In this document: one piece after another, positions 1 through 64,000 of the stretch
How positions within the stretch are numbered: the stretch's first letter is position 1
How the letters are laid out: each line of letters opens with the position of its first letter
Virus record (IMG/VR): IMGVR_UViG_3300032242_003291
Coordinates: 186,001 to 250,000 of that record
DNA length: 64,000 nucleotides
Direction: 5' to 3' (one strand)
Made by a program: the position numbers and the translations under genes
The notes under the pieces: generated by a model
What the model saw: the letters and a program-made list of their open reading frames with translations, nothing else
What the model was told of the DNA's origin: nothing
The model's database searches: none

Positions 1-22
1 TATTGTCCTCCCGATTTCTATA

Positions 23-54
23 CAAAGATAAGAACTTTTTTACAAACCGTCAAA
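23..54 (-). promoter_or_regulatory. Bacteroidota primary-sigma promoter (-33 TTTG / -7 TATCTTTG, 20-nt spacer)
   Basis: Minus strand reads TTTG-acggtttgtaaaaaagttct-TATCTTTG; drives a gene beyond the left edge. Confidence 0.8.
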
Positions 55-134
55 TCTTTTTTTCTGAGTTTGGATACCGAGTATCTTTCATCACCTATAA
101 GTTCCAAACTCATTACAAAGATATAAAAAACTTT

Positions 135-389
135 TTAATTAAACAACATCCATCCCAACTTATTTTGTTCTTGATATTGAGAATAAGTACATTTACGTAA
201 AGACTTATAATCAGGTCTTAATTTTACATGTTCAGGATATTTCTTTTCAGATTCAATCCTTTCTTTCATGATACGTTTATATGCTTCTTTCTTACTCGAA
301 GCCCATACATCGTTAAAACCACCACCAATCCAATTGAATAAATAAAGATATTCTCCTGTTGGACTTCTGAAAAGTTTTTCTTTTGTCAT
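135..389 (-). CDS. hypothetical early protein
   Basis: 84-aa ORF directly downstream of the promoter at 411-442. Confidence 0.75.
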   Translation of the reverse strand: MTKEKLFRSPTGEYLYLFNWIGGGFNDVWASSKKEAYKRIMKERIESEKKYPEHVKLRPDYKSLRKCTYSQYQEQNKLGWMLFN

Positions 390-410
390 ATTGTTTCTCT
401 ATTTGTTTCA

Positions 411-442
411 CAAAGATAAGAACTATTTCTGAATCCACCAAA
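411..442 (-). promoter_or_regulatory. Bacteroidota primary-sigma promoter
   Basis: TTTG-N20-TATCTTTG on the minus strand. Confidence 0.85.
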
Positions 443-517
443 CTTTTTTTTAAGTACAGGGTGGGAATTTTTCCAGTCTCCCACCCCGTGGCTTTTGAGT
501 ATTTTAGAATCAGAATA

Positions 518-549
518 CAAATATAGAAAGTATTTTTTACATCACCAAA
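518..549 (-). promoter_or_regulatory. Bacteroidota primary-sigma promoter
   Basis: TTTG-N20-TATATTTG on the minus strand, followed by a GC-rich hairpin at ~458-487 and no ORF. Confidence 0.7.
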
Positions 550-588
550 TTTTTTTTGAAAGATAGTATTTATTAAAAAATCTAATAC

Positions 589-717
589 ATGGCAAAAGCA
601 AAATCGTCAGGAGAATCAAGAAAGGTAACTTTCGGTAAAAGAAAAACAGGAGCAGCTAAAAAGACTTACAACAAACATTCTCCAAGACCAAAAGCTTACA
701 AAGGTCAAGGAAGATAA
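589..717 (+). CDS. small basic Lys/Arg-rich protein (42 aa, ends YKGQGR)
   Basis: Not in ORF track; MAKAKSSGESRKVTFGKRKTGAAKKTYNKHSPRPKAYKGQGR; TATTTAT at 567-573. Confidence 0.7.
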   Translation: MAKAKSSGESRKVTFGKRKTGAAKKTYNKHSPRPKAYKGQGR

Positions 718-753
718 TCTTCAAAACACAAATTAATTTGCTATATTTTTATC

Positions 754-1041
754 ATGTTAGATAAGAAAAGGAGAATCTTTCGCCTGATTGAAAATTATAT
801 CAACGATTATCAGGGTAACGCTGTACAAACTTTGTATGGTAAAGGAGCTCATATCAAAATTCATAACATAAATTTTTCAGTAACTCAAAAATCAATTTTG
901 ATGAAGGCCGTTATTATCTTAGGTGAATTAATCAACGAAGAAGTAATGGATAGGACTCTTGCTGATATACTAATTAACGACGCAATGACCTATTTTTATC
1001 CCGAATGTTCCGTAAAAACTTATATTAGATTTGATGTATAA
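754..1041 (+). CDS. hypothetical protein
   Basis: 95-aa ORF with A-rich initiation context. Confidence 0.7.
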   Translation: MLDKKRRIFRLIENYINDYQGNAVQTLYGKGAHIKIHNINFSVTQKSILMKAVIILGELINEEVMDRTLADILINDAMTYFYPECSVKTYIRFDV

Positions 1042-1043
1042 TT

Positions 1044-1075
1044 TTTGGTGAATTCACACAAAAATAATATCTTTG
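1044..1075 (+). promoter_or_regulatory. Bacteroidota primary-sigma promoter
   Basis: TTTG(1044-47)-N20-TATCTTTG(1068-75), ATG at 1080. Confidence 0.85.
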
Positions 1076-1079
1076 TATT

Positions 1080-1556
1080 ATGAAAAGAATATTATACATT
1101 TTAATACCGTTACTATTTTTATCTTTTACAAAACCATTTTATATCCGTTATAAAGTTTTGTTCACATTAGAAAATTTCACAATATCGGGTAAAAAAGTGG
1201 AAAATATTAAACCAATTTTATATGAAGTTTTAGATAACACTACAGATGATTTATCGTTTAGTTTACATAGTAAAATTTCAGACATCAAAAGTAGTAAGAA
1301 AGCAAATTGTATTGGTTATACCAAATATTATAATTCTAAATTAATCGAGAAGTTGAAAGAAAAAGGGATTGGAAATATCACAATTTCACATGCTAGAGTT
1401 AAAATATTATTGTTTGGTGTTAATATTCACGTATTTAATTCAAACTCTTGGAAAGACCACGACGTATCTGTTGTAAAAAATAACACGACAGGAGATGTCT
1501 ATTATGTAGACCCAAGTCTGTCTGAGGTATTTGGAGATATAATTGTTAAACAGTGA
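1080..1556 (+). CDS. exported protein, transglutaminase-like/cysteine-protease fold candidate
   Basis: N-terminal signal peptide; ANCIGY...HA...HD...YYVDPS resembles a Cys-His-Asp triad layout. Confidence 0.5.
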   Translation: MKRILYILIPLLFLSFTKPFYIRYKVLFTLENFTISGKKVENIKPILYEVLDNTTDDLSFSLHSKISDIKSSKKANCIGYTKYYNSKLIEKLKEKGIGNITISHARVKILLFGVNIHVFNSNSWKDHDVSVVKNNTTGDVYYVDPSLSEVFGDIIVKQ

Positions 1557-2589
1557 TATTGACAGGATAACCAGGGTATCCATCTCCTTCTTTGAAGGCA
1601 ACTGCATTTCTCACAACACTATATAAAGTTCCTTTACCAGTAAAATAACCCGATAATGCATCTGTGAAATTTTGCATAATTTTTTCTTTTGGTAATCCAA
1701 CACTGTTAAAATCATAGTTGTCTCTTACAGTTACAGATGTTTTGTCTGGGGACACTTTGATTGCTGGTGGGTCAACTTCCCCTAACGTATACATAAACTC
1801 ACCCGCTAAACCAGGGTCGAATAGACTTCCTTGACCCGATGATTTCAAATTTTGGCTTTCTTTTTCAGAACCAGTGGCTGTCATTGCTGTTGGTAAATTT
1901 CCAGCACCTATTGACTTCCAAAGAGGATAAGTTAATCCTTTTTTAGCATTTGCTATTGCAACGCTTTTAAGAAATTCTTGTTCTTTTCTTGTTAAATCGG
2001 CAGCTGTAAATGGCTCAGTTCTACCACCCAAATAATCCATTAAAGCTCTAATGTGTAATGGTAAACTAGATTTTTTTGCTGGCGGAACTTTTTTAAGTTG
2101 TTTCATAAATCCCAAATATTGTTCTTGAGTCATTCCACCATGTGTTTCTCTTTCAAATCTTCCACCTTTACCCAAATAATCACTGTGTAAATTAGCATCA
2201 TCTTTTGGAAATAACGATTTGTTTAGTCCTGCGAACTTTGGATTGAGAGAAACGTCTGTCTTTCCAATCGATTGTTTTTTTTGTGTTTTACCTGTTGTTG
2301 GTTTTGGTGTAAATGGTAAATTGTTCAATGGTGGTAGTCCACCTATGAATCTTTTTAGTGCGGCATCGGTAAGGTTACCAAAATATCCTGTTGGCACCAT
2401 AGAATCGGTTTTAAGGTATCCTGAATCTATTAATTTTTGTTGTAACGCTTTAACATCATCTCCTCTATCACCAAATTTCAAGTTTTTCGGGTTGAGGTTA
2501 ACATAGGGACTTTGGATATATTTTTGTTCCCTCAAAACCTTTTTAACTATTTTAGTTAAGTCCGATTCTTTTAATTTTATTATTTTCAC
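1546..2589 (-). CDS. leader-bearing protein with peptidoglycan-binding (PG_binding_1-like) domain
   Basis: MKIIKLKESDLTKIVKKVLREQ leader; LKFGDRGDDVKALQQKL...TGYFGNLTDAALKRF. Confidence 0.75.
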   Translation of the reverse strand: MKIIKLKESDLTKIVKKVLREQKYIQSPYVNLNPKNLKFGDRGDDVKALQQKLIDSGYLKTDSMVPTGYFGNLTDAALKRFIGGLPPLNNLPFTPKPTTGKTQKKQSIGKTDVSLNPKFAGLNKSLFPKDDANLHSDYLGKGGRFERETHGGMTQEQYLGFMKQLKKVPPAKKSSLPLHIRALMDYLGGRTEPFTAADLTRKEQEFLKSVAIANAKKGLTYPLWKSIGAGNLPTAMTATGSEKESQNLKSSGQGSLFDPGLAGEFMYTLGEVDPPAIKVSPDKTSVTVRDNYDFNSVGLPKEKIMQNFTDALSGYFTGKGTLYSVVRNAVAFKEGDGYPGYPVNITV

Positions 2590-2897
2590 TATAACGAAGA
2601 TTTATTAAGTGATTTATATAGGTCAGAATTTTCTTTTTGTAGATATTCAACTTTGACTGCTAATGCAGCAACTTGTTCAGTCAATTTCAATATAGTCTGT
2701 CTCATTTCATCTTTTTCTTTTGATGAATTTTCTAATAGTGCCTCCAACTTCGATATTCTGTCTTTACAATCGTGACGAATGAATTCTTCATCTCTTTCTT
2801 TTCTTAATGATTTTTTCTCATAAAATCTCCAAGCACTCGCAGAACCTAAAACTCCAACTATAGTAATTAAAACTGTCCAAACATTTTGTTGTTCCAT
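2589..2897 (-). CDS. membrane protein with coiled coil, holin-like
   Basis: One N-terminal TM helix plus charged coiled coil; TATTTAT at 2912-2918; upstream of a PG-binding gene. Confidence 0.5.
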   Translation of the reverse strand: MEQQNVWTVLITIVGVLGSASAWRFYEKKSLRKERDEEFIRHDCKDRISKLEALLENSSKEKDEMRQTILKLTEQVAALAVKVEYLQKENSDLYKSLNKSSL

Positions 2898-3047
2898 TAT
2901 TCTATTTTAGAATAAATATTACACATTCAAAGAAAAAGTGTCTTTTGGTCAGGATGGAAATAATTATTATTCTTTCAGAATAATAATAAGAATTAATAAA
3001 ATACTAAAAAAAAATTAAAAAACTAGTAATACTAGTTCTAGGGAATT

Positions 3048-3341
3048 TTATTGGAAAACTACACCTACCTCAAAACCTAACAAACCTTCGAGTAGTCGTG
3101 TAACTCGATGACTTTCCAAAACATCACCATCACTATTAAAATGATAGTATTGTTGTTTTGGTGGTGGGTTCTTTTTTTTAAGGACTAAAAAGATGGCGTG
3201 AGAATTAGGGACCCACTCTTTGACTTCCTCATCGTATTTTTGAGTTGGAATAATATCCATATCTACAATAGATATGTCATCTCCGTAGGAGGTGTCCAAG
3301 GAGGATTCTACAAGTCGTTTTATTCTGTCTATTTTGTCCAT
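3048..3341 (-). CDS. hypothetical protein (Y-x-G paralog family)
   Basis: 97 aa, ends LLEGLLGFEVGVVF. Confidence 0.7.
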   Translation of the reverse strand: MDKIDRIKRLVESSLDTSYGDDISIVDMDIIPTQKYDEEVKEWVPNSHAIFLVLKKKNPPPKQQYYHFNSDGDVLESHRVTRLLEGLLGFEVGVVFQ

Positions 3342-3484
3342 ATTTTGTCTCTCATTATCTTAACGACTCTTTACCCCAAATGAATAACATCTTTGAAATT
3401 TGATATGTTTATGTTCGTTTGAGACATAAAAAAAGACCCATTAAGGGTCCTTTAAGTATAAGTTATAAATTTTGAAAGTTCAAA

Positions 3485-3982
3485 TTATTTTCCTTTAATC
3501 ATTTCCATTGCATGTTTCAAAAACTCTTTTGCTCTTGGTGCAACATGTTCCATTCCATAAACCTTTTCGATGTCTTTAACTAATTCTTCACCGTGTTCGT
3601 TTTCTTTGTATAACTCGATGATTTTATCCATTGCGGTTCCACACTCTTTTTTAGTTTCGTCAAAATAGTTGTACGGTTTGAATCCTTTTAGGTGATTCAT
3701 AACGTCATACGCCAAATGTTCTCCACCATCTGAAACCTTTGGGTGTAATCTTAAAGTTTTTAACAATTCAAGTTTGTCAACTAGTCCGTGAACACCTTGT
3801 TTTCTTAATTTAACTCCATCGATATAGTCATCTGCATCACCATCACCCATAATTTCTTCTAATGTCTTAACATTTCCACCATGACAGAATTTTCTGTCAT
3901 CTTTTTGTTCTGACTGCTCAACCAAATACAGTTTTTGTATTTGTTGCTTTTCTGATTCTGTTATTTCAAATCTTTTTCCCAT
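3485..3982 (-). CDS. leader-bearing hypothetical protein
   Basis: MGKRFEITESEK...LVEQ; TATTTAT at 3987-3993; terminator at ~3428-3450. Confidence 0.8.
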   Translation of the reverse strand: MGKRFEITESEKQQIQKLYLVEQSEQKDDRKFCHGGNVKTLEEIMGDGDADDYIDGVKLRKQGVHGLVDKLELLKTLRLHPKVSDGGEHLAYDVMNHLKGFKPYNYFDETKKECGTAMDKIIELYKENEHGEELVKDIEKVYGMEHVAPRAKEFLKHAMEMIKGK

Positions 3983-4017
3983 AACAATAAATATATTGAA
4001 GTATTAAATTGTTTTTT

Positions 4018-4731
4018 TTACAAAATATCGTGTAAAAAAGAATTTTTCTTGGTTTCTGATAAATACTCTTTGGTAAATGAAAATGGGTCGTAAGGAATTA
4101 CGTTAAAAACTTTTTTATAATAACAATAAATCCTTTTTGCCGAGTCAAATTCATAAATTTGGTCAAATTTCAAAGGTCTTGTGGTGATAAATCGATTATT
4201 TTCAATTTTTTGACGAATTTTTTCACTATCGATTGAAGAATCCGATTTAATAAAACTTAAATTTTCTAAATCTTCCTTTAAATTTTCCATTCTAATAAAA
4301 TACTCAGGAATTCTACTATCAAAAGTCCATTTTGAAAAAAAATTGTAGTTAATATTATCAGTTTGATTAAATTTTGATAATTCCACTAAAGTTTTTCTTT
4401 TGATAAATGATTCCAATACCCATTCGTTAAACCTTTCTTTTATTTTTTGATAAATTGACTTTTCGATTACCACATCTCCGTATTGAGTTAACAAAAAAAC
4501 AGCAAAAATTCTATCATAAGGGTTCCTAACACTACAAATTAGTTTATAATTCGAGAATTCTTCAGGTATTTGATTAAAATGACTAGTATACCTCTCTTTC
4601 AAAGATATTTCATCATTTGTTTTCGAATTATAAACAAAAAAGTCATAATCGGATAAAATTTCTCTTGTAATTTTTGTACCACACCTTTCAGGTGCCCACC
4701 ATATAACATTATGTTTGTAAGATATGTTCAT
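4018..4731 (-). CDS. sulfotransferase (Sulfotransfer_2-like)
   Basis: PERCGT 5'-PSB-like loop, SVRNPYDR 3'-PB motif, FIRMENLKEDL. Confidence 0.75.
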   Translation of the reverse strand: MNISYKHNVIWWAPERCGTKITREILSDYDFFVYNSKTNDEISLKERYTSHFNQIPEEFSNYKLICSVRNPYDRIFAVFLLTQYGDVVIEKSIYQKIKERFNEWVLESFIKRKTLVELSKFNQTDNINYNFFSKWTFDSRIPEYFIRMENLKEDLENLSFIKSDSSIDSEKIRQKIENNRFITTRPLKFDQIYEFDSAKRIYCYYKKVFNVIPYDPFSFTKEYLSETKKNSFLHDIL

Positions 4732-4767
4732 ACTTTGGAAATATAATCTATTTATAGTAAAAAATAT

Positions 4768-5433
4768 ATGAAAAAATCATTCAAAAAATTTTGGTTACCT
4801 GTATTAGTAGGTTTCAGTCTTTTTATCTTGTCTTTCGTTGGTGCAAAAGCACAAGATGTTGTTGTTTTGAAACACACAAATTACACATCACATTTTAGTA
4901 AATCAAAACACTACCCAGTTATGGTTGAGTGGTGGATTACTAAAGCAAAAGCGGGTTGTGCAAATCAACTTGCAAGAAAAGACAACTTCAAACCTGACCC
5001 TTTATTGTTGAAAGAAACTGATTTAGCGGCAGACTACGTAGGTAGTGGTACTGATAGAGGTCATAATATGCCAGCGGCGGAAAACCAATGTCAGACTGCT
5101 ACAGTTCAAGACGAATGTTTTTACTTCTCAAACATGACACCACAATATCATTCACTAAATGCTGGTGATTGGAAAACATTAGAAGTTTTAGAAAGACAAA
5201 TTGCTAACGATAATGATTCAGTTCACGTTTGGTGTGGAAGTATTGGTGAAGCAAAGAAAATTGGAAAAGTCTCGGTTCCAACTGAATGTTGGAAAGTTAT
5301 TTACGTATTAAAAACTAAAGAATGGATGGCCTATGAGTTTAAGAACACAACTGATAAACCATCAGGGTTAAACTCTCATAAAGTAACTGTTGCAGATATT
5401 ACAAAATTAACAGGATTAAAATTCGTTAAATAA
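4768..5433 (+). CDS. exported DNA/RNA non-specific endonuclease (NucA/Serratia family)
   Basis: Signal peptide; DRGH motif, FYFSNMTPQ, LNAGDWKTLE, VPTECWKV. Confidence 0.9.
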   Translation: MKKSFKKFWLPVLVGFSLFILSFVGAKAQDVVVLKHTNYTSHFSKSKHYPVMVEWWITKAKAGCANQLARKDNFKPDPLLLKETDLAADYVGSGTDRGHNMPAAENQCQTATVQDECFYFSNMTPQYHSLNAGDWKTLEVLERQIANDNDSVHVWCGSIGEAKKIGKVSVPTECWKVIYVLKTKEWMAYEFKNTTDKPSGLNSHKVTVADITKLTGLKFVK

Positions 5434-5646
5434 ATATTTGTTGATATTGTCTATCGTATTCACAGATTCATATCTGTCATAAACAAAGTCCCACAATGTT
5501 TTATTTTTTAAGAACGGGTGGGGCTGTGTTTTAGCCCAAGATTTACCAAGGGAGTAATCCTTGGAACTCCATGTTAATTTTTTAGAAGGTTTTTTTATAA
5601 AAAAACCTTTAATTTTTATTAAAATTTTACACCAAACAGAAGACAT
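5416..5646 (-). CDS. hypothetical protein
   Basis: 76-aa ORF convergent with the nuclease gene. Confidence 0.6.
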   Translation of the reverse strand: MSSVWCKILIKIKGFFIKKPSKKLTWSSKDYSLGKSWAKTQPHPFLKNKTLWDFVYDRYESVNTIDNINKYLFNEF

Positions 5647-5743
5647 ATTAATGTAATTGTACTTATCAGTAGAGCAATGTCAAGTTTACTGATTTTATGT
5701 TTTGTGAGAAACGTTGTTATTATTTTTTTCACATCCATGATAT

Positions 5744-5769
5744 AAAAAACCCCCTATTAGAAGGGGGTT
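5744..5769 (-). terminator. intrinsic terminator
   Basis: aacccc(c)t-loop-agggggtt hairpin with U-tract on the minus strand. Confidence 0.75.
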
Positions 5770-5776
5770 AAATTTT

Positions 5777-6187
5777 TTATTTATTAAAAGAAATATTAAT
5801 TACTGTTGAGTCGTTTAATAAACCCCAATCTAATAATTTTTCATCTGGTCCGTCAGTTTCTAAAGTCACTCTTAACGCAGTTTCAAAAATGTCAGCATCT
5901 AACTTAATGGTGTTTCCTGAAGTTTGTACCCCTCTATTAACATAAACGCCATCGTTTACATTGAACATTAATGATGAATCACAAATACTACCACCATCAC
6001 CTCTTTCATTAGTATAAAAATGGATTTGCTTGTTATCAGTACCTGTCCATTCAATTGTTTTATCTTCAATTGTACTGTTAGGTGCTATCATTGTTTGGTC
6101 GGCAAGTTCAGGTGTATTTACAATACCTGAAATACCATCAACTTTAACAAAAAAGTCTGTGTTATTTCTTAAATTTATTTTTGCCAT
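5777..6187 (-). CDS. hypothetical beta-rich protein
   Basis: 136 aa; TATTTAT at 6203-6209. Confidence 0.75.
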   Translation of the reverse strand: MAKINLRNNTDFFVKVDGISGIVNTPELADQTMIAPNSTIEDKTIEWTGTDNKQIHFYTNERGDGGSICDSSLMFNVNDGVYVNRGVQTSGNTIKLDADIFETALRVTLETDGPDEKLLDWGLLNDSTVINISFNK

Positions 6188-6219
6188 ATTTTTGTTTAAT
6201 TAATAAATATCTACAAATT

Positions 6220-6414
6220 TTATAGATACAGTTTTTGAGTTTCCATTTCCAATCTTTTAGCTTCTCTTTTTAATTGGTCAATTCTTATTTGGTCTTTTGG
6301 AGATACTTCAAAGTTTTCAGCTTGAATTACTCTAATTTGTTCTTGAATTCTTTGGAATTGGAAAAGTAATTTATTATAGGCTTGAGCTTTTTGTTCGTTT
6401 GTAAGTCTTTGCAT
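6220..6414 (-). CDS. hypothetical coiled-coil protein
   Basis: 64-aa helical ORF. Confidence 0.7.
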   Translation of the reverse strand: MQRLTNEQKAQAYNKLLFQFQRIQEQIRVIQAENFEVSPKDQIRIDQLKREAKRLEMETQKLYL

Positions 6415-6455
6415 GATTTTTTCTTTTAATTTAATTAGTAATTCAAAATTGTAAA

Positions 6456-6740
6456 TTACTCTTCGTATTTTATATTCTCAAAATTTTTGTTAATATCATC
6501 CAAATTTTTATCTAGTCTTCCTTGTAATTCTGGATGTAATTTTTTCCCTGTTTTGAACATTGCAAGAAGTTCTTGCAGTTTATCCATTATTTCTTCAACA
6601 GTTTCTTCAACATCTTCGTTACCATTGCTAGTGTCTATTTGCATTGGTTGTGAATAAATATCCAAATCCATAGCAACAGCATTTAAGCCTTGTTCTTGTA
6701 ATTTTTTTAGTTGTAATTCTGTTAAAATATATTTAGCCAT
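6456..6740 (-). CDS. leader-bearing hypothetical protein
   Basis: MAKYILTELQLKKLQEQ. Confidence 0.8.
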   Translation of the reverse strand: MAKYILTELQLKKLQEQGLNAVAMDLDIYSQPMQIDTSNGNEDVEETVEEIMDKLQELLAMFKTGKKLHPELQGRLDKNLDDINKNFENIKYEE

Positions 6741-6749
6741 TTGATATGA

Positions 6750-6761
6750 TATATTTATAAA
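6750..6761. promoter_or_regulatory. palindromic TATTTATAAATA, candidate bidirectional phage-class promoter
   Basis: Sits between divergent genes starting at 6740 and 6777 and gives TATTTAT on both strands. Confidence 0.6.
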
Positions 6762-6776
6762 TATAAAACAATACGT

Positions 6777-7586
6777 ATGAAAAACTTATTTTTGATTTTA
6801 GGAATAATTCCAATCTTGTCATTTGGACAAGTTTCCAATTGGAGAAGTAATCCACCTCAACAACACTCAACACAACAAAGGTCTGTTCCTTCTACACCGA
6901 CACCTTCAAGAAATGATAATGTAAGTTCTTGGAGAGCAACACCTCAACCTCAATCACCTCGAGAAAATAATAGACCAATTATTCGACAAAATAATATACC
7001 GTATCGTTACGGTAATCCTTACTATTACTATGGAACATATGGTTGGTATTATCCATCATATTACTATTGGTATGACCCATATGGATTTAGAAATAGAGGT
7101 CAGGTTTACATTTATGAAAATGGTAAATCAGATACTATCAGAACAACACCGACAAGATTTACTGTTGGTATTCAAAAGTCAAATGACATGTTAGGTGCTT
7201 GGTCAACAATTGGAAATGACGGATTTCTTATTTTAGATTACGTTACAACATACGAACAAGACAAATCCGATTTTTTCCCTTATGGAAAAATAACTCAAGT
7301 TGATTTCCCAATGGTCTCTGACTATGTTCAAAGAAATATATTTTACATAGGTGCTGGTAAAACTTTAGACCACAAATGGAGATTAAGTGCAAGTATTGGA
7401 TTCGGCAATGAAGTTGTTAGATATAGAGGTAAAGACGCAATTGGATACATTACATTTCCAAAATATTCAGGAAATTTTACAACAGTTAAACTTGGATTAA
7501 TTCGTAACTACAAAAAAGTATCTGCTAAGTTTGATTACGACCTAAGTAAAAAATATCTTTCTTTAGGATTAGGTGTAAATTTTTAA
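6777..7586 (+). CDS. exported protein, probable outer-membrane beta-barrel with low-complexity N-terminus
   Basis: Signal peptide, Pro/Gln/Tyr-rich linker, alternating beta strands, terminal LGLGVNF beta-signal. Confidence 0.6.
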   Translation: MKNLFLILGIIPILSFGQVSNWRSNPPQQHSTQQRSVPSTPTPSRNDNVSSWRATPQPQSPRENNRPIIRQNNIPYRYGNPYYYYGTYGWYYPSYYYWYDPYGFRNRGQVYIYENGKSDTIRTTPTRFTVGIQKSNDMLGAWSTIGNDGFLILDYVTTYEQDKSDFFPYGKITQVDFPMVSDYVQRNIFYIGAGKTLDHKWRLSASIGFGNEVVRYRGKDAIGYITFPKYSGNFTTVKLGLIRNYKKVSAKFDYDLSKKYLSLGLGVNF

Positions 7587-7587
7587 G

Positions 7588-7920
7588 ATGATTACAGTTT
7601 CACAAAAAGCACTAAACCACATAATAGAATTAATGATTGAGTCTGACTTAACACCAGACTCTCATCATTTAAGGGTAGGTGTTAAAGGTGGTGGATGTAG
7701 CGGTCTATCTTACGTTATGGAATTTGGTGATGAAGTTGAACCAACAGATGAAATTATTTCTGTCGATGGGGGTTTGAATGTTGTGATTGACCGAAAATCA
7801 GTTTTATATCTTTACGGAACTGAATTAGATTATTCTGATGGACTTAATGGAAAAGGATTTCAATGGATAAATCCAAATGCAAGCCGTGAATGTGGTTGTG
7901 GTTCCTCTTTTGCAATATAA
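7588..7920 (+). CDS. iscA: A-type Fe-S cluster carrier (HesB/IscA/SufA)
   Basis: LRVGVKGGGCSGLSY, GTELDY, NPNASRECGCGSSF. Confidence 0.95.
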   Translation: MITVSQKALNHIIELMIESDLTPDSHHLRVGVKGGGCSGLSYVMEFGDEVEPTDEIISVDGGLNVVIDRKSVLYLYGTELDYSDGLNGKGFQWINPNASRECGCGSSFAI

Positions 7921-7989
7921 GATTACGATTTTACTTTTTTAAGATTAGGATTTTACTATTTTATAAGATATTTATAATAAACATTTTAT

Positions 7990-8568
7990 ATGTGGTTAAA
8001 TAAAATTAAATTAGTTGAAAGTACTTTTATCAAAAAAAACTCAACAGGTAAGTCATTTGAATATAAAAGAAAAAAACAAGTCGCTGAATTAAAATGTGAC
8101 AATTGTGAAAATTTTTTTGACAGAGATATTCACGAATTAGCAACAAATAGAAGAAATAATAATTACAAACATTTTTGTAACGAATGTGATGCAAAAAGTT
8201 TAGGTGGTAAAATGGCTGGTAAAATCAGAAATAAAAAATATGAAGGGGAAATTGGTAAAATAATAAAACCAAAAGGTGGATATTATGAAATTTATGTCAA
8301 AAAAACTCACCAATACAGGCCAGAACAAAATTGGGTTAGACAACACATATTTGTTATGGAAAATAACATCGGTAGAAAATTGTTAGAAGATGAAGTTGTT
8401 CATCATATAGATGGAGATAAATTAAATAATGATATCAAAAATTTAGATGTATGTTCAATATCAGAACACAATAGTTGTCATGCAAAAGCGGAACAAATTG
8501 TTTTTCAATTATACAAAGAAGGTAAAGTTGGATATGATAAAATAAAAAAACTTTATTATATTATCTAA
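7990..8568 (+). CDS. free-standing HNH endonuclease with Zn-binding CxxC pairs
   Basis: VVHHIDGDKLNNDIKNL; CDNC and CNEC; TATTTAT at 7969-7975. Confidence 0.85.
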   Translation: MWLNKIKLVESTFIKKNSTGKSFEYKRKKQVAELKCDNCENFFDRDIHELATNRRNNNYKHFCNECDAKSLGGKMAGKIRNKKYEGEIGKIIKPKGGYYEIYVKKTHQYRPEQNWVRQHIFVMENNIGRKLLEDEVVHHIDGDKLNNDIKNLDVCSISEHNSCHAKAEQIVFQLYKEGKVGYDKIKKLYYII

Positions 8569-8593
8569 TCTAATCAATTAGTATTTATAATAG

Positions 8594-9691
8594 ATGAATT
8601 TAAGAGAAAAAATATCAAAACTTATAAAAGAAGCATTAGGTATACCTGAAAACATTTATGAAACATCTGTTGATGTATACAATGAAGTCTTGAAACAACT
8701 TGACCAACCTCCTCATATAAAACGTGATGATGACGAAGTCAAATTATATTTTATGATTGAAAAGGGTTTGAGAATTTCGGATTTCTTATTACCAAGAATT
8801 TTAATGGAATTTACAATTCATGTTGATGAAGATTACAATGAATTTGAATTAGTTAGTATGAATGTTCAAAGTGAGACGGAAAGACCAACTGAAGACAACC
8901 CATCAAAACTCAAAAAGACAGAAGTTGAAGATTTGATTATAAATTCGGTATTTGTTGGTCCTGAGACTTTTGTTCTTGAAAATTTCAAAAATTTTTTAGT
9001 TTCAATCAAAAGTGAATTTGTATCTAGTGTTTCTCACGAATTGAAACACGCATATGACCACACCAAAGGGGAGTACGAATCAGTAGAATATAGAGCGGGT
9101 TATAATGCAATAGCAGGTAAGAAATTTAACATCAATTGTGTTGACCTATTTTTTCATGACTTGTATTATGTAATGGCTAGTGAAAATTTAGTTAGACCAA
9201 CAGAAATTGCATCTGCAATCAGAGAAAATAAAATCAGTCAAAAAGACTTTTTGAAGTTTTTAACTAATAGTACAACATATCAAAATCTAAAAAGAATCTC
9301 ACAATTCACATTAGAAGGTTTCAAAGATTGTTTAAGAAAAGAAATGAAATCAGTGGATAAATTCTTTTACCACGTAGGTGGTGGTGAAGGATTGAGTGAA
9401 GAAGAAAAAGTTAGTAAGATTATAGAATTAGTTTACATCAATTTGGTCAATTGGAAAATAGATGCTTTTAGAGAAATATTAACCTCAGAATTTATCGAGG
9501 AAATTTTAGGGTTCAGAGGTCAAAAAAAGAAAACACTCGATAACTTTATCAAAAAAACTTTGAGATTTGAAAAAAACCCTGAAGACTTTTTTAGATATGA
9601 AGAAAAGAATTTTAGGGATGTGGGAAACAAAATGATTAGAAAGATATCCAAACTACACTCTATCACTCATCCAAAATCCGTCGATAGTTAA
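8594..9691 (+). CDS. HExxH zincin-like protein
   Basis: VSHELKHAYD and downstream RPTE; N-terminal LIKE; TATTTAT at 8582-8588. Confidence 0.6.
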   Translation: MNLREKISKLIKEALGIPENIYETSVDVYNEVLKQLDQPPHIKRDDDEVKLYFMIEKGLRISDFLLPRILMEFTIHVDEDYNEFELVSMNVQSETERPTEDNPSKLKKTEVEDLIINSVFVGPETFVLENFKNFLVSIKSEFVSSVSHELKHAYDHTKGEYESVEYRAGYNAIAGKKFNINCVDLFFHDLYYVMASENLVRPTEIASAIRENKISQKDFLKFLTNSTTYQNLKRISQFTLEGFKDCLRKEMKSVDKFFYHVGGGEGLSEEEKVSKIIELVYINLVNWKIDAFREILTSEFIEEILGFRGQKKKTLDNFIKKTLRFEKNPEDFFRYEEKNFRDVGNKMIRKISKLHSITHPKSVDS

Positions 9692-10117
9692 ACTTTTACT
9701 TCCACATTTATTCAAACAATCTAAATAGTGTTTAACTATTAAATAACTAAAACCATGTCGGTCCTTCAGTGACCAATAATGTTTTGTGTCATTTATAATT
9801 CCTTCGATATAATATTCATAGTTTGTATTTCTACGCTGAATATTTTTTATCATAAGATAAGGATGTTTTCCAATCCAAGATTTCAAATAAATTTGATACT
9901 CATAATATTTTAATGTGAATACGTTAAAAAATTGATTAAAATATTTTTGATTATACCAAATATCTCCAGTACAAATTATTTCAAAATACCATTCTTTAGT
10001 ATCCAAATCAAGTAACCAAATAGAACGACCAACAGGATAGAATATCTTTCCACCTAATTCATCTGACAATCTTTGGAATATAATTTTTTTTAATCTTTCG
10101 TTTGCAGAGTCCACCAT
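9653..10117 (-). CDS. hypothetical protein (WF paralog family)
   Basis: FNVF...YLKSWIGKH motif. Confidence 0.7.
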   Translation of the reverse strand: MVDSANERLKKIIFQRLSDELGGKIFYPVGRSIWLLDLDTKEWYFEIICTGDIWYNQKYFNQFFNVFTLKYYEYQIYLKSWIGKHPYLMIKNIQRRNTNYEYYIEGIINDTKHYWSLKDRHGFSYLIVKHYLDCLNKCGSKSLTIDGFWMSDRV

Positions 10118-10139
10118 TTTAGAAATATAGTAAATTTCC

Positions 10140-10466
10140 TTAGTGTTTCCAAGTTGTAATTATATTACCATCGGGTCCCCACACAATAAAATTCATAATC
10201 GGCTTATTAATGTCAAAATACGGGAAGTACTGTTTGATATGATATTCAACCAAATAGTGTGGGTCAAAATCCTTATCATACATGTTTTCTTTGGTTATGG
10301 TCGGGTCATTTACAAATATATCAACTTCCAATCCTCCCCACCCTCTTGGGTTATATAAATCTGAATTATAACGAATATCGATATGGTCAACCATAGGATA
10401 AATATTTTTGATTGTACCTGAGTTGGCTAATTTCTCTAATCCTTTTACTTGAAAATCTTTAATCAT
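10140..10466 (-). CDS. hypothetical protein
   Basis: 108 aa in a tightly packed operon. Confidence 0.75.
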   Translation of the reverse strand: MIKDFQVKGLEKLANSGTIKNIYPMVDHIDIRYNSDLYNPRGWGGLEVDIFVNDPTITKENMYDKDFDPHYLVEYHIKQYFPYFDINKPIMNFIVWGPDGNIITTWKH

Positions 10467-10467
10467 G

Positions 10468-10842
10468 TTATTCTATGGTTTTCACAGGTAATTTGAAATT
10501 ATCAGTAAACCATTTCTTGAATGGTTCGTGCCATTTATCACCAAAATATCCATCTAATTTAATGTCGTATGGATGCTCAAGTTGTACTATTGGACAAAGT
10601 TCTTTAGCTTTACTTCCATCATCAAAATATTCACAACCATACCACATAAAACATCCATCTTCATCTCCATTATAATCTCCAATATAAAATAAAATTCTAC
10701 TTTCGTCATCACCTTCTTCACCTGTTTCATCATCTATTATGTCATAGGGATTGGTCCAATTAATATCATCAACATCAAATATATCATCGAGATATGTCAT
10801 GATTACACTTTCTAATTTGGACTCTGTGATTACGTATCTCAT
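10468..10842 (-). CDS. leader-bearing WF-family protein
   Basis: MRYVITESKL; LDGYFG...FKKWFTDNFKLPVK. Confidence 0.8.
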   Translation of the reverse strand: MRYVITESKLESVIMTYLDDIFDVDDINWTNPYDIIDDETGEEGDDESRILFYIGDYNGDEDGCFMWYGCEYFDDGSKAKELCPIVQLEHPYDIKLDGYFGDKWHEPFKKWFTDNFKLPVKTIE

Positions 10843-11441
10843 TATTTATTTTGACTTTTAATCTTTTCTAATGCTTTATTAACTTTCATCCACTGTTTTT
10901 CTCTTTCGGCTCTTTCAAGGTCTTTCTTTTCTTCTCTTTTTCTCCAATTGGCAAAACTATCAGGATTCATTTTTTCTCTTGCTATACGAATCAAATCATC
11001 CTTATTTTGTAATTTTGTTTCAATATCGGCAGTTCTTTTCTTAAACCCTTGTAAATCAAAATCAGGTTCTAATTTATCTTGACGTGTTGCGTGGTGGGGT
11101 TTTCTAACTTTTGCAGGTAAATCTCTTTCTTCACCATGTAATTTTTTGAATTTAATTCCGTACTTAGCAACTCCACTCTTTCCACCAAATTTATCAAAAA
11201 TCCATTTTGTAACATCTTCTCTTAAATCCTTGTCGGAACTAAAAAACAAATTGTCCTTTAATTCATTGAACGCATCCAAAGAAACAATACCACTTGTAGG
11301 TCCTAATTGAGCCATAAGTTTACCATTAACATAAATGTTTCTATGGTCTCCCTCATGTTTAATCTCATAACCATTAAACATATCTTCTAACATAGAAGAC
11401 ATCAATTCGTTGGCTTGTTGTTCTGTTATTATAATTTTCAT
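10842..11441 (-). CDS. leader-bearing WF-family protein with charged tail
   Basis: MKIIITEQQ; VTKWIFDKFG. Confidence 0.8.
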   Translation of the reverse strand: MKIIITEQQANELMSSMLEDMFNGYEIKHEGDHRNIYVNGKLMAQLGPTSGIVSLDAFNELKDNLFFSSDKDLREDVTKWIFDKFGGKSGVAKYGIKFKKLHGEERDLPAKVRKPHHATRQDKLEPDFDLQGFKKRTADIETKLQNKDDLIRIAREKMNPDSFANWRKREEKKDLERAEREKQWMKVNKALEKIKSQNK

Positions 11442-11442
11442 A

Positions 11443-12036
11443 TTAAATCCCCCCTCTTTTTTTTCTGTTTTGACTATCTACAACATCTAAGTAAAGCTCG
11501 TCAAGGTCTGCTCCGCTTGATTTAATTCTATTTATAACCTCTTCTTTTGTATAAAGTGTATGTTTAACAATATATTCAATCATTTCTTCATCTGTAATTC
11601 CTTCAGGTTTAACAGGTTTATCAAGACAATCTTCTTCTCTTGCCAATACATCTATTTCATCCAAACCTAATCCTGATTCACCAGTAATTGCTTCAAATTT
11701 TGGTATCATTGTTTCATCATACCATTCTTCAATCACATGTAAAACATAGGAACGTCTAATACTTAATAACTTGGAAAGTTTATCAATAATTTTATGAGAT
11801 ATTGCTAAATACCCTTTTTCAAATCCATTATCCCCATAATAATAAATCGATTTAAGAGTTTCTTTACCATCAACACACCAAGTTTCACTTGAACTTACTC
11901 TATGACGAGTTTTGGCGGTTACTTTTCTTTTACCCTCACTGATATATTCATTCATATATTTGATGATGGCATTTGTAATACCTTGGCTACTTTTATTAAG
12001 TCTATTGTACTGACTTTCTGTTATGATAATTCTCAT
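11443..12036 (-). CDS. leader-bearing WF-family protein
   Basis: MRIIITESQY; VIEEWYDETM; TATTTAT at 12041-12047. Confidence 0.8.
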   Translation of the reverse strand: MRIIITESQYNRLNKSSQGITNAIIKYMNEYISEGKRKVTAKTRHRVSSSETWCVDGKETLKSIYYYGDNGFEKGYLAISHKIIDKLSKLLSIRRSYVLHVIEEWYDETMIPKFEAITGESGLGLDEIDVLAREEDCLDKPVKPEGITDEEMIEYIVKHTLYTKEEVINRIKSSGADLDELYLDVVDSQNRKKRGGI

Positions 12037-12054
12037 TATTATAAATACATCGTT

Positions 12055-12312
12055 TTATTCTTCCCAACTGATACCCAACCAATAATGTTTGTTGTGCTTT
12101 AATCCTGTATATTTTTCGATTTCTTGCGCAAGTACAGCACTTGAAAAGGTGATTTTAGGTTGTTTTCCTTCGTATATTATTTCAAATGAGGGATAGAGTC
12201 CGTCGTATGTGGAAATGGTCTCATTTTTGATTATTTTGACCTTAAAACCATAATGTATGTGTGATTGCTCAAGATATCTTGAAATTATCTTTTCAACTTG
12301 AGGTATTTCCAT
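12055..12312 (-). CDS. hypothetical protein (Y-x-G family)
   Basis: LAQEIEKYTGL. Confidence 0.7.
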   Translation of the reverse strand: MEIPQVEKIISRYLEQSHIHYGFKVKIIKNETISTYDGLYPSFEIIYEGKQPKITFSSAVLAQEIEKYTGLKHNKHYWLGISWEE

Positions 12313-12313
12313 A

Positions 12314-13033
12314 TTATACCATATTTGAACCTTTGGATACTCCTAACGAAGCATATACAGGTTCTGCAATTGATTTTGCTTGATTAGCTATTTGTTTAAC
12401 TACATTTTCGTAACCGCTACCAGCATATCTTTGATTGTTTGAATTTGTAAAGTTATTCAATAAATCAGATGCTGTTTTACCAACCAAATAATTTTTGGCA
12501 ATTAAATCAAAATAAGTTTGAATACCGTCCTCAACTGAGGAATGATATACATTCTTTCCTGTATCCACGTTCCCAACATTAAATGGATTTTTGGTTCTAA
12601 TTGGTCTTGCATTTGGATTACTTGCAAATCCACCTTCAGTTGCAAGTTGAGCCAAAGCTAATTCAACAGGAACATATTTGTTAAATTTATTGTAAGTATT
12701 TTTTGCTGCACTTGCTAACATATCACCTGTAATCCCTAATAAGTTTGATGACCTTTTAGAAATGAAATTGTCTGCAATTGTTTTATATGCATCATATCCT
12801 TGGCTTGTATTCAAATCTAATGGTGTAAATGTCCCTGAGGTAGACAATCCAGCAGCACTTGATGTTGATGGCGTAGAGTTATCTTGTTTTTTATCAAGTC
12901 CTTTTAAGAATGATGACAAATAACTTGTAAAATCGTTAGGATTTTTATTTTGACCAAGTCCACCTAACATTTGACTGGCAAATAAGTTGGCTAATTCTTG
13001 TTCAGTTAATATTACTTTGAATTTTTTACCCAT
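12314..13033 (-). CDS. leader-bearing glucosaminidase/lysozyme-like cell-wall hydrolase
   Basis: MGKKFKVILTEQEL; ALAQLATEGGF...KNPFNVG...YFDLIAKNY...RYA; start re-assigned to 13033 (TATTTAT at 13038-13044). Confidence 0.75.
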   Translation of the reverse strand: MGKKFKVILTEQELANLFASQMLGGLGQNKNPNDFTSYLSSFLKGLDKKQDNSTPSTSSAAGLSTSGTFTPLDLNTSQGYDAYKTIADNFISKRSSNLLGITGDMLASAAKNTYNKFNKYVPVELALAQLATEGGFASNPNARPIRTKNPFNVGNVDTGKNVYHSSVEDGIQTYFDLIAKNYLVGKTASDLLNNFTNSNNQRYAGSGYENVVKQIANQAKSIAEPVYASLGVSKGSNMV

Positions 13034-13048
13034 ACCAATAAATACAAC

Positions 13049-13075
13049 AAAACCCCTCATTTTGTGAGGGGTTTT
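13049..13075. terminator. intrinsic terminator (bidirectional-looking)
   Basis: aaaacccctca-tttt-gtgaggggtttt. Confidence 0.75.
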
Positions 13076-13080
13076 ATAAA

Positions 13081-13566
13081 TTATTCTGAGCCACCTAATT
13101 CATGTGCAAAAAAATCACTATGGTCATGGTCATCATCAATGATACTAACTGATGTCATTTTATCGCCAGGGACAATCTTATTGATTACATCGAGTCCTTC
13201 TGTAACAATTCCAAAACAAGTATGATTACCATCCAAATGTTGAGTGTTTTGTCTATTGATACAAACAAAAAACTGAGAACCTCCTGTGTCTCTACCTGCG
13301 TGAGCCATAGATAATACTCCTTTGTCGTGAAATTGTCTTTCACCATATACTTCGCATGGAATAGTATAACCTGGTCCACCTCTACCGTCACCGTTAGGAC
13401 ATCCTCCTTGGATTACAAAATTTGGAATAACTCTATGAAAACTTAATCCATCATAGAATTTTTCGTTAATTAGTTTGATGAAATTTTGAACTGTTTTCGG
13501 TGTTTCATTGTCATATAGTTCGGCAATCATATCACCCTTTTCTGTAGAAATTTTAACTTTAGTCAT
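13081..13566 (-). CDS. cyclophilin-type peptidyl-prolyl cis-trans isomerase
   Basis: FYDGLSFHRVIPNFVIQGG, LSMAHAGRDTGGSQFF, HLDGNHTCFG. Confidence 0.95.
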   Translation of the reverse strand: MTKVKISTEKGDMIAELYDNETPKTVQNFIKLINEKFYDGLSFHRVIPNFVIQGGCPNGDGRGGPGYTIPCEVYGERQFHDKGVLSMAHAGRDTGGSQFFVCINRQNTQHLDGNHTCFGIVTEGLDVINKIVPGDKMTSVSIIDDDHDHSDFFAHELGGSE

Positions 13567-13593
13567 ATTATACTTTTTTAGAAATATAATAAA

Positions 13594-14160
13594 CTAATAT
13601 CTACCAGTCAAATAAACCCACATAGTTTCTGGAATTCTTGTACAAGTGGTTTTGTGACCCTTATCATTTTCACAAGGGATGTTTGGTAGGGTCTTAATCA
13701 TGGCTCTCAATTCCTTAGGGGCCCCTTTTAATAATTTTAATACGTCGTTTTTGGGATAAACGTTTTCTCTATTATATTGCTCTTTGATAATATGTTCTTG
13801 TAGTTCATTATCTTCTTCATCACCATCGAAACTATATCCTGAAAAATCTAAAGAATCAATTTCCGCAATTTTCTTCAGTCCTTTAGCAACGAAGGCTTTC
13901 CTGAATGCATCTTTAGTTTGTTCATTATCAAGACCAAATAAATCTCTGATACTTCTGAATAACGAATGACCAATTAAAATATGATAACCCTCACCCTTTA
14001 CCCAATCAGCCTCAATACCATTATCGGCATCATGAGTTCCCTTTGGAAAAAAAGAAAATTCTTTATACTTCTTAAAACGAAAATCAAGATTATTCAACTT
14101 GTCTAATGCAAATTGAAAGGCTAAATTCTCTAATTGTTGTTCTTGTAATATTATTTTCAT
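13594..14160 (-). CDS. leader-bearing WF-family protein with extra C-terminal module
   Basis: MKIILQEQQL; IRDLFGLDN; internal LQE and IKE before the second module. Confidence 0.75.
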   Translation of the reverse strand: MKIILQEQQLENLAFQFALDKLNNLDFRFKKYKEFSFFPKGTHDADNGIEADWVKGEGYHILIGHSLFRSIRDLFGLDNEQTKDAFRKAFVAKGLKKIAEIDSLDFSGYSFDGDEEDNELQEHIIKEQYNRENVYPKNDVLKLLKGAPKELRAMIKTLPNIPCENDKGHKTTCTRIPETMWVYLTGRY

Positions 14161-14161
14161 A

Positions 14162-14770
14162 TTAAAATCCGTTTTCCTCCGAACATGTGATTCTATAAAT
14201 ATCAAAAAGATATTCACCAAACCAATCTTTACACATTTCAACTAAACTATCATGAATATCATCATAATCTTCACTCTCAAACAAATCCTCATCAATAGTT
14301 AAAAAATTACTAACCGCATACTCTATAACATTATCGGCATAATCAAACTCATCACCAAAATCATCACATAATGTGGGATAATTAATCTCACCGTCTGTAA
14401 TAAATTTCCTCATATTTTCTTTGTTTGCTCTTCTTCTGAACCAAAGAGGTGCGTCGGATTCATCGAGAAACTTGTGTTTTGTTTTTTCAATTTGTCTCTT
14501 AATGCTGTATTCTATTCGTTTTTCTTGTTCTTCTTTATTTAATTGAATAAAATCTTCATCTCTCATCACATAAGCCATTTTTCTTTGTTCATCGTATTCG
14601 TAATTAACATAAATAAACTCTTCCTTACGATTCACAACACTATACTTAACAAGACGTCCATTAAAATTAAAGATTCCACCTTTAACATTACGTTCAGGGT
14701 CTTTGGCATGTCTTTTACGAGACGCATTTAACAATCTTTCGTATTGGTCTTCAGTTAAGATATATTTCAT
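14162..14770 (-). CDS. leader-bearing two-module protein
   Basis: MKYILTEDQY; LDE then WFRRR module; TATTTAT at 14776-14782. Confidence 0.8.
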   Translation of the reverse strand: MKYILTEDQYERLLNASRKRHAKDPERNVKGGIFNFNGRLVKYSVVNRKEEFIYVNYEYDEQRKMAYVMRDEDFIQLNKEEQEKRIEYSIKRQIEKTKHKFLDESDAPLWFRRRANKENMRKFITDGEINYPTLCDDFGDEFDYADNVIEYAVSNFLTIDEDLFESEDYDDIHDSLVEMCKDWFGEYLFDIYRITCSEENGF

Positions 14771-14785
14771 TAAAGATAAATACCT

Positions 14786-15103
14786 TTATTTAACAAAGAC
14801 GGCTGGTCTTCTAAATTCTTTAATTCCAACTTTTGTGTTTAGAAAATTTTCAAAGTAATTTCGTATGTACATACTGATTCGTTCAGTAAAACGTTCTCTA
14901 GTATGTAAATTAGCTGAAAGTATATCATTTTCTGCTTCAGGCGTTATATCAAATTCTACCACAATATAAAGGGTATCTGACCATTCACTATAATTTATAG
15001 GTTCAATTTTTAGGTGCGTCATCCAACTTGCTTTGAGCATCGGAACAAAATGTTCCATAGCCCTTTCAAATGAATTGTGTGACCAATTTCTACTACTTGA
15101 CAT
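14786..15103 (-). CDS. hypothetical protein (Y-x-G family, divergent)
   Basis: 105 aa, coupled to the upstream gene. Confidence 0.7.
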   Translation of the reverse strand: MSSSRNWSHNSFERAMEHFVPMLKASWMTHLKIEPINYSEWSDTLYIVVEFDITPEAENDILSANLHTRERFTERISMYIRNYFENFLNTKVGIKEFRRPAVFVK

Positions 15104-15803
15104 ATTCTAATATTGTTTCGGAATAAGAAGGTGAAAAAATAATTAATGGTGTATCCCTATGGTTATTTTCGAACATACAAGTAATTAAGGGCATCATATC
15201 CTCATAAAGTTTTTCTCTAACTTTTCTTTCAATGTTAGGACTCATTAATTCAGAATGATGTGTTGGTGAAACCGTTATGTGAATCTCCAAAGGTCCATAT
15301 ATAATCGACGAACCGTACAAATTACTACCACTAGTACCACCGCTACCCAAGTGAGGTTTAATTCTTACTTCAGTGATATCCAATATCCAAACATACTTTT
15401 TCATTAAAAAATGTTTGAGTGGTAGGTGGTCCAAAACCAAAGGGTCTTTTGGTGCAGTAAGGGTTGATGTGACATCAGTTATAGTTGTACCACACCATCT
15501 ATCATAATGGTATTCAGATAATGATGACGTACCTGTTGGTACATTTCTTGTTTTTTCTTTTTTAATCTTGTATACAATCTCAGCAACCATTGGTGGCGCT
15601 GGCAGCTCCTTAGGTGTTTGAGGTATTGGTGGTGGAGGTGGTTCGGGAATATAAAAACCCCCTCCATTAATTCTTCGGGTAATATCCTCAATTCTTTCAC
15701 CATCATTATCAATATACCCATGATTTCTAGCCATATCAGGATACCCGTTAGGTAATAATGGTGGTCTACCAGTCAATCTACTTAAAAAATTTAATAAATT
15801 CAT
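15093..15803 (-). CDS. Pro-rich hypothetical early protein
   Basis: -7 element TACTTTTG at 15810-15817; PEPPPPPIP tract; start re-assigned to 15803. Confidence 0.75.
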   Translation of the reverse strand: MNLLNFLSRLTGRPPLLPNGYPDMARNHGYIDNDGERIEDITRRINGGGFYIPEPPPPPIPQTPKELPAPPMVAEIVYKIKKEKTRNVPTGTSSLSEYHYDRWCGTTITDVTSTLTAPKDPLVLDHLPLKHFLMKKYVWILDITEVRIKPHLGSGGTSGSNLYGSSIIYGPLEIHITVSPTHHSELMSPNIERKVREKLYEDMMPLITCMFENNHRDTPLIIFSPSYSETILEYVK

Positions 15804-15834
15804 ACTACGCAAAAGTAGTAAAAGTTTTGGAAAT

Positions 15835-15861
15835 AAAAAACCCCACCTTGAGAGTGGGGTT
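15835..15861 (-). terminator. intrinsic terminator
   Basis: aaaaaaccccac-loop-gtggggtt. Confidence 0.75.
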
Positions 15862-15865
15862 GATT

Positions 15866-16732
15866 TTATGATTCTACTCTTAAATAATTAAGATTATAAC
15901 CCATTCCTTTTAATAACTCTTTAATATTTTCTTTTAATGGTCTTCTAGCACTATAAGAATCATCTTTATATGAAAATTCTATAAATCCACCTAAATTTTG
16001 AGTTCCAGGAGTAAATTTAATTGCATGTATTACTCTTTTAGCATCAGGAAGCTCTTTTATTTTTTTCTTAATTACTTTATTCAAATCATTTTTGACCCAT
16101 TCATCAAGTCCAATATATTCTACACTATGAAAACTAAAAATAAGTTGTCCATGAGTTGGGTTTCCAAGTTCAACCCCTAAAAAACCTTTTATTTTGTCAG
16201 TTAAGTCTTTGGAAATTTCATTCATCTTGTATTTTCTATTATCTTCGGATTTGATAAATCTTTCCCAATCAACTTCTAGTTTAGCATAAACTTTGAATGG
16301 TGAATCTTCGGTGATAACAATTTTCATAAATTCAGGTAAATCCAATTGTTCAATAAAAAACTCTAATGGTTTTTTATATCTCTCTGTAAATTTTTCTTGT
16401 GAACGAAGTGATGGTAATTTGTGTTTTCCTAATTCCACCAGTTTTCTTCCTATATTCGATGCATTTGTTAGACTATTTCTCCATGTAACCATAACGTCTT
16501 CAGCTCTCATTCCATTATCATTACAAAAATCTGAAATATATTTTTTTACTAAATAAGATAATGGGTATTCTCCTATTTCATCACCATGATTCTTTTTAAC
16601 CCATGGTCTAAAATAATGTAAGAATACCTCAACAAAATCTTCATCATCATAAATTTCATCATTGAAAGATTCAACAATCCGATTGATAACTTTGATAAGT
16701 TCAGATTCCGTAAGGGTTAATGTTTTTTTCAT
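15866..16732 (-). CDS. leader-bearing hypothetical protein
   Basis: MKKTLTLTESELIKVINRIVES; TATTTAT at 16738-16744. Confidence 0.8.
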   Translation of the reverse strand: MKKTLTLTESELIKVINRIVESFNDEIYDDEDFVEVFLHYFRPWVKKNHGDEIGEYPLSYLVKKYISDFCNDNGMRAEDVMVTWRNSLTNASNIGRKLVELGKHKLPSLRSQEKFTERYKKPLEFFIEQLDLPEFMKIVITEDSPFKVYAKLEVDWERFIKSEDNRKYKMNEISKDLTDKIKGFLGVELGNPTHGQLIFSFHSVEYIGLDEWVKNDLNKVIKKKIKELPDAKRVIHAIKFTPGTQNLGGFIEFSYKDDSYSARRPLKENIKELLKGMGYNLNYLRVES

Positions 16733-16784
16733 CTTATATAAATACCTTTTAAATTAAAAATCCCTCGTAGTGAGGGATTTGTGG

Positions 16785-16895
16785 TTAGGATTTTAATTTC
16801 TTTAATACTTCGTGATTCTTTTTAATCAATTCGGCAGTTTTAACACCTGATTTTTGGCTTCTCATTGCCCTTGGTTTTTTAGCTCTTGTTCCCAT
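16785..16895 (-). CDS. small basic protein (36 aa)
   Basis: Not in ORF track; MGTRAKKPRAMRSQKSGVKTAELIKKNHEVLKKLKS; TATTTAT at 16909-16915, terminator at 16756-16780. Confidence 0.7.
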   Translation of the reverse strand: MGTRAKKPRAMRSQKSGVKTAELIKKNHEVLKKLKS

Positions 16896-16915
16896 ATTAT
16901 TTTAATTGATAAATA

Positions 16916-17299
16916 TTACCAACTTTGACGTTCTACGTGTTTCACAGGTAATCCCGTATGTTTTGTAAACCATCTTTTGAATAATTCTTGCCATCTTGGA
17001 CCAAAGTATCCATCAAGGGCATCATATTTTTTACTATCAATTGTAATCATAGGACATTTATGTTCAGGTAGGGGGTCCTCATTTGGGTTGTCACATAATG
17101 TATAAAACATATGTGGTTCATCACCATTACCTTCAAAATCTGGGTCAAAGAAAAAAAACATCTCATAGCTTGTATCCATTTCATCATGATAACTTTTTTT
17201 ATCTTCCCATCCTCCTCCTGGTACAAGATGACCATCAAAATATTTCAAGATTGTATCTATCAATTTATTATTTTGTTGCTCTGTTATAATGTATTTCAT
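16916..17299 (-). CDS. leader-bearing WF-family protein
   Basis: MKYIITEQQ; LDGYFG...FKRWFTKHTGLPVK; close paralog of 10468..10842. Confidence 0.8.
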   Translation of the reverse strand: MKYIITEQQNNKLIDTILKYFDGHLVPGGGWEDKKSYHDEMDTSYEMFFFFDPDFEGNGDEPHMFYTLCDNPNEDPLPEHKCPMITIDSKKYDALDGYFGPRWQELFKRWFTKHTGLPVKHVERQSW

Positions 17300-17605
17300 T
17301 TAATTATTCCAATTACTGTCACCCAACACACGAGTATTGGTTTTATCGAATACAACATTTATCCCTGTATAATCTTTAATTTTGGACCTCAATTTCATTT
17401 TAACTTGATGACTAAAGGCGGCTCTATTAATGTCATCCATACTACTCCACCACTCTTCAGGGACATAAAACACGGCATGTAATGTAAATTCACCTGGTGC
17501 CGTGTGACGTACGTCAAAGGCAACATGTTTTATTGGGTCAGGTAATATGTTTGGTAATAACTTTTCTAACGTTGATTCTACTTTGTCTTGGTCCATATTA
17601 TTCAA
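17300..17605 (-). CDS. hypothetical protein (Y-x-G family)
   Basis: LRSKIKDYTGINVVF. Confidence 0.7.
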   Translation of the reverse strand: MNNMDQDKVESTLEKLLPNILPDPIKHVAFDVRHTAPGEFTLHAVFYVPEEWWSSMDDINRAAFSHQVKMKLRSKIKDYTGINVVFDKTNTRVLGDSNWNN

Positions 17606-17912
17606 TTATTTGAAATGCAGAAATTACCATATCATCGGGGTAATGTTTATCAAACCACTTTTCCAATAGTTTTTCCGTTTCTCTTTTATCTAAACCAAAT
17701 AAGTTCATCATATGATGAAACAAATGTTCCTCAACACCCAAATGATAATCCATATAACGAAACATTGTTTTCATATCTTTATCAACAATCTCAAAATCTC
17801 CTTCTGTAGCATTGATGTGGTCTAAATCAACTTTTTTAAGTTCTCCGACAGTATCTTTAAGATATTTGTCAACGAAATCCACCAATCTATTTTCTGTTAT
17901 TAGATACTTCAT
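17598..17912 (-). CDS. leader-bearing WF-family protein
   Basis: MKYLITENRL; MNLFG...LEKWFDKHY; start re-assigned. Confidence 0.8.
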   Translation of the reverse strand: MKYLITENRLVDFVDKYLKDTVGELKKVDLDHINATEGDFEIVDKDMKTMFRYMDYHLGVEEHLFHHMMNLFGLDKRETEKLLEKWFDKHYPDDMVISAFQIIE

Positions 17913-17916
17913 TTTA

Positions 17917-18180
17917 TTATACTGCTGGGTCTTTATCGATAAATACAATAAAAATATCAATTCCCATATAGTTCATTATGTCACTTTTAATCTTCTCACG
18001 TATTTTAGTTTCATATTCTGACCTCAAATAATTTTCGGTTAATATAACAATAGTTAATTCTCCATGAGCTTCACCTAATATTAGTCTTGAAACTTTTGAT
18101 ATATTCTGACCTTTAATCACATCTATTATGTATGGTTCAAGTTTTTTATATTTTGATAAATCAGATTTTATTTTCATCAA
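17917..18180 (-). CDS. hypothetical protein (Y-x-G family)
   Basis: IKSDIMNYMGIDIFIVF. Confidence 0.7.
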   Translation of the reverse strand: MMKIKSDLSKYKKLEPYIIDVIKGQNISKVSRLILGEAHGELTIVILTENYLRSEYETKIREKIKSDIMNYMGIDIFIVFIDKDPAV

Positions 18181-18476
18181 TCTACTTTTTTCACTTCAAC
18201 ACCAAATTTATATTCAAAAAACTTTCCAACAAATACACTTGTCTCAATATAGCTTTTACCAAATAAATCCATTAAAGTTTTTCTAAACTCTTTTAGAAAC
18301 CACAATCTACCATCCTCACCGTCATATTCCATTTCAACTTCATTGTTCGCTTCTCCGTTACGATTTTCAAGGACAATAAATCTATCGAATTCAATAATTT
18401 CCTTAGCGTCAATCCACGAATTTATATAATCCGCCATTAACATATCTATCTTACTTTCTTTAATAATATATTTCAT
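18177..18476 (-). CDS. leader-bearing WF-family protein
   Basis: MKYIIKESKI; MDLFG...FFEYKFGVEVK. Confidence 0.8.
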   Translation of the reverse strand: MKYIIKESKIDMLMADYINSWIDAKEIIEFDRFIVLENRNGEANNEVEMEYDGEDGRLWFLKEFRKTLMDLFGKSYIETSVFVGKFFEYKFGVEVKKVD

Positions 18477-18478
18477 AG

Positions 18479-18832
18479 TTACATTCTGTCTACTGTTGTA
18501 CAATTTTCACCTGTAAAGTTATTATACCATTCTAAAAATAATGTACCAATGTGATTAAAATTAAAACCAAAAAGTCTTGAGACCGTATCCCACATTATTG
18601 GCCTTACTAAAAGCATTCTACCTTCTTCAGTTTCATCTTCCTCATCGTCATCAAAATTATAGGCTTCAAACATGGCATCAGATGGATGTTCATTTTTTCC
18701 TCGAACATATAATCTTGTCATATCTTCATATTCGTATCCTTCATCGGAAACCTCCCAATCATAAGAATCAAGATAATTAAAGACCATCTTCTTCATTTTT
18801 TCGTACTGAGATTCTGTTATAATGATTTTCAT
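18479..18832 (-). CDS. leader-bearing WF-family protein
   Basis: MKIIITESQY; SRLFG...FLEWYNNF. Confidence 0.8.
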   Translation of the reverse strand: MKIIITESQYEKMKKMVFNYLDSYDWEVSDEGYEYEDMTRLYVRGKNEHPSDAMFEAYNFDDDEEDETEEGRMLLVRPIMWDTVSRLFGFNFNHIGTLFLEWYNNFTGENCTTVDRM

Positions 18833-18895
18833 AATTTTAAGCAATCATAAATTACATCTTTTTTTTCAAAAAATTTTATCAATAAAATAATTTTT

Positions 18896-20047
18896 TTATA
18901 GTTGTATTAAAATACTACCGTCTGAATTTGACGATACTATCAAATTTACCTGATTTGTTCCTGTATTATAAGAACCACCTCCTCCTGCGCCAGCGCCATT
19001 ACCACCTGCACCACCTCCACTATATCCTCCACCTCCTCCACCACCATCATAAGCTTGACCTGCACCACCACCGAATCCACCATCTCCACCACAAACACTG
19101 TAACCAAGACCGCCCGTAGCATTATTTGTATATGAAAGACCACCACCACCAAATCCTGAACTTGCACCATTTCCCGTGTATCCTCCACCACCATTTCCTG
19201 CAAGTATTGATGCTGTAGTGGTTCCACCTCCACCACCTGAACCGCCAGCATATTGTCCTGACACACCTGTGGTACCTGTAGAGGCATTATACCCGTTTCC
19301 AATGTTAGTATCACCATTCTTTGAAGCCCCTCCTCCACCGCCAGCGGCTAAAATTAATGTTCCGTTTTGTAAGACAAATGAGCCACCACCACCTCCTCCA
19401 TTTTGAGCAATACATGCATTGTTGGCCGATATTCCTTTTTGTCCAACGACCATGGTAATAGTATCTCCAACATTAAATGTAAAAGTACCTTGCATTGAGG
19501 CGGCCAAACCACCTGTTACTCCTGGAGGATACGAATCCGCGCCACCACCTCCGATTGCTCTTACAGTATACGACCCTGCTTTCGTAATTGTCAAAATTTG
19601 TTTACCAGATGAAACCGAAAAATTACCCGATAAGAAAGATTGTCCCGCGTATGCGGTCTGACATTGAGTTAAAGTTGGTCCGTTGACTCCTGTAGCACCT
19701 GCAGGAGTAAATAAATTACTAAATTGTGTTGTTCCCGTAGTTATAAAAACATTATTCGAGTTATTAGCCCATGTAATATTTTGGTCAACAGTGACTCCTG
19801 TTCCTCCTGCGCCAAGTAATATAGAATTTAAACCTGTGGTATCTGTTGCAACTCTTGCAGTCCATCCAGTTGAACCACCAATTTGATAAACGGTAAACCC
19901 ACCAATTGGTGAATCGATACCACTGTAGAATCCAGTACTACTGGTTGGTCCTAAGTCTTTAGTTGAACCTGAGAAGTAACTAAAACTTCCTTTAACTGTT
20001 GCTCCCGCAATTGCAGTTGTTCCCGATTTAATAATAATTATTGACAT
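18896..20047 (-). CDS. glycine-rich putative virion/tail-associated protein
   Basis: GGGG repeats in the C-terminal half with YTVRAIGGGG/VVGQKG pattern; TATTTAT at 20052-20058. Confidence 0.65.
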   Translation of the reverse strand: MSIIIIKSGTTAIAGATVKGSFSYFSGSTKDLGPTSSTGFYSGIDSPIGGFTVYQIGGSTGWTARVATDTTGLNSILLGAGGTGVTVDQNITWANNSNNVFITTGTTQFSNLFTPAGATGVNGPTLTQCQTAYAGQSFLSGNFSVSSGKQILTITKAGSYTVRAIGGGGADSYPPGVTGGLAASMQGTFTFNVGDTITMVVGQKGISANNACIAQNGGGGGGSFVLQNGTLILAAGGGGGASKNGDTNIGNGYNASTGTTGVSGQYAGGSGGGGGTTTASILAGNGGGGYTGNGASSGFGGGGLSYTNNATGGLGYSVCGGDGGFGGGAGQAYDGGGGGGGYSGGGAGGNGAGAGGGGSYNTGTNQVNLIVSSNSDGSILIQL

Positions 20048-20083
20048 ACAAATAAATATCCACAAAAATAAAAATGAAAAAAA

Positions 20084-20386
20084 CTATATATAATGAACAA
20101 ACTTTCTTAAGTCTCTTACCTTTTTCATTTTATATTTGTCCCCAAACCAAGTTTTAATAAATTTTGCCGCATCATCTTCACTAACTGAAAACAAACCACT
20201 AATGGTACGACAAAGTGGTGGGTATCTATATAGTTTTATGAATTCCCAATCATCTTTTGTTCTGAACGAAAAAATATGAGTGTTATTGTTTGAATAAACG
20301 GCATAGTAATCGTGTTGACATTTTAATTTAACACCAGGGCCAACTACCTCCTCCAAAAAATTATAAATTATTTGTTCCATGAGCAC
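20084..20386 (-). CDS. WF-family protein without leader
   Basis: ISGLFS...FIKTWFGDKY. Confidence 0.75.
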   Translation of the reverse strand: MLMEQIIYNFLEEVVGPGVKLKCQHDYYAVYSNNNTHIFSFRTKDDWEFIKLYRYPPLCRTISGLFSVSEDDAAKFIKTWFGDKYKMKKVRDLRKFVHYI

Positions 20387-20555
20387 TTTTATTAGTTATA
20401 CCCTCAATACAACGGTCCATTTTATCATTAAATTTTTTTTCAGCCAATTCTATTTCTTTCGTAAGGTCAACACGTACTTTTTCTTGGATTTCTCTGAGTA
20501 ATTCCATATCAATTTCATGTTTAATCCTTTCTTCTAATATTTTTACTGCATCCAT
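20361..20555 (-). CDS. hypothetical coiled-coil protein
   Basis: 64 aa, overlapping operon. Confidence 0.65.
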   Translation of the reverse strand: MDAVKILEERIKHEIDMELLREIQEKVRVDLTKEIELAEKKFNDKMDRCIEGITNKSAHGTNNL

Positions 20556-20929
20556 TATTCTACAAGATAATTTGTTATTCTTCCATCTCTATAAGGTATT
20601 AATGTATTATACCGATTATAATCTCCATTTGCTATCACAATACAATTAGGATATAGTTTTTTATTTGTTTTATTTTTCCATATGTTAAGGCAAAAATCCA
20701 TAAACTCATTATGAGCATCAGTATATGCCATTAACTTAGCAATATCTACATCACAAGAAAGTTCACCATTATCATATATGCGAACATAACTATTATTTTC
20801 GATAAATAAATTTCTTTTTGATGGATAAAAAAGTATAGACCCAATATAATTCTTACCTATAAAAACAACAGGTGGACAATCAATCTTAACCGTCCAATAA
20901 TCGAAAAATTTATCGTACATTGTTTTCAT
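20555..20929 (-). CDS. hypothetical protein
   Basis: 124 aa, operonic. Confidence 0.7.
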   Translation of the reverse strand: MKTMYDKFFDYWTVKIDCPPVVFIGKNYIGSILFYPSKRNLFIENNSYVRIYDNGELSCDVDIAKLMAYTDAHNEFMDFCLNIWKNKTNKKLYPNCIVIANGDYNRYNTLIPYRDGRITNYLVE

Positions 20930-21143
20930 TTATTTTATGAATAGCATTGTGCCGTTTAATCATTAAATCGGGTATAAACATAATATAATAATCAAATGCT
21001 TCAGTTGTTAAATCTTTCCATGGACCCCACACTTTAGTACGTATTCCCATAATTCGGTCCTTAAGGTTACCCATATCAACTTCATATTTTTTCATGTAGG
21101 ATTCACCAAAATAATCATCAACCTCAAATATTAAATCTTTCAT
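20910..21143 (-). CDS. hypothetical protein
   Basis: 77 aa, operonic. Confidence 0.65.
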   Translation of the reverse strand: MKDLIFEVDDYFGESYMKKYEVDMGNLKDRIMGIRTKVWGPWKDLTTEAFDYYIMFIPDLMIKRHNAIHKINENNVR

Positions 21144-21146
21144 ACA

Positions 21147-21956
21147 CTATAATTTTACTCCACCTTCAATAACCTTGCCAGCTTCAAACTCATCAGACCA
21201 ATCATACTCTCCCGAATTTTGGTCAGGATAGATATTCTTTATACCTTCTTCAATAACCATCCATATGTCCGTAGTGTTTGCACTACAGCCTGGGTCATAA
21301 TAAAATCTATCCATTCCCTGAGCAGGAACAACCACACGGTGAGGTTTAACATCCTTAACGATTCTTGGTATTAAATTCTGTGCTCTCATCTGCCTATGAG
21401 TTGAACTTGAATCATATACTTCTTTAAGACCATAATTCATCACATTACGAACATTAAATTCAGCATTACTATTCAATCCTTCAACTCCCTTAACACCGTT
21501 ACCAATCACAGCTCGAGTATGCCATTCGAATTCATCACCATGATTTTTACCGTGTTGTCCAATCTTTTTTATTCCCTCATCAACAACCTTATCAATATAA
21601 TCCTTACCCAATGCTCGTGTACTACTAACATTCTTTATTCCATTTTCGAGAACATTCGGGGTTTCGTTTCTACCTTTATCACGAGGATATGCAATCGTAC
21701 GATGAGCGCAGTCCTTATAGAAGAAATCATTAGCCCACTGTATAATATACCCATCCATTTCGGTTCCAACAGTTATTGAAACATATTTGAATATATCGTT
21801 GAAGAACTTATAGTTATACCATAAGGTCCCCTCATCGGTCAACTCAACAACCCATCTTGTTTGATTTGTAAAGATTAACCATGTGGCATTTTTCCACCGA
21901 TAAACATCTACTCCTTTAATTGAAGAAGTTATAAGCTCATTGACAATTTTTTGCAT
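21147..21956 (-). CDS. early WF-family domain fused to short tandem repeats
   Basis: -7 TATCTTTG at 21961-21968; repeated V-[IL]-x-x-G-[IV]-K units. Confidence 0.75.
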   Translation of the reverse strand: MQKIVNELITSSIKGVDVYRWKNATWLIFTNQTRWVVELTDEGTLWYNYKFFNDIFKYVSITVGTEMDGYIIQWANDFFYKDCAHRTIAYPRDKGRNETPNVLENGIKNVSSTRALGKDYIDKVVDEGIKKIGQHGKNHGDEFEWHTRAVIGNGVKGVEGLNSNAEFNVRNVMNYGLKEVYDSSSTHRQMRAQNLIPRIVKDVKPHRVVVPAQGMDRFYYDPGCSANTTDIWMVIEEGIKNIYPDQNSGEYDWSDEFEAGKVIEGGVKL

Positions 21957-21985
21957 AACACAAAGATACAAAAATATTTTGATAT

Positions 21986-22011
21986 AAAAAACCCACCTTA
22001 AGGGTGGGATT
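21986..22011 (-). terminator. intrinsic terminator
   Basis: aaaaacccacc-ttaag-ggtggg. Confidence 0.75.
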
Positions 22012-22285
22012 ATATTTTATCTACTGCTTTTGTAAACTTGTGACATTTTTCGGATACACCTCCTTCTTCATGGTCAGTAATGGATAATTTTACATTATCA
22101 TAATGAACGGTCATATCAGGATGGTGATTTTGTTTATCTGCAATTTTCATTACCGAATTAACAAATGGCATAACCTCTTTATAGTCTTTGAAATAGAATG
22201 TTTTAATAAGTTTATTACCACTTTCTTTCCAATCACTTTTATTCATAATTGTTCTTTTTTGTTGTTCTGTGATAATATATTTCAT
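22010..22285 (-). CDS. pterin-4-alpha-carbinolamine dehydratase (PhhB-like) with N-terminal leader
   Basis: W..SGNKLIKTFYFKDY..VMPFVN.V...ADKQNHHPD...ITDH..GGVSE; MKYIITEQQ leader. Confidence 0.85.
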   Translation of the reverse strand: MKYIITEQQKRTIMNKSDWKESGNKLIKTFYFKDYKEVMPFVNSVMKIADKQNHHPDMTVHYDNVKLSITDHEEGGVSEKCHKFTKAVDKI

Positions 22286-22297
22286 AATGAGACTACT

Positions 22298-22780
22298 TTA
22301 CCAAGTTCTACATGCCCAATAACGTGGCTTCCATCTTGGTCCAGGATTATCACAATTCATTCTCGCTCTAAAGTTTCTTCTACGTTCGGGATTATTCTTT
22401 TTAATTGTCATTCTTTTACCGTGAGCAGATTTTCCACCAAACCCAAAGTTAACCTTAACAACCTTACCCTTATCATTTTTAACATATACCTTGGACTTCT
22501 TCACATCACCTTGCATAATCTTTCCAAGTTGAACTTTACGTCCTTGATATTCAGCCTCATTTATGGAACCTTCTTCAAATTCTGTTTCTTCAACTGAACC
22601 ATACTCATCTTCATATAAAGTTTCATTTTTAGGCTTTATACCTTTTTTCTTCATGTTGATGGCAATTGCTGCTTGTTGTGCAGGACTTGATGCTTCGTCC
22701 ATTTCATTTTCAGATTCTTTAAGAACACGTTTAACCAATTTCATCAAATCGGATTCTGTAAGTCTAACTATCTTTGGCAT
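22298..22780 (-). CDS. leader-bearing multi-module protein
   Basis: MPKIVRLTESDLMKLVKRVLKES; modules after MDE and INE; C-terminal RARMNCDNPG...YWACRTW; TATTTAT at 22796-22802. Confidence 0.8.
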   Translation of the reverse strand: MPKIVRLTESDLMKLVKRVLKESENEMDEASSPAQQAAIAINMKKKGIKPKNETLYEDEYGSVEETEFEEGSINEAEYQGRKVQLGKIMQGDVKKSKVYVKNDKGKVVKVNFGFGGKSAHGKRMTIKKNNPERRRNFRARMNCDNPGPRWKPRYWACRTW

Positions 22781-22813
22781 AATAAATGTTTTATTATAAA
22801 TACATACGGAAAT

Positions 22814-22837
22814 AAAAAACCCACCATAAAGGTGGGT
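22814..22837 (-). terminator. intrinsic terminator, near-identical to 24325-24349
   Basis: aaaaaacccaccataaaggtggg. Confidence 0.75.
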
Positions 22838-22846
22838 CAATATTTA

Positions 22847-24286
22847 CTATTGTTCTAACAAATTAAGTTGTGATTTCAAATACTCTGATTGTTTTGCAAT
22901 TTTCTTTAAAAATTCTTGATAATATTTTTTATTATACTGATAAAGTCCATTTAGATGTTGGGAACCTTTGTTTCCCAATAATTCAAGACTTTCTTTTGAT
23001 AATGAATTTTTACCTGAGGCATATCCAATTAAATTATCCAATTCTTGTTTAGCACCTTTAGCTCCGACTTTTTGAACTAAACCATTAATTTCGCTTGTCA
23101 TATTATTTAAAATCATCTGATTATTTGCAACTATTTCTTGTGGATGATAAAGATATTGTTGATATAAATCTTTATACTTTTCACCAGCATTTATTGCGTT
23201 ATCAATACCTTGACCTGTTTCAGACGCTTTAGCATATGCTGATTTATAGTTAGATAATTCAGTTTGTTTAGCGTTTTGAATGGCTTCATAAGAATTATTC
23301 AATTTTGGACTAACCAAAGATGGGTCCTTGATGTGAGTTGCTTCATGATTTAAAACTTGTCTTATTTCTTCTTCACTCTTACCTGCCAATGCGTCCAAGT
23401 TCATATAAATTTTATTTCTACCAACAGCTTCACCAGCAAAAGTTTCGCCAGGAAAACTTTTAACAATCACATCAACTTCTTTTGTAGTACCATTAACAAT
23501 CAAATCCAATTTTAAAAAACGTTGTTCCCCTTGTTTAATTATTGGGACCAATTGTGAAATTTGATTTAATTCTGATTCTGCAAATTTAATTCCTCCTTGA
23601 ACTGCCATTCTGGCCAACTTATATGTATTGCCTGACGCGGACTTCAAATTATTTAAAAATCCTTCTTTGGTTATTTTATTTGAAAGAAATTGTTGGAGTA
23701 ATTCATTATATTTTTGTTGTCCAAATTTTGAAATAAAATTTGGTTTTAATGATTCGACACTATTAACAATGGGAGTAAGTTTTGTTGACGCACTTTCTAA
23801 ACCTTGTTTGACTAAGACCTCATTTTCTTTAATAGCATTCAAAGCAGTTGCTTCCGCAGGAGAGAAAATTTTCACACCTTTAGCAATTTTGCTTCCCAAT
23901 GCTGCCATTGCCTTTGAACCTAATTGTTTTACACCAGGAATCTCACCAATGAAAGGTAACAAAGAAAAGGCTGCGGTTATACCCGCAGCTTTTGTATCTC
24001 CTTCATTGTAATAAATTGCTGAATCAGCCAATCCAATACCCGCAGAAATAAATGGACCTACAGCAGGAATAAAGGCCGTACCGATGGCGAGAAATCCCAT
24101 AAGTGTATGTACATCAAATGGTACCCCTTTGCCGTTTGTTGGGTCAATTGTTCCTGATTTAACATTTGTTGTTGGCTGAAGAAAATTTGATGGTGCTGAT
24201 GGTGTAAGAGTTGCGGCAGGTTTGACTCCCTTAACTTGTTCAGATAAGACTCTATTAAATTGTGATTCTGTGACAATAATTTTCAT
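22847..24286 (-). CDS. leader-bearing polymorphic-toxin-like protein with hydrophobic pre-toxin segment and HExxH motif
   Basis: MKIIVTESQF..VLSEQ; AIGTAFIPAVGP...EGD...AAFSLLPFIG; LNHEATHI; TATTTAT at 24292-24298. Confidence 0.6.
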   Translation of the reverse strand: MKIIVTESQFNRVLSEQVKGVKPAATLTPSAPSNFLQPTTNVKSGTIDPTNGKGVPFDVHTLMGFLAIGTAFIPAVGPFISAGIGLADSAIYYNEGDTKAAGITAAFSLLPFIGEIPGVKQLGSKAMAALGSKIAKGVKIFSPAEATALNAIKENEVLVKQGLESASTKLTPIVNSVESLKPNFISKFGQQKYNELLQQFLSNKITKEGFLNNLKSASGNTYKLARMAVQGGIKFAESELNQISQLVPIIKQGEQRFLKLDLIVNGTTKEVDVIVKSFPGETFAGEAVGRNKIYMNLDALAGKSEEEIRQVLNHEATHIKDPSLVSPKLNNSYEAIQNAKQTELSNYKSAYAKASETGQGIDNAINAGEKYKDLYQQYLYHPQEIVANNQMILNNMTSEINGLVQKVGAKGAKQELDNLIGYASGKNSLSKESLELLGNKGSQHLNGLYQYNKKYYQEFLKKIAKQSEYLKSQLNLLEQ

Positions 24287-24324
24287 TAACAATAAATATA
24301 CCGACCCATTTGTTTGATATAAAT

Positions 24325-24349
24325 AAAAAACCCACCATAAAGGGTGGGT
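24325..24349 (-). terminator. intrinsic terminator
   Basis: aaaaaacccaccataaagggtggg. Confidence 0.75.
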
Positions 24350-24372
24350 CTTAATATAGAATTATGTTTTAT

Positions 24373-24930
24373 TTAATTATTTTTACGTTTTGCAAACTCT
24401 GAAAGTTCATATAGTTTAGCAAGGATTGAATCAACGTTCCCACTTAAAAGAATTGTTTCTGTTGTTGGTTGATATCCGTTTCCAACTATCTCAACAAAAA
24501 TACCTTTATAAAGTTTTCTCATGGCAAAAGTTGGGGTATAATTTTGTACTGTAATAGGATTTATATTGGCAGTACTATTAGGATATAAAGAATACACTAA
24601 TGGTTTACCATATTCAAATTCCATTCTACTAGGAAACATTATATTATCCGTGTTAACATCACTTTTGGTTAAAACCAATGGACTATAAGTTGAGGTTGCA
24701 TATTGACTTTTTGAATTTAACAACCAAGGAAACCCGCGGCGTCCGTTATTCATTACTAACCCTTTTAAGAACTTTGTTACCTCTTGTTTTTCTTGTGGAG
24801 TTAATCCCTTTACCGCAGAATTAACATTTGCAGCAGAAGTTGCCGCAACATCGTCTTCTTTTAATAATCTTTTTTCCAATTTAAGATTAGCCTCTTGCAT
24901 GTGTCTAATCTTACTCATACTTCTATTCAT
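24373..24930 (-). CDS. hypothetical protein with variant leader
   Basis: MNRSMSKIRHMQEANLKLEKRLLKED; TATTTAT at 24945-24951. Confidence 0.75.
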   Translation of the reverse strand: MNRSMSKIRHMQEANLKLEKRLLKEDDVAATSAANVNSAVKGLTPQEKQEVTKFLKGLVMNNGRRGFPWLLNSKSQYATSTYSPLVLTKSDVNTDNIMFPSRMEFEYGKPLVYSLYPNSTANINPITVQNYTPTFAMRKLYKGIFVEIVGNGYQPTTETILLSGNVDSILAKLYELSEFAKRKNN

Positions 24931-24971
24931 AAAATTTCTTTATAATAAATATATTGTCAGACCCATTTGTT

Positions 24972-25286
24972 TTATTCAGCCGCATCATAGGATTGAATAT
25001 TTTCTTCAACTACTTCATCAATCATTGGTTGGTCTTCCAACTCTTCAATAACAATGTTAATTGCTTCAGGATAATTACAACTATATGACTGAAAGTATAT
25101 CCCCGCAAGACCCAATACCTCATTGTTAATGTAGTGACGATTCTTACCTTTACCTTTTAATATTTCGTGGTCCATCGACACATCATTCCAATCACCCAAT
25201 ACACATCTATGTCCACCTTTTTCTTTGTGTAATAGTCTAACGACATTATTATGACTGAAGTTTTCAATAAATTCTTTTAGTTTCAT
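24972..25286 (-). CDS. hypothetical protein
   Basis: 104 aa, last gene of an early operon. Confidence 0.7.
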   Translation of the reverse strand: MKLKEFIENFSHNNVVRLLHKEKGGHRCVLGDWNDVSMDHEILKGKGKNRHYINNEVLGLAGIYFQSYSCNYPEAINIVIEELEDQPMIDEVVEENIQSYDAAE

Positions 25287-25287
25287 A

Positions 25288-25458
25288 TTAGTTATGTATT
25301 ATTTTTGGTTCTTTAATTCCACGAAGTTCTGTAAGATGTTTTTTAGCGTCTTCAATTGATTTGTGTGATTTGTAAGGCCATGCAGGTCTAACCGAGCTTT
25401 GTGATGTGTATATGTGAATTGATTCACTACAACTGAATGTTATTATTCTTTCTCCCAT
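25288..25458 (-). CDS. small hypothetical protein (56 aa)
   Basis: Not in ORF track; MGERIITFSCSES...; shares the junction motif of its neighbours. Confidence 0.6.
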   Translation of the reverse strand: MGERIITFSCSESIHIYTSQSSVRPAWPYKSHKSIEDAKKHLTELRGIKEPKIIHN

Positions 25459-25459
25459 A

Positions 25460-25642
25460 TTATTTGATTAAAAAATTGATGATTAATAGTGCAACGACTC
25501 CCCCAATAACGAATCCACGCAAAAAATATGTAAATCTTTCAACTTGTAAAATTTCTTTTAGATGTTTTGTTGCATAATCTACACTATGTTCTTGTTTTGA
25601 AACAAGTCTTAAAATTGATTTAATTAAATCTATTGTTTTCAT
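25460..25642 (-). CDS. small membrane protein
   Basis: C-terminal hydrophobic helix. Confidence 0.65.
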   Translation of the reverse strand: MKTIDLIKSILRLVSKQEHSVDYATKHLKEILQVERFTYFLRGFVIGGVVALLIINFLIK

Positions 25643-25656
25643 ATTATTTGTTTTAT

Positions 25657-25851
25657 CTAATACATACCTTTATTTTCTTTTGTCCTTTTGAATAATTTCC
25701 AATCATAATCTGTTAATTCTCTTGAATATAACACGTGAGTGTCTCTTCCTAACTCTTTCTCTATGAGTATAAAATTTTCTATTGATGTCATTTCACCAAA
25801 AATAGTTTCGTGCTTTCCCTCTCTTAAAATTGTTAAATGATATGCTTTCAT
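25657..25851 (-). CDS. hypothetical protein
   Basis: 64 aa. Confidence 0.65.
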   Translation of the reverse strand: MKAYHLTILREGKHETIFGEMTSIENFILIEKELGRDTHVLYSRELTDYDWKLFKRTKENKGMY

Positions 25852-25852
25852 A

Positions 25853-25969
25853 TTATTTGTTTTTTGATTTTCTTATTTTAATTTCAGACACCATAAAAAA
25901 TAGTAAAAACATTAATGTAACTCCACTCCAAAAGTATATCCAAACAAGCGACTCTTGATGTAAATTCAT
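25853..25969 (-). CDS. small membrane protein (38 aa)
   Basis: Not in ORF track; MNLHQESLVWIYFWSGVTLMFLLFFMVSEIKIRKSKNK. Confidence 0.6.
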   Translation of the reverse strand: MNLHQESLVWIYFWSGVTLMFLLFFMVSEIKIRKSKNK

Positions 25970-25972
25970 AGG

Positions 25973-26527
25973 TTATTTGTTTTTAACAATTTGAATCATT
26001 CTTTTAAGACACGCAAGTTGTGCATCATCATAATTCAAAGTGGTTTCTTTATAGATTTTTCTCTTGGATGGAAATTCGTAGATTGGTATGAGATTATGAT
26101 TGATATTAGATGTAAAGGATGTTGATTCAGGTGTCACATGAATTTCATATCCATTAAAATATATCAATGGCAATAACGTAAATTGTCCTTCCAAATAACT
26201 TGATTCATCACTAATGCGAGTTATAATCATCTCTCTCAAAAACTTAAATGCTTGTTGGTAGAGTGGTGCTGATATAATTAATATCTCAGTTGTATTAAAA
26301 ATATCATTTATTGATGTGATTAGTTCATTACCTACATAATACCCAAAGCATTGCTCATCAAAACCTAATTCTTTAAGTTCTAATGCTTGTTCATATGGGA
26401 TAAATTGATTGTTCATATTATTTGTTTTTAATGTAGCATTAAAATTGTAATGTACACCACCGTTTTCGTCTTTAGTTGGTTCTATTCCTGTACCTGCAAA
26501 TAGTTCTTCAAATGTTTTAGGTTTCAT
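25973..26527 (-). CDS. hypothetical protein, probably with an internal start at 26416
   Basis: FIPYEQALELKELGFDEQCFGYY...APLYQQAF; -7 element TATCTTTG at 26557-26564. Confidence 0.7.
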   Translation of the reverse strand: MKPKTFEELFAGTGIEPTKDENGGVHYNFNATLKTNNMNNQFIPYEQALELKELGFDEQCFGYYVGNELITSINDIFNTTEILIISAPLYQQAFKFLREMIITRISDESSYLEGQFTLLPLIYFNGYEIHVTPESTSFTSNINHNLIPIYEFPSKRKIYKETTLNYDDAQLACLKRMIQIVKNK

Positions 26528-26654
26528 ATTATTTATTTTATATTACAAAACTAATACAAAGATATGATATATCCATCAGTATTTATACTGAATTTTTTTC
26601 GGGGTCGGGTTAATCTGAGATGGTCATAATGAGGGGGTGATTATATGAACCAAT

Positions 26655-26727
26655 CCGAACCACCGAAGGTGGTCGGGGACCGTCGGTCAAAAACGGGGGA
26701 AAATATCGACGAAGTCGTTTTCGTCGG
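26655..26727. repeat. cluster of GC-rich hairpins with GAA triloops
   Basis: accaccGAAggtggt and cgacGAAgtcg in a non-coding gap. Confidence 0.6.
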
Positions 26728-26757
26728 CGAATATCTGGTTAAAAGCAGAATTAATTC

Positions 26758-27057
26758 TTACTGATGCCCATATACACCATCAGTTTCAAGAACATCTTCA
26801 TTAAGTGTGTGAGCAACCCATCTCTTCATATACCAATCAACTTCTTCCACACTAAGAGAAAACATATCCATAATTGCAACCTGAATATGTTGCATATAGT
26901 TAAATTGTTTGCGGGCATAAATTAATGCGCCGACAACATAAAAATTATCATGATATAGAATAAGGTGGTTATTCTGAAGTGCAGTTTTATAATCACCGAA
27001 CCTATCCGTTATGAACTGTAGTATCAACTTTTCCATGAATTTTTTCATTTCCTCCAA
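26758..27057 (-). CDS. WF-family protein without leader
   Basis: IMDMFS...YMKRWVAHTL. Confidence 0.7.
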   Translation of the reverse strand: MEEMKKFMEKLILQFITDRFGDYKTALQNNHLILYHDNFYVVGALIYARKQFNYMQHIQVAIMDMFSLSVEEVDWYMKRWVAHTLNEDVLETDGVYGHQ

Positions 27058-27217
27058 ATTTATATCTAAGCTGAAAAAGTTTCATTATTTTATCATATTC
27101 ATCCTCGATTTCTTGCCAATATTTTTTTGCATACAAATCACCTTCCTCTGTAGCAACACCACCTAAACTTTTCAACTTCTCAACGTGTGGAAATCTATCT
27201 TCTGTTACTATATTCAT
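27002..27217 (-). CDS. tandem-array paralog (DRFPH...R.KFGG..IH)
   Basis: MNIVTEDRFPH...RYKFGGNEKIH. Confidence 0.75.
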   Translation of the reverse strand: MNIVTEDRFPHVEKLKSLGGVATEEGDLYAKKYWQEIEDEYDKIMKLFQLRYKFGGNEKIHGKVDTTVHNG

Positions 27218-27395
27218 TATGTATTTTTTTATTACCACCGATTCTAAATCTTTCCAAAGTATTTTCCATAATGAAATCAGATTCTATGATAAATTCCGAA
27301 TAGTTGTCATTATAATACTTTTCCGCTTCTATAGTTTCACCCAACTTCATTAAATTATAATGGTGCGGGAACCTATCTTTGTTTGCTATTGTCAT
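27195..27395 (-). CDS. tandem-array paralog
   Basis: DRFPHH...RFRIGGNKKIH. Confidence 0.75.
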   Translation of the reverse strand: MTIANKDRFPHHYNLMKLGETIEAEKYYNDNYSEFIIESDFIMENTLERFRIGGNKKIHNEYSNRR

Positions 27396-27585
27396 TATGA
27401 ATTATTTTATTACCACCAAATGTTTGTCTAATTGTTACGGTTTCCACGAGGAATTCATATTCTTTATTCAACAGGTCACTATACACCTGATTATACCATC
27501 TAGCTTCATCAGTAGTTCCACCAAGTCTCATCAATTCTTTATAGTGGGGGAATCTATCTTTATTTGATATTGTTGCTATTGTCAC
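27373..27585 (-). CDS. tandem-array paralog
   Basis: DRFPHYKEL...RQTFGGNKIIH; GTG start. Confidence 0.75.
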   Translation of the reverse strand: MTIATISNKDRFPHYKELMRLGGTTDEARWYNQVYSDLLNKEYEFLVETVTIRQTFGGNKIIHNDNSKQR

Positions 27586-27772
27586 TATTAATTATTTTAT
27601 GAATAAATTCACTTCCACCCAATTGTTTTCTAAACCTATTTTCATCAATAAGTCTATCATATTCTTTATTTATCACATATTGATTTTGTTCTGTATACAA
27701 ACGACCTTCAGCAGTTTCAGAATTACCCAAACGAAATAACTCTTTAATGTGGGGGTACTTATCTATAATCAT
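27560..27772 (-). CDS. tandem-array paralog
   Basis: DKYPHIKEL...RKQLGGSEFIH. Confidence 0.75.
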   Translation of the reverse strand: MIIDKYPHIKELFRLGNSETAEGRLYTEQNQYVINKEYDRLIDENRFRKQLGGSEFIHKIINSDNSNNIK

Positions 27773-27968
27773 ATTTAACGTATTTGTGAATAGCTTTATT
27801 TCCACCAAACTTATATCTTAATTCAACATCATATAAATCCAAGTAGTTACCACGATTTTTCATGGAAGGAATACCATACATTCCTGCTGAAAGAACAAAC
27901 TTGCGTCTCCTTATTTGATTTTTGGCATCAAGATACTTGTTCCACTGTTTTACTTCTTCTTGTTTCAT
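27759..27968 (-). CDS. tandem-array paralog (C-terminal motif only)
   Basis: LRYKFGGNKAIH. Confidence 0.7.
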   Translation of the reverse strand: MKQEEVKQWNKYLDAKNQIRRRKFVLSAGMYGIPSMKNRGNYLDLYDVELRYKFGGNKAIHKYVKYDYR

Positions 27969-28119
27969 TTTTAATTAATTCATGTATTGCTCGGTCCCCA
28001 CCCAATTTAAGTCTGAGATTATACATCTGCAATTTTTTTACAGCATCCGTCAACTCAAACCATAAAGAACCATTCGGGTTAACAAAATATAAACGTTCGT
28101 TATAACTATTCTCTTTCAT
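27928..28119 (-). CDS. tandem-array paralog (C-terminal motif only)
   Basis: LRLKLGGDRAIH. Confidence 0.7.
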   Translation of the reverse strand: MKENSYNERLYFVNPNGSLWFELTDAVKKLQMYNLRLKLGGDRAIHELIKNETRRSKTVEQVS

Positions 28120-28399
28120 ATACGCATTCAGTTGGTTTATTCTTCTCCCACATATCAAATATAAAATCCAAAAATTCGGGACCTACTGCAAAGTAATCCA
28201 AAAAGTCGTGAACAGATGCATACTCACACATTCTACCATGTTTATAATTATCGTATAATCCAATATTCACTCTCTCCCCCTCCTTATAAAAGATATTCTT
28301 CTTCGTTGCAACAAGTGTCACGGTCCCCAACTTATCTGACCTATTGGATAATACATCAAGATAACATCTTTGAAATGTGAAAAATTTATTGAAGTCCAT
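28106..28399 (-). CDS. hypothetical protein
   Basis: 97 aa, head of the array operon. Confidence 0.7.
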   Translation of the reverse strand: MDFNKFFTFQRCYLDVLSNRSDKLGTVTLVATKKNIFYKEGERVNIGLYDNYKHGRMCEYASVHDFLDYFAVGPEFLDFIFDMWEKNKPTECVYERE

Positions 28400-28848
28400 A
28401 TACTATTTTCTTTTATCCATTTTTTCATCCACAATGGTCCATACAAATATAACAACCACCATCCCGAAAAAGATAATCATTGAGTAGTCCATATTATCTT
28501 TTTTTGAATAGGTTAATAAATCCACTTATAGTTGAAAATACCAACACATAGTATAATCCAATTACAATCCATTTAACAATTTCCATAATATAATTTTTAC
28601 AAACATAGTATATTCCACAAAATTTTCCAAAAATTTTTTTTCTCGTTGGGTGAGTATAATAAAAGTGGGGGGTCATGTTCTTAAATAAGTTACCTATTGT
28701 TCTTAACTCAAGAGGTGATGCACTTAAATTGGAAATATATTTCTAAATTATTAAAATTAAATAATGACTTGTTATTTTTTAGGTTGTAAACATATAATAA
28801 TAATTTACAATTGGAAATATGTTTCTAATATTAAGTATATTTATTAGT

Positions 28849-29421
28849 ATGAGTAATTTTTTAATATATGGATTGAGATGTCCAAAAACAGATGACTACA
28901 AATATATCGGTAAAAGTAGTTCAGGATATGAAAGAGCAAAGGCTCACTTAACCTTTTCACATAATAATTCAGTTAATCTTTGGGTGAGTGAATTGAGAGA
29001 AGAAGGACTGTCCCCACTAATTGATGTCCTTGAAGAATGTGATGAAAATAATCTCACAATTAAAGAACAATTTTGGATACAATTTTATGATGATAAAGGA
29101 TGTAAATTAATGAACCACATAAAGTATGATGGTAAAGCAATTCATAAATTGAAACAAGACATTTTAATCGAACAAGAAAAACTTAATAAAGAATTAGAGA
29201 CCGCTAAAAATAATTTACAAGAGTTTTCTAACATTTCTTTATTCATAAAAAAAAGAAGAAAACAATTAAACATAAATCAAATTGACTTATCAGAAATGGT
29301 AGGTATAACTAATAGAACCCTCACCATGATTGAGAATGAAACAGGTAATCCTTCATACTCCACAATTGTATCATTGTTAGATACCCTTGGATACAAATTG
29401 GTCCCAATATTGAAGACATAA
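28849..29421 (+). CDS. GIY-YIG endonuclease with C-terminal XRE/HTH_3 domain
   Basis: LIYGLRCP...YKYIGKS...RAKAH; IKKRRKQLNINQIDLSEMVGITNRTLTMIENETGNPS; TATTTAT at 28838-28844. Confidence 0.85.
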   Translation: MSNFLIYGLRCPKTDDYKYIGKSSSGYERAKAHLTFSHNNSVNLWVSELREEGLSPLIDVLEECDENNLTIKEQFWIQFYDDKGCKLMNHIKYDGKAIHKLKQDILIEQEKLNKELETAKNNLQEFSNISLFIKKRRKQLNINQIDLSEMVGITNRTLTMIENETGNPSYSTIVSLLDTLGYKLVPILKT

Positions 29422-29448
29422 AAAAAACCCCACCTAAAAGATGGGGTT
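29420..29448. terminator. intrinsic terminator between convergent genes
   Basis: aaaaaaaccccacc-loop-atggggtt. Confidence 0.7.
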
Positions 29449-29474
29449 AAAATTTTCATGCACAAATTTTAAGA

Positions 29475-29756
29475 CTATTCAGAATCTTCTTCTGACTCCT
29501 CTTCATCTTCGTCCTCATCATCTGAATAAACATCATCCTCTAAATCAGAAACTCTCTCTTCTAAATCATAGATTTTTTCTTTTAACATAGAGATTTCTAA
29601 AGCTGATGAGTTCTCCACTTCATCCTCTTCAGTTTCATCATCAGAAGTTGTTTCTTCTGTTTCTTCCTCAGTTGTTTCTTCGTCAGTTGTGTCAACTGTT
29701 TCTTCAGCCAATTCCTCATCAGCTGGTAATACTTGTTCATCATCTAAATTTAACAT
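29475..29756 (-). CDS. highly acidic protein with short coiled coil
   Basis: Asp/Glu-dominated sequence, LEISMLKEKIYDLEERVSDLE. Confidence 0.7.
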   Translation of the reverse strand: MLNLDDEQVLPADEELAEETVDTTDEETTEEETEETTSDDETEEDEVENSSALEISMLKEKIYDLEERVSDLEDDVYSDDEDEDEEESEEDSE

Positions 29757-29840
29757 GTTAAAATGGGTTTTGTTTTATTTATGTTTTAACACTAATAAAT
29801 AGTTTTTGGACATGACCCATAATGTAAATTTATTGTTAAT

Positions 29841-29867
29841 AAAAAACCCCACCTGAGGAGTGGGGTT
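29841..29867 (-). terminator. intrinsic terminator
   Basis: aaaaaaccccacc-tgagga-gtggggtt. Confidence 0.75.
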
Positions 29868-29891
29868 CTTAATATCATTTAATATGTGGGG

Positions 29892-30725
29892 TTACATTTT
29901 CATACCCGATTGATTCAAACACTCAACCAATCTACGTAATTCTTCTGCAGCTGCAGGGTCTTTTTTAATTCCAAAGGTTACAAGTAAATCCACAACAATA
30001 TTATCCAATTGTTTAGTTTCTTCTCTTTTCATAAATTCAGAAATTTTAGGGTAACCACCTTTTGCAATACACGCTTTAATTGCTGGCATTGCATTTGCAA
30101 TTGGTTTAGCAATTGCAGAATTCATTTTGTTCTTGATTGATGGTAATGCATTTGCGATTGGTTCATCAATAACTGATTTTAAACTTGGTTGATAAGGTAA
30201 TTGTTGTTCATTAAGTCCAGCAACTCCAAGTAATGCTCCTTTTGCCACATCACCCCATGAACCACCTGATGATTGAGGTTTGTTTCCCATTCCTGATTGC
30301 ATTTGTTTGATGAATGGTGCTGCAATTCCCGTAAGACTTGTTGCAATGTTAGAAAGGGTTTTTGAAATATCTCCCCCTGTTACAGCATTTTTCAATGTTT
30401 GATAATGTTGACCCAATCTTGATTTCTCTTGGTCAAGAACTTGATTAAAAGATTTAGCATCTCCGCTTGCCGCCGATTTAATCATGTTAAACAATGAAGT
30501 TGTTGGTAATGTTTGAAGAATGACATTTCCTAATTGACCATTTATTTCAAGGCCATTTCCAACAGCGCCTAACGAACTTTGTTCATTAACCAATGGTTTA
30601 GAATCCCCAAGTTTAGAGTTAATTAATTTAGAAAAATTCTCAGTCATTACTTTCATTCCTCCTGAGTGTTGTTCACGGATTGCATTTTTTTCTTCTTCCG
30701 TTAAGTTATTCAATATGTGCTTCAT
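29892..30725 (-). CDS. leader-bearing helical protein with internal L-N-E junctions
   Basis: MKHILNNLTEEEKNAIREQH; LVNEQ, LNEQ; TATTTAT at 30740-30746. Confidence 0.8.
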   Translation of the reverse strand: MKHILNNLTEEEKNAIREQHSGGMKVMTENFSKLINSKLGDSKPLVNEQSSLGAVGNGLEINGQLGNVILQTLPTTSLFNMIKSAASGDAKSFNQVLDQEKSRLGQHYQTLKNAVTGGDISKTLSNIATSLTGIAAPFIKQMQSGMGNKPQSSGGSWGDVAKGALLGVAGLNEQQLPYQPSLKSVIDEPIANALPSIKNKMNSAIAKPIANAMPAIKACIAKGGYPKISEFMKREETKQLDNIVVDLLVTFGIKKDPAAAEELRRLVECLNQSGMKM

Positions 30726-30749
30726 AAAATTTGTTTAATATAAATATAA

Positions 30750-31184
30750 CTAAAATCCTTTAATAATCTTTTTAACCAATCTGTTGATATCAGATTCATC
30801 AATCTTCTTGAACTTACTAACTCTATGGTTTTTATAATAATTTAATAAGTCTTCCAACTTAAGTCCCATATAAGCAATTCTTAATTGACCTTCAACTTCA
30901 AATGGATTTATTACACGACCAATTTCATCAGATACTCTTAATGGTTCATCTTCTCCAAGTGGATTCTTAACACCACTCGGTAATAATATCAAATATTTCT
31001 TTGGAGGTACGGAAACATAAAAGAATTGTCCCAACTTTGAATAGTGGTCCCAAAACCCTGGACCAAATACCTGTGGATTTCTAAACTCCTTTGGTAATTC
31101 CTTATAAGAATTAATCATTTTAATTTGGTTCCAAAAATGTTTTCCAAATTCTTTCTTTAATAGTTTAATCATCATTTCATTCAT
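30750..31184 (-). CDS. hypothetical protein with leader-like motif at the C-terminus
   Basis: Ends KKIDESDINRLVKKIIKGF; TATTTAT at 31189-31195. Confidence 0.75.
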   Translation of the reverse strand: MNEMMIKLLKKEFGKHFWNQIKMINSYKELPKEFRNPQVFGPGFWDHYSKLGQFFYVSVPPKKYLILLPSGVKNPLGEDEPLRVSDEIGRVINPFEVEGQLRIAYMGLKLEDLLNYYKNHRVSKFKKIDESDINRLVKKIIKGF

Positions 31185-31222
31185 ATCAATAAATACAAAA
31201 TTTTTCCAGAAATTTTTTAATT

Positions 31223-31252
31223 AAAAAACCCCCTTCGTAATTGAAGAGGGTT
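31223..31252 (-). terminator. intrinsic terminator
   Basis: aaaaaacccccttc-loop-gaagagggtt. Confidence 0.7.
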
Positions 31253-31274
31253 AGTGTTATAATATAGAACAAAA

Positions 31275-31736
31275 TTAGAATTGACTAGTTGCACCTGTTG
31301 CACCCCCACCATATTGTGTTTGGTTAGGAGCTCCTCCAGTTGCTTTGTTTGGGTATAATTTATTTTTTAATTGAAGTGCATATGCAATTGCGTTTTGAGA
31401 TGCTTTTTGTGAATTAGGTGAAACATTAAAAGATTTCACACCTTTATTACCTTGATAAAAAACTTCTAGAGTCCATGGATTTCTTGATGGGTCATCTCCA
31501 CAATTTAAAAATACGTTAATACCTGTACTGTGGTTGTTGAAATACATATACTTACAACAAGCATATGGACATTTTTTCCATGTTGTTGCTTTGGACTCAT
31601 CAACCAATTTGAATCCCTCTTTAGTTAATTGAGGTACGATTAATTTATTCCAATAATCGAAATCTTCTTGCTCTTTAATTACTCTATTCACCAAACGAAC
31701 CAAATCGTTTTCTGTTAATCTTATTATTTTACTCAT
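31275..31736 (-). CDS. leader-bearing hypothetical protein
   Basis: MSKIIRLTENDLVRLVNRVIKEQ; TATTTAT at 31752-31758. Confidence 0.8.
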   Translation of the reverse strand: MSKIIRLTENDLVRLVNRVIKEQEDFDYWNKLIVPQLTKEGFKLVDESKATTWKKCPYACCKYMYFNNHSTGINVFLNCGDDPSRNPWTLEVFYQGNKGVKSFNVSPNSQKASQNAIAYALQLKNKLYPNKATGGAPNQTQYGGGATGATSQF

Positions 31737-31809
31737 AAAAAATATTTTATAATAAATATATCGAAAAGGTCATTTTTTTCCCAAAAATTTTTTTTGCGTA
31801 ACTCAAGGT

Positions 31810-32015
31810 ATTATCCCCCCCAAATGACATTCTGACAGTATAGTAAGGGGGGATACGGGGGGAGGGGGGGTGCCTACCCCATGCCAAGGGGGGTATATGG
31901 GGGAGGTAGTTATCCACATTTAGTCCCCACCCCTCCCGTTGTCGGTGTGGATAACAAACACCCCCTCCTGACATGTTGTCTCATAAAAAGTTATCCCCAT
32001 ATGGGATGGGGATAA
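31810..32015. other. candidate replication origin/terminus element: G-run tract plus paired DnaA boxes
   Basis: TTATCCACA at 31910-31918 (+) and 31946-31954 (-); TTATCCCCA pair at 31991-31999 and 32007-32015; multiple G5-G7 runs. Confidence 0.55.
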
Positions 32016-32020
32016 GTTTA

Positions 32021-32052
32021 TTTGGTTGTGTGAAAGCTATGTTGTATCTTTG
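32021..32052 (+). promoter_or_regulatory. Bacteroidota primary-sigma promoter, antisense to 32057..32503
   Basis: TTTG-N20-TATCTTTG. Confidence 0.8.
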
Positions 32053-32056
32053 TAGG

Positions 32057-32503
32057 TTATTCAGGTATGGTGTGAGTGTCCTTGTAGCCAGCGGGGACAA
32101 TCCATCTACCGATAGATAGTCTTCTTGTGCCAGGTAGCTTAAGGTCGTAAGGCATTGCTGCGGACTTATGAATACCTTTGATTGTATCTTCTATCTCGTT
32201 TGTTACTTCTTTGGCGTCTTCGTATGTACATTTGAATCCTGTGGACAGATATGGGGAGTTATATTCTCTACCATGTTCGATAGAACTTACAAGCCAACTT
32301 GCAAGACCCCAACCATATTCATCCTCTATCAAGTAGGGGTCGAAGTAAACGTCAATGAAGATAAGGTTATATTCATTTATTCTATCCTCTTCCACCCCGA
32401 CATCAAGTATCCATGGGTATTCACGTTTCAGCGCTTTAGCTGTAACCTTATACTCATAGTTGTCATATAATTCCTGTGGGGTCATTGGGTCCGATACTGC
32501 CAT
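32057..32503 (-). CDS. hypothetical protein
   Basis: 148-aa ORF. Confidence 0.7.
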   Translation of the reverse strand: MAVSDPMTPQELYDNYEYKVTAKALKREYPWILDVGVEEDRINEYNLIFIDVYFDPYLIEDEYGWGLASWLVSSIEHGREYNSPYLSTGFKCTYEDAKEVTNEIEDTIKGIHKSAAMPYDLKLPGTRRLSIGRWIVPAGYKDTHTIPE

Positions 32504-32546
32504 AATGGTAAAACCACATTTGGTTTAGAATGTGGGGATAACTTCT

Positions 32547-32578
32547 TTTGGTTATATCATAAATACTACATACCTTTG
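32547..32578 (+). promoter_or_regulatory. Bacteroidota primary-sigma promoter
   Basis: TTTG-N20-TACCTTTG. Confidence 0.8.
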
Positions 32579-32682
32579 TATTGTTCGAAGCGGGAGTGTA
32601 GAACGGGCGGGGGCAATGTGTCAGCTGAAGAAATCAGAGGTAGGCTATTTGGTCCCCACCCCAAACAGACGAGGGCGTAATA

Positions 32683-32714
32683 CAAAGGTACGTCTTTTTT
32701 CTGTAACTACCAAA
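32683..32714 (-). promoter_or_regulatory. Bacteroidota primary-sigma promoter convergent with 32547-32578
   Basis: TTTG-N20-TACCTTTG on the minus strand. Confidence 0.8.
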
Positions 32715-32750
32715 TCTTTTTTTCGGGATTATTTCGTATCTTTGTACCCT

Positions 32751-33143
32751 ATGAGACTGACAGATAAGATATATAATATGGACCTATCATACAGGGTGGT
32801 GAACTTGACCATTAAGTGGTGTGAGAAGTTCTTTACTGCTCCACACATTAAAAGACGTAGGGAACTTCTTGTCATGATATATCATTCCCCCACCCATCAG
32901 GTGTTCGGACAATACTGTGATAAGAACCATTGGTTGAGTATTAACATACATAACTGTCCGACAGTTAGGGACCTTATTAAAACTACCATCCATGAATATA
33001 CCCACGTATGTCAGGACCTGAAGGAATATGCTCTTATGAATAAGATGGTGGGGTATGATAAGAATCCTCTTGAAGTCGAAGCAAGATTGAATGAGGACAC
33101 ATACTATAAGAATTGTTGGAGGAGCATTAAATCGAAGCTTTAA
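32751..33143 (+). CDS. small HExxH metallopeptidase-like protein
   Basis: TIHEYTHVCQ...YDKNPLEVEAR; -7 TATCTTTG at 32737-32744; start re-assigned. Confidence 0.7.
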   Translation: MRLTDKIYNMDLSYRVVNLTIKWCEKFFTAPHIKRRRELLVMIYHSPTHQVFGQYCDKNHWLSINIHNCPTVRDLIKTTIHEYTHVCQDLKEYALMNKMVGYDKNPLEVEARLNEDTYYKNCWRSIKSKL

Positions 33144-33387
33144 TTAACTCCTGACACTTAGCCACAATATCCTTGGGAGTAATCTCTTCCCCACCATGGA
33201 CATATAGTCCTTCCACCTTTGCATCCACACAGGCCCATCCATCTAATCCTATGGGTTTCCTTGAGAAGGACCTCTTAGCCTTCTCGAAATATAAGGTCCC
33301 TAACTCCACTTCCCCACCCATCATCGTGACCACGACCCTGATTCTGTCAGGGTCTAACTGTGTTAACTCATAAGATAATTTGTCCAT
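33127..33387 (-). CDS. hypothetical protein
   Basis: MDKLSYEL... start re-assigned. Confidence 0.65.
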   Translation of the reverse strand: MDKLSYELTQLDPDRIRVVVTMMGGEVELGTLYFEKAKRSFSRKPIGLDGWACVDAKVEGLYVHGGEEITPKDIVAKCQELIKASI

Positions 33388-33421
33388 GTGTATAAGTATA
33401 CTTACGGAACACATAAAAATA

Positions 33422-33551
33422 AAGTTATCCACAGGTGGGGAATGGTCCTGACGATATGACAGGGTGGAAAAAAAGTTGGGGATGTGGATAACTTTGGGGG
33501 TAAAATATTTGGATTTGTCAGAATGTCAGGGGACCGTTACGATGGGGATAA
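33422..33551. other. second inverted DnaA-box pair
   Basis: TTATCCACA at 33425-33433 (+) and 33483-33491 (-); TTATCCCCA at 33543-33551 (-). Confidence 0.6.
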
Positions 33552-34161
33552 TCCCTCGACACACTTTTCCCCCACTTTCTACCACTATTGTTTCCCACAT
33601 TTTACCACCGAAATAGTCCCCACGTATATAAAAACACCACTTTTTCCCCTCTGTAGGGGTCTACAGGACCAGTTTTTTACTATATATAAAACCTAGCAAA
33701 AAAAGGAGTAATAAGTGTGAGACGCGGGGAAACGAACGTAGTGAGTGTTTCATGACTATTCAGTCATGGTTTAACCCCCCTTCAAGGAGGGAACCGATAT
33801 GTTTTATTACCTCCAACGAGGTGACAACTCAGTCCCCCACTCGTGGTGGAGACCTGTAGTCTGTGATAATATATCGTGTAAATGTATGATATTTCATTTT
33901 ATCGTGGGAATCCACGATGCTTATATATCATCTCATCCACATATGTAATGTGTCATAAGTAAACTTATAGCTTGACCCGTAGGGATGTTTTGTAAAGTTA
34001 TAGCTTGACACACTATATCACATATTAAAGTCTCTTCATATATGTGGGGAATATATTTGGTGGGGGATGTTCCCGACATGGATGTCGGAGACATATGGAT
34101 ATCCATATTTATCCGCAAATATACGATTGCATATCCGATATTATGTTATACCTTTGTGATT

Positions 34162-34446
34162 ATGAGAAGATTGATATGGGAGTTCCTTAATATGAAGTAT
34201 AAAGATATTGTAATATATCATCAGGTCTTTGACCTTGATAACAGACGCACTGAAAAGTTTGTCACTGAAAGTTATCAGAGCATTATGGAATTTACTTATT
34301 TCTATAGTGGCAAAGATGTAAGGACTCATATAACTCCTGATATTAGAAAAAATATACAGAACTATTTCTGTGTTAATGCTTTAGATGTTGAATCATATAT
34401 TCTTGAATGGTGCCGTGATAAAAGTTATAAGACTATTGAAATGTAA
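34162..34446 (+). CDS. early WF-family protein without leader
   Basis: -7 TACCTTTG at 34149-34156; IQNYF...YILEWCRDK. Confidence 0.7.
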   Translation: MRRLIWEFLNMKYKDIVIYHQVFDLDNRRTEKFVTESYQSIMEFTYFYSGKDVRTHITPDIRKNIQNYFCVNALDVESYILEWCRDKSYKTIEM

Positions 34447-34447
34447 T

Positions 34448-34765
34448 ATGGATGAAGAATTAAACTTTGGTGAAAAGATTAAGATTGTGCTTAATAAGAT
34501 GGTTGTACCTGACTATGATGCTATTGACCGCGTGGAGTATACAAAGTTTGGTGATATAGGTGAAAGTCGATATTATGAAATCATATATATAGTCAAAAAA
34601 GGTTGCTATAGTGACTTAGATATTAATATAGGTACTGAAATCATTGAAAAAACTCAGAGAATTGTTCCTATGGTTGGATTGTTACCTCATGAAGGTTATA
34701 ATGTTTTGTTTCGTATCGATGGAAAGAAATATAATACATTGGAAGGAATGGGATTATACGATTAA
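34448..34765 (+). CDS. hypothetical protein
   Basis: MDEELNF..., coupled to the upstream stop. Confidence 0.7.
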   Translation: MDEELNFGEKIKIVLNKMVVPDYDAIDRVEYTKFGDIGESRYYEIIYIVKKGCYSDLDINIGTEIIEKTQRIVPMVGLLPHEGYNVLFRIDGKKYNTLEGMGLYD

Positions 34766-34767
34766 TG

Positions 34768-34825
34768 AAAGAAGTGAGGGACATCCACGGAACGTAGTGT
34801 AGTGGATTGTTCTTGTCCCGAACTG
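34768..34825. repeat. nested hairpin with GAACGTAGTG loop
   Basis: gggaca/tgtccc and tccac/gtgga stems; the same loop motif occurs at ~33735-33747. Confidence 0.55.
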
Positions 34826-34862
34826 AGTGAATTAATTGGATAATCTAAAAGTATTTATTCAT

Positions 34863-35183
34863 ATGAAGATAATCATCACAGAAGAACAATACGACAAAAT
34901 CATTAGTCAGAAATCTCTTTTTTGGATTAAGAGAAGAATTGATTTGGTTAAAGACGGATTGAAAGAAACCTTTGAACTTATGGAGTATGATATTTGTCGA
35001 ATCGATGATTATTATAAGTTTGAAAAGAAATTCTTCTCTGTATTAATGGATGGTCTTCATCCATATTTTTATGATGATGAAAGTTTTGACCACGCAGAAT
35101 ATGATGCTATGTATAATACATTAAAGGATTTATACTATGTTGAGTGTACCGAGTTTTATTTTGACGGTAGAGAACGCTGCTAA
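34863..35183 (+). CDS. leader-bearing WxKRR-module protein
   Basis: MKIIITEEQY; FWIKRR; TATTTAT at 34852-34858. Confidence 0.8.
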   Translation: MKIIITEEQYDKIISQKSLFWIKRRIDLVKDGLKETFELMEYDICRIDDYYKFEKKFFSVLMDGLHPYFYDDESFDHAEYDAMYNTLKDLYYVECTEFYFDGRERC

Positions 35184-35187
35184 TTTT

Positions 35188-35219
35188 TTTGATTCTCACA
35201 CCCTTTTTTCATACCTTTG
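35188..35219 (+). promoter_or_regulatory. Bacteroidota primary-sigma promoter
   Basis: TTTG-N20-TACCTTTG. Confidence 0.8.
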
Positions 35220-35235
35220 TATTGTGGAAAAACTT

Positions 35236-35538
35236 ATGCATTTATATCTGAAAACAATTTATCCTAAAGCTTATGTTTATAAATCTAAGTTTGGTTCCCT
35301 TATTTATAATATGGATGAATCTACTAGCTTTTGTTTGAAGTTTAATACTAAATTTCACATTAACAAAAAACCAGTTGTGAATCAATTGATTCACCTATTT
35401 TGTTGTGACGAAAATGTTGCTGAAAATGTTTATTATAATTGGTTTGAAAGTCTCCCCGTATATGTTATGGGTAAAAACTTAACTTGTGAAGATGTTCTTG
35501 TACCATTGGTAACTGAATGTAATTCTACTGTCAGTTAA
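35236..35538 (+). CDS. early WF-family protein without leader
   Basis: LIHLF...VYYNWFES. Confidence 0.7.
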   Translation: MHLYLKTIYPKAYVYKSKFGSLIYNMDESTSFCLKFNTKFHINKKPVVNQLIHLFCCDENVAENVYYNWFESLPVYVMGKNLTCEDVLVPLVTECNSTVS

Positions 35539-35582
35539 TAATAACTTAATATTCCCCGACAAAGTATATCCTATTTATCTAT

Positions 35583-36281
35583 ATGGTTAAAGATTTTCTT
35601 ACTATTGTAATCCCCACAAAAAATGAGAGTGAACTTATCGATATCACTCTTTGTCATCTGAATAAACAAACCGATATAAACGGCACTAAAGTTATAATTT
35701 GTGATTGTTCTGACGATAATACTGTGGAAGTTATTAAAACGGGTAATTACAAAAACTTAGATATTGTTTTTACTGATGGTGGACTTCCGAGCGTTGCCAG
35801 AAATAACGGTGCCAAGTTATGTGATACTCCTTATGTTTTATTCTTGGATGCTGATATCTTCTTGGTGAATATTAATACCATAAAAGATACTCTTAATCTT
35901 ATTAAGAACAATAATCTTTATTTGGTAACAACTAAGTTCAGAGTCAGAGGTATCTATTCATTTGTATTCCCTATCTTCGAATTCTTTAGAGACTTAACCG
36001 TATATAAAGCCCCATGTGCTGTCGGAGGTTTCATGCTCTTTGACATATTCGAATTTAATCGTCTTGGAGGATTTAATAATGAAGATAAGTTTGCCGAGGA
36101 CTTTCATATCAGCTTGAAGGTTAATCCATTCAGATTTCATGTATCCCCACATAAGATATACACAACAGATAGACGTTTCAAAAAGAAAGGTTTGTTCTAT
36201 ATGTTGAAGATGTCTTTCCTCTCTTATATCAATAGAGATAATCCTGAGTTCTTTAAGAACGACCACAAATATTGGAACTAA
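35583..36281 (+). CDS. glycosyltransferase family 2
   Basis: LTIVIPTKNE, ICDCSDDNT, ARNNGA, VLFLDAD, FAED. Confidence 0.9.
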   Translation: MVKDFLTIVIPTKNESELIDITLCHLNKQTDINGTKVIICDCSDDNTVEVIKTGNYKNLDIVFTDGGLPSVARNNGAKLCDTPYVLFLDADIFLVNINTIKDTLNLIKNNNLYLVTTKFRVRGIYSFVFPIFEFFRDLTVYKAPCAVGGFMLFDIFEFNRLGGFNNEDKFAEDFHISLKVNPFRFHVSPHKIYTTDRRFKKKGLFYMLKMSFLSYINRDNPEFFKNDHKYWN

Positions 36282-36383
36282 TATGGAAGATTGGATTGGA
36301 TTCTTTTATATGTTAATAATTAAAGGAATGTTATCAGCTCTAATTGTGATTGGAGTTTATGCCCTTATTAAAAGAAAAAGAAA

Positions 36384-37124
36384 ATGAATTATAAAGCCGT
36401 TGTAATGTCTGACCTTCATTTGGGTATGAAGGACTGCAAACCACAAAAGATATTGGACTTCTTGGATTCTATGAGGACCGACATCTTAATATTAAATGGA
36501 GACGTTATCGACTTTGATGCTCTTCGCAGAGGAAGCAAATGGAAAAATAAACATACAAAAGTTATTACCAAGATATTAGATATTTCTCGTCATGTTCCCG
36601 TGGTTTATATTCGCGGGAACCATGATGATGATATCCGTGAGTTCTTCGGAATGGAAATTGGTAACATACAATTTACAGATGAATATATTATTGATACTAA
36701 AGAATGGGTTGAAAATGATGTCTATCACAATAGAAGATATCTTGTTTTTCACGGTGACCAAATTGATGTCACATCCAAGTTCAAACTACTTACTCAGATT
36801 GGCTCTGTGGGCTACGACCTGGCTCTAAGATTGAATACAATCTATAACCGTTACAGAGAATGGAGAAAACTTCCTTATTATTCCATATCAAAAAGGATTA
36901 AAGAAAACTTTAAGAAAGCATTGAGCTTCATTAATAACTTTGAAGATAATGCCGTTCAGTATGGTAAAAGAAAAGGATGTAATGGTGTGATATGTGGGCA
37001 CATACATATTCCTGTGATGAAAGAAATTAACGGAGTTAACTATTATAACTCAGGTGATTGGGTTGAAAACTTTACAGCAGTTGTTCTTACTACAGATTAC
37101 AAATGGGAGTTAATTCATTTATAA
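36384..37124 (+). CDS. LpxH-like metallophosphoesterase (UDP-2,3-diacylglucosamine diphosphatase family)
   Basis: SDLHLG, NGDVID, RGNHD, FHGD, CGHIH, NSGDWVE. Confidence 0.85.
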   Translation: MNYKAVVMSDLHLGMKDCKPQKILDFLDSMRTDILILNGDVIDFDALRRGSKWKNKHTKVITKILDISRHVPVVYIRGNHDDDIREFFGMEIGNIQFTDEYIIDTKEWVENDVYHNRRYLVFHGDQIDVTSKFKLLTQIGSVGYDLALRLNTIYNRYREWRKLPYYSISKRIKENFKKALSFINNFEDNAVQYGKRKGCNGVICGHIHIPVMKEINGVNYYNSGDWVENFTAVVLTTDYKWELIHL

Positions 37125-37757
37125 ATTTTCTCTTATTATTTTACAAGGTGAACCGTACGCAATTACGTTATCGGGAATGTCTTTTGTTACGACTGAACCC
37201 GCACCTATGATTGTGTTCTTTCCTATCTTTACTTCATGTAATATGTTTGTCCCCATCCCTATTGTTGTACCTTTACCTATGGTCACGTTTCCTGCGATGT
37301 TGGTACCAGGATTGATTGAACAATAATCACTTATGATTGTATGATGACCTATGGAAACATGTCTATTAATGGATACAAAATTACCTATCTTTGTTTGTGC
37401 TGCAATTGATACTTTGGAATTGATTAATACCCCACATCCTATTTTGCTTGTATGGGAAATATCTAAACCACTATGAATTACACTAATAAACTTGTTGAAG
37501 TCAGGATTTAATTCTTGTATTATTTTTATTTTATGTTGAGGTTGATATACCCCGAGAACAAATGCTGTGTAGTCATCTAAGTTAACTTCATTCAAAACTT
37601 CTATGTTAAATCTGTCGTGATTAAACGTATTCAGTATTGGTAAATCTAAATTGTTATAGATTGTTATCTTTGGCATTTGATGAATTGAATATAAGTTATC
37701 TAATATCATCGTGACAATATTATCTCCTTTACCTATAACTAATAATTTTGTTCCCAT
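37119..37757 (-). CDS. NeuD/PglD-like hexapeptide sugar acyltransferase
   Basis: Left-handed beta-helix repeats, IGHHT, IGAGSVVTKDIP, AYGSPCK. Confidence 0.9.
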   Translation of the reverse strand: MGTKLLVIGKGDNIVTMILDNLYSIHQMPKITIYNNLDLPILNTFNHDRFNIEVLNEVNLDDYTAFVLGVYQPQHKIKIIQELNPDFNKFISVIHSGLDISHTSKIGCGVLINSKVSIAAQTKIGNFVSINRHVSIGHHTIISDYCSINPGTNIAGNVTIGKGTTIGMGTNILHEVKIGKNTIIGAGSVVTKDIPDNVIAYGSPCKIIRENL

Positions 37758-38556
37758 ATCCTTTTTTTCTTAATTCGTATGATGTGTAATGAGTCATATC
37801 TAATTCATTCATTATTCTATGTGCTCGTTTTAATAACTCTATGTTGGTTGTCTTTTCCTTATCTTTGAAATATAAGTTATCTTCTAATCCGATTCTTATT
37901 CCATCGAAATCTAACAGACCATAAGTTGTGCTTTTTAGTTGTTGTGAACCTATCCCACCTAAACAAACGTATGAATTTGTTGGTAGATTAGATTTTATTG
38001 TTGATAATGTTCCGAAGTCACACTGACCGTTATATATGTTTCCCAATATAACGTTAATGTGATATGGTGGATTTAATCTGTTCTTTGAAATAAGGTAATT
38101 GGTATAGTTTAACATCCCTGTATCAAAACATTCTATCTCAGGCTGAACCCCGTGTTTGTTCATCTCTTCTATCAAAGATAGTATCATCTCAGGTTGATTT
38201 AGAGATGCTCCTGATGGGAAGTTTAATGATGACATCGTTAATGAACCCATGTCAGGATATAATTGTAATACTTCTGCTCTTTGTTCTAATTCAGGAAAGT
38301 TTCTTCCAGTTAGTGAGACGCAAATCAATAATTCAGGACAATGTTTTTTTACACCTTCTATAATCTTTTGATACACTTCTTTCTTGTAAGTGTTCTTTAA
38401 TGTATTTTCATCCCGAGCATGTAAATGCACAATCGATATACCCACTTCATGTGCGTTATGAATTTCCTCTATTATTTCGTTCGGTAATAGTGGAGCAAGA
38501 GAATTATCCCTTGTTGTTTGAGTACCTGTTGGTGTGAAATTGATTATTTTATGCAC
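37729..38556 (-). CDS. beta-keto acid cleavage enzyme (BKACE/Kce, DUF849)
   Basis: IINFTPTG, GISIVHLHARD, PEIECFDTGM, IRIGLEDN; probable GTG start overlapping the upstream stop. Confidence 0.9.
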   Translation of the reverse strand: MHKIINFTPTGTQTTRDNSLAPLLPNEIIEEIHNAHEVGISIVHLHARDENTLKNTYKKEVYQKIIEGVKKHCPELLICVSLTGRNFPELEQRAEVLQLYPDMGSLTMSSLNFPSGASLNQPEMILSLIEEMNKHGVQPEIECFDTGMLNYTNYLISKNRLNPPYHINVILGNIYNGQCDFGTLSTIKSNLPTNSYVCLGGIGSQQLKSTTYGLLDFDGIRIGLEDNLYFKDKEKTTNIELLKRAHRIMNELDMTHYTSYELRKKGYGNKIISYR

Positions 38557-39499
38557 TTGTAATATATGATTTGATTTTGAACACTTCCCTAAATTGATTA
38601 TCGAATGCTTTTTCATAAATAACTTTTTGTGAGTTATCAACTCTTACGTGATTGATATCATCAAAAATTCCCAAAGGTCTTATGTGCCAGTGGTAAGGTT
38701 TTGTTGTTATGTTAACAATTGTAGATTTATTTACAATTACAACAATTTCTTCAGAGGTGTCTTTCACGGATTTATAAAAAATGTTCAATGTTTTGTCTGA
38801 TGGATTATAGTACAAAGTGAAATGGACCCCCCTATGAAAAACTTTATCTCCCCTTTGAAATTTATCTTCCAAAGGTTCATCTTTGAATAATATTTTTCCC
38901 GAGTTTAATAGAAGGTTTTTTGTGAAATGCTCTAATTGGGTTTCTTTCATTTTTTTCATTTCTCTTTCAATATATTCCTTGTCATAATTTTTTATTTTTT
39001 CAGGTAAAGAACTTACTTTCATAGACTTGAAAGAACCAAAAAGAAACCCGTCTTCTTGCCCATTATTAGTATAAATTACAGAATCATACCTTTCTAAAAA
39101 ATTACTATTTTCGTCAACTAAATTTTTATCTAACAGCAAACAATCATACTCGATATGATGAATATTTTGATATCCAAAATTTATTGCTATTTGGCAAGCA
39201 ATCGATAACATTCTATAAATCGCAAATCCATAAAAATATTTATTAAAAAATCTTGATTTTATTTTTGAATTTCCAAATTCGAAATACATGTAGCCTAACA
39301 AATCATAATCCTCTGAAATTTCATTTTTATAATCATAAACATAATAATGACATTTTTTTTGAATATGAATTGGAACATGCGAATGAGAAACTAACGCAAT
39401 ATGTTTACCACATTCTAAAACAGAATTAATACATTTTTCTAAAATTATTTCTTGTTCTTCTGTTGGACAATAAGCAGAAATAAAAATTAAATCTTTCAT
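38549..39499 (-). CDS. hypothetical glycan-modification protein (GT-like N-terminus)
   Basis: IALVSHS, HHIEYDC; TATTTAT at 39509-39515. Confidence 0.6.
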   Translation of the reverse strand: MKDLIFISAYCPTEEQEIILEKCINSVLECGKHIALVSHSHVPIHIQKKCHYYVYDYKNEISEDYDLLGYMYFEFGNSKIKSRFFNKYFYGFAIYRMLSIACQIAINFGYQNIHHIEYDCLLLDKNLVDENSNFLERYDSVIYTNNGQEDGFLFGSFKSMKVSSLPEKIKNYDKEYIEREMKKMKETQLEHFTKNLLLNSGKILFKDEPLEDKFQRGDKVFHRGVHFTLYYNPSDKTLNIFYKSVKDTSEEIVVIVNKSTIVNITTKPYHWHIRPLGIFDDINHVRVDNSQKVIYEKAFDNQFREVFKIKSYITSA

Positions 39500-39566
39500 T
39501 CCCCAAAAATAAATAAAAATAGTTTTTAATCAATAAAATGTTTTACCCTAAAAAGTATTTATTAAT

Positions 39567-39884
39567 ATGGACTATATTATGAACCAAAGACAACTTGATA
39601 AGTTGATGAAACCATATTGGGATATGCATTTTAATGATGCATACTTTGGTAAAGTTAATTTGAGTGGTGAAGATTGGGTAGGTTTGATTAAAAAAGATTC
39701 TAAAGGTATTCCTGAATTATTGTTGGGACATCCTGAAGATAGAGAAGAAATGATGTGGTATTGTAATGGACCAACTTTTAATGGTGGACATACACTTTTT
39801 AGTATTAAGCGTAGTGCATTTAATGAATCTATGAAAAGATATGTTAAGGATAGATTTAACATTACAACAAAAGATATTATGTAA
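39567..39884 (+). CDS. WF-family protein with degenerate leader
   Basis: MDYIMNQRQL; TLFS...MKRYVKDRF; TATTTAT at 39556-39562. Confidence 0.7.
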   Translation: MDYIMNQRQLDKLMKPYWDMHFNDAYFGKVNLSGEDWVGLIKKDSKGIPELLLGHPEDREEMMWYCNGPTFNGGHTLFSIKRSAFNESMKRYVKDRFNITTKDIM

Positions 39885-40139
39885 CTACTTCTTTTTTACC
39901 TTAACACAATTTGGGTATCTCTTTCCGAACATTGTCTTCATCCCCTTTTGAGTATATCCTTTCCAACATCTCTCAGTTATTTCTGATTCATTATTCTCAT
40001 GTTTGAAGTGTTCGTGGTCGGGCTCCATTTCGAATGCTGGTGCTGCGTAAGCCCCAACGCCTTCTTTTTCTTCTTGTTCTTTCGAAGGTAAATTGTTCTC
40101 AATGTGTTCCCTGAGTATTTTTTTGATAAGTTGTCTCAC
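39885..40139 (-). CDS. leader-bearing multi-module small protein
   Basis: MRQLIKKILREH; ITE then RCWKGYTQKGMKTMFGKRYPNCVK; TATTTAT at 40144-40150. Confidence 0.8.
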   Translation of the reverse strand: MRQLIKKILREHIENNLPSKEQEEKEGVGAYAAPAFEMEPDHEHFKHENNESEITERCWKGYTQKGMKTMFGKRYPNCVKVKKK

Positions 40140-40167
40140 AATAATAAATATCCTATATTTGAATTAG

Positions 40168-40470
40168 ATGGAAAGATTAATCAATTCTTTTTTGGAAACT
40201 AAATACACTGATAAACTCCGTATTAAAACTAGATATATTACTGAAGGTATAAAGTGTATTGAATATAATATATCATCAGGTTATGATGATATAATAACTG
40301 TTTATCTTTATTCCGAACACCAAAAAGGTTTTAAGGTTTTTGGTCCTTTAGCTAAAGAATTGGAATCATGGTTCGATATTAAATTTAGAGGGAAAGTAGA
40401 AGAGCTTGTATTCTCTTGGTGTAAAACCAAAATAGATTTTAATAATAAAAACCTAGAATATTTTGTATAG
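40168..40470 (+). CDS. WF-family protein without leader
   Basis: LESWF...LVFSWCKTK. Confidence 0.7.
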   Translation: MERLINSFLETKYTDKLRIKTRYITEGIKCIEYNISSGYDDIITVYLYSEHQKGFKVFGPLAKELESWFDIKFRGKVEELVFSWCKTKIDFNNKNLEYFV

Positions 40471-40583
40471 TGTTAATGTCTATAATGTGGATGATGTTTG
40501 TGCCAATGACGATGATGTTTTGTGGTTACACATGAAACCATTAAAATTGAAATGATTGATATTAAAAATAACTTTTTCATAAT

Positions 40584-41672
40584 TTACCAATTAAAATCTG
40601 TATTAGTATTTGTTGATTCGTAATTAATTATTAGTGGCATCCCCGTTGATATTCGTAGTCTTTTCTCTAATTCATAAGCTATATCATCAGCATCAAAATC
40701 ACCCCTCCTTATTGAAGAATAGTAAACCATAAGTTTTATATGCATGTACTTTTGTTCTATGGTCTTATTGCTATGCATAATTGTAACCCAATCCGCATCG
40801 TTAACCTCAATTTTTTCTAATTCTTCGAGTTGGTTACAATGTTCATCATTACTGTAATCAGGATAATCAATCATACCATCTTCACATTCTTTTCGAATGT
40901 GTTTTATCTCTCTATCAATAACTTCTTGGAATAATTGTCTATATTTTTGTGATTCTAAAATAAGATTATATTGTGATTCTGTTACGATGTATTTTTTTTT
41001 AGATTCTTTGATATCATCAATTAACATTGATTCGTATGGAATACCAAGTTTGTCCAAACTCCAAAGTATTTGATTATATTTTCCATCATAAAGATTTTTT
41101 GAAAAATCTTTACCTTTCCAATGTTTTGTTGGTGCTGAACGAGTAACGGCTTTGTGAATCCAACTGTCGGGACTTGAATGTTTTACGTTGTGTAATGTAA
41201 TTAAATGAGTACTAGGTTCGTTAAGAAATTTTTTATAATCTTTTGAGTTTGGGTCACCCTCAATTGCTGGTGTAACAAATACCGCGCCAGCGTCAACTAA
41301 TTTGTTTATATCAAATGGTAATCTTTCAGGAGATTCATTTCTACCCTCTTGATAATCATAAACAATTGATTCGTTCAAACCATGTGTCTCTCTATATCTT
41401 CTGTTAATGTATCCAGCAAATTTTTTATAAAGGTACCAATATAATTCGTCTTTTTCTGCAAGACTTACTTTACGACCTGTTTGTTCCCATATATAATCGA
41501 GAATTTTCTCATTCAACCAATTACACACCTCTTCCACACAATCTGTGGCATCGCTAAATGCACCCAAATCTAAATCATAATCTAATACGACGTTTAATTC
41601 ATCCAACAATTCACCATCATCCAATCTTCTTTTAACATGTGGAGACATTGACTCAAACAAAGATATTCCCAT
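40584..41672 (-). CDS. polyprotein-like three-module protein with an internal leader copy
   Basis: LFES / LNES / IKESKKKYIVTESQYNLILESQ junctions; TATTTAT at 41678-41684. Confidence 0.8.
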   Translation of the reverse strand: MGISLFESMSPHVKRRLDDGELLDELNVVLDYDLDLGAFSDATDCVEEVCNWLNEKILDYIWEQTGRKVSLAEKDELYWYLYKKFAGYINRRYRETHGLNESIVYDYQEGRNESPERLPFDINKLVDAGAVFVTPAIEGDPNSKDYKKFLNEPSTHLITLHNVKHSSPDSWIHKAVTRSAPTKHWKGKDFSKNLYDGKYNQILWSLDKLGIPYESMLIDDIKESKKKYIVTESQYNLILESQKYRQLFQEVIDREIKHIRKECEDGMIDYPDYSNDEHCNQLEELEKIEVNDADWVTIMHSNKTIEQKYMHIKLMVYYSSIRRGDFDADDIAYELEKRLRISTGMPLIINYESTNTNTDFNW

Positions 41673-41692
41673 ACAATATAAATATAGAATAA

Positions 41693-41881
41693 TTACTTCT
41701 TGTCTTCAGGTAATATTCTGAAGTTCATTACACGTTTACCATTCACTGTGGGCATACCATATTCATCTTTACCAATAGTTTTAACTGTGGTTTTTTTATT
41801 TCTGAATCTACCTGTATATATTATATCACCTACCTTCAAAGGAATATAAATGCCGTCTATTCTGTTTTCTTTTGAACTCAT
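41693..41881 (-). CDS. small basic beta-barrel-like protein
   Basis: IPLKVGDIIYTGRFRNK...KTIGKDEYGMPTVNG. Confidence 0.7.
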   Translation of the reverse strand: MSSKENRIDGIYIPLKVGDIIYTGRFRNKKTTVKTIGKDEYGMPTVNGKRVMNFRILPEDKK

Positions 41882-41898
41882 AGTTTTATTTTTAATGA

Positions 41899-42522
41899 AT
41901 GAAATCTTGGTTTGTTAACATTTCTGAACAATATAAATATTTTACATGGACCCCTGAAAGAACGGGTTCAACTCATTTTACTAATGTAATATCAAAACTT
42001 GGTTTTAAGTCTGCAGATGTTGTTGATTATAAAATTGTTTCATACGTAGATAATGTTCGTCATAATCATTTTTGTTCTCTTTTTGAAAACCATTGGGATT
42101 ATAAATTAATAATAACAACTAGGAATCCTTACTCAATGGTTATATCAAGGTCAGGTGCGTCTTCACTCAATAATATATCTGATGTTCAATCTGAAATAGA
42201 ATTAAGAATTGAAAATATGATGCAAAATCCCGTTGACAGTCCTTTTTGTTGTCAATGCTTTCAAGATAGAAAACCTGATTATTTCTTGAGGTTGGAAAAT
42301 TTATATGAGGATTGGCTCAAAATACCATTTGTTCAAACACATGAATTTAATCTTTCAGGTGAATTAAAAAAATTAACATCAATCAGGTTGAATGAACAAA
42401 AAAATACTGAAAACATTAATTATTGGAAAAAATATTACAACAAAAGGATTGCTGATTTAGTTTACTATAATTTCCCAAACAATTTCGAATTATTTGGATA
42501 TGATAAAGATTCTTGGAAATAA
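41899..42522 (+). CDS. sulfotransferase (Sulfotransfer_2-like)
   Basis: PERTGS, TTRNPYS, YFLRLENLYED. Confidence 0.75.
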   Translation: MKSWFVNISEQYKYFTWTPERTGSTHFTNVISKLGFKSADVVDYKIVSYVDNVRHNHFCSLFENHWDYKLIITTRNPYSMVISRSGASSLNNISDVQSEIELRIENMMQNPVDSPFCCQCFQDRKPDYFLRLENLYEDWLKIPFVQTHEFNLSGELKKLTSIRLNEQKNTENINYWKKYYNKRIADLVYYNFPNNFELFGYDKDSWK

Positions 42523-42524
42523 GA

Positions 42525-42965
42525 TTACATTTGGTTCAAGACCATATGTTCAATCTCATTTTTATTAATCAAATATACAGGTAAGTGTGTCAAGTGTTTT
42601 ATATTAATTGCTTTGTATAACCTATTTAATCCATCTGAAACTGATAAATTACCATCTTTTTCTTTTACCACTAATAAGGGATAAGATAAATCTGCCTTCA
42701 AAACTCTATTCTTATCGTTAGGATTACTAATGTCATAACTTAAGTCCCACCATTCCAAATTATGTTTAATTTTACTTAATGGAAATTTTTTATGTAAATA
42801 TTTTTCGGGGTTACTTTCAACAAAATCATATATGGATTTTACACTAAAAAGATTGCCATCGTCATCGGCAAATTTACTATCCTCAAAAGGTTCATTAACA
42901 TCTCTATCTAATTTATCTTCATATAAGATACTTTTGATTCTTGATATTTCTTCGTGAAGTTTCAT
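42525..42965 (-). CDS. leader-bearing ParB/Srx-like domain protein
   Basis: MKLHEEISRIKSILYE; ADLSYPLLV...SDGLNRLYKA. Confidence 0.65.
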   Translation of the reverse strand: MKLHEEISRIKSILYEDKLDRDVNEPFEDSKFADDDGNLFSVKSIYDFVESNPEKYLHKKFPLSKIKHNLEWWDLSYDISNPNDKNRVLKADLSYPLLVVKEKDGNLSVSDGLNRLYKAINIKHLTHLPVYLINKNEIEHMVLNQM

Positions 42966-43369
42966 TATTTTTCTCCGTACATTAATTCTTCATATTTGAA
43001 AAAATCTTTTTCAAATGATTTAATAAAAATACTAGCCAATACGTTAGCCATATTTTCTTCAGGTCCACCAATATCTTTTATTGGTTGGTCGTCTCTTAAT
43101 CCCATTTTTTGATGTTGATATTCATGTACCCATTCATGTGCAATTGTTTTGAGAACATCGATTAATAGACGATGTGCAGATAAAACATATATTTCATGAT
43201 TAGGAAGTCTAACTCCTGTAGTCATTGGCTCAACTCTTTTTTCTAAAAATGTAAAAGTGACATCCTCAGTAAGTTGTAGTTTGGTTTGAATAAATTTAAT
43301 AAAATCTTTAATCACTTTTATTTCGTCAGGATTAAATAACTTTTTGGTATTTTTAAGACAGACTCTCAT
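42965..43369 (-). CDS. small HExxH metallopeptidase-like protein
   Basis: TIAHEWVHEYQH...GPEENMAN. Confidence 0.7.
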   Translation of the reverse strand: MRVCLKNTKKLFNPDEIKVIKDFIKFIQTKLQLTEDVTFTFLEKRVEPMTTGVRLPNHEIYVLSAHRLLIDVLKTIAHEWVHEYQHQKMGLRDDQPIKDIGGPEENMANVLASIFIKSFEKDFFKYEELMYGEK

Positions 43370-44474
43370 GATTATAAATATCTGTAATCATTTTTAATGC
43401 CTGAGCAATTATTTGATGCATGTCGTAATACACATATGTTGCCAATCTGCCACCAAATATAACGTTTTTAAGACCCTTAGTTAGTTCGTGATACCTATTA
43501 TAGACCTGAGTGTTTTTATCGTCTCTAATTGGGTAATATGGTTCGTTATGACCATCGTATTCTTCAGGGAACTCGTAACTTATGATTGTACCTTTTTGAC
43601 CTTGATAGTCAAACCATTTATGTTCTAATATTCTGGTAAAAAGAGTTGTGGAATCTGTATAATTAACCACAGGATTACCTTGGAAATTACCTTCATCTAT
43701 CGTAACATTGGTCCAACTCAAACTTCTGTAATCTAACTTACCAAACTGATAATCAAAATATCTGTCTATCGGTCCTGTATATATTATTTTCTCTGCAAGA
43801 TTGTCATAATATTCACGGTTATCGAAATAATCTTGACCTAAAGAAACATCAATACCTTCTAACATTTTTTCAAATATTTGAGTATATCCACCTATAGGTA
43901 TTCCAGTATATTTGTCATTAAAGTAATTACTATCCCACGTGAATCTTATAGGTAATCTTTTAATAATTGATGCTGGTAATTCACTACAGGGTCTACCCCA
44001 TTGTTTAGTGGTATAGCCATTGATAAGTTTTTCGTAAATATCATCACCAACAATTGACCTTGCTTGTTCTTCGAGATTTTTAACTTCGCCTTTATACCTT
44101 TGTTTTTTGATGATTTCTTTTGCATCTTCTTCGGTTTTAACACCCCACAGTTGGTTAAAGGTCCACATGTTGAATGGGAGTGTGAACATTTCTCCGTTGT
44201 AATTCGCAATAACATTATGACTATATTGTTTAAATTCAGCAAATTGATTTATGTAATCCCAAATATATTTTTCATTAGTGTGGAATATATGTGCCCCGTA
44301 TCTGTGAACATGAATACCATTAACATTTTCAGTGTAACAATTTCCTCCAAGAGTGTTTCTTTTATCAATGACTAAACAAGATTTACCTCTCTTAGTAAGT
44401 TCATAAGCACAAACGGAACCATAAGGTCCCGCTCCTATTATGAGGTAATCATATTTTTTATCGATTAAAATCAT
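43353..44474 (-). CDS. glf: UDP-galactopyranose mutase
   Basis: IIGAG, GGNC, HRYGAHIFH, YTGPID, TRILEHK, EPYYP, GRLATYVYYDMHQ. Confidence 0.97.
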   Translation of the reverse strand: MILIDKKYDYLIIGAGPYGSVCAYELTKRGKSCLVIDKRNTLGGNCYTENVNGIHVHRYGAHIFHTNEKYIWDYINQFAEFKQYSHNVIANYNGEMFTLPFNMWTFNQLWGVKTEEDAKEIIKKQRYKGEVKNLEEQARSIVGDDIYEKLINGYTTKQWGRPCSELPASIIKRLPIRFTWDSNYFNDKYTGIPIGGYTQIFEKMLEGIDVSLGQDYFDNREYYDNLAEKIIYTGPIDRYFDYQFGKLDYRSLSWTNVTIDEGNFQGNPVVNYTDSTTLFTRILEHKWFDYQGQKGTIISYEFPEEYDGHNEPYYPIRDDKNTQVYNRYHELTKGLKNVIFGGRLATYVYYDMHQIIAQALKMITDIYNHESLS

Positions 44475-45628
44475 TTGAAATCAAATTTAATTGAATCTAA
44501 ATTAATTGAAAATTCTCCAACCTTTTTTTCTATTTTGTTTTTCCAATCAACAAGATGGTTGCTTGAATTGTAATAAGCTCTATCTTCAATAAGGAACGCA
44601 AGTGTTGGGAATGGATTAACTCTTTCAGGTTGTAACATTTTTTTAAAATGAGGAATCATTTCTTCTAACTTTCCTTTTCTTTCTAAATGTTCACACAAAT
44701 AGAGTAAATGTTCATTTCTTTGTGGTTGGAATTGTTCAGCCAATAAATAATGTTCTTCAGCAGATTTATTGTCTCCAATAAAACTATGTGCATGTCCCAT
44801 CGTACAAAGAGCAAAATAACACATTTCATCTTCATGTTTAGCAGTCTTAGAGTTAGACCAATCATGAGTTAATTCTAAAAATCTTTCATAGTACCATATT
44901 GAACGTCTAGCATATTCATCGGAATGTTTTTTACCAAAGGGTAGTTCACTTGGATTACCATAACAATCAGCATAACTTTTGGCAATATACCATAAATGAT
45001 AATAGTCTTCCAAAACTTTATTTCCAACAACCTTATCTTTCTCTAATTCCAACGCATCATTTAGAAATTTTCTTGGTACGTGCCAAGTTTCACCATCTTG
45101 TGATACCTTGTGTCTAAACCCCCATGGCATTCCAACTCTTTGAAACCCTTCTCCGATTTCAGGTAAATGAATTGTCTCGTGTCTTTTATCATGTTGGAAA
45201 AACCAAGGTAATTTAGCATTCCAAAGCCATGTTCTAAAATATTTGGTATCACCAGCTTCAGCACCAATATTGAAACTTTGTATTGATGTGTTATCAAATA
45301 TAGACCAATCAAAATCTTCATCAACATGAAGTCTTTCATCAGCATCCATTCTTAAAATCCAATCACATCCATGTAAAGTTTTAAGTGCTTCTTGCAGGGT
45401 ATGGTCTCTGTTAAATCCAGGAAAGTTCCATTCAGTAAAATAAGTAAATCCTGGTATTTTTTTTTCTTCAAAGAAATTATCAATAACTTCTTTTGTGTTA
45501 TCTTCGGTTCCATTACATTGGATTACATAATAATCTATATATGGTGCAACTGACTCCAACATTCTTGTAATGGTCTTAGACTCATTGCCGACCATAGCAT
45601 TCAAACAAATTTTTGTTTTTTTATTCAT
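44471..45628 (-). CDS. glycosyltransferase family 2 with helical/TPR-like C-terminus
   Basis: CLNAMVGNE, NRDHTL, WILRMDADE, RHETIH. Confidence 0.85.
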   Translation of the reverse strand: MNKKTKICLNAMVGNESKTITRMLESVAPYIDYYVIQCNGTEDNTKEVIDNFFEEKKIPGFTYFTEWNFPGFNRDHTLQEALKTLHGCDWILRMDADERLHVDEDFDWSIFDNTSIQSFNIGAEAGDTKYFRTWLWNAKLPWFFQHDKRHETIHLPEIGEGFQRVGMPWGFRHKVSQDGETWHVPRKFLNDALELEKDKVVGNKVLEDYYHLWYIAKSYADCYGNPSELPFGKKHSDEYARRSIWYYERFLELTHDWSNSKTAKHEDEMCYFALCTMGHAHSFIGDNKSAEEHYLLAEQFQPQRNEHLLYLCEHLERKGKLEEMIPHFKKMLQPERVNPFPTLAFLIEDRAYYNSSNHLVDWKNKIEKKVGEFSINLDSIKFDFK

Positions 45629-46868
45629 AAATGTAATTCATAACTTGTTCTTCTTTGAAGAACTTTTTAACGGGTTGATGATTCTGAAATTTATGAGAAT
45701 GTTCTCTTTCTTCATCCCAACACCAATCTTCAAATCCTAATTCTTGGATTCTTTTATGTATTGCCTTGTCATAATAATCTCTTATCAATCTGGCTCTTCT
45801 GTTTATATCTTGTGCATTATTATCAACTGTACTATTTCTATTGTTATATTGTAAGTATAACATTCGTTTTACGTGAATAAACCTTGTATGTAAAAAACTC
45901 TTAACAATCATTTCAAAATCATCAGCAACGGGGGTATTTTTGTTATGTCCACCGATTTTGTGGTAAAGATTTCTTTCCCACATTCTAACGTGGTCTGGCA
46001 TTGAAATATTGAATCTTATTGTTAAAGGATTTATATCAGGGTACCAATGAGCTAAATAATCTTTACCGTCAGCGTTAACCCATGTATGACCAGCATATCC
46101 AAAATCAAAATAGTTATCATGTCTTCCGTACCAATTACCTGACCAATCGTGGTCATATGTTTTCATTTCTCCATCATCATATAATTCACAAACATCGCTA
46201 TATAAAAATCCTGCATCAGGATGTTTTAAAATTGCGTCATTACATATCTCAAGACACTTATTTACAAATTTATCATCGTGGTCTAACTCAACCAACCAAT
46301 CGCCATCACATAACATTGCCGCCCTATGTTTAGCAAGTCCGACATTACCACCTGATACTGGTAATATTTTATGTATTTTTACCCTATAATCATTTTTAGA
46401 TATATCTTGGATAATATTCCATGTCTCATCATCAGGTGAATCATCAACAATAACCCATTCCCAATTTGTCCACGTTTGATTAACCAAACCTTGATAGGTT
46501 CTTTTAATTCTTTCTCCTGTTTGATATGTTGGAGTAAAAATTGAGAATCTCGGTCTGTTGACTTTAGTATGTCTAAAAACTGTTTGACACACTATAACAT
46601 TTGCCAACACATTATCGCCCAACATCTCATCATAATGAATGTGCATTTGTCTCAATTGGTGATGAGGAATTTCGATTAGTTCATTAAAAGATATAATTAA
46701 ATCAGGTTGATAATTTGTATAATCACCGACAACATCATTGTTATAAGGTAAAGAATAGACAACAACGTCGTCAAACAAAGATTCTTCAAAATAAACATCA
46801 GAAACTAAAGTTATTTCTCCTTTGATTTCTAGTCCATAAACAATTGCGCTTGGTTTTTTTGTCTTCAT
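45621..46868 (-). CDS. glycosyltransferase family 2 (C-terminal domain)
   Basis: FSIFTPTY, WVIVDDS, ELDHDD, VADD. Confidence 0.9.
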   Translation of the reverse strand: MKTKKPSAIVYGLEIKGEITLVSDVYFEESLFDDVVVYSLPYNNDVVGDYTNYQPDLIISFNELIEIPHHQLRQMHIHYDEMLGDNVLANVIVCQTVFRHTKVNRPRFSIFTPTYQTGERIKRTYQGLVNQTWTNWEWVIVDDSPDDETWNIIQDISKNDYRVKIHKILPVSGGNVGLAKHRAAMLCDGDWLVELDHDDKFVNKCLEICNDAILKHPDAGFLYSDVCELYDDGEMKTYDHDWSGNWYGRHDNYFDFGYAGHTWVNADGKDYLAHWYPDINPLTIRFNISMPDHVRMWERNLYHKIGGHNKNTPVADDFEMIVKSFLHTRFIHVKRMLYLQYNNRNSTVDNNAQDINRRARLIRDYYDKAIHKRIQELGFEDWCWDEEREHSHKFQNHQPVKKFFKEEQVMNYIYE

Positions 46869-47194
46869 GTTTCGTAAGGGTCATTCAAATCCCAACTTGT
46901 TAATACAAATTCTAATTGAAGAAAAGTAATTTGTCCATAGTCATCTTTAATTGCGGTCGCTTTTAACCCTCCGCTTGAAACAAAATATTCTTCTTCAGGT
47001 GAAGCATATAATAAACAATTTTTGATTACTGATTCGAGTCTTTCTCGGGCCGCTATTCTTACATCGTCAACAGTTGGAATTCCGTTTGGATACCATATCC
47101 ATTCGAGGCATGTCATAGCTTTTTGAATTTTTTCGTATTCAAAATTGTTCATTATATCAAACATCATCTTCTGATGTCTCTCCCTATGTTTCAT
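46865..47194 (-). CDS. hypothetical protein
   Basis: 109 aa. Confidence 0.7.
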   Translation of the reverse strand: MKHRERHQKMMFDIMNNFEYEKIQKAMTCLEWIWYPNGIPTVDDVRIAARERLESVIKNCLLYASPEEEYFVSSGGLKATAIKDDYGQITFLQLEFVLTSWDLNDPYET

Positions 47195-47398
47195 TAGTTT
47201 AACTTATATTTGATGCCATCACCAAACTTAATCCAACCTTTTTTCTTTTTCATTCCAAAATGGTCTAATACCATTTTATAATTTCTTGGGTCAAGTACGT
47301 TGTTTTTTGAAAGTTTTTTTAATGTTGATAAAAATTCAACGACTTCCATTTCAGATATTTCGTTGTTCTCAATTAATTCTTTTAGATTAGATTTCATA
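47194..47398 (-). CDS. hypothetical early protein
   Basis: -7 TACCTTTG at 47412-47419; start re-assigned. Confidence 0.7.
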
Positions 47399-47425
47399 CT
47401 ATTAGTTTTTACAAAGGTAATAAAT

Positions 47426-47455
47426 AAAAAACCCCTAATCAAATGTTAGGGGTTT
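47426..47455 (-). terminator. intrinsic terminator
   Basis: aaaaacccctaa-loop-ttaggggttt. Confidence 0.7.
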
Positions 47456-47472
47456 GTTTATTGATTGTTTTG

Positions 47473-47958
47473 TTAAAGATTTTTTGGTTTACCAGCTCCT
47501 CTGTATGCTTTCTTATAATTTGGTTCATTCAGACTACTAATTTTAACACCTTCATATTTATTTGAAGCATGGACAAACATTGTTTCACCTATGTAAGTTC
47601 CGCAATGCCATTTGGATGGAGATGCCTTACTTTTGAAAAAAACAATATCACCGACCTGTAAACTATCCTTCTTTACTCTTTCCGTTGTCTCCCATTGTAA
47701 AATACAGGTATTTTCAATGTTTATCTTATAAACATCCGAAGCCAGTCTTTTGTTAAATTGAGAGCAATCAATACCTTTCTCGGTACTTCCTCCCAATTTG
47801 TATGGTTTTCTTAACCAATAGGTAATAAAATTATTCAAATTAGAATCTACTGCGAATCTGGGTTTAGTTTCAAATATTTGTGTTGGAACAAACACCTGAG
47901 CGTTTAGTTTTGTTGTAAATAAAAGTACAATAACTGTACTAAAAATAAGTTTTTTCAT
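47473..47958 (-). CDS. exported NlpC/P60 peptidoglycan peptidase
   Basis: Signal peptide; PYKLGG...GIDCS, GDIVFF, HCGTYIG...FVHAS. Confidence 0.92.
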   Translation of the reverse strand: MKKLIFSTVIVLLFTTKLNAQVFVPTQIFETKPRFAVDSNLNNFITYWLRKPYKLGGSTEKGIDCSQFNKRLASDVYKINIENTCILQWETTERVKKDSLQVGDIVFFKSKASPSKWHCGTYIGETMFVHASNKYEGVKISSLNEPNYKKAYRGAGKPKNL

Positions 47959-47999
47959 TTTATAAATTAAATTAAGGGGACGTTTCTGTCCCCTTTTAA

Positions 48000-48740
48000 T
48001 TACATTGTTTTCAGGATTGATTCAGTCATACCTGTCCACTTCTTGATTTGTTTTCTTGGAATCCAAAACTCCATCTCTCCAATTTCCTCGACTCTTTTCA
48101 AGTAGTCTTCACGAAAACGAGCCGCTTCAGAAGCATCCTTGATGTAAGGTACTCTCATATGATTTGCACATATCTTACCCATACCTGTTAACATTGAAAA
48201 CTCATCTGTCAAATCCTTCATACAAGAAGTACAGATTTTACCACGTTTGATAGTCATCTTACCAGCAAATTTAACTGCCTTTGGACTAACCGCTAATAAC
48301 TTTGTGATATCCAATAAAGTTGGATTGAATTGTAATCCGTAAGTTTCTTTTAACTCTTGACCAATTTTGCGACCAATGATGATTGTTTCGCTAGGAGTTG
48401 GCCAATTCATTCGAATGGTTTTTTCTTGGTCTTCCTCTTTTTGAATCTGAGCTAAAGCCGCTGACTTTTGTTTGTCGGTCAAGGTTCCGTACTTTTGTAA
48501 CTTCTCAGCAATATCCTTAACAAATTTATTCTCACCTGTATAATCAACAATACGTTTCGTATCTTCAGTCATTTCTTCAGTTTTAACAGTCGCAACAGCG
48601 TTAAGACACTTCTCAACTGCTGCTAATTGGTTTGGTGTTAATCCGTTATACTTAGTAACAACGGTTTTCATTTTCAATACAAATGAGTTATTACCTTCGT
48701 AGTTTCTAACTCTGTCTAAAGTGGTAGTGGTAGTAGTCAT
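48000..48740 (-). CDS. early protein with DUF6011-like Zn ribbon
   Basis: CTSCMKDLTDEFSMLTGMGKICA; promoter at 48762-48793; start re-assigned. Confidence 0.65.
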   Translation of the reverse strand: MTTTTTTLDRVRNYEGNNSFVLKMKTVVTKYNGLTPNQLAAVEKCLNAVATVKTEEMTEDTKRIVDYTGENKFVKDIAEKLQKYGTLTDKQKSAALAQIQKEEDQEKTIRMNWPTPSETIIIGRKIGQELKETYGLQFNPTLLDITKLLAVSPKAVKFAGKMTIKRGKICTSCMKDLTDEFSMLTGMGKICANHMRVPYIKDASEAARFREDYLKRVEEIGEMEFWIPRKQIKKWTGMTESILKTM

Positions 48741-48761
48741 ATTTTTATCGTTTTGTGAATA

Positions 48762-48793
48762 CAAAGATAAGACCTTTATACGAATCCACCAAA
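48762..48793 (-). promoter_or_regulatory. Bacteroidota primary-sigma promoter
   Basis: TTTG-N20-TATCTTTG. Confidence 0.85.
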
Positions 48794-48800
48794 TGTTTTT

Positions 48801-49022
48801 TTAACTTAAATCTTTGATGATTTTAGATATCTTTTTTTCATAATATGATTTAATCATACTAAGAACATTCATTATTGCAAACAGAATGAATACCCCACCC
48901 ATTAGTCTGATTACTATGGTAGATGTGATTGGTCGAGCATAAATAAGGTAATCAAGTCCTCCGACAAGATATAGTAATGTGGTTGGAATTAACCACCAAT
49001 ATGACTTAGTAAAGTTTTTCAT
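48801..49022 (-). CDS. small two-TM membrane protein
   Basis: Two hydrophobic helices; coupled to the downstream end of the muramidase-like gene. Confidence 0.65.
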   Translation of the reverse strand: MKNFTKSYWWLIPTTLLYLVGGLDYLIYARPITSTIVIRLMGGVFILFAIMNVLSMIKSYYEKKISKIIKDLS

Positions 49023-49597
49023 TATAATTTTGTACTTGGAGTTTTACGTTTTATGATTTTTTTTTTATGTGTAGGGGTTTTTTTTGTTTTAGGTTTTATT
49101 GTTTCATCCCACTCCTTTGGTAAATCCAATCGTTTGATAATATCCTCTAATTGACGTGAATAACTCGAACCGACCTCACTGTAGGTACTATTGAGATACT
49201 TCATATATTCGTCCCTGGATGTCCTTATAATCGATTCCCTGACTGATTGTAAGAGGTAATAATCAACAACAGACATTTTCCAATTTGAATAATGAGCATA
49301 TGCACCAACTGTAGTGTCAGATGTTGAAATCCTACTATATGACCTTCTCATACCAAACAAGTTATTGTTGTTAATACAGTTTTGAGATTTGAACCATCCT
49401 GTTTCAAGGATTGCCTGAGCAACAACAATATTTTTATGTTTGAATGGGAGTGCCCATATTGTTAAAATTAAATTATCAACCGTTAAGGTATCTCCCATCG
49501 CAATTTGTGGTGCTTTAGGTCCGTTTTTCTTTTTTGTTACTTCAGTGAATGAACATGCCATTATACCAAAAGTTAATATCAATAAAAATTTCTTCAT
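49022..49597 (-). CDS. exported glucosaminidase-family (FlgJ-like) hydrolase, possible lipoprotein
   Basis: GIMAC lipobox-like; IVVAQAILETGWF...NNLFGM. Confidence 0.8.
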   Translation of the reverse strand: MKKFLLILTFGIMACSFTEVTKKKNGPKAPQIAMGDTLTVDNLILTIWALPFKHKNIVVAQAILETGWFKSQNCINNNNLFGMRRSYSRISTSDTTVGAYAHYSNWKMSVVDYYLLQSVRESIIRTSRDEYMKYLNSTYSEVGSSYSRQLEDIIKRLDLPKEWDETIKPKTKKTPTHKKKIIKRKTPSTKL

Positions 49598-49644
49598 TAT
49601 TCAATGATACAAAAAAAAATCCCCTATTTCAAGGGGATTATATT

Positions 49645-50115
49645 TTAATTTTGAACGAATGCTTTGTCCGCCCATGTTTTTGTATTAACCAACTCCCACA
49701 ATTTCATATCACACATATCAGGAAAAGATTGTCTCATAGTTCCAACTGTAATCACTTCAAGAAATCCACGGTCAATTGAGTACCACTTACCTCCTTTAGT
49801 TGTAAACACATTGTGCCAAATTACACGTCCATCTTCCCATGTATGTTTCACTTGAATATTAACAAGAGAATTTTTAGACCATCCTCTCATCATGTCAGAT
49901 GCCGTACCTTTACTATCGTGGATGTTAATGAAACCCGCTTGACATTTGTTTGCGATACGGAATTCATACTCTTGATTCACATCTTTGATGTGGTTGGAAA
50001 CCAAAACTTTGATTAACTTGTTCTTTACTGTGGTGTTGAAAGAGCCGTAGAAAACGTCTCCTGCTAATGTACCTGTTGTTAACTTTACTGCTGGAATTGT
50101 AGGTGTGTTTGTCAT
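49645..50115 (-). CDS. hypothetical early protein
   Basis: Promoter at 50137-50168; start re-assigned. Confidence 0.75.
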   Translation of the reverse strand: MTNTPTIPAVKLTTGTLAGDVFYGSFNTTVKNKLIKVLVSNHIKDVNQEYEFRIANKCQAGFINIHDSKGTASDMMRGWSKNSLVNIQVKHTWEDGRVIWHNVFTTKGGKWYSIDRGFLEVITVGTMRQSFPDMCDMKLWELVNTKTWADKAFVQN

Positions 50116-50136
50116 ATATCTTGTGTTTTGTGAATA

Positions 50137-50168
50137 CAAAGATAAGGAGACTATTTCAAACCGCCAAA
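50137..50168 (-). promoter_or_regulatory. Bacteroidota primary-sigma promoter
   Basis: TTTG-N20-TATCTTTG; downstream leader TATTCACAAAAC shared with 48762. Confidence 0.85.
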
Positions 50169-50175
50169 ACTTTTT

Positions 50176-50592
50176 TTATTTATTATAACAATCCATACAT
50201 AATTGGCCTGAACCGTCCACATAACCTATTCTCATATCCACGTGTGTGGAACGTAAATAAGCCGTTTCTTTTCCACATAGTACACATTTATCTAATGTGT
50301 TAGGGTCTTCTGCCTCCTGTTTCAAAACACATCCCAAATGGTCGTACCCCACCAAATAGTCGTATTCCACGTTTGATGTATCTTCGCCACAGATAGAACA
50401 GGTATATGGACGGACTATAGACTTAACAAGACCATCTTCTCCGATAATGATACCGAAGTGTTCATCATCATATTGAGGTCCTTCTTGGTCCCTTCTGGCT
50501 TGCCAGTATTTATTTCTTGTTAATTCACCTAACATTGCATCGTTTGGTGTATCAAGGATTTCTTTTTCTGTTAAAGTAACTTTAATTGACAT
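50176..50592 (-). CDS. Cys-rich Zn-binding hypothetical protein
   Basis: CSIC...HLGC and CVLC...LCMDC. Confidence 0.7.
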   Translation of the reverse strand: MSIKVTLTEKEILDTPNDAMLGELTRNKYWQARRDQEGPQYDDEHFGIIIGEDGLVKSIVRPYTCSICGEDTSNVEYDYLVGYDHLGCVLKQEAEDPNTLDKCVLCGKETAYLRSTHVDMRIGYVDGSGQLCMDCYNK

Positions 50593-50651
50593 ATGTTATT
50601 TTTGAAAAAAACTAATTGAAATTTTTTTATAAGTCAAATCTATTTATTACT

Positions 50652-51041
50652 ATGATTAACAAAGAATCTTTGGTCGAGAAGTTAAAATATTTGATTACTG
50701 TAAATGGGAAATCTAAAATGTTTGACATAATGAACGTTTATATTGAACTAAACTTTGTTGACCAAGAACAAACTAAGTTAACAGGTTATGATTTGGATGT
50801 CAAATTTGATTATCAAGGAGCATTTGATTTTGAAATGTCCACTTTTTTATATGATATTCAAAAGATGGAACAAAAACTAAGAGAATTTGTTGGTGAATAT
50901 GTTTTAACTCCTGATGGTAAAATTGTAAGTCGTGCAAACACAGACGTTTCAATGTCAGACGCAAAGGTTTTTAGCATAGAGTTTGCCGTGGACGAAAAAC
51001 ACATCTTTGATTTAGGATATAGCTTTTATTTTGGAGAATAG
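50652..51041 (+). CDS. hypothetical protein
   Basis: TATTTAT at 50641-50647; start re-assigned. Confidence 0.75.
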   Translation: MINKESLVEKLKYLITVNGKSKMFDIMNVYIELNFVDQEQTKLTGYDLDVKFDYQGAFDFEMSTFLYDIQKMEQKLREFVGEYVLTPDGKIVSRANTDVSMSDAKVFSIEFAVDEKHIFDLGYSFYFGE

Positions 51042-51042
51042 T

Positions 51043-51885
51043 ATGAGTGATAAATTAAAAAGATTAGCCAAGAACCTTTCGGAACTATCATTAGCCGAGG
51101 TTGACAACCTACAAGAGGTTTACATCAGACTATGCGGTGTGATGTCCAATCAAAAAGAATACTTCGAACATCTCGGAACTTCCAACGTAATCAAATTACT
51201 TTTTTATATTTGGTCTTACAAACAAACAGGTCAGTTTGAAATGGGTGATAAGATGATAAATCAAATTGCCTTTGCAATCCTTATCACAACAGAAGGTGAC
51301 AATTATGTTGAATCCTGTGATGGTTGTGCAGGCGATGGTTACGTCAGATGTGATGTTTGTGATGGAACTGGTGGAGTAGAATGTTCAGAATGTGATGGAA
51401 CAGGTGAAGAAAATTGTTATCAATGTGATGGTGAAGGTGAAGTTGGTGGTGAAACTTGTGATGAATGTGAGGGTACAGGTAGTATGACATGTACAAATTG
51501 TGATGGTGATGAAAATTTACAATGTTCTGAATGTGATGGTGGAGATAAAACATGTGATACCTGTGACGGGAATGGTGATGTTCAAACAGATGAGTACGAA
51601 TATAAAAAATATTATATAGTGACTTGGAGCAAACTAATCAAAGACAGATGTGAGATAACCGAGGGTGATACTGACATCACAATGAGTGAATATGATTTTG
51701 ATAGACTAAGAGAAAAATATGTAGTATTACATCTTGAAAACTTACATGATGAATTTCAAGAGTATGTTCAATCTAATGAAATGTATTGTACAACCTATAC
51801 AGATACCCCAAGATTATACTTCACACAACATATGGAACAATACTTCAAAGAAGACCGTGACGTAATAAAAAACTATATCGTCTAA
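51043..51885 (+). CDS. protein with eight DnaJ-type CxxCxGxG repeats, no J-domain
   Basis: CDGCAGDG, CDVCDGTG, CSECDGTG, CYQCDGEG, CDECEGTG, CTNCDGDE, CSECDGGD, CDTCDGNG. Confidence 0.8.
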   Translation: MSDKLKRLAKNLSELSLAEVDNLQEVYIRLCGVMSNQKEYFEHLGTSNVIKLLFYIWSYKQTGQFEMGDKMINQIAFAILITTEGDNYVESCDGCAGDGYVRCDVCDGTGGVECSECDGTGEENCYQCDGEGEVGGETCDECEGTGSMTCTNCDGDENLQCSECDGGDKTCDTCDGNGDVQTDEYEYKKYYIVTWSKLIKDRCEITEGDTDITMSEYDFDRLREKYVVLHLENLHDEFQEYVQSNEMYCTTYTDTPRLYFTQHMEQYFKEDRDVIKNYIV

Positions 51886-51887
51886 CC

Positions 51888-52385
51888 ATGAGTGACTTAA
51901 ATATATTCTTAAAAGCATTAAAAAAAGTTGGTTATCCAAATCCTGATGTAGTTTCTATTGCCCGAATGATGGATTACGACTTGGAACAATTCTTACCTGA
52001 TTTAGTCGATGAAGTTGGCGAAGAAAAAGCTGACGAGTTCACTGAAAAAGCACTGAATAAAATAACACCAAAAGAAGGTATTAGAGTTAATCTTTATGAC
52101 GACCCAAACCAATATGCCTACATCCATATACATAATCCACGTCTTGATTTAGAAAATGACGAGACAACAGTACTATGTGATTGGAGTTGGGGAGAAACAC
52201 AAATTTTACATCAAGACGAAGATGGTAATGAAACTTATAAATCAATCGATGAAATAAGCGAAGACCTTGGTATGGGAGATTGGGCAGAATATGATGAGTT
52301 AGTTGACGGAATCAAAGCAGATTGTAGTGATATTGTTTTCAACAATTGTGGTTTCGGTGTATGGTGGGATGACTATAAATATTAA
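51888..52385 (+). CDS. acidic hypothetical protein
   Basis: 165 aa, followed by a hairpin at 52384-52411. Confidence 0.75.
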   Translation: MSDLNIFLKALKKVGYPNPDVVSIARMMDYDLEQFLPDLVDEVGEEKADEFTEKALNKITPKEGIRVNLYDDPNQYAYIHIHNPRLDLENDETTVLCDWSWGETQILHQDEDGNETYKSIDEISEDLGMGDWAEYDELVDGIKADCSDIVFNNCGFGVWWDDYKY

Positions 52386-52449
52386 AAAAAGAGAGACCGA
52401 AGTCTCTCCTTTGAGGCCGTACAGTTTTGTACAGATTCCACCACCAAGT

Positions 52450-52743
52450 TTAACGAACTTGGAAACCTTTTCCAAATATTTTATTAAGGAGTTCTGTTAA
52501 ATCTTCTCCTTTCATATAACCAACAACGTCATCGCTTCCTTCGGGATAAAAAAACTTTGTGATAAATTCATCACTTTTTCTGTCAAATATTGCCAGTTCA
52601 AAATCTTTTTCGAAGTCACCATACAATCCACTTCTTCCACCAACGATTGAAGCCTCAACTTCTTCGTTAAAGATACGAGTCATTTTACCACCTTCTAATT
52701 GGTGTGGCTTAGACCATTCAATTATGTTTTCTACTGTTATCAT
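52450..52743 (-). CDS. hypothetical protein
   Basis: 97 aa. Confidence 0.7.
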   Translation of the reverse strand: MITVENIIEWSKPHQLEGGKMTRIFNEEVEASIVGGRSGLYGDFEKDFELAIFDRKSDEFITKFFYPEGSDDVVGYMKGEDLTELLNKIFGKGFQVR

Positions 52744-53009
52744 TTTTTACCTAGTATTTGATTCAGTTTAACCTGAAGTAATTCAATATTATATCTATCC
52801 TTTTGAGTTTTATTGGGTTTATTTTTAATTTCACGAATCAAATCAAGAATATAATCTTCTTCACTGTTTGAATCAAATTCAACAATTGGTTCTGCTTTTG
52901 GTTGTGGATTAACGTTTGTTTGTTTTCCACTACTTTGTCCAGCTTTATATGCACCATACACAACTGCTGCAAATAAACCCAACTTTACTATATTTTTTAA
53001 TGTACTCAT
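52740..53009 (-). CDS. small membrane-anchored protein
   Basis: N-terminal hydrophobic helix. Confidence 0.7.
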   Translation of the reverse strand: MSTLKNIVKLGLFAAVVYGAYKAGQSSGKQTNVNPQPKAEPIVEFDSNSEEDYILDLIREIKNKPNKTQKDRYNIELLQVKLNQILGKK

Positions 53010-53287
53010 TTTGTTTCTAATGCCTCCATTTTTGATTTGTTAATTAAATGTTCCGCTAAAGTATATGTATCCACATTAGTTGTAATTATTGAATTTACTA
53101 ATTGTTTGTGTGGAATGTGAACTAAAAAATCCACACCATTGAAGAATGTTAAATCATTTTTCATTTCAATACATCCTTGTACCATTTTCAAAAACAATTT
53201 GAATTGTGTTGGGTTAACAAAAGTTTCATTCAAAAGAACACCAAATGTCTCGTGTTGAATTTTGATAATGTGTTGTGGTAGATTCAT
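53006..53287 (-). CDS. hypothetical early protein
   Basis: -7 TATATTTG at 53306-53313, TTTG 19 nt upstream. Confidence 0.75.
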   Translation of the reverse strand: MNLPQHIIKIQHETFGVLLNETFVNPTQFKLFLKMVQGCIEMKNDLTFFNGVDFLVHIPHKQLVNSIITTNVDTYTLAEHLINKSKMEALETK

Positions 53288-53337
53288 ATGTCTTTATTTA
53301 GATTACAAATATAGTAAATTTATTTGAAACAACAAAA

Positions 53338-54003
53338 ATGAACAATTTTTTTTTATTTTCTGAAAAACATGAGTCTTTTGTATGGCTTCCATCGAGAACA
53401 GGAAGTAATCATTCATTTAGTATTCTAAAGTCTTTCGAGTTTGAAAATTATACATATTCAAAAAAAACTAATATGTTGGAACGTTCAAATACTTTTGGTT
53501 ATGGGCATTCACTTAATCGATTTCCAAACGATGAAAATTATTGTTTGATAAGTACCGCAAGGCATCCATATACAAGATTGGTTTCTTTTTTCAAGATTTC
53601 AAGATGTTTCAAATATAAAAATAGTTATTCAATAAATTATACGATGGATGAACCTCTGAACGAAAGAAAATTAAAATTCAAAAATTTTTTAGATGGTATA
53701 TTAAATAATCCATCTATAATTCATCCTGCACTTAGAAGTTATACTTTAGATAGAATTCCTAACTTTTTTTTAAGGGTTGAAAATTTGTATGAAGACTATA
53801 TTAAAATTCCCTTCATATCATCAAGTGAATTTAATTTGAGTGGTGAATTAGAAAAAAAATGTTTAATAAAAGAAAACCCAAACAAAATCGATTTGACTCC
53901 TTGGCGAGAATATTTTGACCAATCAGTCGCAGATTTGATTTACAGTAAAACTGAACAATATTGTAACTTATTAGGTTATGAAAGGGATATTTGGAAGAAT
54001 TAA
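53338..54003 (+). CDS. sulfotransferase (Sulfotransfer_2-like)
   Basis: PSRTGS, TARHPYTR, FLRVENLYED. Confidence 0.75.
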   Translation: MNNFFLFSEKHESFVWLPSRTGSNHSFSILKSFEFENYTYSKKTNMLERSNTFGYGHSLNRFPNDENYCLISTARHPYTRLVSFFKISRCFKYKNSYSINYTMDEPLNERKLKFKNFLDGILNNPSIIHPALRSYTLDRIPNFFLRVENLYEDYIKIPFISSSEFNLSGELEKKCLIKENPNKIDLTPWREYFDQSVADLIYSKTEQYCNLLGYERDIWKN

Positions 54004-54524
54004 TTCTTGATAGGATTTTGAATATCCGACATAAGTCTATAAGTTCTTATGATACCTAAATCAGTTAAAGTAACTCTTTCAACTTCTATTCCCCAATCTT
54101 TTGCCAATACTTTAACCTCTTCTGTAATGACATCATTAACATCAACCAAGTCATTCCAGTCTGTTCTTTCAACAATATCTCTAATAACTCCTTGAGTGGT
54201 GTCAACAAGGACATCCGCAGCGTGATTAACACTCATTAGAAATTTTTTCACATCATACACATGATATCTTATTATTGATTTTAATACAATATTTTTTTCA
54301 TCCTGTGTAGTTAAAGTTTGAGGTTGGAGATGTACTGTTTGTGTGATAACATATGATGTCCAAATATGGTCTAAAAACGGGATTTTGAATCTAATTCCAG
54401 GTTTTATAATTCTTAAAAACTTTCCGCCTCTCATGTGAATTCCTCCCATCCATTCACTAACAATAACCACAGGTATTAGTTCATCTTTTAAGTTTAACAG
54501 GAAATCTATCAGTTTATCGAACAT
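54000..54524 (-). CDS. SPFH/band-7 domain protein
   Basis: PGIRFKIPF, QTLTTQD, WGIEVERVTLTD; promoter at 54543-54574. Confidence 0.85.
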   Translation of the reverse strand: MFDKLIDFLLNLKDELIPVVIVSEWMGGIHMRGGKFLRIIKPGIRFKIPFLDHIWTSYVITQTVHLQPQTLTTQDEKNIVLKSIIRYHVYDVKKFLMSVNHAADVLVDTTQGVIRDIVERTDWNDLVDVNDVITEEVKVLAKDWGIEVERVTLTDLGIIRTYRLMSDIQNPIKN

Positions 54525-54542
54525 ATATTTTAATTTGAAATA

Positions 54543-54574
54543 CAAAGATAAACATTTTTTCTTAAATCAACAAA
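54543..54574 (-). promoter_or_regulatory. Bacteroidota primary-sigma promoter
   Basis: TTTG-N20-TATCTTTG. Confidence 0.8.
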
Positions 54575-54596
54575 AAACCCTCCAATTGGAGGGTTT
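54572..54596 (-). terminator. intrinsic terminator
   Basis: aaaaaaccctcc-aatt-ggagggttt. Confidence 0.75.
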
Positions 54597-54604
54597 CTAT
54601 TATT

Positions 54605-55642
54605 TTAATACCATGTTTGTCTTTTCTCATCAAACGTCCAACCATCTCTTTGTTCTCCAGGTTCTCCTGTACCTGTTGGTGGTTGTGGTGATTTTTGTGT
54701 TGTTTGCTCAGGTGCTTGTTGTGCTGATTGTTGCGCTTGTTGTGGCGCTGGTTGTGTTGTATCATTATCCCCTTCAACACCTTGTTTTGTTGTATTTCCA
54801 CTATCTTCAACAGCTGTGTAGTCACTGTATGGATTATTATTCTGAGTTTGGCCACCTTTCAAATATTCATCTTTATATGACGCCCATGCCTTTGTTGTTC
54901 TTGGACCCATTCTACCATAACCCGCACCTGTTTTGTTCAAAATATTATTAGCATACCCTGTAGCCCAACCTGCCTTGTTTTCATCTAACCAATCTTGGAA
55001 AGCCTTTACTCCTTTAATATCTTTTAATTCAGGTGGCGTCGGAGTTACACTTGAAGTAGAGCCACCCCCGCCACTTTTTTTATTAGTATCACTTTTCCAT
55101 TTTTTTGTCGCAGAAGTAAAACTATCACCATCAGCAGTGTTTATTATTAGATTAGTTCCATCTACTTTCCAAGTTCCAGTCCATGTGTCAGATACTGCTT
55201 TTCTAGCTAAAAGATTATCCCATCCATCAGAAATATAAAATTTTCCATCAGGCATAAATCCATAATAATACTTTTCATTCTCACCAGTTCTTTGTGCAGC
55301 AAGTAATCCAGTGTCTTTATTTCTCACAGTTGGATAATGAATAACCTTAAAATAAGATGTATCTTTTAGGAAAGCCATCAAAATAGGAAATTTGTCAAAC
55401 CATCCTGTAGTTGAGGCAACATTATATTTAGCGTCAAGTTCTGCTTGCTTTTTGTTAGCTGCGGCAATGTCGTCAGCAGTTCTGTGTTCAGTACCAGGGT
55501 CTATTTTGTTTAGTTCCGCTCTTTCATAACTACCAATCACATCTTCATTAAATTCTTGTTCAGAAATTACTCTACCTCTTTGATATCCAAATAAGGATTT
55601 CATTCTTGTGATATCTTCATTAATCAATTTTTTTGAATCCAT
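54605..55642 (-). CDS. leader-bearing protein with PG-binding-like segment and Gln/Pro/Thr tail
   Basis: MDSKKLINEDITRMKSL...VISEQ; VKAFQDWLD...GPRTTKAW; TATTTATAAATA at 55651-55662. Confidence 0.7.
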   Translation of the reverse strand: MDSKKLINEDITRMKSLFGYQRGRVISEQEFNEDVIGSYERAELNKIDPGTEHRTADDIAAANKKQAELDAKYNVASTTGWFDKFPILMAFLKDTSYFKVIHYPTVRNKDTGLLAAQRTGENEKYYYGFMPDGKFYISDGWDNLLARKAVSDTWTGTWKVDGTNLIINTADGDSFTSATKKWKSDTNKKSGGGGSTSSVTPTPPELKDIKGVKAFQDWLDENKAGWATGYANNILNKTGAGYGRMGPRTTKAWASYKDEYLKGGQTQNNNPYSDYTAVEDSGNTTKQGVEGDNDTTQPAPQQAQQSAQQAPEQTTQKSPQPPTGTGEPGEQRDGWTFDEKRQTWY

Positions 55643-55674
55643 GTCTATTTTATTTATAAATATTCAATAAAACA

Positions 55675-55705
55675 AAAAACCCCATCCGTAGAAACGGACA
55701 GGGTT
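55675..55705 (-). terminator. intrinsic terminator after the large ncRNA
   Basis: aaccc-tgtccgt..acggatgggtttttt on the minus strand. Confidence 0.7.
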
Positions 55706-55716
55706 AAGGCAAAAAA

Positions 55717-56480
55717 GGTTGAGAATACACCAAATTGAGAGAGTCTTTACAGGAGATTATTTTGATTCCTCCGATTTCCACTTCCTTTTGAGAAGTAACT
55801 CTCAGTCACGGTCAATTAGATTAACCAATCCTTAAGTCGTAATATACTCTATTCTTACTCATCACTCTTCGAGGTTGCCACCCCAATTAATCCTTGCGAG
55901 ATTAGAGAACTTTCAAAACAATCGTATCGGGTTTGGGACCCTCTACGGCCATGAACAACTCATGACTAAGTAGTGACCTGTCTACCACGACTGATGAACA
56001 CTTTTCCTTGTATTATTAATTGATTTGTTAGAATCCAAATTTTAACAAAGGTTGTGATTTGTGGATGATAGATGTAGCGGTTCATCAAACCAGCCATCTC
56101 ATCTTTTGAACGAGACGATACTGAACTACACCTTGAAGTCTCCCGACCTCCATATCTCAAGTTTACTTCATAACTCCTACCTTGGTAGGTGAAGAGTAAG
56201 GAGAACAACAGCACCACCTGTACGAACCCATACCTTTCGGTTTTAAGTCTACTCTAATATTGAACTCCGTAATTGTATAGTTGGATGACCATACTTCTTA
56301 CAACAGCTCTACGAGTTATTCTTATTGGAGTTCCCTCCTCAACCAAACGACCCACATCGCTTGGTCACCCAACCACTTTCCCTACAGTGTTACCCTCAGT
56401 ACTAAAGGTCAGATGATATCCCGCTTGTCTACTCGAGCTCCCTTTCGGAAGCCGCAACCGTTCCAATCAAGAACGAATCA
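55717..56480 (-). ncRNA. large structured ncRNA (~760 nt), probably GOLLD class
   Basis: GC-richer tract without credible CDS; own promoter (56626-56657) and boxA-like site; long-range helices 56336-56344/55717-55725 and 56217-56222/55748-55753; next to a tRNA; 5' end approximate. Confidence 0.6.
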
Positions 56481-56625
56481 CTTTATACTACTTTCATAGT
56501 TTATTTTATGGATTATAGACCACCCAATATTTTTATTCAAAGAACTATCAAATTTGAAGGAGAGAGGAAACTTTACGACCAAGTAAACTTGGAACCTTTA
56601 CTACCTCTTTCCTTCATTTGTCTTA

Positions 56626-56657
56626 CAAAGATAAGATTGTTTTTGGAAACAATCAAA
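56626..56657 (-). promoter_or_regulatory. Bacteroidota primary-sigma promoter for the large ncRNA
   Basis: TTTG-N20-TATCTTTG; AGTTCTTTGAA at ~56536-56546 downstream. Confidence 0.85.
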
Positions 56658-56689
56658 TCTTTTAAGAGATTTTTTAACATAATAACTGA

Positions 56690-56770
56690 TTTAGTTATTC
56701 TCCATTGAAGATGTGTTATTCACCTTCAATCACCCCCTACTCGTAATAGGACAGGTTAACTTTCTCTCCG
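56690..56770 (-). ncRNA. small structured RNA of unknown class
   Basis: Own promoter (56806-56837) and boxA-like AGTTCTTTAACA (56771-56782); two hairpins; no ORF. Confidence 0.5.
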
Positions 56771-56805
56771 TGTTAAAGAACTAACAACTCTCGTCGTTTG
56801 TTTTT

Positions 56806-56837
56806 CAAAGATAAGAAGAACTTTTCAATTCGTCAAA
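56806..56837 (-). promoter_or_regulatory. Bacteroidota primary-sigma promoter
   Basis: TTTG-N20-TATCTTTG. Confidence 0.85.
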
Positions 56838-56893
56838 TCTTTTTTTAAAAATAGGGAACCTCGATTTTACGACCATAGTCAACCCATTCTTAG

Positions 56894-56965
56894 TTGCGAG
56901 GGATGGATTCGAACCACCGACCTAAAGGTTATGAGCCTTCCGAGCTACCTCTGCTCTACCTCACG
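56894..56965 (-). tRNA. tRNA-Met(CAT), initiator type
   Basis: Cloverleaf with CAT anticodon, TTCGAAT T-loop, C1:A72 mismatch, A11:U24; no encoded CCA. Confidence 0.92.
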
Positions 56966-56977
56966 ATATATCTTAAT

Positions 56978-57045
56978 GATTACAAACCCACTTCCCCACG
57001 GTCACCTATCCACGTCATGCGCTGGTTGTACCAGCGGGTGTAATC
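56978..57045 (-). ncRNA. tRNA-sized structured RNA of unknown class
   Basis: 7-bp closing stem GATTACA/TGTAATC, internal CGCTGGT/ACCAGCG hairpin, between a boxA-like site and tRNA-Met. Confidence 0.5.
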
Positions 57046-57131
57046 AAATTTATTAAAGAACTATCTCAAAAAGAAGTCCCACAAGCTTCAGTATTTCTCT
57101 CGAATCACACACTCGTGGGACATTTGTTTTA

Positions 57132-57163
57132 CAAAGGTAAGTGATAGTTTTGACACTGTCAAA
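57132..57163 (-). promoter_or_regulatory. Bacteroidota primary-sigma promoter for the tRNA unit
   Basis: TTTG-N20-TACCTTTG; leader hairpin 57077-57120; AGTTCTTTAA at 57053-57062. Confidence 0.85.
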
Positions 57164-57263
57164 TTTTTATAAAACTTTTTTTGGGGATGTTTGTCCATTC
57201 GGACTTGGATATATAAATATATCCGTTTTCATCAAAGTCTCACAAAGATAGATAAATTTTTCA

Positions 57264-57683
57264 CTATTGTAAAATAATTTCAGCTAATTTGTAAAAATAT
57301 TCTCCTGATGTCTCAGGTTTTATCTCTTTCAGAGTAAAATAACCACACTCTGTATGTTCATCTCCATCTATTGCATTCAACAGGTCAGGGTATAATGGAG
57401 TCTCAATTTCTAATAAATAAACATACATAAAACCTTTTACTTTTTTTCCGTCTCGGGTATGTCTTGGGATTAATCCGACAAACTTTAATTCAAGGTCACC
57501 AATATTAATATTTGTTTCCTCGAGAAACTCTCTTTTAGCGCCCTCTTGTGTTGTTTCATTTTCTTCTAACTTGCCACCAGGTATAGACCACATACCAGGA
57601 TATGACCCCTGATTATTTCTTTTACATAAAAGAAGTTTGTTTTTATATTTTACAGCAACCCCGACGTATCTTTTTTTATCCAT
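57264..57683 (-). CDS. NUDIX hydrolase
   Basis: WSIPGGKLEENETTQEGAKREFLEETNI Nudix box. Confidence 0.95.
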   Translation of the reverse strand: MDKKRYVGVAVKYKNKLLLCKRNNQGSYPGMWSIPGGKLEENETTQEGAKREFLEETNINIGDLELKFVGLIPRHTRDGKKVKGFMYVYLLEIETPLYPDLLNAIDGDEHTECGYFTLKEIKPETSGEYFYKLAEIILQ

Positions 57684-57697
57684 GGTATTTATATTAT

Positions 57698-58045
57698 ATG
57701 AAAGTTAAAATTAACGAAAATATTATTAAAGTAAAAACATTAATTGACAAACATTCTCAAGCAATTGGTATGATGGGAAAAAAATTTGACAAATCATTTA
57801 ATGGTTTATTATTTTTAATGGGTGGAAAAAAACAATGCTTTTGGATGAAGAATTGTATCATCCCATTAGACATAATAATAATAAAAAATAATGTAATAGT
57901 TAATATACATCAAGATTGTCCTCCTTGTAATGAAGAACCTTGTCCTTCTTATTGTGGAAGAGGTAATATAGTTTTAGAACTTGCTGGTGGTAGTTGTGAG
58001 AGTCTTAACATACAACCTGGTGATTCTGTTGAATATCTATTTTAA
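57698..58045 (+). CDS. DUF192 family protein
   Basis: GMMG, GLLF, FWMKNCIIPLDII, VLELAGG...NIQPGD; TATTTAT at 57686-57692. Confidence 0.9.
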   Translation: MKVKINENIIKVKTLIDKHSQAIGMMGKKFDKSFNGLLFLMGGKKQCFWMKNCIIPLDIIIIKNNVIVNIHQDCPPCNEEPCPSYCGRGNIVLELAGGSCESLNIQPGDSVEYLF

Positions 58046-59449
58046 TTTAGATTCTTTTTCTTCTTCAATCTTTTCTTTTAGTTTTGTTTTGAATTCGTTG
58101 GCTATCATCTTTGTAAATTTAACATAAGGGTGGTCTTCGCTCTCAGGATTATAACGATAAGAACCTTGAGGTGGTCTTGTACCTCTACCCAAATAACTTA
58201 ATCCTCCAATGTTTGTGATACATTTATGCCCACCTGAATTAGATTGAATTAAATCCCATGCATTTACCAAGATACTGTCTAAAATGTTTTTTTCTCTATC
58301 AGTCAAATCTTTGAATGGTTTCTCCATCATCTCCCTAATCTTATCTAAAGCTTCCTCCCCTTTTGGAATACCTATGAATTTACCACCATATATCGCATCA
58401 AAATCTTGGAACGTATACCCAATACTTTCAGGACCAACACTAGTCTCGCTAATCCATTTAATTGTAGATAATGGTATTTTCTTGTCTTTGAGTTGACCTT
58501 CCCATTTTGATAATACTTCTTGTGCTATCTCACCTAAATTTACGCCTTTAAGTCCTCGGTCTTTTTTGAAGGGATTACAAGATGCTTGAACTAATCCCAT
58601 GGGCCAAGCCATAATCAAAAAATCGGATTCAGGATTATTTCTGAATGGTGTGTATCTATCATAAGAACCTGGTTTGAACATACTACCACCACCATATTGA
58701 TAAATTATATTATCACTAACCTGAGGAAAATCCTTCATTTGTTGTGCATAATCATCTGCATTTGATTGTAATTCTTCAGGACCTACTGAATTGGTCTTTT
58801 TCATCCACTCTTTGATGTTTCCTAATATTGAAAGTAATGATGGTTCCGAATCCATAACCAATCCTTCCAAAAAACCTGGCTTATTTTTGAATGCTAAAAT
58901 TAATTTGTTAATGACCAAACCTAACAACATTTTATTTTTTTGTAATGATTTGTCTTTATCGAATCTGTATATATAATTTACGACTTCATCAGGAGTAATA
59001 TTGTGTTTAATAAAATCCGCAGAGTCTACAGTATTAATTAACAAAACATCTGATGTTGGAAACAAATCTTTTGTTGATACTACTTGAGATATCGTTTCGA
59101 CATTTGAACGTGCACCTCTAAATTGTTTTGATGTTCCCTTTTCAACCCCTACTTGTGTGTCATGATGGTCAGTATGAATTTTGAACATTGGTTTACCGTG
59201 AGCAAAATCTACAAGGACAGGCATTGTATCACCTGTTGCATCATTTTTTTTAACTGAAAACTCCTTGTCACCATATTGAATTACATGAGCCCCAACAACA
59301 TCAATACCATTATCTTCAAGATATTTTTTCATTGCAATTGCTGTTGTAACACCATCTAAGTCCTGATGAAAATAAATTTCGGCTTTGGGATATCTTTTCC
59401 TCAAAGCCGAAATATCTCTTATACCGCTTTCGTTAATTAATTTTTTCAT
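58037..59449 (-). CDS. DHH-family phosphoesterase-like protein with short leader
   Basis: MKKLINE-SG; YFHQDLDG, VDFAH, HTDHH, INTVDSAD, SGGH. Confidence 0.75.
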   Translation of the reverse strand: MKKLINESGIRDISALRKRYPKAEIYFHQDLDGVTTAIAMKKYLEDNGIDVVGAHVIQYGDKEFSVKKNDATGDTMPVLVDFAHGKPMFKIHTDHHDTQVGVEKGTSKQFRGARSNVETISQVVSTKDLFPTSDVLLINTVDSADFIKHNITPDEVVNYIYRFDKDKSLQKNKMLLGLVINKLILAFKNKPGFLEGLVMDSEPSLLSILGNIKEWMKKTNSVGPEELQSNADDYAQQMKDFPQVSDNIIYQYGGGSMFKPGSYDRYTPFRNNPESDFLIMAWPMGLVQASCNPFKKDRGLKGVNLGEIAQEVLSKWEGQLKDKKIPLSTIKWISETSVGPESIGYTFQDFDAIYGGKFIGIPKGEEALDKIREMMEKPFKDLTDREKNILDSILVNAWDLIQSNSGGHKCITNIGGLSYLGRGTRPPQGSYRYNPESEDHPYVKFTKMIANEFKTKLKEKIEEEKESKLK

Positions 59450-59814
59450 TAAAGTCCAATCCAATTTAGGAATCTATCCATTAAACCTCCTTCATCTGCA
59501 ACAAGGTCTTGTAATTGTTTTCTGTCTTGTGGTGGCATTTTACTCCAAGTTTCTTCACCCCACACTCCATCAGGTCTTCTACAACCAATACTTGATTGAT
59601 ATCTCGATATTGCTTGTGATGTTTGTGATGTTTGATTGATGTCCGTTTTACCGTCAACAGTCAGTGGTTGTCTATTATCACCTGTAATTTTTTTATTATT
59701 CAAGAATCTTTGAATTGCTCTAATGAATTGTCTATCCATGTTTTGTTCTGAAATAACTCTTTTAACAAGATTAGTTAAATCGTTTTCTGTAAGTCTTATT
59801 ATTTTTTTTGCCAT
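59449..59814 (-). CDS. leader-bearing peptidoglycan-binding domain protein
   Basis: MAKKIIRLTENDLTNLVKRVISEQ; IRAIQRFLN...LTVDG...AISRYQ...PDGVWGEETW. Confidence 0.8.
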   Translation of the reverse strand: MAKKIIRLTENDLTNLVKRVISEQNMDRQFIRAIQRFLNNKKITGDNRQPLTVDGKTDINQTSQTSQAISRYQSSIGCRRPDGVWGEETWSKMPPQDRKQLQDLVADEGGLMDRFLNWIGL

Positions 59815-59829
59815 GTTATTGTTTTTATA

Positions 59830-61002
59830 TTAAACTGCTGCTAATGCCGATTTAGCCACTTGACTACCAAATAGTGATGAGAAAAAGTCTCCCACAGGAT
59901 TTGATGATGATGTTGATTGTGTTGTTGATTGTGAAGGTTGTGTTTGTTGTTGAGTTCCTTGAGGTGTTTCTGTACCAAAACTATCTTTAAAATATTGTTG
60001 TGCTTGTGGTGTCTGATTATATTGTGCAACTTTAGACTCAAACTTATCTTGACCCATTTTTTCAACTGCTTCCTCAGGTCCTACAAAATTTCCTATTCCC
60101 ATCCAATCTAAAAAACCCAACCACCATTTGGTTTGTCTTGCTAAAGCTCTAACTGATTTGTTTCTACCCATCAACTGTGGCATGCCACCAAATAAAGTTT
60201 TCCAAGATAAAGCACCTTTAGTTGTCCTATATGATGTAAAGAGTCCTCCCGCTTCTTTGGACATTTTAATTAAATTTTCTAAGTTTTTAACTTGGTCAGC
60301 TTTGCTCAGTCTCAATATACCAGCACCACCCGCAGGAATTCCTTTAATTTTTGCCGCTAAATCAACACCAGCAGTTCTTATAGCCGCTCCTTTAGTTGCT
60401 CCTTTTTCAAATAATTCAATCCATTGTAATATTGTGTTTTTTAACCCTTTAAATGGTCCCATCGGCATTTTTTCGATGAAACCTTTCATTTTACTTCCAA
60501 TTCTACCCATTCCCTCTGTAAATTTACCAATAATTCCACCACCTTTAGTAAGTTTTTCAAGTTCAGCTGCCGCTTCTACAGATTTACCTGCTTCAGATAA
60601 TTTTAACACTCCCTCCAAAGCTTTGGCACTCGGTGCTCCAAGTTTTAATGCCCCCATCACAGGTTTTGCAACAATATCACCAATATATGGAACCGCAGAC
60701 ACTAAAGATAAAAATCCAAATAACTTATCTCCTTGAGAGATGTAAGAAATTCCATTAACTAAATCTACAACACCAGTTGGGTCAAAAATTCCAACAATAT
60801 CACCCAATGTATTATACCAATGACTTTCATTTAATTTTTTGGCTTTTTTTGGATACAAAACTTTTAAGAATTCTACAACAAATTCTTTTTCGTTAGTTGA
60901 AAATTTTTCCCAATTTTCAGTTGCTAATTTCCTATTATTTTCTTTTGAAATGTTTTCTTGAATTACTGCAAGTTGTTTTGTGGATATAATAATTTCCGCC
61001 AT
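59830..61002 (-). CDS. pre-toxin TG (PT-TG)-like domain protein
   Basis: LGDIVGIFDPTGVVDLVNG...QGD...LSLVSAVPYIGD; variant leader; TATTTAT at 61017-61023. Confidence 0.65.
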   Translation of the reverse strand: MAEIIISTKQLAVIQENISKENNRKLATENWEKFSTNEKEFVVEFLKVLYPKKAKKLNESHWYNTLGDIVGIFDPTGVVDLVNGISYISQGDKLFGFLSLVSAVPYIGDIVAKPVMGALKLGAPSAKALEGVLKLSEAGKSVEAAAELEKLTKGGGIIGKFTEGMGRIGSKMKGFIEKMPMGPFKGLKNTILQWIELFEKGATKGAAIRTAGVDLAAKIKGIPAGGAGILRLSKADQVKNLENLIKMSKEAGGLFTSYRTTKGALSWKTLFGGMPQLMGRNKSVRALARQTKWWLGFLDWMGIGNFVGPEEAVEKMGQDKFESKVAQYNQTPQAQQYFKDSFGTETPQGTQQQTQPSQSTTQSTSSSNPVGDFFSSLFGSQVAKSALAAV

Positions 61003-61033
61003 TTTTATTTTTCTTTATAAATATCCAAGAAAC

Positions 61034-61058
61034 AAAAAAAGGGTCATTCGACCCTTTT
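61034..61058 (-). terminator. intrinsic terminator
   Basis: aaaaaaagggtc-attc-gacccttt. Confidence 0.75.
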
Positions 61059-61059
61059 A

Positions 61060-61911
61060 TTATAAACCTAATTCTAATTGTTTGTTCAAATCAACAAAAT
61101 GTTGTACTCTTTCTTTTGCAATTTTGGTATAAGCATCACTTAATTCAATCCCAATCCACCTTCTGTTCCATATTTCAGCAGCACAAATACTTGTACCTGA
61201 ACCTGTAAATGGGTCTAACACAATATCATTTTTATATGATAGTATTTTGATGGCTTTGACTGGAATATCCATTGAGAATGTTGCCTTAGTCAATTGCTTG
61301 GTATCTGCAAAGTAATCCCATTGACCATAAACTAAATCCATAAATTCTTTCTTATCATCTTCTTGATATACATTTTTCTTTTTTACTGCACCGTCCTCCT
61401 GCTCGACGTCAATAATTTGTCCTTTCCATTGAGGTTCACCTTTAATTTTCTTAATGTGTGTTTTTTTGTAAGCCAACAATACACATTCTTTTGGATTATA
61501 TATGTATGGTGCCGATGGTGACATCCAAGAACCCCACGCTGTGGTTTTACTCCTATGTGGAGATTCTTCTTCCAAATCAACTATACCATAAAACTTATAA
61601 CCAATGTTTTTCATAATCTGCCAAAGTTCTGATACCATTAAAATTCTCCCACCTTTATCCTGTCTGTTAATTTCATAAGGAATGTTTAGGGCTATCCTCC
61701 CATCATCTTTCAATACTCTGTACGCCTCTCTTAACCAATTAGCACTGAAAACTTTGTATTGTTCAAATTCTATATCATCATCAAATGTATCATATTTGAT
61801 TCCAACACCGTAAGGTGGTGATGTTACGATTAGGTCTACGGAAGACTCAGGCATTTTTGCCATGACTTCAATACAATCCCCATTAATTACTTTACCTATA
61901 TAATCTTCCAT
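61060..61911 (-). CDS. orphan beta-class amino DNA methyltransferase (SPPY, likely N4-cytosine)
   Basis: DLIVTSPPY (motif IV) before VLDPFTGSGT (motif I); start re-assigned. Confidence 0.9.
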   Translation of the reverse strand: MEDYIGKVINGDCIEVMAKMPESSVDLIVTSPPYGVGIKYDTFDDDIEFEQYKVFSANWLREAYRVLKDDGRIALNIPYEINRQDKGGRILMVSELWQIMKNIGYKFYGIVDLEEESPHRSKTTAWGSWMSPSAPYIYNPKECVLLAYKKTHIKKIKGEPQWKGQIIDVEQEDGAVKKKNVYQEDDKKEFMDLVYGQWDYFADTKQLTKATFSMDIPVKAIKILSYKNDIVLDPFTGSGTSICAAEIWNRRWIGIELSDAYTKIAKERVQHFVDLNKQLELGL

Positions 61912-61916
61912 TATTT

Positions 61917-62150
61917 TTATTTTACTATTACTACGTCGCCCTTCCAAATGACTTCATTTGCCTGACAACTCATATGATGTTTATCCACTCGTTCACCTCT
62001 TTTATTATCCCAAACTAAATCTCTTGTGGTGTGTAAAGGTATCTCAACTATTACGTTAGATGCTGTCCATTCTACGCCATCAATTAGAATTCTCCAAAAC
62101 ATGTGATTATCTTCACACAAGGTATTCCATCTTATTTTAACGTCTATCAT
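61917..62150 (-). CDS. hypothetical protein
   Basis: 77 aa, operonic. Confidence 0.7.
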   Translation of the reverse strand: MIDVKIRWNTLCEDNHMFWRILIDGVEWTASNVIVEIPLHTTRDLVWDNKRGERVDKHHMSCQANEVIWKGDVVIVK

Positions 62151-62548
62151 AACTTACCTTCTTGCTTTAGTTGTTCTCTGATTTTGGTTGCGGAGATTTC
62201 ACTAACTTCTTGTGGTGGTATATGTTCGATAACATCATAACCGACTCCCCTTCCGAAATTAACTGACTCTATATCTGGGATTTTAATAACTTCAACCCTT
62301 CCTTCACTGATTAAATCCAACAATTCAACAGTTATGTTTGAATGAACTTGATTGGCTGTGAAAGGATTTTTTTCATCAGGTTCAACATCCCTAATACAAA
62401 TTAAAACATTTTTTCCTTGTTCTAATCTTTGGTCTATTAACCATCTATGACCTGCGTGCCATGGCTGCCATCTTCCAATAAACATTGAATATTGTTTACC
62501 GACGCTGTTTTTTAATTTTGGGTCTCCCTCTACGTGTATTTTTTCCAT
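62147..62548 (-). CDS. small HxGH nucleotidyltransferase (cytidylyltransferase/NadM-like)
   Basis: FIGRWQPWHAGH, KNPF, ISATKIR. Confidence 0.85.
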   Translation of the reverse strand: MEKIHVEGDPKLKNSVGKQYSMFIGRWQPWHAGHRWLIDQRLEQGKNVLICIRDVEPDEKNPFTANQVHSNITVELLDLISEGRVEVIKIPDIESVNFGRGVGYDVIEHIPPQEVSEISATKIREQLKQEGKL

Positions 62549-62549
62549 A

Positions 62550-62993
62550 TTAATATTCGTACGCCAGAATTGTTCTAGCACATTCTTGAACCGTTTTATT
62601 ATCAGTATTGATATCTACGAAAAGCTCAGTTGGAGCTTCATAGTTTTCTACAAAGAAATTTTCACGTCCTCTCACCTCTGTTGTATGAACGTAAAATTCA
62701 ACAAGATTATCTCCCATTTTTTTCTTGAAGTTCTCTCTTTGGTCTTTATACGGTGAAACTAACGACACAATAACATTATGTCCTTTAGATACTAGATATT
62801 GTGAAAGTTGTTGAGCCAACTCGATATTCTTTCTTCTACCTTGTTCCGAATAATCTTTATTATCAAATAATTCTCTGATGTCATCACCATCAACATTGAA
62901 TGAATTTTGAGTTAAAAGATTATTACAAATGTATTTTGCAATTGTAGTTTTTCCTGCTCCAGGTTGTCCTGTTAGCCAATAAATTTTAGCCAT
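62550..62993 (-). CDS. cysC: adenylyl-sulfate (APS) kinase
   Basis: WLTGQPGAGKTT, VDGDDIR, GRRKNI, VSLVSPY, YEAP. Confidence 0.9.
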   Translation of the reverse strand: MAKIYWLTGQPGAGKTTIAKYICNNLLTQNSFNVDGDDIRELFDNKDYSEQGRRKNIELAQQLSQYLVSKGHNVIVSLVSPYKDQRENFKKKMGDNLVEFYVHTTEVRGRENFFVENYEAPTELFVDINTDNKTVQECARTILAYEY

Positions 62994-63216
62994 TGTTTTC
63001 TAAGTTTTTTATTTTTCTATCTAAATAGAATGCCGCTTTCTTGAGGTCTTCCAATTCTTTTGCAGGGTCTTTCTTACCCGCTCTTGCAACATATTTAACT
63101 ACATTGAATAGGTACGCATCATAATCTAATCCCCAAGCTTCACAGACTTTTATTACTTCGTATGGATTATCTGCCCCACCATAGTGAGAAGGTCCATTTA
63201 CCATTTCTTTACTCAT
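62986..63216 (-). CDS. DUF3310-like phage protein
   Basis: VNGPSHY...NVVKYVARAGKK...EDLKKAAFYL. Confidence 0.85.
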   Translation of the reverse strand: MSKEMVNGPSHYGGADNPYEVIKVCEAWGLDYDAYLFNVVKYVARAGKKDPAKELEDLKKAAFYLDRKIKNLENNG

Positions 63217-63321
63217 TTTTTATTCCCCCATTTTTTTTCCATGTACTCAATATACCTGTCAGTTTTATTACCGTTGTATAAGAAATATACAAAATAATAA
63301 TCCCAAATCCAGTCTAATTTT

Positions 63322-63609
63322 TTAAGAAACTTTTTCATTTTTCTTCTTTTTCTTTTCTTTATCTTTTTGGTATTGTGCCGCGGTGTTTAAAGAAACTGCT
63401 GCCGCCTCATCGATTAAAACTTTATCAGTTTCGTGATTAGGATTAACTTCCGTTTCAACAACTTTCTTTCCTTTTGATAACTTCCACTCTGTTTTGGAAA
63501 TATATTGCCAGCTGCTGCCGACCATATTCATTGCAGTTTTTTCATCAACTCTTTTGATGTCACCTACATCTACGCCTTTAGACGCTCTGATTGCTTTGAT
63601 ACACTTCAT
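63322..63609 (-). CDS. hypothetical protein
   Basis: 95 aa, basic tail. Confidence 0.7.
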   Translation of the reverse strand: MKCIKAIRASKGVDVGDIKRVDEKTAMNMVGSSWQYISKTEWKLSKGKKVVETEVNPNHETDKVLIDEAAAVSLNTAAQYQKDKEKKKKKNEKVS

Positions 63610-63817
63610 TGGTTTTTTCCTCCATGTTTTTTTTGTTATTTATAATAGATAGAATCTCTTCATCAGTTTTTCCCTGAATGAATAGTTCATATATTTCTAC
63701 GCTTTCATCATCTTCGAAAGTGAGTCCATCACTTTTTCCGTAATACTTTCTTAAACCGCCTTCGCTCAAGGCTCTATAACTTCTTTCAAAGTCTACATAT
63801 CGTTGATTGAATCCCAT
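63578..63817 (-). CDS. hypothetical early protein
   Basis: Promoter at 63822-63853. Confidence 0.75.
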   Translation of the reverse strand: MGFNQRYVDFERSYRALSEGGLRKYYGKSDGLTFEDDESVEIYELFIQGKTDEEILSIINNKKNMEEKTNEVYQSNQSV

Positions 63818-63821
63818 ACAA

Positions 63822-63853
63822 CAAAGATAGTAAAATTATAATTCAGAGTCAAA
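63822..63853 (-). promoter_or_regulatory. Bacteroidota primary-sigma promoter
   Basis: TTTG-N20-TATCTTTG. Confidence 0.85.
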
Positions 63854-64000
63854 ATTACTTATCTTTTGAAAATTAACTACCTGAAAGACATATTGCATAA
63901 TTTTACGTTTCATAATTGGAATTAACGTTTCTTGCATTGGAAATGATTGTGAACATCTTGTTTCAAAGATTGGGAACTCTTTGTAATTTTCAACATTTGT

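What the first reader, a model, noticed from the sequence alone, without database searches (positions are those of the whole stretch)
23..63853. Two mutually exclusive promoter classes partition the genes
Seen: exact Bacteroidota sigma promoters (TTTG-N20-TAnnTTTG) at 23, 411, 518, 1044, 32021, 32547, 32683, 35188, 48762, 50137, 54543, 56626, 56806, 57132 and 63822. None of the roughly 14 CDSs directly behind a TAnnTTTG element carries the [IL]-x-E leader. A different motif, TATTTAT, lies 3-40 nt upstream of about 30 starts, including most operon-leading leader genes and both homing-type endonucleases. It is the reverse complement of the T4 late promoter core (TATAAATA). Gaps as short as 4 nt to the start codon imply nearly leaderless mRNAs. 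Inference: an early host-sigma class and a late class read by a phage-specific factor. Caveat: a 7-mer of A/T is common in this genome, so only positional enrichment counts.
Basis: partly seen in the sequence, partly recalled or inferred. Interest (0 to 1): 0.8.

Follow-up and report, generated by a model that had tools for sequence, protein, structure and literature searches.

The report
Two promoter classes in a jumbo phage
This 317-kb uncultured freshwater Bacteroidota phage carries host-type promoters plus a second, clade-conserved promoter-like word (TATTTAT) placed so close to start codons that many mRNAs should have no leader, and the phage encodes its own sigma factor that may read it.

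Summary
All 15 listed TTTG-N20-TAnnTTTG sites exist (23 matches against 4.8 expected). TATTTAT is the most common 7-mer upstream of starts: 32 of 115 genes against 3.9±1.9 in shuffles, and only in the sense orientation.

The gap to ATG falls in two groups, 4-5 nt and 12-18 nt. The same arrangement recurs in about 1 Mb from over 100 related viral contigs, with hundreds of TATTTAT-N4-5-ATG cases. Host-type TAnnTTTG shows the same gap-4 peak. In Flavobacterium that element lies 4-5 nt from the transcription start, so both words behave as -10-like elements and many transcripts should be leaderless.

Outside the window the phage encodes a conserved 265-aa sigma-70-family factor. A host-type promoter precedes it in the source phage and in most of 24 relatives. 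Host-type promoters head the sigma, primase, denV, tRNA-Met and GOLLD genes. TATTTAT heads the tail fibres, the MKIIITE-leader proteins and both homing endonucleases.

Not shown: transcription start sites, timing, and which factor reads TATTTAT. Strict mutual exclusivity is not significant (3 genes carry both, 5.7 expected). The link to the T4 late promoter is only a string coincidence. Verdict: a new variant of a phage sigma cascade.

The parts
23..54 (-). Host-type promoter (TTTG-N20-TATCTTTG) firing leftward out of the window, towards a 730-nt non-coding stretch
411..442 (-). Host-type promoter, 21 nt before ATG of gene 135-389
518..549 (-). Host-type promoter in tandem, upstream of the 411 promoter
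1044..1075 (+). Host-type promoter, gap 4 to ATG of gene 1080-1556 (predicted leaderless)
28600..28631 (-).
32021..32052 (+). Host-type promoter at the edge of the gene-poor stretch 32.0-34.8 kb; target unclear
32547..32578 (+). Host-type promoter, face to face with the one at 32683
32683..32714 (-). Host-type promoter, about 175 nt upstream of gene 32057-32503
35188..35219 (+). Host-type promoter, 16 nt before in-frame ATG 35236 of ORF 35137-35538
47412..47443 (-). Host-type promoter (TACCTTTG), gap 14 to gene 47194-47397, heading the glycosyltransferase operon; TATTTAT 47420-47426 lies in its spacer (one of three genes with both words)
48762..48793 (-). Host-type promoter, gap 21 to gene 48000-48740
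50137..50168 (-). Host-type promoter, gap 21 to gene 49645-50115
53306..53336 (-). Host-type promoter (N19), gap 18 to gene 53006-53287
54543..54574 (-). Host-type promoter, gap 18 to gene 54000-54524 (Band_7 domain)
56626..56657 (-). Host-type promoter upstream of the GOLLD RNA
56806..56837 (-). Host-type promoter between tRNA-Met and GOLLD
57132..57163 (-). Host-type promoter upstream of tRNA-Met (56893-56965)
63822..63853 (-). Host-type promoter, gap 4 to gene 63578-63817 (predicted leaderless)
567..573 (+). TATTTAT, gap 15, gene 589-717
2912..2918 (-). TATTTAT, gap 14, gene 2589-2897, which heads the operon with leader/PG-binding gene 1546-2589
3987..3993 (-). TATTTAT, gap 4, gene 3485-3982
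4749..4755 (+). TATTTAT, gap 12, nuclease gene 4768-5433
6203..6209 (-). TATTTAT, gap 15, gene 5777-6187
6752..6763 (.). Overlapping pair TATTTATAAATA in a 36-nt divergent spacer; it reads TATTTAT towards gene 6777-7586 (+, gap 18) and towards gene 6456-6740 (-, gap 16)
7969..7975 (+). TATTTAT, gap 14, HNH endonuclease gene 7990-8568
8582..8588 (+). TATTTAT, gap 5, gene 8594-9691
12041..12047 (-). TATTTAT, gap 4, leader gene 11443-12036 (MRIIITESQ)
13038..13044 (-). TATTTAT, gap 4, leader gene with revised start 13033
14776..14782 (-). TATTTAT, gap 5, leader gene 14162-14770
16738..16744 (-). TATTTAT, gap 5, gene 15866-16732, directly after a terminator
16909..16915 (-). TATTTAT, gap 13, gene 16785-16895
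20052..20058 (-). TATTTAT, gap 4, gene 18896-20047 (383 aa, phrog_22713)
22796..22802 (-). TATTTAT, gap 15, gene 22298-22780, after a terminator
24292..24298 (-). TATTTAT, gap 5, leader gene 22847-24286, after a terminator
24945..24951 (-). TATTTAT, gap 14, gene 24373-24930
28838..28844 (+). TATTTAT, gap 4, GIY-YIG-type endonuclease gene with revised start 28849
30740..30746 (-). TATTTAT, gap 14, gene 29892-30725
31189..31195 (-). TATTTAT, gap 4, gene 30750-31184, after a terminator
31752..31758 (-). TATTTAT, gap 15, gene 31275-31736 (IRLTENDL leader)
34852..34858 (+). TATTTAT, gap 4, leader gene 34863-35183
35572..35578 (+). TATTTAT, gap 4, glycosyltransferase gene 35583-36281
39504..39515 (-). 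Overlapping TATTTAT (gap 9) and TATTTTTG (host-like, gap 4) before gene 38549-39499; class ambiguous
39556..39562 (+). TATTTAT, gap 4, gene 39567-39884
40144..40150 (-). TATTTAT, gap 4, ORF 39885-40139 (GTG start, so the start call is uncertain)
41678..41684 (-). TATTTAT, gap 5, gene 40584-41672
43374..43380 (-). TATTTAT, gap 4, gene 42965-43369; an internal promoter at the end of the glycosyltransferase operon
50641..50647 (+). TATTTAT, gap 4, gene 50652-51041
55656..55662 (-). TATTTAT, gap 13, gene 54605-55642, directly after terminator 55678-55705
61017..61023 (-). TATTTAT, gap 14, gene 59830-61002, after a terminator-like hairpin
55716..56133 (-). GOLLD RNA (Rfam RF02032, 325 bits), lying between host-type promoter 56626-56657 and terminator 55678-55705
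56893..56965 (-). tRNA-Met (CAT), downstream of host-type promoter 57132-57163

Best explanation
The window is part of a 317-kb uncultured freshwater Bacteroidota jumbo phage that uses two kinds of -10-like promoter element.

Class 1 is the standard Bacteroidota primary-sigma promoter (TTTG at -33, TAnnTTTG at -7). Host RNA polymerase would read it from the start of infection. It heads the phage's own sigma-factor operon, the primase/exonuclease genes, denV, small genes, tRNA-Met and the GOLLD RNA.

Class 2 is (A/G)TATTTAT(A/T), often with a T-run about 12-17 nt upstream and no -35/-33 word. I infer that it is read by host core polymerase carrying the phage's conserved 265-aa sigma-70-family factor, and that it serves a middle/late regulon. 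That regulon includes tail fibres, a lectin-domain protein, the many 'MKIIITE...' leader proteins, homing endonucleases and glycosyltransferases.

For both classes, transcription is predicted to start at an A 5-6 nt after the element. In about half of the promoters that A is the A of the ATG, so the mRNA is leaderless. In the rest there is an A-rich leader of about 8-13 nt.

Shown: the motifs, their orientation, their spacing, their conservation across a large clade, the sigma gene and its host-type promoter, and the gene content of each class.

Inferred: the transcription start sites, which factor reads TATTTAT, and the timing.
For: Enrichment and orientation
-.
- An unbiased positional 6-mer scan over 1768 ORF starts finds only two motif families: TATTTAT words (z about 41) and TATCTTTG words (z 13-16).

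Clade-wide conservation
- 83 of 154 leader-gene starts in over 100 independent viral contigs have TATTTAT. 67 of these have a gap of exactly 4-5 nt.
- In about 1.05 Mb of related loci, TATTTAT is followed by ATG and an ORF at gap 4 (133), gap 5 (123), gap 6 (55) and gap 7 (22). A second hump lies at gaps 11-19. The reverse-complement control gives about 5 per gap.

Same geometry as the host element
- TAnnTTTG peaks at gap 4 (100 cases; 54 of the 202 full -33/-7 forms).
- In F. johnsoniae the -7 element spans T-12 to G-5, with 4-5 nt to the start site (PMC6847099).
- In the long-gap class a conserved T followed by AAA sits exactly where the ATG sits in the short-gap class.

Promoter context
- 20% of short-gap sites directly follow a terminator-like hairpin with a T-run, against 2% of controls.
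- Divergent gene pairs with 36-67 nt spacers carry one TATTTAT in each direction.
- In an alignment of seven contigs, the motif and its spacing are invariant next to a hairpin with compensatory changes.

Factor
- Sigma70 regions r1.2, r2 and r4 in L127:7568-8365.
- More than 120 clusters at 81% identity or above, all 265 aa, on contigs up to 294 kb.
- The sigma operon lies behind TAnnTTTG in the source phage and in most of 24 relatives, and those sigma-flanking stretches show no TATTTAT-N4-5-ATG.
- Canonical sigma-70 promoters are not enriched overall (121 vs 106.6±10.1, 134 vs 106.7±7.9, 100 vs 99.5±9.7), so TATTTAT is the only other candidate target.

Gene content and orthologues
-.
- The promoter class is conserved at orthologous genes of a second, 294-kb phage.
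Against: - No RNA data exist. No RNA run was listed, so start sites and timing are untested.
- Sigma regions 2.3/2.4 and 4.2 look canonical (SigA-like, TKERVRQIK). That would predict a TTGACA/TATAAT-type promoter rather than a TATTTAT promoter without a -35 element.
- Only 146 of 317 kb was read and most proteins have no family hit, so another factor (gp55-like, or a phage polymerase) cannot be excluded.
- The two classes are interleaved along the genome rather than in blocks. Three genes carry both words, and exclusivity is not significant.
- Some TATTTAT-headed genes (RuvC operon, N6 methyltransferase, homing endonucleases, glycosyltransferases) are not classical late genes.
- Not every TATTTAT is a promoter. 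One sits in the loop of the terminator after the sigma gene.
- Related loci were fetched with the leader pattern and include close relatives, so the counts are not independent events.
Confidence: 0.6

Rival explanations
1. TATTTAT is a real promoter element, but something other than the 265-aa sigma reads it. Candidates are a host alternative sigma, host sigma-A redirected by a phage appropriator (as with T4 MotA/AsiA), a gp55-like -10-only factor, or a phage RNA polymerase encoded in the unread 171 kb.
For: The sigma's DNA-contact regions look canonical and retain region 4.2, although the promoters have no -35 word. More than half of the genome was not read and most large proteins have no family hit. 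T4 late promoters with only a -10 element use a truncated sigma, not an RpoD-like one (established knowledge).
Against: No other sigma, gp55-like gene or polymerase domain appeared in the 146 kb examined. The 265-aa sigma is a highly conserved core gene of the clade, is itself behind host-type promoters, and no third motif class exists that it could serve. In F. johnsoniae T-7 and G-5 are nearly invariant, and TATTTAT lacks both, which argues against host sigma-A.
Confidence: 0.22
2. TATTTAT is not a promoter but an RNA-level signal. It would be an endonuclease processing site, or an AU-rich translation-initiation element, lying in longer transcripts that start further upstream.
For: The word is sense-strand specific and lies at a fixed short distance from AUG. 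It also occurs in tight spacers inside operons without terminators, for example 12041, 14776 and 43374. Bacteroidota do not use Shine-Dalgarno sequences and rely on A/U-rich leaders (PMC6847099).
Against: There are two discrete distance classes about 10 nt apart, unlike a ribosome-binding element. The geometry matches that of the bona fide host -7 element. Many sites follow a terminator by about 20 nt or sit in 36-nt divergent spacers, where no other promoter fits. The long-gap class has a conserved T/A start-like dinucleotide at a fixed offset.
Confidence: 0.08
3. The enrichment is a by-product of A/T-rich intergenic composition and of duplicated terminator-promoter cassettes, with no specific function.
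For: Total window enrichment is modest (68 vs 47). Some neighbouring sites share longer flanks, for example 24286 and 24930. The related loci include near-duplicates.
Against: Dinucleotide shuffles of the same upstream stretches give 3.9±1.9 against 32 observed. Permuted A/T words and the reverse complement show no peak. The flanks are otherwise unconserved across 317 unique sites. The word is kept at orthologous genes between diverged phages while the surrounding sequence changes.
Confidence: 0.03

Closest known systems
Bacteroidota primary-sigma (sigma-ABfr) promoters, -33 TTTG / -7 TAnnTTTG
   Same: Class 1 sites match the consensus exactly, with 19-21 nt spacing. Class 2 occupies the same position relative to the predicted start. 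If aligned T-12 A-11, it shares T-12, A-11, T-8 and T-6.
   Different: Class 2 has A where T-7 would be and A/T where G-5 would be. Both positions are nearly invariant in F. johnsoniae. Class 2 also has fixed T-10 and T-9 and no -33 TTTG. Host mRNAs mostly have leaders longer than 10 nt, whereas the phage often places the element 4-5 nt from ATG.
Phage T4 late promoters (TATAAATA, read by gp55 with gp33 and the gp45 clamp)
   Same: Both are A/T-only, -10-type elements with no -35 element. Both sit in front of virion genes and homing endonucleases in a large phage whose proteins carry [IL]-x-E-type N-terminal leaders.
   Different: The sense-strand word here is TATTTAT(A/T), not TATAAATA. The T4 word shows no positional enrichment. 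The factor found is an RpoD-like sigma with regions 1.2, 2 and 4, not a truncated gp55. No gp55, gp33 or gp45 genes were seen in the part of the genome that was read.
Sigma cascades of Bacillus phages (SPO1 gp28, then gp33/34)
   Same: A phage-encoded sigma-70-family protein is expressed from a host-type promoter and redirects host core polymerase to a different promoter consensus on later genes.
   Different: The host phylum and the consensus are different. The promoters have no -35 element, only one phage sigma has been found so far, and many transcripts are predicted to be leaderless.
Promoters of jumbo-phage multisubunit RNA polymerases (phiKZ, AR9)
   Same: Both are short A/T-rich elements without a -35 element, lying just upstream of the start site in a jumbo phage.
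   Different: Those are read by phage-encoded polymerases. No polymerase subunit was detected in the 146 kb examined here, and a sigma factor implies use of the host core enzyme.
Leaderless mRNAs (for example lambda cI from PRM; common in Actinobacteria, Deinococcus and archaea)
   Same: The predicted 5' end is at the A of the AUG, there is no room for a ribosome-binding site, and the start codons are AUG.
   Different: Here it would be a systematic, clade-wide feature of two promoter classes in phages of a phylum whose own mRNAs are mostly leadered. It has not yet been shown by 5'-end mapping.

Membership tests
Bacteroidota sigma-A -33/-7 promoter | TAnnTTTG element with TTTG 19-21 nt upstream | tested here: met
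   23 matches against 4.8 expected; 17 have exact N20 spacing
Bacteroidota sigma-A -33/-7 promoter | Located upstream of genes or RNAs in the sense orientation | tested here: met
   The gap-4 peak to ATG is seen for 54 of 202 full forms in related loci. In the window these promoters head tRNA-Met and GOLLD.
Bacteroidota sigma-A -33/-7 promoter | Transcription start 4-5 nt after the G; recognised by host sigma-A | not testable with these tools
   No RNA run was listed. The spacing rule is taken from PMC6847099.
T4-type late promoter | TATAAATA on the non-template (sense) strand at -10 | tested here: not met
   The sense word is TATTTAT. ATAAATA occurs upstream of 10 starts against 32 for TATTTAT, and its gap profile is flat.
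T4-type late promoter | No -35 element | tested here: met
   A position matrix of 317 + 163 unique sites shows only a T-run at -17..-12 from the motif.
T4-type late promoter | gp55-like truncated sigma with gp33 and a sliding clamp | tested here: inconclusive
   None was seen by Pfam or PHROGs in contig 166-312 kb. 171 kb was not read, and many proteins have no family hit.
Phage sigma-70-family cascade (SPO1-like) | Phage-encoded sigma-70-family protein | tested here: met
   L127:7568-8365 has Sigma70 r1.2, r2 and r4. It is RpoD/RpoS-like but below the equivalog cut-offs. Its best PDB match is SigA, E=1.5e-49.
Phage sigma-70-family cascade (SPO1-like) | The sigma gene itself is expressed from a host-type promoter | tested here: met
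   TAnnTTTG precedes the DUF6576-sigma pair in the source phage, in most of 24 relatives, and in L155. This is motif evidence only.
Phage sigma-70-family cascade (SPO1-like) | The phage sigma recognises the second promoter class, with a temporal switch | not testable with these tools
   This needs in vitro transcription or an infection time course.
Leaderless mRNA | 5' end at (or within 1-2 nt of) the AUG | not testable with these tools
   Inferred from the 4-5 nt gap and from the host element's spacing to the start site.
Leaderless mRNA | AUG start codon and no room for a ribosome-binding site | tested here: met
   In the window, 14 of 15 gap-4/5 starts are ATG. After start refinement there are 18 such starts, 17 of them ATG. 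The single GTG start at 40139 is doubtful.

The most novel reading that the evidence does not exclude
A large, uncultured clade of freshwater Bacteroidota phages (up to about 320 kb) shares a dedicated late expression system. A conserved RpoD-like phage sigma would read TATTTAT promoters that lack a -35 element and start transcription on the A of the start codon. This would give a regulon of truly leaderless mRNAs, many of which encode proteins with the shared N-terminal leader M-K-I-I-I-T-E. It would be an orthogonal sigma/promoter pair and a systematic use of leaderless translation in a phylum that does not use Shine-Dalgarno pairing.
Probability: 0.45. Interest if true: 0.75.

Novelty: new variant of a known kind. 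Interest (0 to 1): 0.62.

Why it matters
If the model is right, it gives a simple sequence rule for a big, unannotated clade of environmental jumbo phages whose proteins mostly have no known relatives. The rule would mark transcription starts, correct start codons and sort genes into temporal classes. Two start codons in this window were already corrected in this way.

The model also proposes a testable sigma/promoter pair that could be orthogonal to the host's in Bacteroidota, where genetic parts are scarce. And it predicts widespread leaderless translation in phages of a phylum that initiates translation without Shine-Dalgarno pairing, which bears on how those ribosomes select start codons.

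Tried and rejected
Searches that gave nothing
- Megablast and tblastn of window DNA and of a 383-aa protein against GenBank phages: no match. tblastn with the sigma finds only hits of 41% identity or less, so no cultured relative or published transcriptome can be used.
- RNA runs: none listed. Read laying was therefore not used and start sites could not be mapped.
- The search for related loci with an alignment of leader proteins failed, because no conserved 7-10 column block was found. It was replaced by a degenerate DNA pattern.
- Literature searches for TATTTAT, for Bacteroidota phage sigma factors and for late promoters found nothing relevant.
- Rfam on the gene-poor stretch 31.9-35.7 kb and on the non-coding stretch left of the window: nothing. 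ARAGORN found no tRNA in the latter.

Tests with weak or negative results
- Canonical sigma-70 (TTGACA/TATAAT) scan: no clear enrichment (121 vs 107, 134 vs 107, 100 vs 99.5), and no such word appears in the positional scan. A third, canonical promoter class was rejected.
- A search for a -35/-33 partner of TATTTAT found only a T-run, which is partly made of terminator tails.
- Strict mutual exclusivity was tested and is not significant.
- Functional sorting by PHROGs and Pfam: most proteins have no hit. The Atlas gave only weak leads, apart from a ConA-like lectin domain.
- Equating the motif with the T4 late promoter was rejected on strand grounds.

Full report
SOURCE AND SETTING

The window is bases 186,001-250,000 of IMGVR_UViG_3300032242_003291. 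This is a 317,259-bp viral contig found in freshwater and lake metagenomes. An almost identical 318,359-bp contig exists in ENA. G+C is about 31%. GenBank phages hold no near relative. Most proteins have no Pfam or PHROG match.

CHECK OF THE OBSERVATION

Host-type promoters. All 15 TTTG-N20-TAnnTTTG coordinates are exact. With N17-21 spacing there are 23 matches against 4.76±2.1 expected.

TATTTAT. The word is only mildly over-represented in the whole window (68 vs 47). Its position is what stands out.
- 32 of 115 predicted starts have it in sense orientation in the 40 nt upstream. Dinucleotide shuffles of those same stretches give 3.9±1.9, with a maximum of 11 in 2000 shuffles.
- The antisense word occurs 10 times.
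- TATTTAT is the most frequent 7-mer upstream of starts.
- A test that needs no gene calls (TATTTAT, a gap, then ATG and an ORF of at least 60 aa) gives sharp peaks at gaps 4-5 and 13-16. It gives nothing for the reverse complement or for permuted words.
- After start refinement, 33 window genes have the word 3-25 nt upstream. These include the HNH gene and the GIY-YIG gene, whose start moves to ATG 28849.

ANATOMY OF THE MOTIF

The core is (A/G)TATTTAT(A/T). No -35 or -33 word accompanies it. The only upstream feature is a T-run 12-17 nt before the core, and part of that is the tail of an intrinsic terminator.

The gap to ATG falls into two groups. In the window, 15 sites have a gap of 4-5 nt and 14 have a gap of 12-18 nt.

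In the long-gap class, a conserved T followed by AAA lies at exactly the offset where the ATG lies in the short-gap class. That is what a transcription start on an A 5-6 nt after the element would produce.

THE SIGNAL BELONGS TO A LARGE CLADE

The pattern says nothing about upstream DNA.
- 83 of the 154 matched gene starts carry TATTTAT. The gap is 4 nt in 40 cases and 5 nt in 27.
- Over the about 1.05 Mb fetched, TATTTAT is followed by ATG and an ORF at gap 4 (133 times), gap 5 (123), gap 6 (55) and gap 7 (22). A second hump lies at gaps 11-19. The control gives about 5 per gap. Roughly 250 of the short-gap cases are genes that were not used to fetch the loci.
- An unbiased positional 6-mer scan over 1768 ORF starts returns only two motif families: sub-words of TATTTAT (z about 41) and sub-words of TATCTTTG (z 13-16).
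- Seven orthologous upstream regions keep the word and its 4-nt gap invariant, next to a hairpin that shows compensatory changes.

WHY IT IS A PROMOTER ELEMENT

(a) The bona fide host element TAnnTTTG has the same geometry. In the related loci it peaks at gap 4 to ATG (100 cases; 54 of the 202 full -33/-7 forms). In the window it lies at gap 4-6 or at gap 14-21.

(b) In Flavobacterium johnsoniae the -7 element occupies T-12 to G-5, and the start site is 4-5 nt downstream (PMC6847099). TAnnTTTG-N4-ATG should therefore start on the A of the ATG, and TATTTAT-N4/5-ATG by analogy.

(c) 20% of short-gap TATTTAT sites directly follow a terminator-like hairpin with a T-run, against 2% of controls. Examples in the window are 55642, 24286, 22780 and 31184.

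(d) Divergent gene pairs separated by only 36-67 nt carry one TATTTAT in each direction (6740/6777 and 39499/39567).

A ribosome-binding or RNA-processing signal is harder to reconcile with two discrete distance classes and with these contexts. I keep it as a minor rival.

THE FACTOR

I walked the contig with exact-protein look-ups. This covered 166-312 kb.

At about 277.4-278.2 kb lies a 265-aa protein with Sigma70 regions 1.2, 2 and 4.
- It is RpoD/RpoS-like but below every equivalog cut-off.
- Its best solved relatives are SigA of Firmicutes. Region 3 is shortened. Region 2.3 and region 4.2 (TKERVRQIK) are largely canonical, while region 2.4 carries substitutions (YAVWWVRQSILQS against YATWWIRQAITRA in SigA).
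- It is a conserved core gene. More than 120 90%-identity clusters have at least 81% identity, all are 265 aa long, and they lie on contigs up to 294 kb.
- It is the second gene of a pair with a DUF6576 gene. That pair is preceded by TAnnTTTG in the source phage, in most of 24 relatives and in a second 294-kb phage. The 151 kb of sigma-flanking DNA from relatives shows no TATTTAT-N4-5-ATG.

No other sigma, gp55-like protein or polymerase subunit appeared in the 146 kb read. However, 171 kb is unread and many large proteins are unannotated. Canonical sigma-70 promoters are not enriched. By elimination, TATTTAT is the only candidate target for this sigma. This is an inference, not a demonstration.

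GENE CONTENT OF THE CLASSES

Host-type promoters head:
- the sigma operon;
- denV (gap 4);
- the primase (gap 4) and the exonuclease;
- a 295-aa gene and several small genes;
- tRNA-Met and the GOLLD RNA.

TATTTAT heads:
- the three-gene tail-fibre operon just right of the window;
- a 721-aa protein with a ConA-like lectin domain, and its neighbours, just left of the window;
- the leader proteins (11 of 19 leader genes, odds ratio 5, p=0.0016);
- both homing endonucleases;
- glycosyltransferases, an N6 methyltransferase, and a 732-aa gene with a RuvC-like gene.

The operon holding the SbcC-like gene has both elements in tandem, TATATTTGtgaaTATTTATtaatATG; the SbcD-like gene lies just upstream, outside it. 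The promoter class is the same at orthologous genes of the second jumbo phage, although the surrounding intergenic sequence differs. This fits an early versus middle/late division but does not prove timing.

- 'Mutually exclusive' is descriptive only. In 99.8 kb, 40 genes have TATTTAT, 22 have TAnnTTTG and 3 have both, against 5.7 expected (p=0.19). About 60% of genes have neither.
- The classes are interleaved along the genome rather than in blocks.
- The T4 comparison holds for architecture (a -10-type element with no -35) but not for sequence. The sense-strand word is not TATAAATA.
- Not every TATTTAT is a promoter. The copy after the sigma gene lies in a terminator loop.

A PLAUSIBLE ALIGNMENT OF THE TWO ELEMENTS (INFERENCE)

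Take TATTTAT(A/T) as T-12 A-11 T-10 T-9 T-8 A-7 T-6 W-5, and the host element as T-12 A-11 n n T-8 T-7 T-6 G-5. The two then differ at the two positions (-7 and -5) that are nearly invariant in the host. That would be enough to separate the two regulons.

LIMITS

- No RNA data are available.
- Gene starts come from my own heuristic caller. This is partly offset by the test that needs no gene calls.
- The related loci were chosen through the leader pattern and include close relatives, so counts are not independent events.
- The sigma-to-motif assignment and the timing are inferred.

COMPONENT CONFIDENCES

- The two motif classes are real: about 0.95.
- TATTTAT is a -10-like promoter element with the start 5-6 nt downstream: about 0.8.
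- It is read with the 265-aa sigma: about 0.55.
- It serves a middle/late class: about 0.65.

Noticed in passing
window 55716-56133 (-), transcript probably about 56621-55680: A GOLLD RNA (Rfam RF02032, 325 bits, full model). It is framed by host-type promoters (56626-56657, 56806-56837) and an intrinsic terminator (55678-55705), next to tRNA-Met(CAT) at 56893-56965. It lies in a 1.6-kb stretch without genes.
   Followed up: partly
window, about 25 genes (e.g. 11443-12036, 18479-18832, 22847-24286, 34863-35183); L003-L122: Unrelated proteins share only an N-terminal leader, M-K-[IY]-I-[IL]-T-E-[SQ]-Q or ...IRLTE[SN]DL..., as shown by alignment A1. Codons vary synonymously (Ser as AGT or TCN), so selection acts on the peptide. 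The leader recurs in at least 120 stretches of IMG/VR contigs. It may be a prohead-protease or packaging signal of the [IL]-x-E type.
   Followed up: partly
window 32547-32578 (+) and 32683-32714 (-): Two full host-type promoters face each other. The predicted transcripts would overlap by about 95 nt. They lie at the edge of a stretch that is richer in G+C and poor in genes (32.5-34.8 kb). That stretch has only doubtful ORFs and no Rfam match.
   Followed up: partly
L158:10256-10990 (contig about 185.4-186.1 kb, just left of the window): A 730-nt non-coding stretch with three TATCTTTG elements and a tRNA-like segment (ggttgaggtagctcagttg...ggttcgattccactcccaaccac). Neither ARAGORN nor Rfam calls it.
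   Followed up: partly
L154:17150-17220 (contig about 286.3 kb): A tandem arrangement, TATATTTGtgaaTATTTATtaatATG, lies in front of the operon that holds the SbcC-like gene. A host-type element and TATTTAT sit on one gene, which suggests expression in both phases.
   Followed up: no
L127:8395-8425 and L155:10835-10860: The TATTTAT after the sigma gene lies in the loop of a conserved hairpin (ggtgTATTTATtaagtacacc). This is a terminator-like structure, not a promoter, and serves as a caution against counting every copy.
   Followed up: partly
window 4018-4731, 9653-10117, 13081-13566 (upstream regions): A variant TATATTTC (host-like, with C in place of the final G) lies 6, 4 and 14 nt before three starts that have neither standard motif. 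These may be weak host-type promoters.
   Followed up: no
window 42965-47397 and 35583-37124; L157 (contig 292-312 kb): Large sets of sugar-modification genes: UDP-galactopyranose mutase, several GT2 and GT4 glycosyltransferases, DegT aminotransferase, hexapeptide acyltransferases and DUF6625. This is unusual in extent for a phage.
   Followed up: no
window 13081-13566; L127:14745-14927, 16527-17444: Host-like accessory genes in the phage: a cyclophilin-type PPIase (read from the N-terminal sequence only), an Hc1 histone-like protein, a full DnaJ, thioredoxin, glutaredoxin and pirin.
   Followed up: no
window 26758-28158: A run of short, overlapping ORFs that share a repeated peptide (NKDRFPH..L..LG). 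It looks like a tandem family of small paralogues without their own promoters.
   Followed up: no

Follow-up and report, generated by a model that had tools for sequence, protein, structure and literature searches.

Why would a phage begin so many of its proteins with nearly the same peptide? The question is raised by a 64,000-nucleotide stretch of DNA (the window, analysed at its full length) from an uncultured 317-kb T4-like phage of freshwater Bacteroidetes, in which two related leaders begin 19 ORFs (the strict cases) and weaker variants stand on 5 others. With ORFs named by their left coordinates, class A (consensus MK[IY]I[IL]TE[SQ]Q; broader ORF-start pattern M-[KR]-[YI]-[IVL]-[IL]-[TKQ]-E) starts 6456, 10468, 10842, 11443, 12314, 13594, 14162, 16916, 17598, 18177, 18479, 22010, 22847 and 34863, and class B (consensus ..K-I-I-R-L-T-E-S-D-L-x-x-L-V-K-R-V-I-x-E) starts 1546, 15866, 22298, 31275 and 59449. 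The initial annotation had put the number of leader ORFs at about two dozen. All those it named exist at the coordinates below, on the minus strand throughout except for 34863-35183, and 19 of them stand as strict cases, but 3485, 29892, 42525 and 54605 show a mere [ILV]-x-E-type variant and no strict leader, and 58037 is likewise weaker. The leader-bearing and related ORFs are the following, with ↓ marking a cut or candidate junction.

1546..2589, minus: class B leader MKIIKLKESDLTKIVKKVLREQ, GTG start at 2589; PG_binding_1 protein, 347 aa
3485..3982, minus: variant leader MGKRFEITESEKQQIQKLYLVEQ (5.4 bits in the leader profile, under the decoy maximum); 165 aa; TATTTAT upstream
6456..6740, minus: class A, MAKYILTELQ; 94 aa; TATTTAT upstream
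8594..9691, plus: leaderless, keeps the junction ..KLIKE↓ALGIPEN; other members of its family begin MKIIITESQ
10468..10842, minus: class A, MRYVITESK; acidic, 124 aa; paralogue of 16916
10842..11441, minus: class A, MKIIITEQQ; 199 aa
11443..12036, minus: class A, MRIIITESQ; 197 aa; TATTTAT upstream
12314..13033, minus: class A variant KVILTEQE behind MGKKF, true start at 13033 (MGKKFKVILTEQE); 239 aa, with a Ser/Thr-rich linker and then a weak glucosaminidase-like part
13594..14160, minus: class A variant, MKIILQEQQ; 188 aa
14162..14770, minus: class A, MKYILTEDQ; 202 aa; TATTTAT upstream
15866..16732, minus: N-terminal class B variant MKKTLTLTESELIKVINRIVES and internal class A MKIVITEDS (~16324); resembles two leader genes fused into one
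16916..17299, minus: class A, MKYIITEQQ; 127 aa
17598..17912, minus: class A, MKYLITENR (7.2 bits in the leader profile); 104 aa
18177..18476, minus: class A, MKYIIKESK; 99 aa
18479..18832, minus: class A, MKIIITESQ; 117 aa
22010..22285, minus: class A, MKYIITEQQ; a pterin-4a-carbinolamine dehydratase in which the leader and the start of the enzyme domain overlap
22298..22780, minus: class B MPKIVRLTESDLMKLVKRVLKES, start 22780; DUF5872-type body, with class A or a third short leader instead on its orthologues in other genomes
22847..24286, minus: class A, MKIIVTESQ..VLSEQ; 479 aa, with an HExxH motif and Gly-rich hydrophobic segments
29892..30725, minus: weak variant MKHILNNLTEEEKNAIREQ; 277 aa; TATTTAT upstream
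31275..31736, minus: class B MSKIIRLTENDLVRLVNRVIKEQ; 153 aa
34863..35183, plus: class A, MKIIITEEQ; 106 aa; TATTTAT upstream
40584..41672, minus: 362 aa; internal class A copy KKYIVTESQYNLILESQ at residue ~227 (coordinate 40994, 20.7 bits, no preceding Met)
42525..42965, minus: weak variant MKLHEEISRIKSILYED; taken alone, its leader status is unsupportable
54605..55642, minus: weak variant ..KKLINED....GRVISEQE; 345 aa; TATTTAT upstream
58037..59449, minus: DHH-like, without leader, keeps the junction MKKLINE↓SGIRD; orthologues start MKIIITESQ....IKE↓SGIRD
59449..59814, minus: class B MAKKIIRLTENDLTNLVKRVISEQ and PG_binding_1; 121 aa

A recurrent, virus-specific peptide

The recurrence of the leader in the window is real and far above chance. 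Scanned in six frames, the window holds 16 occurrences of the class A pattern, 14 at ORF starts and two internal (coordinates 16324 and 40994), and five of the class B core, all five at ORF starts. The profile scan that the initial annotation had proposed bears this out: with a profile trained solely on leaders from other contigs, 12 window matches beat the decoys (9.1-23.1 bits against a best decoy of 8.6), 11 of them N-terminal, and some 98% of leader copies are N-terminal overall. Because serine codons alternate between AGT and TCN and the Ile, Thr and Glu codons also vary synonymously, the constraint lies on the peptide and not on the DNA. The leader consists of 3-4 hydrophobic residues followed by a charged amphipathic helix and is 9-22 residues long; the helix runs on beyond the first [IL]-T-E. 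The leader is present on roughly 16-20% of the genes in the window, so that the cargo set would be unusually large if the leader serves head loading.

Many of the bodies behind the leader are unrelated to one another, as had been proposed, but not all, because paralogy links several of the small class A proteins encoded at 10-19 kb (10468 with 16916; 13594 with 17598), and several share C-terminal motifs. Domain searches confirm PG_binding_1 in 1546 and 59449 and Pterin_4a in 22010, matching the earlier PG-binding and PhhB labels, whereas the glucosaminidase (12314) and DHH (58037) labels correspond to weak resemblances scoring under the Pfam cut-offs, and the ParB-like and toxin-like domains were not detected in these searches. 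Compared with the remaining proteins, those with a leader are more acidic on average.

The leader is virus-specific. Its exact class A DNA pattern is found at no fewer than 120 IMG/VR loci, while 596 Gb of bacterial and archaeal genomes give four matches, three of them on phage-like MAG contigs; no leader was found among cultured phages. It stands on at least 125 unrelated bodies in the relatives fetched, where 277 leader proteins form 125 body clusters (91 singletons), with phage lysozyme, an ECF-type sigma factor, DUF5872, L5 gp82 and DHH among the bodies. One body may bear a leader of class A, of class B or of a third short type (MKxLI[RK]xILKEE), or none. Worldwide, the class B profile matches 8,997 protein clusters (50% identity); among the best 150 of these matches, 149 have an N-terminal copy and 46 have internal copies between domains.

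Candidate cleavage sites and head genes

Prohead proteases of the T4 kind cut after Glu and strip capsid-targeting sequence (CTS) peptides of 10-20 residues (PMC5694885, PMC9958956, PMC3012670). The T4 sites taken from NC_000866 are SFLTE↓A in gp23, ..STITE↓A in ipI, MKTYQEFIAE↓A in ipII and ipIII, and ..ELLRE↓S in gp24. The leader's first candidate site is I-T-E or L-T-E (the class A pattern admits [TKQ] in the middle), which read as letters is literally a T4 gp21 cut site, that of ipI or of gp23. A second candidate, [ILV]-x-E, lies at about residue 15 in class A and at residue 22 in class B, and conservation stops there: L7, E9, L12 and E22 of class B are invariant, and from residue 23 on the sequence is unconserved. 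In class A, 54 of 81 body clusters have a second [ILVM]-x-E at residues 10-24, compared with 16 of 80 for a control stretch. The wider motif [ILV][ILV]-x-E-[QES] is 5-7 fold enriched in the first 20 residues, strict leader or not, where [IL]-x-D shows no enrichment, and DHH orthologues of three lineages retain a junction h-I-x-E despite differing preceding residues. The capsid protein of leader-bearing phages has a conserved ..LL[NS]E↓[SA]T some 20 residues ahead of its FPIVRR motif, placing this candidate site, ..LL[NS]E↓[SA], where the propeptide boundary is expected.

The head module of leader-bearing relatives comprises TerL, Portal_T4, Peptidase_S77, an acidic scaffold and a Gp23 capsid protein, and the His and Ser motifs of the Peptidase_S77 (gp21-family) are conserved. 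Leader-bearing loci of the L140 and L109 types have PF03420, PF07068 and PF07230, and in the reverse test loci picked by protease alone also hold leader genes. The search for a prohead protease thus succeeded in these relatives but not in the phage's own 317-kb contig, of which 135 kb (156 to 291 kb) was read and yielded no head module or protease. The MCP, scaffold, portal, TerL and protease of the relatives are without leader, which matches T4. Leader genes occupy two variable slots of the module, the portal-protease gap (the T4 gp67/gp68 position) and the protease-scaffold gap; members of the 18479 family sit between portal and protease in L109-type modules, and a conserved head-module protein of 423-474 aa has a class-B-like start.

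Judged by their upstream sequences, leader genes and the protease gene use a common promoter-like motif, TATTTAT, and avoid host-type promoters. The motif stands upstream of 115 of 257 leader genes compared with 231 of 1152 others (OR 3.2, p = 4e-15), and protease genes have it in 141 of 159 cases; the host-type TAnnTTTG precedes 6 of the 257 leader genes and 143 of the 1152 others. Within the window, TATTTAT lies upstream of 10/19 leader genes and 20/102 others.

Since the shared peptide ends in an exact T4 head protease site, its most likely role is that of an address tag for loading the head, and we consider it fairly probable that the leader is a greatly expanded T4-style capsid-targeting sequence. 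The analogy with T4 drawn in the initial annotation is supported in part: it gains from the gp21-family protease, the ipI and gp23 sites, the capsid ..LL[NS]E↓[SA], TATTTAT and the head-module slots, and is weakened by the internal leader copies, the leader-domain overlap in 22010, the large cargo set implied, the paralogy of some bodies, the unconfirmed domain labels and a protease not found in the 135 kb read of the phage's own contig. We infer core binding, cleavage, packaging and injection of leader proteins in the following way. The leader would fold into a short strand at the N-terminus with an amphipathic helix behind it and, late in infection, attach the new protein to the scaffolding core while the prohead is being assembled. 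The gp21-family prohead protease would then remove it at [I/L]-x-Glu sites, the candidate cuts being I-T-E or L-T-E at residues 5-9 and the second [ILV]-x-E near residue 15 in class A or 22 in class B. The matured cargo would remain in the head and exit with the DNA at the next infection. Such cargo would include proteins that bind or degrade peptidoglycan, others that act on membranes, small acidic proteins and some enzymes, and its genes could be gained, lost, fused and swapped fast because the tag is portable.

More tentatively, the tag may define an 'injectome' of unprecedented size, with dozens of proteins per virion and thousands of families worldwide. If so, the T4-like heads of abundant aquatic Bacteroidetes phages would be loaded with sigma factors, nucleotide phosphoesterases, wall hydrolases and membrane-active proteins for delivery with the DNA, internal tag copies would mark polyproteins separated inside the head, and virion cargo would be predictable straight from sequence. 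Other huge phages (634-642 kb) would then use another lineage-specific tag, MK[YH]LKxF.E[SN], to the same purpose.

Competing accounts of the leader

The leader could instead be a portable interaction helix for another phage-specific process, with a chaperone (a DnaJ gene lies on the same 317-kb contig), a replication or assembly compartment or a membrane complex as possible partners, and [IL]-x-E would then be a mere consequence of an amphipathic helix with an optimal N-cap. T-E-S-[QD]-[YLF] after Ile or Leu would indeed suit a capping box with a hydrophobic staple, and conservation of the leader's T-E-S-[QD]-[YL] could therefore be partly structural; a low-confidence AF2 model begins the helix at residue 7, internal copies are frequent (46 of the best 150 profile matches), and cytoplasmic-type enzymes and a sigma factor are among the cargo. 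We nevertheless hold this account to be unlikely, as it leaves unexplained an invariant Glu at which conservation ends precisely and accounts neither for the junction Glu kept across lineages, nor for the identity with T4 cut sites in phages with a gp21-family protease, nor for leader genes within the head module.

That the shared N-termini are a by-product of gene origin, the leader itself being functionless, seems quite improbable. On this account promoters and 5' coding ends would be recombination joints for cassette shuffling, or the genes would form a large paralogous family, and the paralogy among small class A proteins with common C-terminal motifs, the clustering of leader genes at 10-24 kb of the window, the TATTTAT immediately upstream of many of them and the existence of two-leader-gene fusions would all fit. 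Synonymous change is free, however, and selection acts on the peptide; the leader is still kept in 8,997 diverged clusters, and lysozyme, the sigma factor, Pterin_4a and PG_binding have cellular homologues without it.

A third account, which we regard as very improbable, makes the leader an expression device, an A/U-rich start rich in Lys and Ile/Tyr that boosts initiation and early elongation in non-Shine-Dalgarno Bacteroidetes hosts and has no role in the mature protein. In E. coli reporters, codons 3-5 of this type raise expression, and the leader is placed N-terminally with AAA and ATH/TAY codons directly after the start codon. The hosts are Bacteroidetes, in which SD sequences are usually absent (PMC9723584). 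A codon ramp of this kind is nonetheless rejected: codons change synonymously (AGT versus TCN) while the peptide stays fixed to residue 9 and beyond, 22 residues are conserved in class B, internal copies keep the peptide without Met, different leaders occur on the same body, and the MCP, scaffold and portal, presumably the top-expressed late proteins, have no leader.

An N-terminal degron or timing signal for a host AAA+ protease, shortening the lifetime of late accessory proteins, is barely credible: the Met-basic-hydrophobic-hydrophobic-hydrophobic start is similar to one class of N-terminal motifs recognised by ClpX, but the invariant terminal Glu, the virus specificity and the head-module location would all be unexpected, and internal copies could not act as N-degrons.

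Relation to known targeting peptides

Among known systems, the T4 CTS of IPI, IPII, IPIII and Alt, removed by gp21, is likewise a short N-terminal peptide on unrelated, fast-evolving proteins and ends, as the leader does, in [I/L]-x-Glu (I-T-E in T4 ipI, L-T-E in gp23). The leader-bearing lineage has a T4-type portal, Gp23 capsid, acidic scaffold and Peptidase_S77, and capsid and portal proteins are untagged in both. There is no detectable sequence homology between the T4 CTS MKTYQEFIAE and the leader; classes A and B have the M-K start and terminal h-x-E in common with it and nothing more, and the DHH orthologue of LR745206 has a CTS-like start, MISKYNQFINEE. The differences are of scale and design. 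Where the whole T4 genome has IPI, IPII, IPIII and Alt, 64 kb here hold at least 19-24 leader genes; the leaders come in three interchangeable types, two candidate sites stand in tandem, copies also occur internally or twice in one protein, and the predicted cargo is mostly acidic and includes enzymes. Lysine residues of T4 internal proteins contact the packaged DNA (PMC3012670), and the more acidic leader proteins speak against the analogy on this point. The sigma factor, the pterin dehydratase and the DHH phosphoesterase among the leader proteins touch on what the initial annotation would have counted against head loading, a leader equally common on early cytoplasmic enzymes, although injected enzymes like T4 Alt set a precedent.

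phiKZ, 201phi2-1 and SPN3US, with the S80 protease gp175 or gp245, would resemble the present phage as large phages with many Glu-processed, packed and ejected proteins, and giant-phage propeptides are thought to direct proteins into the prohead (PMC5694885, PMC7411985). Those propeptides, however, are mostly over 100 residues long with no single conserved tag, P3 of their cleavage motif is small (A, S or G) where that of the leader is Ile, Leu or Val, and their protease is S80 whereas that of the leader-bearing relatives is clearly T4-type (PF03420). With a conserved leader of 9-22 residues, identity with S80 propeptides is rejected on these grounds. In encapsulins, a short terminal peptide suffices to bring diverse cargo enzymes into an HK97-fold shell. 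These cargo-loading peptides share with the proposed tag the principle of a short terminal peptide for diverse cargo but are usually C-terminal, uncleaved, unrelated in sequence and found in a bacterial organelle, not a virion.

A Sec, Tat or lipoprotein signal peptide is also rejected, given only 3-4 hydrophobic residues before the charged amphipathic helix. Elsewhere in the window, ORFs 4768, 6777 and 47473 do have true signal peptides of the Bacteroidetes type.

Leader peptides in the window and their Glu boundary

Two related N-terminal leader peptides recur in the window, where class A, M-[KR]-[YI]-[IVL]-[IL]-[TKQ]-E-x-[QKR], starts 14 ORFs (named here by left coordinate) and class B, ..K-I-[IV]-R-L-T-E-[SN]-D-L-x-x-L-V-K-R-V-[IL]-x-E, starts five, one of them with a GTG codon at 2589. 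Six-frame translation shows 16 occurrences of the class A pattern, 14 at ORF starts, and five of the class B core, all at ORF starts. A profile built solely from the leaders of other contigs scored 12 sites in the window higher than any decoy, 11 of them N-terminal. Chance or compositional bias as the source of the leader was rejected by decoy and genome-wide controls, and a signal-peptide reading was rejected for want of a hydrophobic core. Every ORF listed in the initial annotation is present; the variants 3485, 29892, 42525 and 54605 are weak taken singly, and 58037 has no leader, its orthologues elsewhere starting MKIIITESQ and sharing with it the junction ..I-[KN]-E|SGIRD. The bodies, described there as unrelated, include two paralogue pairs (10468/16916 and 13594/17598) and several small acidic proteins with a common C-terminal ..LFG....W motif. 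Among the cargo domains proposed at that stage, PG_binding_1 and Pterin_4a were confirmed and the glucosaminidase and DHH assignments fell below threshold, whereas the ParB-like and toxin-like domains were not found. Pfam and PHROGs searches of the leader bodies mostly returned no match, a homologue search with 31275 yielded only seven proteins, and an AF2 model of the 16916 family (6-sequence alignment) was uninformative at pLDDT 46.

Conservation of the leader stops at a glutamate. Class B is invariant at L7, E9, L12 and E22 and loses all conservation from residue 23; in class A, sampled once per body cluster, information extends to residue 9 and reappears at residue 13, and a second [ILVM]-x-E falls within its residues 10-24 in 54 of 81 clusters, versus 16 of 80 in a control stretch. 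The string [ILV][ILV]-x-E-[QES] is enriched 5-7-fold in the first 20 residues even of proteins without a strict leader, and [IL]-x-D shows no enrichment there. In T4, where the gp23 propeptide has 65 residues and capsid targeting sequences 10-20, cleavage follows Glu (PMC5694885, PMC9958956). The T4 genome (NC_000866) gives the gp23 cut as S-F-L-T-E|A (residue 65/66), the gp24 start as M-A-K-I-N-E-L-L-R-E|S, that of ipII and ipIII as M-K-T-Y-Q-E-F-I-A-E|A, and the end of the ipI leader as ..S-T-I-T-E|A. Since the ipI and gp23 sites read I-T-E and L-T-E, the same strings in the leaders are literal sites for the T4 prohead protease gp21.

With T4 proteins (NC_000866) as queries, homologues of TerL, portal and gp21 were found in L079 and L109, relatives' loci fetched by the leader alone, and by this homology the leader phage lineage is T4-like. 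L140 comes from the contig that also holds L079. Its genes run from proteins of 474 and 340 aa through a class A gene, TerL, Portal_T4 (PF07230) and ORFs of 259 and 145 aa to a Peptidase_S77 (PF03420, at L140:10001-10690), a scaffold-like protein of 421 aa that is very acidic (L140:10789-12054) and a Gp23 capsid protein (PF07068); no bS21-like ORF that would tie these phages to the bS21 phages of PMC9723584 was found in this locus. The protease keeps the gp21 His (..GEADHP..) and Ser (..VSSRGVGS..) motifs, and its family is very abundant (3,980 homologues at E <= 1e-10, with contigs up to 297 kb among the matches listed). The search for a prohead protease gene thus succeeded in leader-bearing relatives; within 156-291 kb of the 317,259-bp contig that carries the window, neither the protease nor any other T4 head homologue was found. 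None of the 120 protease homologues listed, of 3,980, lies on a contig of this length, and the 80 best loci from two scans for related loci did not include it either. L109-type head modules have class A genes of the 18479 family between portal and protease, where T4 has gp67/gp68, and class B genes between protease and scaffold. A conserved protein of the head module, 423-474 aa long, opens with M-G-N-L-T-E-R-E-I-D-K-I-V-N-K-I-I-N-E|A. In the capsid protein of the lineage the string ..A-L-L-[NS]-E|[SA]-T is strictly conserved and stands about 20 residues ahead of FPIVRR..VSVQAM, a block alignable with T4.

Judged from sequence, the leader is probably a T4-style capsid-targeting peptide. We consider it unlikely that it serves instead as a portable helix in a different interaction, with a chaperone or for sorting: T-E-S-[QD]-[YL] after Ile/Leu is a near-ideal helix N-cap and internal copies of the leader are common, but such a helix would leave the Glu boundary, the identity with T4 sites and the location in head modules unexplained.

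Spread and modularity

A degenerate DNA pattern encoding MKIIITE[S/T/R/C/W]Q (with codon WSN) recovered at least 120 IMG/VR loci, whose contigs measure 4-322 kb. Bacterial and archaeal genomes, 596 Gb in all, gave four matches to it; three are short, phage-like MAG contigs that share both the promoter motif and the DHH orthologue. Among 1,412 ORFs in the fetched loci, 229 carry class A and 29 class B; the core motif is N-terminal in ~98% of its occurrences, and the residues after M-[KR]-h-h-h are mostly T-E, S-E or N-E. The 277 leader proteins fall into 125 body clusters, 91 of them singletons, with recognisable bodies that include phage lysozyme, an ECF-type sigma factor, L5 gp82, DUF5872, DUF6576 and DHH. 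A 32-column class B profile matched 8,997 representative proteins (clusters at 50% identity) with E <= 0.001; for E <= 1e-10 the number is 819. Sequenced phages gave one spurious match only (tblastn of the 27-residue class B leader against 50,697 records), the leader motif strings were not found in the papers searched, and those on capsid targeting sequences deal only with T4, P1 and SPN3US.

Among the best 150 class B profile matches, 149 have an N-terminal copy and 46 a second, internal one. Such two-copy proteins are frequent (P0128-P0183, and two in the window), the second copy lying 60-290 residues in and often lacking Met, and they look like gene fusions or polyproteins. The window holds two true internal copies:

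Window 15866-16732: ORF with an internal leader copy
Window 40584-41672: ORF with an internal leader copy

Leaders are also exchanged between homologous bodies. The 22298 body carries class B in the window, class A in three relatives (L087, L044, L110) and a third, short leader in two others (L053, L071). Of 312 leader proteins, 102 have a close homologue that carries neither class A nor class B, and many of these homologues begin with a third leader type, M-K-x-L-I-[RK]-x-I-L-K-E-E. ORFs 8594 and 58037 lack the leader in the window and have orthologues with class A, and [LI]-I-x-E directly before the conserved body is kept in all. The third type, which also takes the form M-N-x-x-R-I-I-[RK]-K-V-L-K-E-[EQ], replaces class A or B at:

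L010, L053, L071, L098, L233 and L272: relatives' loci
L220:7019-8661: own contig

Cassette shuffling or common descent could spread a leader without function, but we give this account still less weight than the portable helix, for it is contradicted by peptide-level selection across the 8,997 clusters and by leaders on domains whose cellular homologues have none. Little probability attaches to a translation ramp. Synonymous codons vary freely within the leader (Ser AGT/TCC/TCT/TCA, Ile ATT/ATC/ATA, Glu GAA/GAG), so selection acts on the peptide, and the ramp is further contradicted by the Met-less internal copies and by the absence of the leader from MCP, scaffold and portal (TerL and protease lack it too). 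That the leader is an N-degron is very improbable, no supporting evidence having been found.

Promoter-like motifs, host and proposed mechanism

Of 257 leader genes, 115 have the motif TATTTAT in the 40 nt upstream, versus 231 of 1,152 other genes (odds ratio 3.2, p = 4e-15); among protease genes 141 of 159 have it. In the window the counts are 10 of 19 leader genes versus 20 of 102 others. Conversely, the Bacteroidetes-type TAnnTTTG precedes only 6 of 257 leader genes versus 143 of 1,152 others, and none of the eight window ORFs noted with such a site ('TATCTTTG'; tatctttg-type; ORFs 135, 1080, 21147, 25973, 48000, 49645, 54000 and 63578) has a leader. The two ORF sets are probably late versus early or host-dependent classes. 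In leader genes TATTTAT sits 5-25 nt ahead of the start codon, as it does in the protease and TerL genes of relatives. Window stretches upstream of ORFs that exemplify the two promoter-like classes are:

6741-6776: promoter-like motif
12037-12050: promoter-like motif
24287-24305: promoter-like motif

On the same contig (~171 kb; L307:14811-15680), a PG_binding_1 plus Glyco_hydro_19 gene, the probable endolysin, has TATTTAT and no leader, in which it differs from the PG_binding ORFs 1546 and 59449.

The window (31% G+C) occupies ~185,985-249,984 of IMG/VR record IMGVR_UViG_3300032242_003291, which is JGI contig Ga0335274_1365894, and megablast of 22 kb of the window against 50,697 sequenced phages found no match. 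Bacteroidetes-type signal peptides on several of its ORFs, its TAnnTTTG sites and a Flavobacterium MAG bin that includes one phage-like contig with the same leader together point to a Bacteroidetes host. By tblastn, the DHH-like protein matches only unannotated huge-phage records of 634-735 kb (LR745206, LR756502, LR756501/3; 28-44% identity). As the window has 31 proteins in common with leader loci (28-84% identity) and only four with LR745206, its phage belongs to the leader lineage.

LR745206 (634 kb, searched whole) has neither class A nor class B. Instead, 75 of its 924 ORFs start M-K-[YH]-[LI]-K-x-[FY]-x-E-[SN], with an upstream motif of their own, TTAATATATA; the same start opens 18 of 146 ORFs in a 100-kb sample of LR756502, which with LR745206 represents the 634-642-kb huge phages, and was not found in a 50-kb sample of LR756501. 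The TerL, portal, capsid, sheath and tube proteins of LR745206 are T4-like, its capsid protein reads ..H-S-I-N-E|N at the place matching the leader-lineage site, and the protease profile found no protease in it. Its DHH orthologue starts M-I-S-K-Y-N-Q-F-I-N-E-E (MISKYNQFINEE), resembling a T4 capsid targeting sequence. Taken with the tags of LR745206 and LR756502, this likeness suggests that lineage-specific tags may be general in such huge phages.

We infer a path in which the leader, forming a short strand and an amphipathic helix, would dock late-made cargo on the scaffolding core and be removed by the gp21-type protease at one or both [I/L]-x-E sites; the cargo would leave the head together with the DNA. 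Roles at entry would suit the wall-binding and wall-cutting domains, the Gly-rich membrane-active proteins (22847, 29892) and the small acidic proteins, and a sigma factor gene under a late-type promoter makes most sense if its product is carried into the next cell. The T4 principle, a targeting sequence on hypervariable internal proteins that gp21 removes, is already known (PMC3012670). What appears to be new, as read from these genomes, is the tag sequence, its three interchangeable forms, the tandem candidate sites, the internal copies, the kinds of cargo and the scale, with 19-24 genes or more inside 64 kb and thousands of families.

If this holds, what very abundant, uncultured phages of fresh and marine waters bring into the cell could be listed from sequence alone, with counter-defence and host-takeover factors likely among these proteins, and the internal-protein principle, which in T4 covers a handful of proteins, would extend to a large share of the late genes in a giant phage. 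It would also account for a large class of metagenomic ORFans, the class B tag being common to thousands of clusters, and laboratory systems that load proteins into phage capsids would gain new short tags with a matching protease. Should the reading be wrong, it would still have to be explained why thousands of unrelated viral proteins keep a peptide of 9-22 residues.

Other features of the window and contig

Window 55716-56133 (-): GOLLD RNA (RF02032), full-length match, 325 bits, E = 2e-92
Window 56893-56965 (-): tRNA-Met, ~760 nt from the GOLLD RNA, same strand
Window 31910-33551: cluster of DnaA-box sites, TTATCC[AC]CA, both orientations
Window 43353-46868 and 35583-39499: sugar-modification cluster with UDP-galactopyranose mutase and several family-2 glycosyltransferases

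GOLLD is a large structured RNA, here in a T4-like Bacteroidetes phage. Eight of the nine DnaA-box sites in the window fall within the 1.7-kb stretch at 31910-33551, with 1.84 expected per whole window, making it a candidate replication origin or DnaA-binding region; the surrounding 31.7-34.8 kb has higher G+C, few convincing ORFs and no Rfam family match. The paralogous ORFs 4018, 41899 and 53338, with P-loop-like 'PER(C/T)G(T/S)' starts, are possibly sulfotransferase-like. Fibre-like paralogues with similar N-termini (..PxAYNTGSPISGT..GD[IV]AV) lie on the left flank of the window (own contig, L305:10986-17639) and at window 18896-20047, and adjoin two further class B genes on that flank.

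What the first reader, a model, noticed from the sequence alone, without database searches (positions are those of the whole stretch)
1546..2897. Holin-like gene coupled to a leader-tagged PG-binding protein with an unknown C-terminal domain
Seen: a single-TM coiled-coil gene overlaps by 1 nt with a gene encoding leader + PG_binding_1 + about 200 aa of unrecognised sequence. Two more leader-tagged PG-binding proteins (54605, 59449) and a leader-tagged glucosaminidase (12314) also occur. Inference: the cell-wall binders may be packaged ejection proteins for crossing the periplasm, distinct from the signal-peptide lysins at 47473 and 49022.
Basis: partly seen in the sequence, partly recalled or inferred. 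Interest (0 to 1): 0.6.

Follow-up and report, generated by a model that had tools for sequence, protein, structure and literature searches.

The report
Phage head-packaged colicin-M-like wall enzyme
A 317-kb T4-like phage encodes a cell-wall-binding protein whose "unknown" end is a distant relative of the colicin M lipid II-cutting toxin domain, whose short leader looks like a cleavable capsid-packaging tag, and whose constant neighbour is an exported protease-fold protein rather than the holin-like gene.

Summary
The two genes exist as described: a 102-aa one-TM coiled-coil gene (2589..2897, -) overlaps by 1 nt a 347-aa gene (1546..2589, -) with a leader, PG_binding_1 and about 180 aa that match no family.

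Three points change the picture.

1. The unknown domain is a distant homologue of the colicin M catalytic domain.
- Profile-profile probability is 72% (score 35.4), against at most 0.4% (score at most 14.8) in 32 controls.
- The alignment is collinear over 120 columns.
- The invariant D-x-Y-D-F-N matches the ColM active-site motif, but the ColM His-Arg pair is missing.

2. The leader is one of several N-terminal tags that all end in [LI]-x-E.
- This is the cleavage motif of the T4 gp21 prohead protease, which this phage encodes.
- Its capsid protein keeps the T4 cleavage site.
- None of 201 family members has a signal peptide.
- Packaging into heads is therefore likely, but not shown.

3. The conserved partner is the convergent 158-aa exported transglutaminase-fold Cys/His/Asp protein (1080..1556, +), present in 10 of 14 lineages.
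- The holin-like gene accompanies the enzyme in only 3 of 14.

A leaderless PG_binding_1+GH19 endolysin candidate lies elsewhere in the genome. No activity has been tested.

The parts
2912..2918 (-). Promoter-like heptamer TATTTAT, 21 nt before the ATG of the 102-aa gene. The same motif precedes the scaffold, gp21 protease, portal and GH19 endolysin genes and most leader-tagged genes.
   Evidence: The heptamer lies within 60 nt upstream of 79 of 344 crude genes, against 6.4 expected. Positions are listed gene by gene. Coordinates were checked. Reading it as a late promoter is inference.
2589..2897 (-). 102-aa bitopic membrane protein: one TM span (aa 7-24, nt 2826-2879) followed by a basic, acidic and coiled-coil tail. 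This is the 'holin-like' gene; its role is unresolved.
   Evidence: ORF and sequence. PHROG 2658 'hol-like chemotaxis' 6e-8, with weak holin and Rz-like spanin families. Only generic coiled-coil Pfam hits below cut-off. Homologue found upstream of the enzyme gene only in L014 and L008/L009.
1546..2589 (-). 347-aa modular protein: leader, PG_binding_1, Pro/Thr/Lys-rich linker, then a colicin-M-like C-terminal domain. GTG start, 1-nt overlap with the upstream gene.
2527..2589 (-). Leader, aa 1-21, ending V-L-R-E. Predicted propeptide and capsid-targeting tag, with predicted cleavage after Glu21.
   Evidence: Leader HMM gives 8 N-terminal copies in the genome. Four leader types all end in [LI]-x-E. 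E21 is at least 90% conserved among homologues. The gp21-type protease is present. The capsid protein site aligns with the T4 site. Cleavage itself is inferred.
2347..2466 (-). PG_binding_1 domain (aa 42-81; first 37 of 57 profile positions).
   Evidence: Pfam E 1.8e-7, 31.7 bits against a cut-off of 23. Genome scan for the family.
1549..2082 (-). C-terminal domain (aa 170-347), a distant homologue of the colicin M catalytic (lipid II phosphoesterase) domain.
1705..1722 (-). Motif D-N-Y-D-F-N (aa 290-295), the most conserved feature of the family. It aligns with ColM D226-K-Y-D-F-N231.
   Evidence: D, Y, D and N are invariant or at least 90% conserved across 73 sequences down to 21% identity. 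ColM sequence taken from a pColBM plasmid. Aligned by hhalign. ColM D226, Y228 and D229 are essential (PMC8469651).
1080..1556 (+). Convergent 158-aa partner: N-terminal signal or anchor plus a transglutaminase-like fold, with invariant Cys77 (nt 1308), His127 (nt 1458) and Asp144 (nt 1509). Its 3' end overlaps the enzyme gene by 11 nt.
567..1041 (+). Head of the partner's probable operon: TATTTAT at 567-573, a 42-aa very basic ORF (589..717) and a 95-aa ORF (754..1041). All are conserved in synteny in L008 and L014.
59449..59814 (-). 121-aa protein with the same leader (ending V-I-S-E) plus PG_binding_1 only.
3485..3982 (-). 165-aa protein with a second leader type (I-T-E-S-E-K ... L-V-E-Q); cargo unknown.
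   Evidence: The same leader type heads ColM-like proteins in other phages.
54605..55642 (-). 345-aa protein with a third leader type (ending V-I-S-E-Q). TATTTAT lies 20 nt upstream. No Pfam domain detected.
12314..13027 (-). 237-aa protein with a variant leader (ending L-T-E-Q) and a sub-threshold glucosaminidase match.

Best explanation
The 347-aa protein is a modular cell-envelope effector of a T4-like jumbo phage, and it is probably carried inside the head.

Shown by computation:
1. It has an N-terminal 21-aa leader, a PG_binding_1 module, a linker and a C-terminal domain.
2. That C-terminal domain is a distant homologue of the colicin M catalytic domain. It retains the D-x-Y-D-F-N core but lacks the ColM His-Arg pair.
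3. The leader belongs to a set of interchangeable N-terminal tags that all end in [LI]-x-E.
4. The phage has a gp21-type prohead protease, and its capsid protein keeps the T4 cleavage site.
5. The gene forms a conserved convergent pair with an exported transglutaminase-fold Cys/His/Asp protein.
6. The pair of the 102-aa gene and the enzyme gene sits behind the same promoter-like motif as the head genes.

Inferred mechanism:
1. The leader docks the protein to the scaffolding core of the prohead.
2. The prohead protease removes the leader after Glu21.
3. The mature protein leaves the head at infection and binds peptidoglycan through PG_binding_1.
4. It then attacks lipid II, or a related undecaprenyl-pyrophosphate-linked wall precursor, on the periplasmic face. 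This would locally weaken or block wall repair at the entry site.
5. The exported partner acts in the periplasm of the infected cell as an antagonist, an immunity function against lysis from without by further virions.

The partner's immunity role fits two observations. It occupies the position and strand of cmi relative to cma. In three lineages it is replaced in situ by a small two-TM membrane protein.

The 102-aa membrane protein is a lineage-specific co-transcribed neighbour whose holin role is not established.
For: ColM homology:
- hhalign of the diverse family alignment A8 against the ColM catalytic alignment A9 gives probability 72.3%, E 3.3e-5.
- With a low MAC threshold or in global mode the alignment is one collinear run of 120 columns. 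It joins four conserved blocks: A-L..Y-L.G, L-G, D.Y-D-F-N, and G-x-P-x-x-I.
- Reversed, unrelated and 30 column-shuffled controls reach at most 0.4% probability and a score of at most 14.8.
- An ESM feature neighbour cluster carries PF14859.
- The ColM motif D226-K-Y-D-F-N-A-S-T-H-R236 is conserved and essential in ColM (PMC8469651).

Leader as a prohead tag:
- Searches show 12 tagged genes with 4 leader types.
- The genome has a gp21-type protease and a gp23 capsid protein.
- The T4 gp23 site L-T-E|A aligns with I-N-E|A in this phage's capsid protein.
- Family-wide, 172 of 201 members carry a site and 0 of 201 carry a signal peptide. Among control ORFs the figures are 59 of 195 and 8 of 195.
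- In L012 the gene lies in the head module among other tagged genes.
- T4 precedent: the capsid-targeting sequence and gp21 cleavage after Glu (PMC3012670; PMC5694885).

Partner:
- Conserved in 10 of 14 lineages; replaced by a 112-aa two-TM protein in 3.
- Transglutaminase-like fold and invariant triad.
- cma and cmi are also convergent. Cmi is periplasmic and membrane-anchored, and ColM immunity proteins are either anchored or integral membrane proteins.

Interchangeable cargo:
- The same leader plus PG_binding_1 module carries a TseH-type domain in P0118 and in the gene next to the partner in L010.

Distinct canonical endolysin candidate.

Shared promoter-like motif.
Against: - There is no experimental evidence of packaging, cleavage, ejection or enzyme activity.
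- HMMER finds no link to Pfam Colicin_M or to any PDB sequence.
- The ColM His235-Arg236 pair, essential in ColM, is absent at the aligned position. The His-x-Arg at aa 179-181 is lost in remote members. The chemistry may therefore differ, or the domain may be inactive.
- T4 internal proteins are thought to enter the cytoplasm with the DNA, where neither a PG-binding module nor a ColM-type enzyme would have a target. Release into the periplasm from a contractile-tailed phage is an assumption.
- The partner keeps an intact catalytic triad, which suits an enzyme better than a passive immunity protein.
- The complex prediction gave no answer.
- The partner's operon carries the same promoter-like motif, so there is no sign of early, protective expression.
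- Late timing fits a lysis role as well as a virion role.
Confidence: 0.5

Rival explanations
1. Ordinary lysis cassette. The 102-aa protein is a holin. The 347-aa protein is a cytoplasmic endolysin with a wall-binding module and a new catalytic domain, released through holin holes. The convergent exported transglutaminase-fold protein is a second, secreted lysin. The leader is a regulatory or membrane-associating helix and not a packaging tag.
For: - Tight coupling of the small TM gene and the wall-binding gene, with a 1-nt overlap here and in L014.
- PHROG holin-like and spanin-like hits for the 102-aa protein.
- PHROG 'endolysin' families match the PG-binding part.
- The C-domain is fused to PG_binding_1, PG_binding_3, LysM or SH3 in many phages, as lysin domains are.
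- Transglutaminase-fold enzymes serve as phage lysins in methanogen viruses (PeiW and PeiP matches).
- The promoter-like motif is shared with the GH19 endolysin candidate.
Against: - The holin-like gene is present in only 3 of 14 lineages.
- A standard leaderless PG_binding_1+GH19 endolysin candidate, next to small membrane proteins, lies elsewhere in the genome.
- The same leaders head many unrelated proteins and all end in a gp21-type site.
- The family never uses a signal peptide or SAR domain (0 of 201).
- In L012 the gene sits in the head module.
- A ColM-type lipid II enzyme would be a slow tool for end-of-cycle lysis.
Confidence: 0.2
2. The ColM-like domain is a non-catalytic relic. The protein is a packaged structural or wall-anchoring protein, for example one that tethers the ejection machinery to peptidoglycan, and it makes no enzymatic attack on lipid II.
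For: - The His-Arg pair essential in ColM is missing.
- ColM-like domains with degenerate motifs are thought to be inactive in PmnH and PmdH.
- A 121-aa leader plus PG_binding_1 protein with no other domain exists, so wall binding alone may be useful.
Against: - D, Y, D and N of the motif, plus several Gly and Tyr residues, stay invariant down to 21% identity in 73 sequences. That is typical of an active site.
- The conserved adjacent exported partner suggests an activity that needs control.
- The alternative cargo domain (TseH-type) belongs to an enzyme family.
Confidence: 0.15
3. Bacteriocin-like weapon. The enzyme and partner are a toxin-immunity pair. The unpackaged product is released at lysis to kill neighbouring competitors or uninfected hosts, and the partner protects the producer cell. 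The leader has another role.
For: - ColM homology, with an immunity-like gene in the cmi position and orientation.
- In-situ replacement of the partner by a two-TM protein, as with the diverse ColM immunity types.
- Cargo exchange with a TseH-type effector domain, as in polymorphic toxins.
Against: - There is no receptor-binding or translocation domain and no TonB box to cross an outer membrane. The N-terminal module binds peptidoglycan.
- Cytoplasmic ColM is harmless, so a producer would need no immunity.
- The family is confined to phage contigs, and every member printed begins with an N-terminal region; 172 of 201 carry a protease-site motif in aa 7-40.
Confidence: 0.07

Closest known systems
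Colicin M and ColM-type bacteriocins (Pfam PF14859; ColM, PaeM, syringacin M, pectocins M1 and M2)
   Same: - Distant homology of the catalytic domain: hhalign 72%, collinear over 120 columns.
- They are the best fold matches.
- Shared D-x-Y-D-F-N core.
- A cell-wall target is implied by the fused PG-binding modules.
- An exported protein is encoded immediately downstream on the opposite strand, as cmi is.
   Different: - No Pfam or HMMER match.
- His235-Arg236 are absent.
- An extra helix follows the motif.
- There is no receptor or translocation domain; a phage leader and PG_binding_1 take their place.
- The gene is encoded by phages.
- The partner has a transglutaminase-like fold and is not Cmi-like. 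No activity is known.
T4 internal head proteins (IPI-III, Alt) with a capsid-targeting sequence, cleaved by the gp21 prohead protease
   Same: - A short N-terminal tag is shared by otherwise unrelated cargo proteins.
- The tag ends in [LI]-x-E, the gp21 cleavage motif.
- A gp21-type protease and a gp23 capsid protein with a conserved site are present.
- Literature precedent.
   Different: - The leaders are about 20-30 aa long and of several sequence types unrelated to the T4 tag.
- The cargo is directed at the cell wall, whereas T4 cargo targets cytoplasmic restriction or RNA polymerase.
- Packaging and cleavage are not demonstrated here.
Ejected or virion-borne wall enzymes and their antagonists (T7 gp16 transglycosylase domain; T4 gp5 lysozyme with the periplasmic inhibitor Spackle). 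Comparison from my own knowledge.
   Same: The concept is shared: a wall-active enzyme is delivered by the virion at entry, and an exported phage protein protects the already infected cell.
   Different: - The enzyme families differ.
- T4 gp5 is a tail-tip protein, not head cargo.
- There is no sequence or fold relation.
- The antagonist role of the 158-aa protein is only inferred.
Modular endolysins of phages of Gram-negative bacteria (PG_binding_1 plus a catalytic domain, e.g. GH19 types)
   Same: N-terminal PG_binding_1 followed by a C-terminal wall-directed domain, with a small membrane protein gene upstream.
   Different: - It carries a cleavable-looking leader shared with other proteins.
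- The catalytic domain is ColM-like, not a known muralytic family.
- The genome has its own leaderless PG_binding_1+GH19 protein.
Bacterial transglutaminase-like cysteine proteases (LapG, TglA, TgpA periplasmic domain) and the pseudomurein endoisopeptidases PeiW and PeiP. These compare with the 158-aa partner.
   Different: No Pfam match. The protein is much smaller, a minimal core of about 135 aa. Its substrate is unknown.

Membership tests
Colicin M catalytic domain family (PF14859) | Significant match to the family profile | tested here: not met
   No PF14859 hit in the genome at E<=10. No hit for any of 71+74 family members. A profile search against PDB sequences was empty.
Colicin M catalytic domain family (PF14859) | Remote homology by profile-profile comparison over the whole catalytic domain | tested here: met
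   hhalign of A8 against A9 gives probability 72.3%, E 3.3e-5, with 120 collinear columns. 32 controls reach at most 0.4%. With the less diverse A3 alignment only the motif aligned, at probability 3-6%.
Colicin M catalytic domain family (PF14859) | ColM-type fold | tested here: inconclusive
Colicin M catalytic domain family (PF14859) | Active-site signature D-x-Y-D-(x5)-H-R | tested here: not met
   D290, Y292 and D293 (plus F and N) are present and invariant. H-R is absent at +5/+6, where the sequence reads S-V-G-L-P. Degenerate signatures are known in ColM relatives.
Colicin M catalytic domain family (PF14859) | Cleavage of lipid II into undecaprenol and 1-PP-MurNAc(peptide)-GlcNAc; toxic only from the periplasmic side | not testable with these tools
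   Needs a biochemical assay and periplasmic expression.
Colicin M catalytic domain family (PF14859) | Linked immunity gene encoding a periplasm-facing or membrane protein | tested here: inconclusive
   A convergent exported gene is conserved in 10 of 14 lineages and a two-TM protein replaces it in 3. The layout matches cma/cmi. The partner has an enzyme-like triad and a fold unlike Cmi's, and complex prediction gave no answer.
T4-type capsid-targeted, gp21-processed head proteins | N-terminal tag shared by unrelated cargo proteins | tested here: met
   8 copies of one leader plus 3 further types in this genome. The same tags are seen on neighbouring genes in related phages.
T4-type capsid-targeted, gp21-processed head proteins | Tag ends in the protease motif [LI]-x-E, and the phage has the matching protease | tested here: met
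   All 12 leaders end in [LI]-x-E. Peptidase_S77 match at 78 bits. The capsid protein site aligns with T4 E65|A66. Family rate is 86% against 30% in controls.
T4-type capsid-targeted, gp21-processed head proteins | Protein present in virions with the propeptide removed, and ejected at infection | not testable with these tools
   No isolate carries the gene. No RNA or proteome data were found.
Holin (for the 102-aa protein) | Small membrane protein with at least one TM span and a charged C-terminus, encoded next to the endolysin | tested here: inconclusive
   One TM span and a charged tail. PHROG holin-like, holin and spanin families at 6e-8 to 8e-3. It is adjacent to the leader-tagged protein, not to the GH19 endolysin candidate, and is conserved in only 3 of 14 lineages. 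The T4 holin family PF11031 is absent from the genome.
Holin (for the 102-aa protein) | Timed, lethal hole formation that releases the endolysin | not testable with these tools
   Needs expression experiments.
PG_binding_1 (PF01471) | Score above the Pfam gathering cut-off | tested here: met
   31.7 bits against 23 and 34.4 bits in the genome scan. Only profile positions 1-37 of 57 are matched.
Transglutaminase-like cysteine peptidase fold (for the 158-aa partner) | Papain/transglutaminase core with Cys-His-Asp in order | tested here: met

The most novel reading that the evidence does not exclude
T4-like aquatic phages carry a polymorphic set of cell-wall toxins in their heads. The toxins include colicin-M-like and TseH-like domains, and perhaps glucosaminidase-like ones. 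Each toxin is addressed by a cleavable capsid-targeting leader and anchored by a PG-binding module. The phage fires them into the periplasm at infection. Each toxin is paired with a periplasmic or membrane antagonist gene that protects the infected cell from lysis from without. This would be a phage counterpart of type VI effector-immunity pairs, and the first lipid II-degrading enzyme used by a virus.
Probability: 0.3. Interest if true: 0.85.

Novelty: new variant of a known kind. Interest (0 to 1): 0.7.

Why it matters
- Colicin-M-type lipid II phosphoesterases are known as bacteriocins and polymorphic toxins. I found no report of one in a phage in the paper library.
- If the domain is active and virion-borne, it would be a new way for a virus to deal with the wall at entry: attacking the precursor rather than the polymer. 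It would also be a new class of ejected protein for contractile-tailed phages.
- The set of leaders ending in [LI]-x-E gives a simple sequence rule for predicting head cargo in uncultured T4-like phages.
- The conserved pair of enzyme and exported transglutaminase-fold protein is a testable candidate effector-antagonist system.
- A minimal ColM-like domain that works without the His-Arg pair would bear on the still unknown ColM mechanism.

Tried and rejected
1. Sequence searches for the C-domain gave nothing. These were Pfam, PHROGs and NCBIfam, PDB sequences searched with two profiles, and the Colicin_M model against the genome.
2. Foldseek against the PDB gave nothing significant.
3. hhalign with the low-diversity alignment A3 aligned only the 10-29 columns around the motif, at probability 3-6%. 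The link became clear only with the diverse alignment A8.
4. I considered whether His179/Arg181 (P-L-H-x-R) replace the missing ColM His-Arg pair. This is weakened because remote members lose them, with His changed to Tyr. I could not measure distances in the model.
5. Complex prediction of the C-domain with the 158-aa partner returned no answer (score 0.01). It is not evidence either way.
6. tblastn of the protein and of two remote relatives against 50,697 isolate phage records found no match. No cultured model phage was therefore identified.
7. The T4 late-promoter word TATAAATA occurs 24 times against 12 expected. Many of these hits are the reverse complement of the real upstream motif TATTTATA.
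8. I considered whether the partner gene is expressed from a different promoter class than the enzyme. This was dropped because the first ORF of its operon has the same motif.
9. T4 holin T (PF11031) is absent. Gp5_OB is also absent, but that search rang nowhere, so it is uninformative.
10. PHROGs on ten other leader-tagged proteins gave one family of unknown function only.
11. The function of BtpeA-CTD, one of the fold matches, could not be found in the held papers.
12. No RNA run holds the locus. Only small shares of its words occur in runs labelled freshwater metagenome.
Full report
**Setting.** The window is bases 186001-250000 of a single 317,259-bp IMG/VR virus record with 33% G+C. The phage has a T4-type head module:
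- a gp23 capsid protein (Pfam Gp23, 207 bits);
- a gp21-type prohead protease (Peptidase_S77, 78 bits);
- an acidic scaffold protein and a portal next to them.

Its capsid protein is most similar (about 42-44% identity over about 55% of the protein) to those of uncultured jumbo phages, a Microcystis phage and Flavobacterium phages.

- ORF 2589..2897 (-) encodes 102 aa with one TM span (aa 7-24) and a charged coiled-coil tail.
- ORF 1546..2589 (-) encodes 347 aa from a GTG that shares one base with the upstream stop codon. Homologues start at the same place with ATG.
- PG_binding_1 is above the Pfam cut-off at aa 42-81.
- The last 180 residues or so match no family.

- 59449 is the leader plus PG_binding_1.
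- 54605 has another leader type and no detectable PG-binding domain.
- 12314 has only a sub-threshold glucosaminidase match.
- 47473 is a signal-peptide NlpC/P60 protein and 49022 is a lipoprotein-signal glucosaminidase.

**The C-terminal domain.**

*A phage-borne family.*
- The word search found 179 relatives, all unnamed and from metagenomes, on contigs of up to 332 kb.
- The exhaustive profile search found 111 cluster representatives.
- The domain occurs alone, behind PG_binding_1 (20 of 74 remote members), or behind PG_binding_3, LysM or SH3.
- Over 73 sequences down to 21% identity, the invariant or nearly invariant positions are a Gly in L-G, the D-x-Y-D-x-N motif (aa 290-295) and G-Y-x-G near the C-terminus.

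*Fold evidence.*
- An AlphaFold model (pLDDT 76) has no Foldseek match in the PDB.

*Motif evidence.*
- I took natural ColM from plasmid pAPEC-O1-ColBM.
- Its active-site stretch D226-K-Y-D-F-N-A-S-T-H-R236, conserved and essential according to PMC8469651, shares D-x-Y-D-F-N with the phage family.

*Profile evidence.*
- With the diverse alignment A8 against 27 ColM catalytic domains (A9), hhalign gives probability 72%, E 3e-5.
- With a permissive alignment threshold, or in global mode, a single collinear alignment of 120 columns joins four conserved blocks of both families, including the motif.
- A reversed ColM profile, an unrelated alignment and 30 column-shuffled ColM profiles reach at most 0.4% probability and a score of at most 14.8, against 35.4 for the real pair.
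- A protein-language-model neighbour cluster also carries PF14859.

*Assessment.*
- I conclude that the domain is a distant homologue of the ColM catalytic domain.
- It is not a member by the family's own criteria. There is no Pfam match, and the His-Arg pair of the D-x-Y-D-(x5)-H-R signature is missing.
- Whether it cuts lipid II is therefore inference.

**The leader.**
- An HMM built from five copies finds eight N-terminal copies in the genome.
- Simple patterns find three further leader types, giving twelve tagged genes.
- All twelve end in [LI]-x-E followed by Q, S, A or H.
- The same is true of the very different leaders that head the ColM-like proteins of other phages.
- In 201 family members, 172 have such a site in residues 7-40, against 59 of 195 long ORFs of this genome. 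None of the 201 has an N-terminal hydrophobic signal, against 8 of 195.
[quoted passage not shown] These reach the scaffolding core through a capsid-targeting sequence (PMC5694885; PMC3012670).
- The T4 gp23 site (L-T-E|A, known mature N-terminus) aligns exactly with I-N-E|A in this phage's capsid protein. The protease specificity is thus probably conserved.
- In one related lineage the ColM-like gene sits three genes after gp23, between other tagged genes.
- I therefore read the leader as a propeptide and packaging tag, with cleavage after Glu21. This is a strong inference and not a demonstration.

**The neighbours.** I compared 14 distinct lineages, taken from 17 IMG/VR loci and 6 loci fetched through homologues.
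- The holin-like gene is found upstream in only three lineages: this phage, L014 and L008.
- The gene that stays with the enzyme is the convergent 158-aa gene (window 1080..1556, +), present in 10 of 14 lineages. Its 3' end usually overlaps the enzyme gene by 11 nt.
- In three lineages the same position is held by a 112-aa protein with two TM spans.
- The layout mirrors cma/cmi, which are also convergent. Cmi is a membrane-anchored periplasmic protein, and ColM immunity proteins are of several unrelated kinds, either anchored or integral membrane.
- This favours an antagonist (immunity) role. The intact triad, however, equally allows an enzyme acting on the wall or on the effector.
- The complex prediction gave no answer.

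**Other context.**
- The heptamer TATTTAT lies 11-36 nt before the start codon of 79 of 344 genes, against 6.4 expected.
- It precedes the scaffold, protease, portal and GH19 genes, most tagged genes, the 102-aa gene and the first ORF of the partner's operon.
- It is probably a late-type promoter, so all these genes would be co-regulated. This fits either a virion or a lysis role.
- A leaderless PG_binding_1+Glyco_hydro_19 protein at genome 171786-172655, flanked by a small TM protein and a lipoprotein-like protein, is the ordinary endolysin candidate.
- The same leader plus PG_binding_1 module is fused to a TseH-type domain in other phages. The cargo domain is therefore exchangeable, as in polymorphic toxins.

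**Verdict.**
- The finding is real.
- Its 'unknown' domain is a divergent ColM-type domain.
- Its leader is best explained as a T4-style packaging propeptide.
- Its true conserved partner is the convergent exported transglutaminase-fold gene, not the holin-like gene.
- The main rival is an ordinary holin-endolysin cassette. It is weakened by four things: the poor conservation of the holin-like gene, the separate GH19 endolysin candidate, the family-wide lack of signal peptides, and the shared protease-site leaders.
- No paper in the held library describes a phage ColM-like protein.
- All functional statements need the experiments listed under next steps.

Noticed in passing
whole genome; e.g. 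window 2912-2918 (-), 567-573 (+), 55651-55662: The heptamer TATTTAT (often [AGC]TATTTAT[ACT]) lies 11-36 nt before the start codon of 79 of 344 genes, against 6.4 expected. It often follows directly after a GC hairpin with a T-run. It precedes head genes, the GH19 endolysin and most leader-tagged genes, and is probably the phage's late promoter.
   Followed up: partly
genome 171786-172655 (+), outside the window (L032:1480-2349): A leaderless PG_binding_1 (1.4e-14) + Glyco_hydro_19 (7e-10) protein is the canonical endolysin candidate. It is flanked by a 108-aa TM protein and a 179-aa lipoprotein-like protein, which may be the real holin/spanin set.
   Followed up: partly
L010:5556-6650 (+) and protein P0118: In related phages the same leader plus PG_binding_1 module carries a TseH-type (PF25218) domain instead of the ColM-like one. 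In L010 this gene lies directly beside the transglutaminase-fold gene and a Peptidase_C92 gene.
   Followed up: partly
L012:5124-5462 (-), L017:4542-4880 (-), L019:4548-4886 (-): In three lineages the convergent partner position is held by a 112-aa protein with two TM spans and a Cys-rich loop. It also overlaps the enzyme gene by 11 nt.
   Followed up: partly
window 4768-5433 (+): A DNA/RNA non-specific endonuclease (Endonuclease_NS, 6e-36) with an N-terminal signal peptide. It is conserved in synteny in L008.
   Followed up: no
window 589-717 (+): A 42-aa extremely basic ORF (Lys/Arg/Gly-rich) heads the operon that ends in the transglutaminase-fold gene. It is conserved in L008, L009 and L014.
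   Followed up: no
genome 216753-217220 (-) (window about 30753-31220) and genome 100309-100989 (-): Two proteins carry a leader-like motif (..D-E-S-D-I-N-R-L-V-K-K-I-I.. and ..L-T-D-I-I-R-R-V-I-R-E..) at the C-terminus instead of the N-terminus. The second also has an N-terminal R-I-N-E-A tag and lies beside the capsid gene.
   Followed up: no
genome 104128-105750 (-), scaffold protein: The acidic scaffold protein contains a stretch (..L-V-K-E-S-L-S-E-Q..) that resembles the end of the leaders. The tags may imitate a scaffold segment.
   Followed up: no
window 4018-4731 (-): A 237-aa protein with a weak match to a PHROG sulfotransferase family (1.4e-4).
   Followed up: no
BFVD matches to the C-domain model: Structural relatives of the ColM-like domain are predicted in small podoviruses: Lentibacter phage vB_LenP_ICBM3 (E 4e-4) and, weakly, Roseobacter phage SIO1 gp23. 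The fold is thus not limited to T4-like phages.
   Followed up: no
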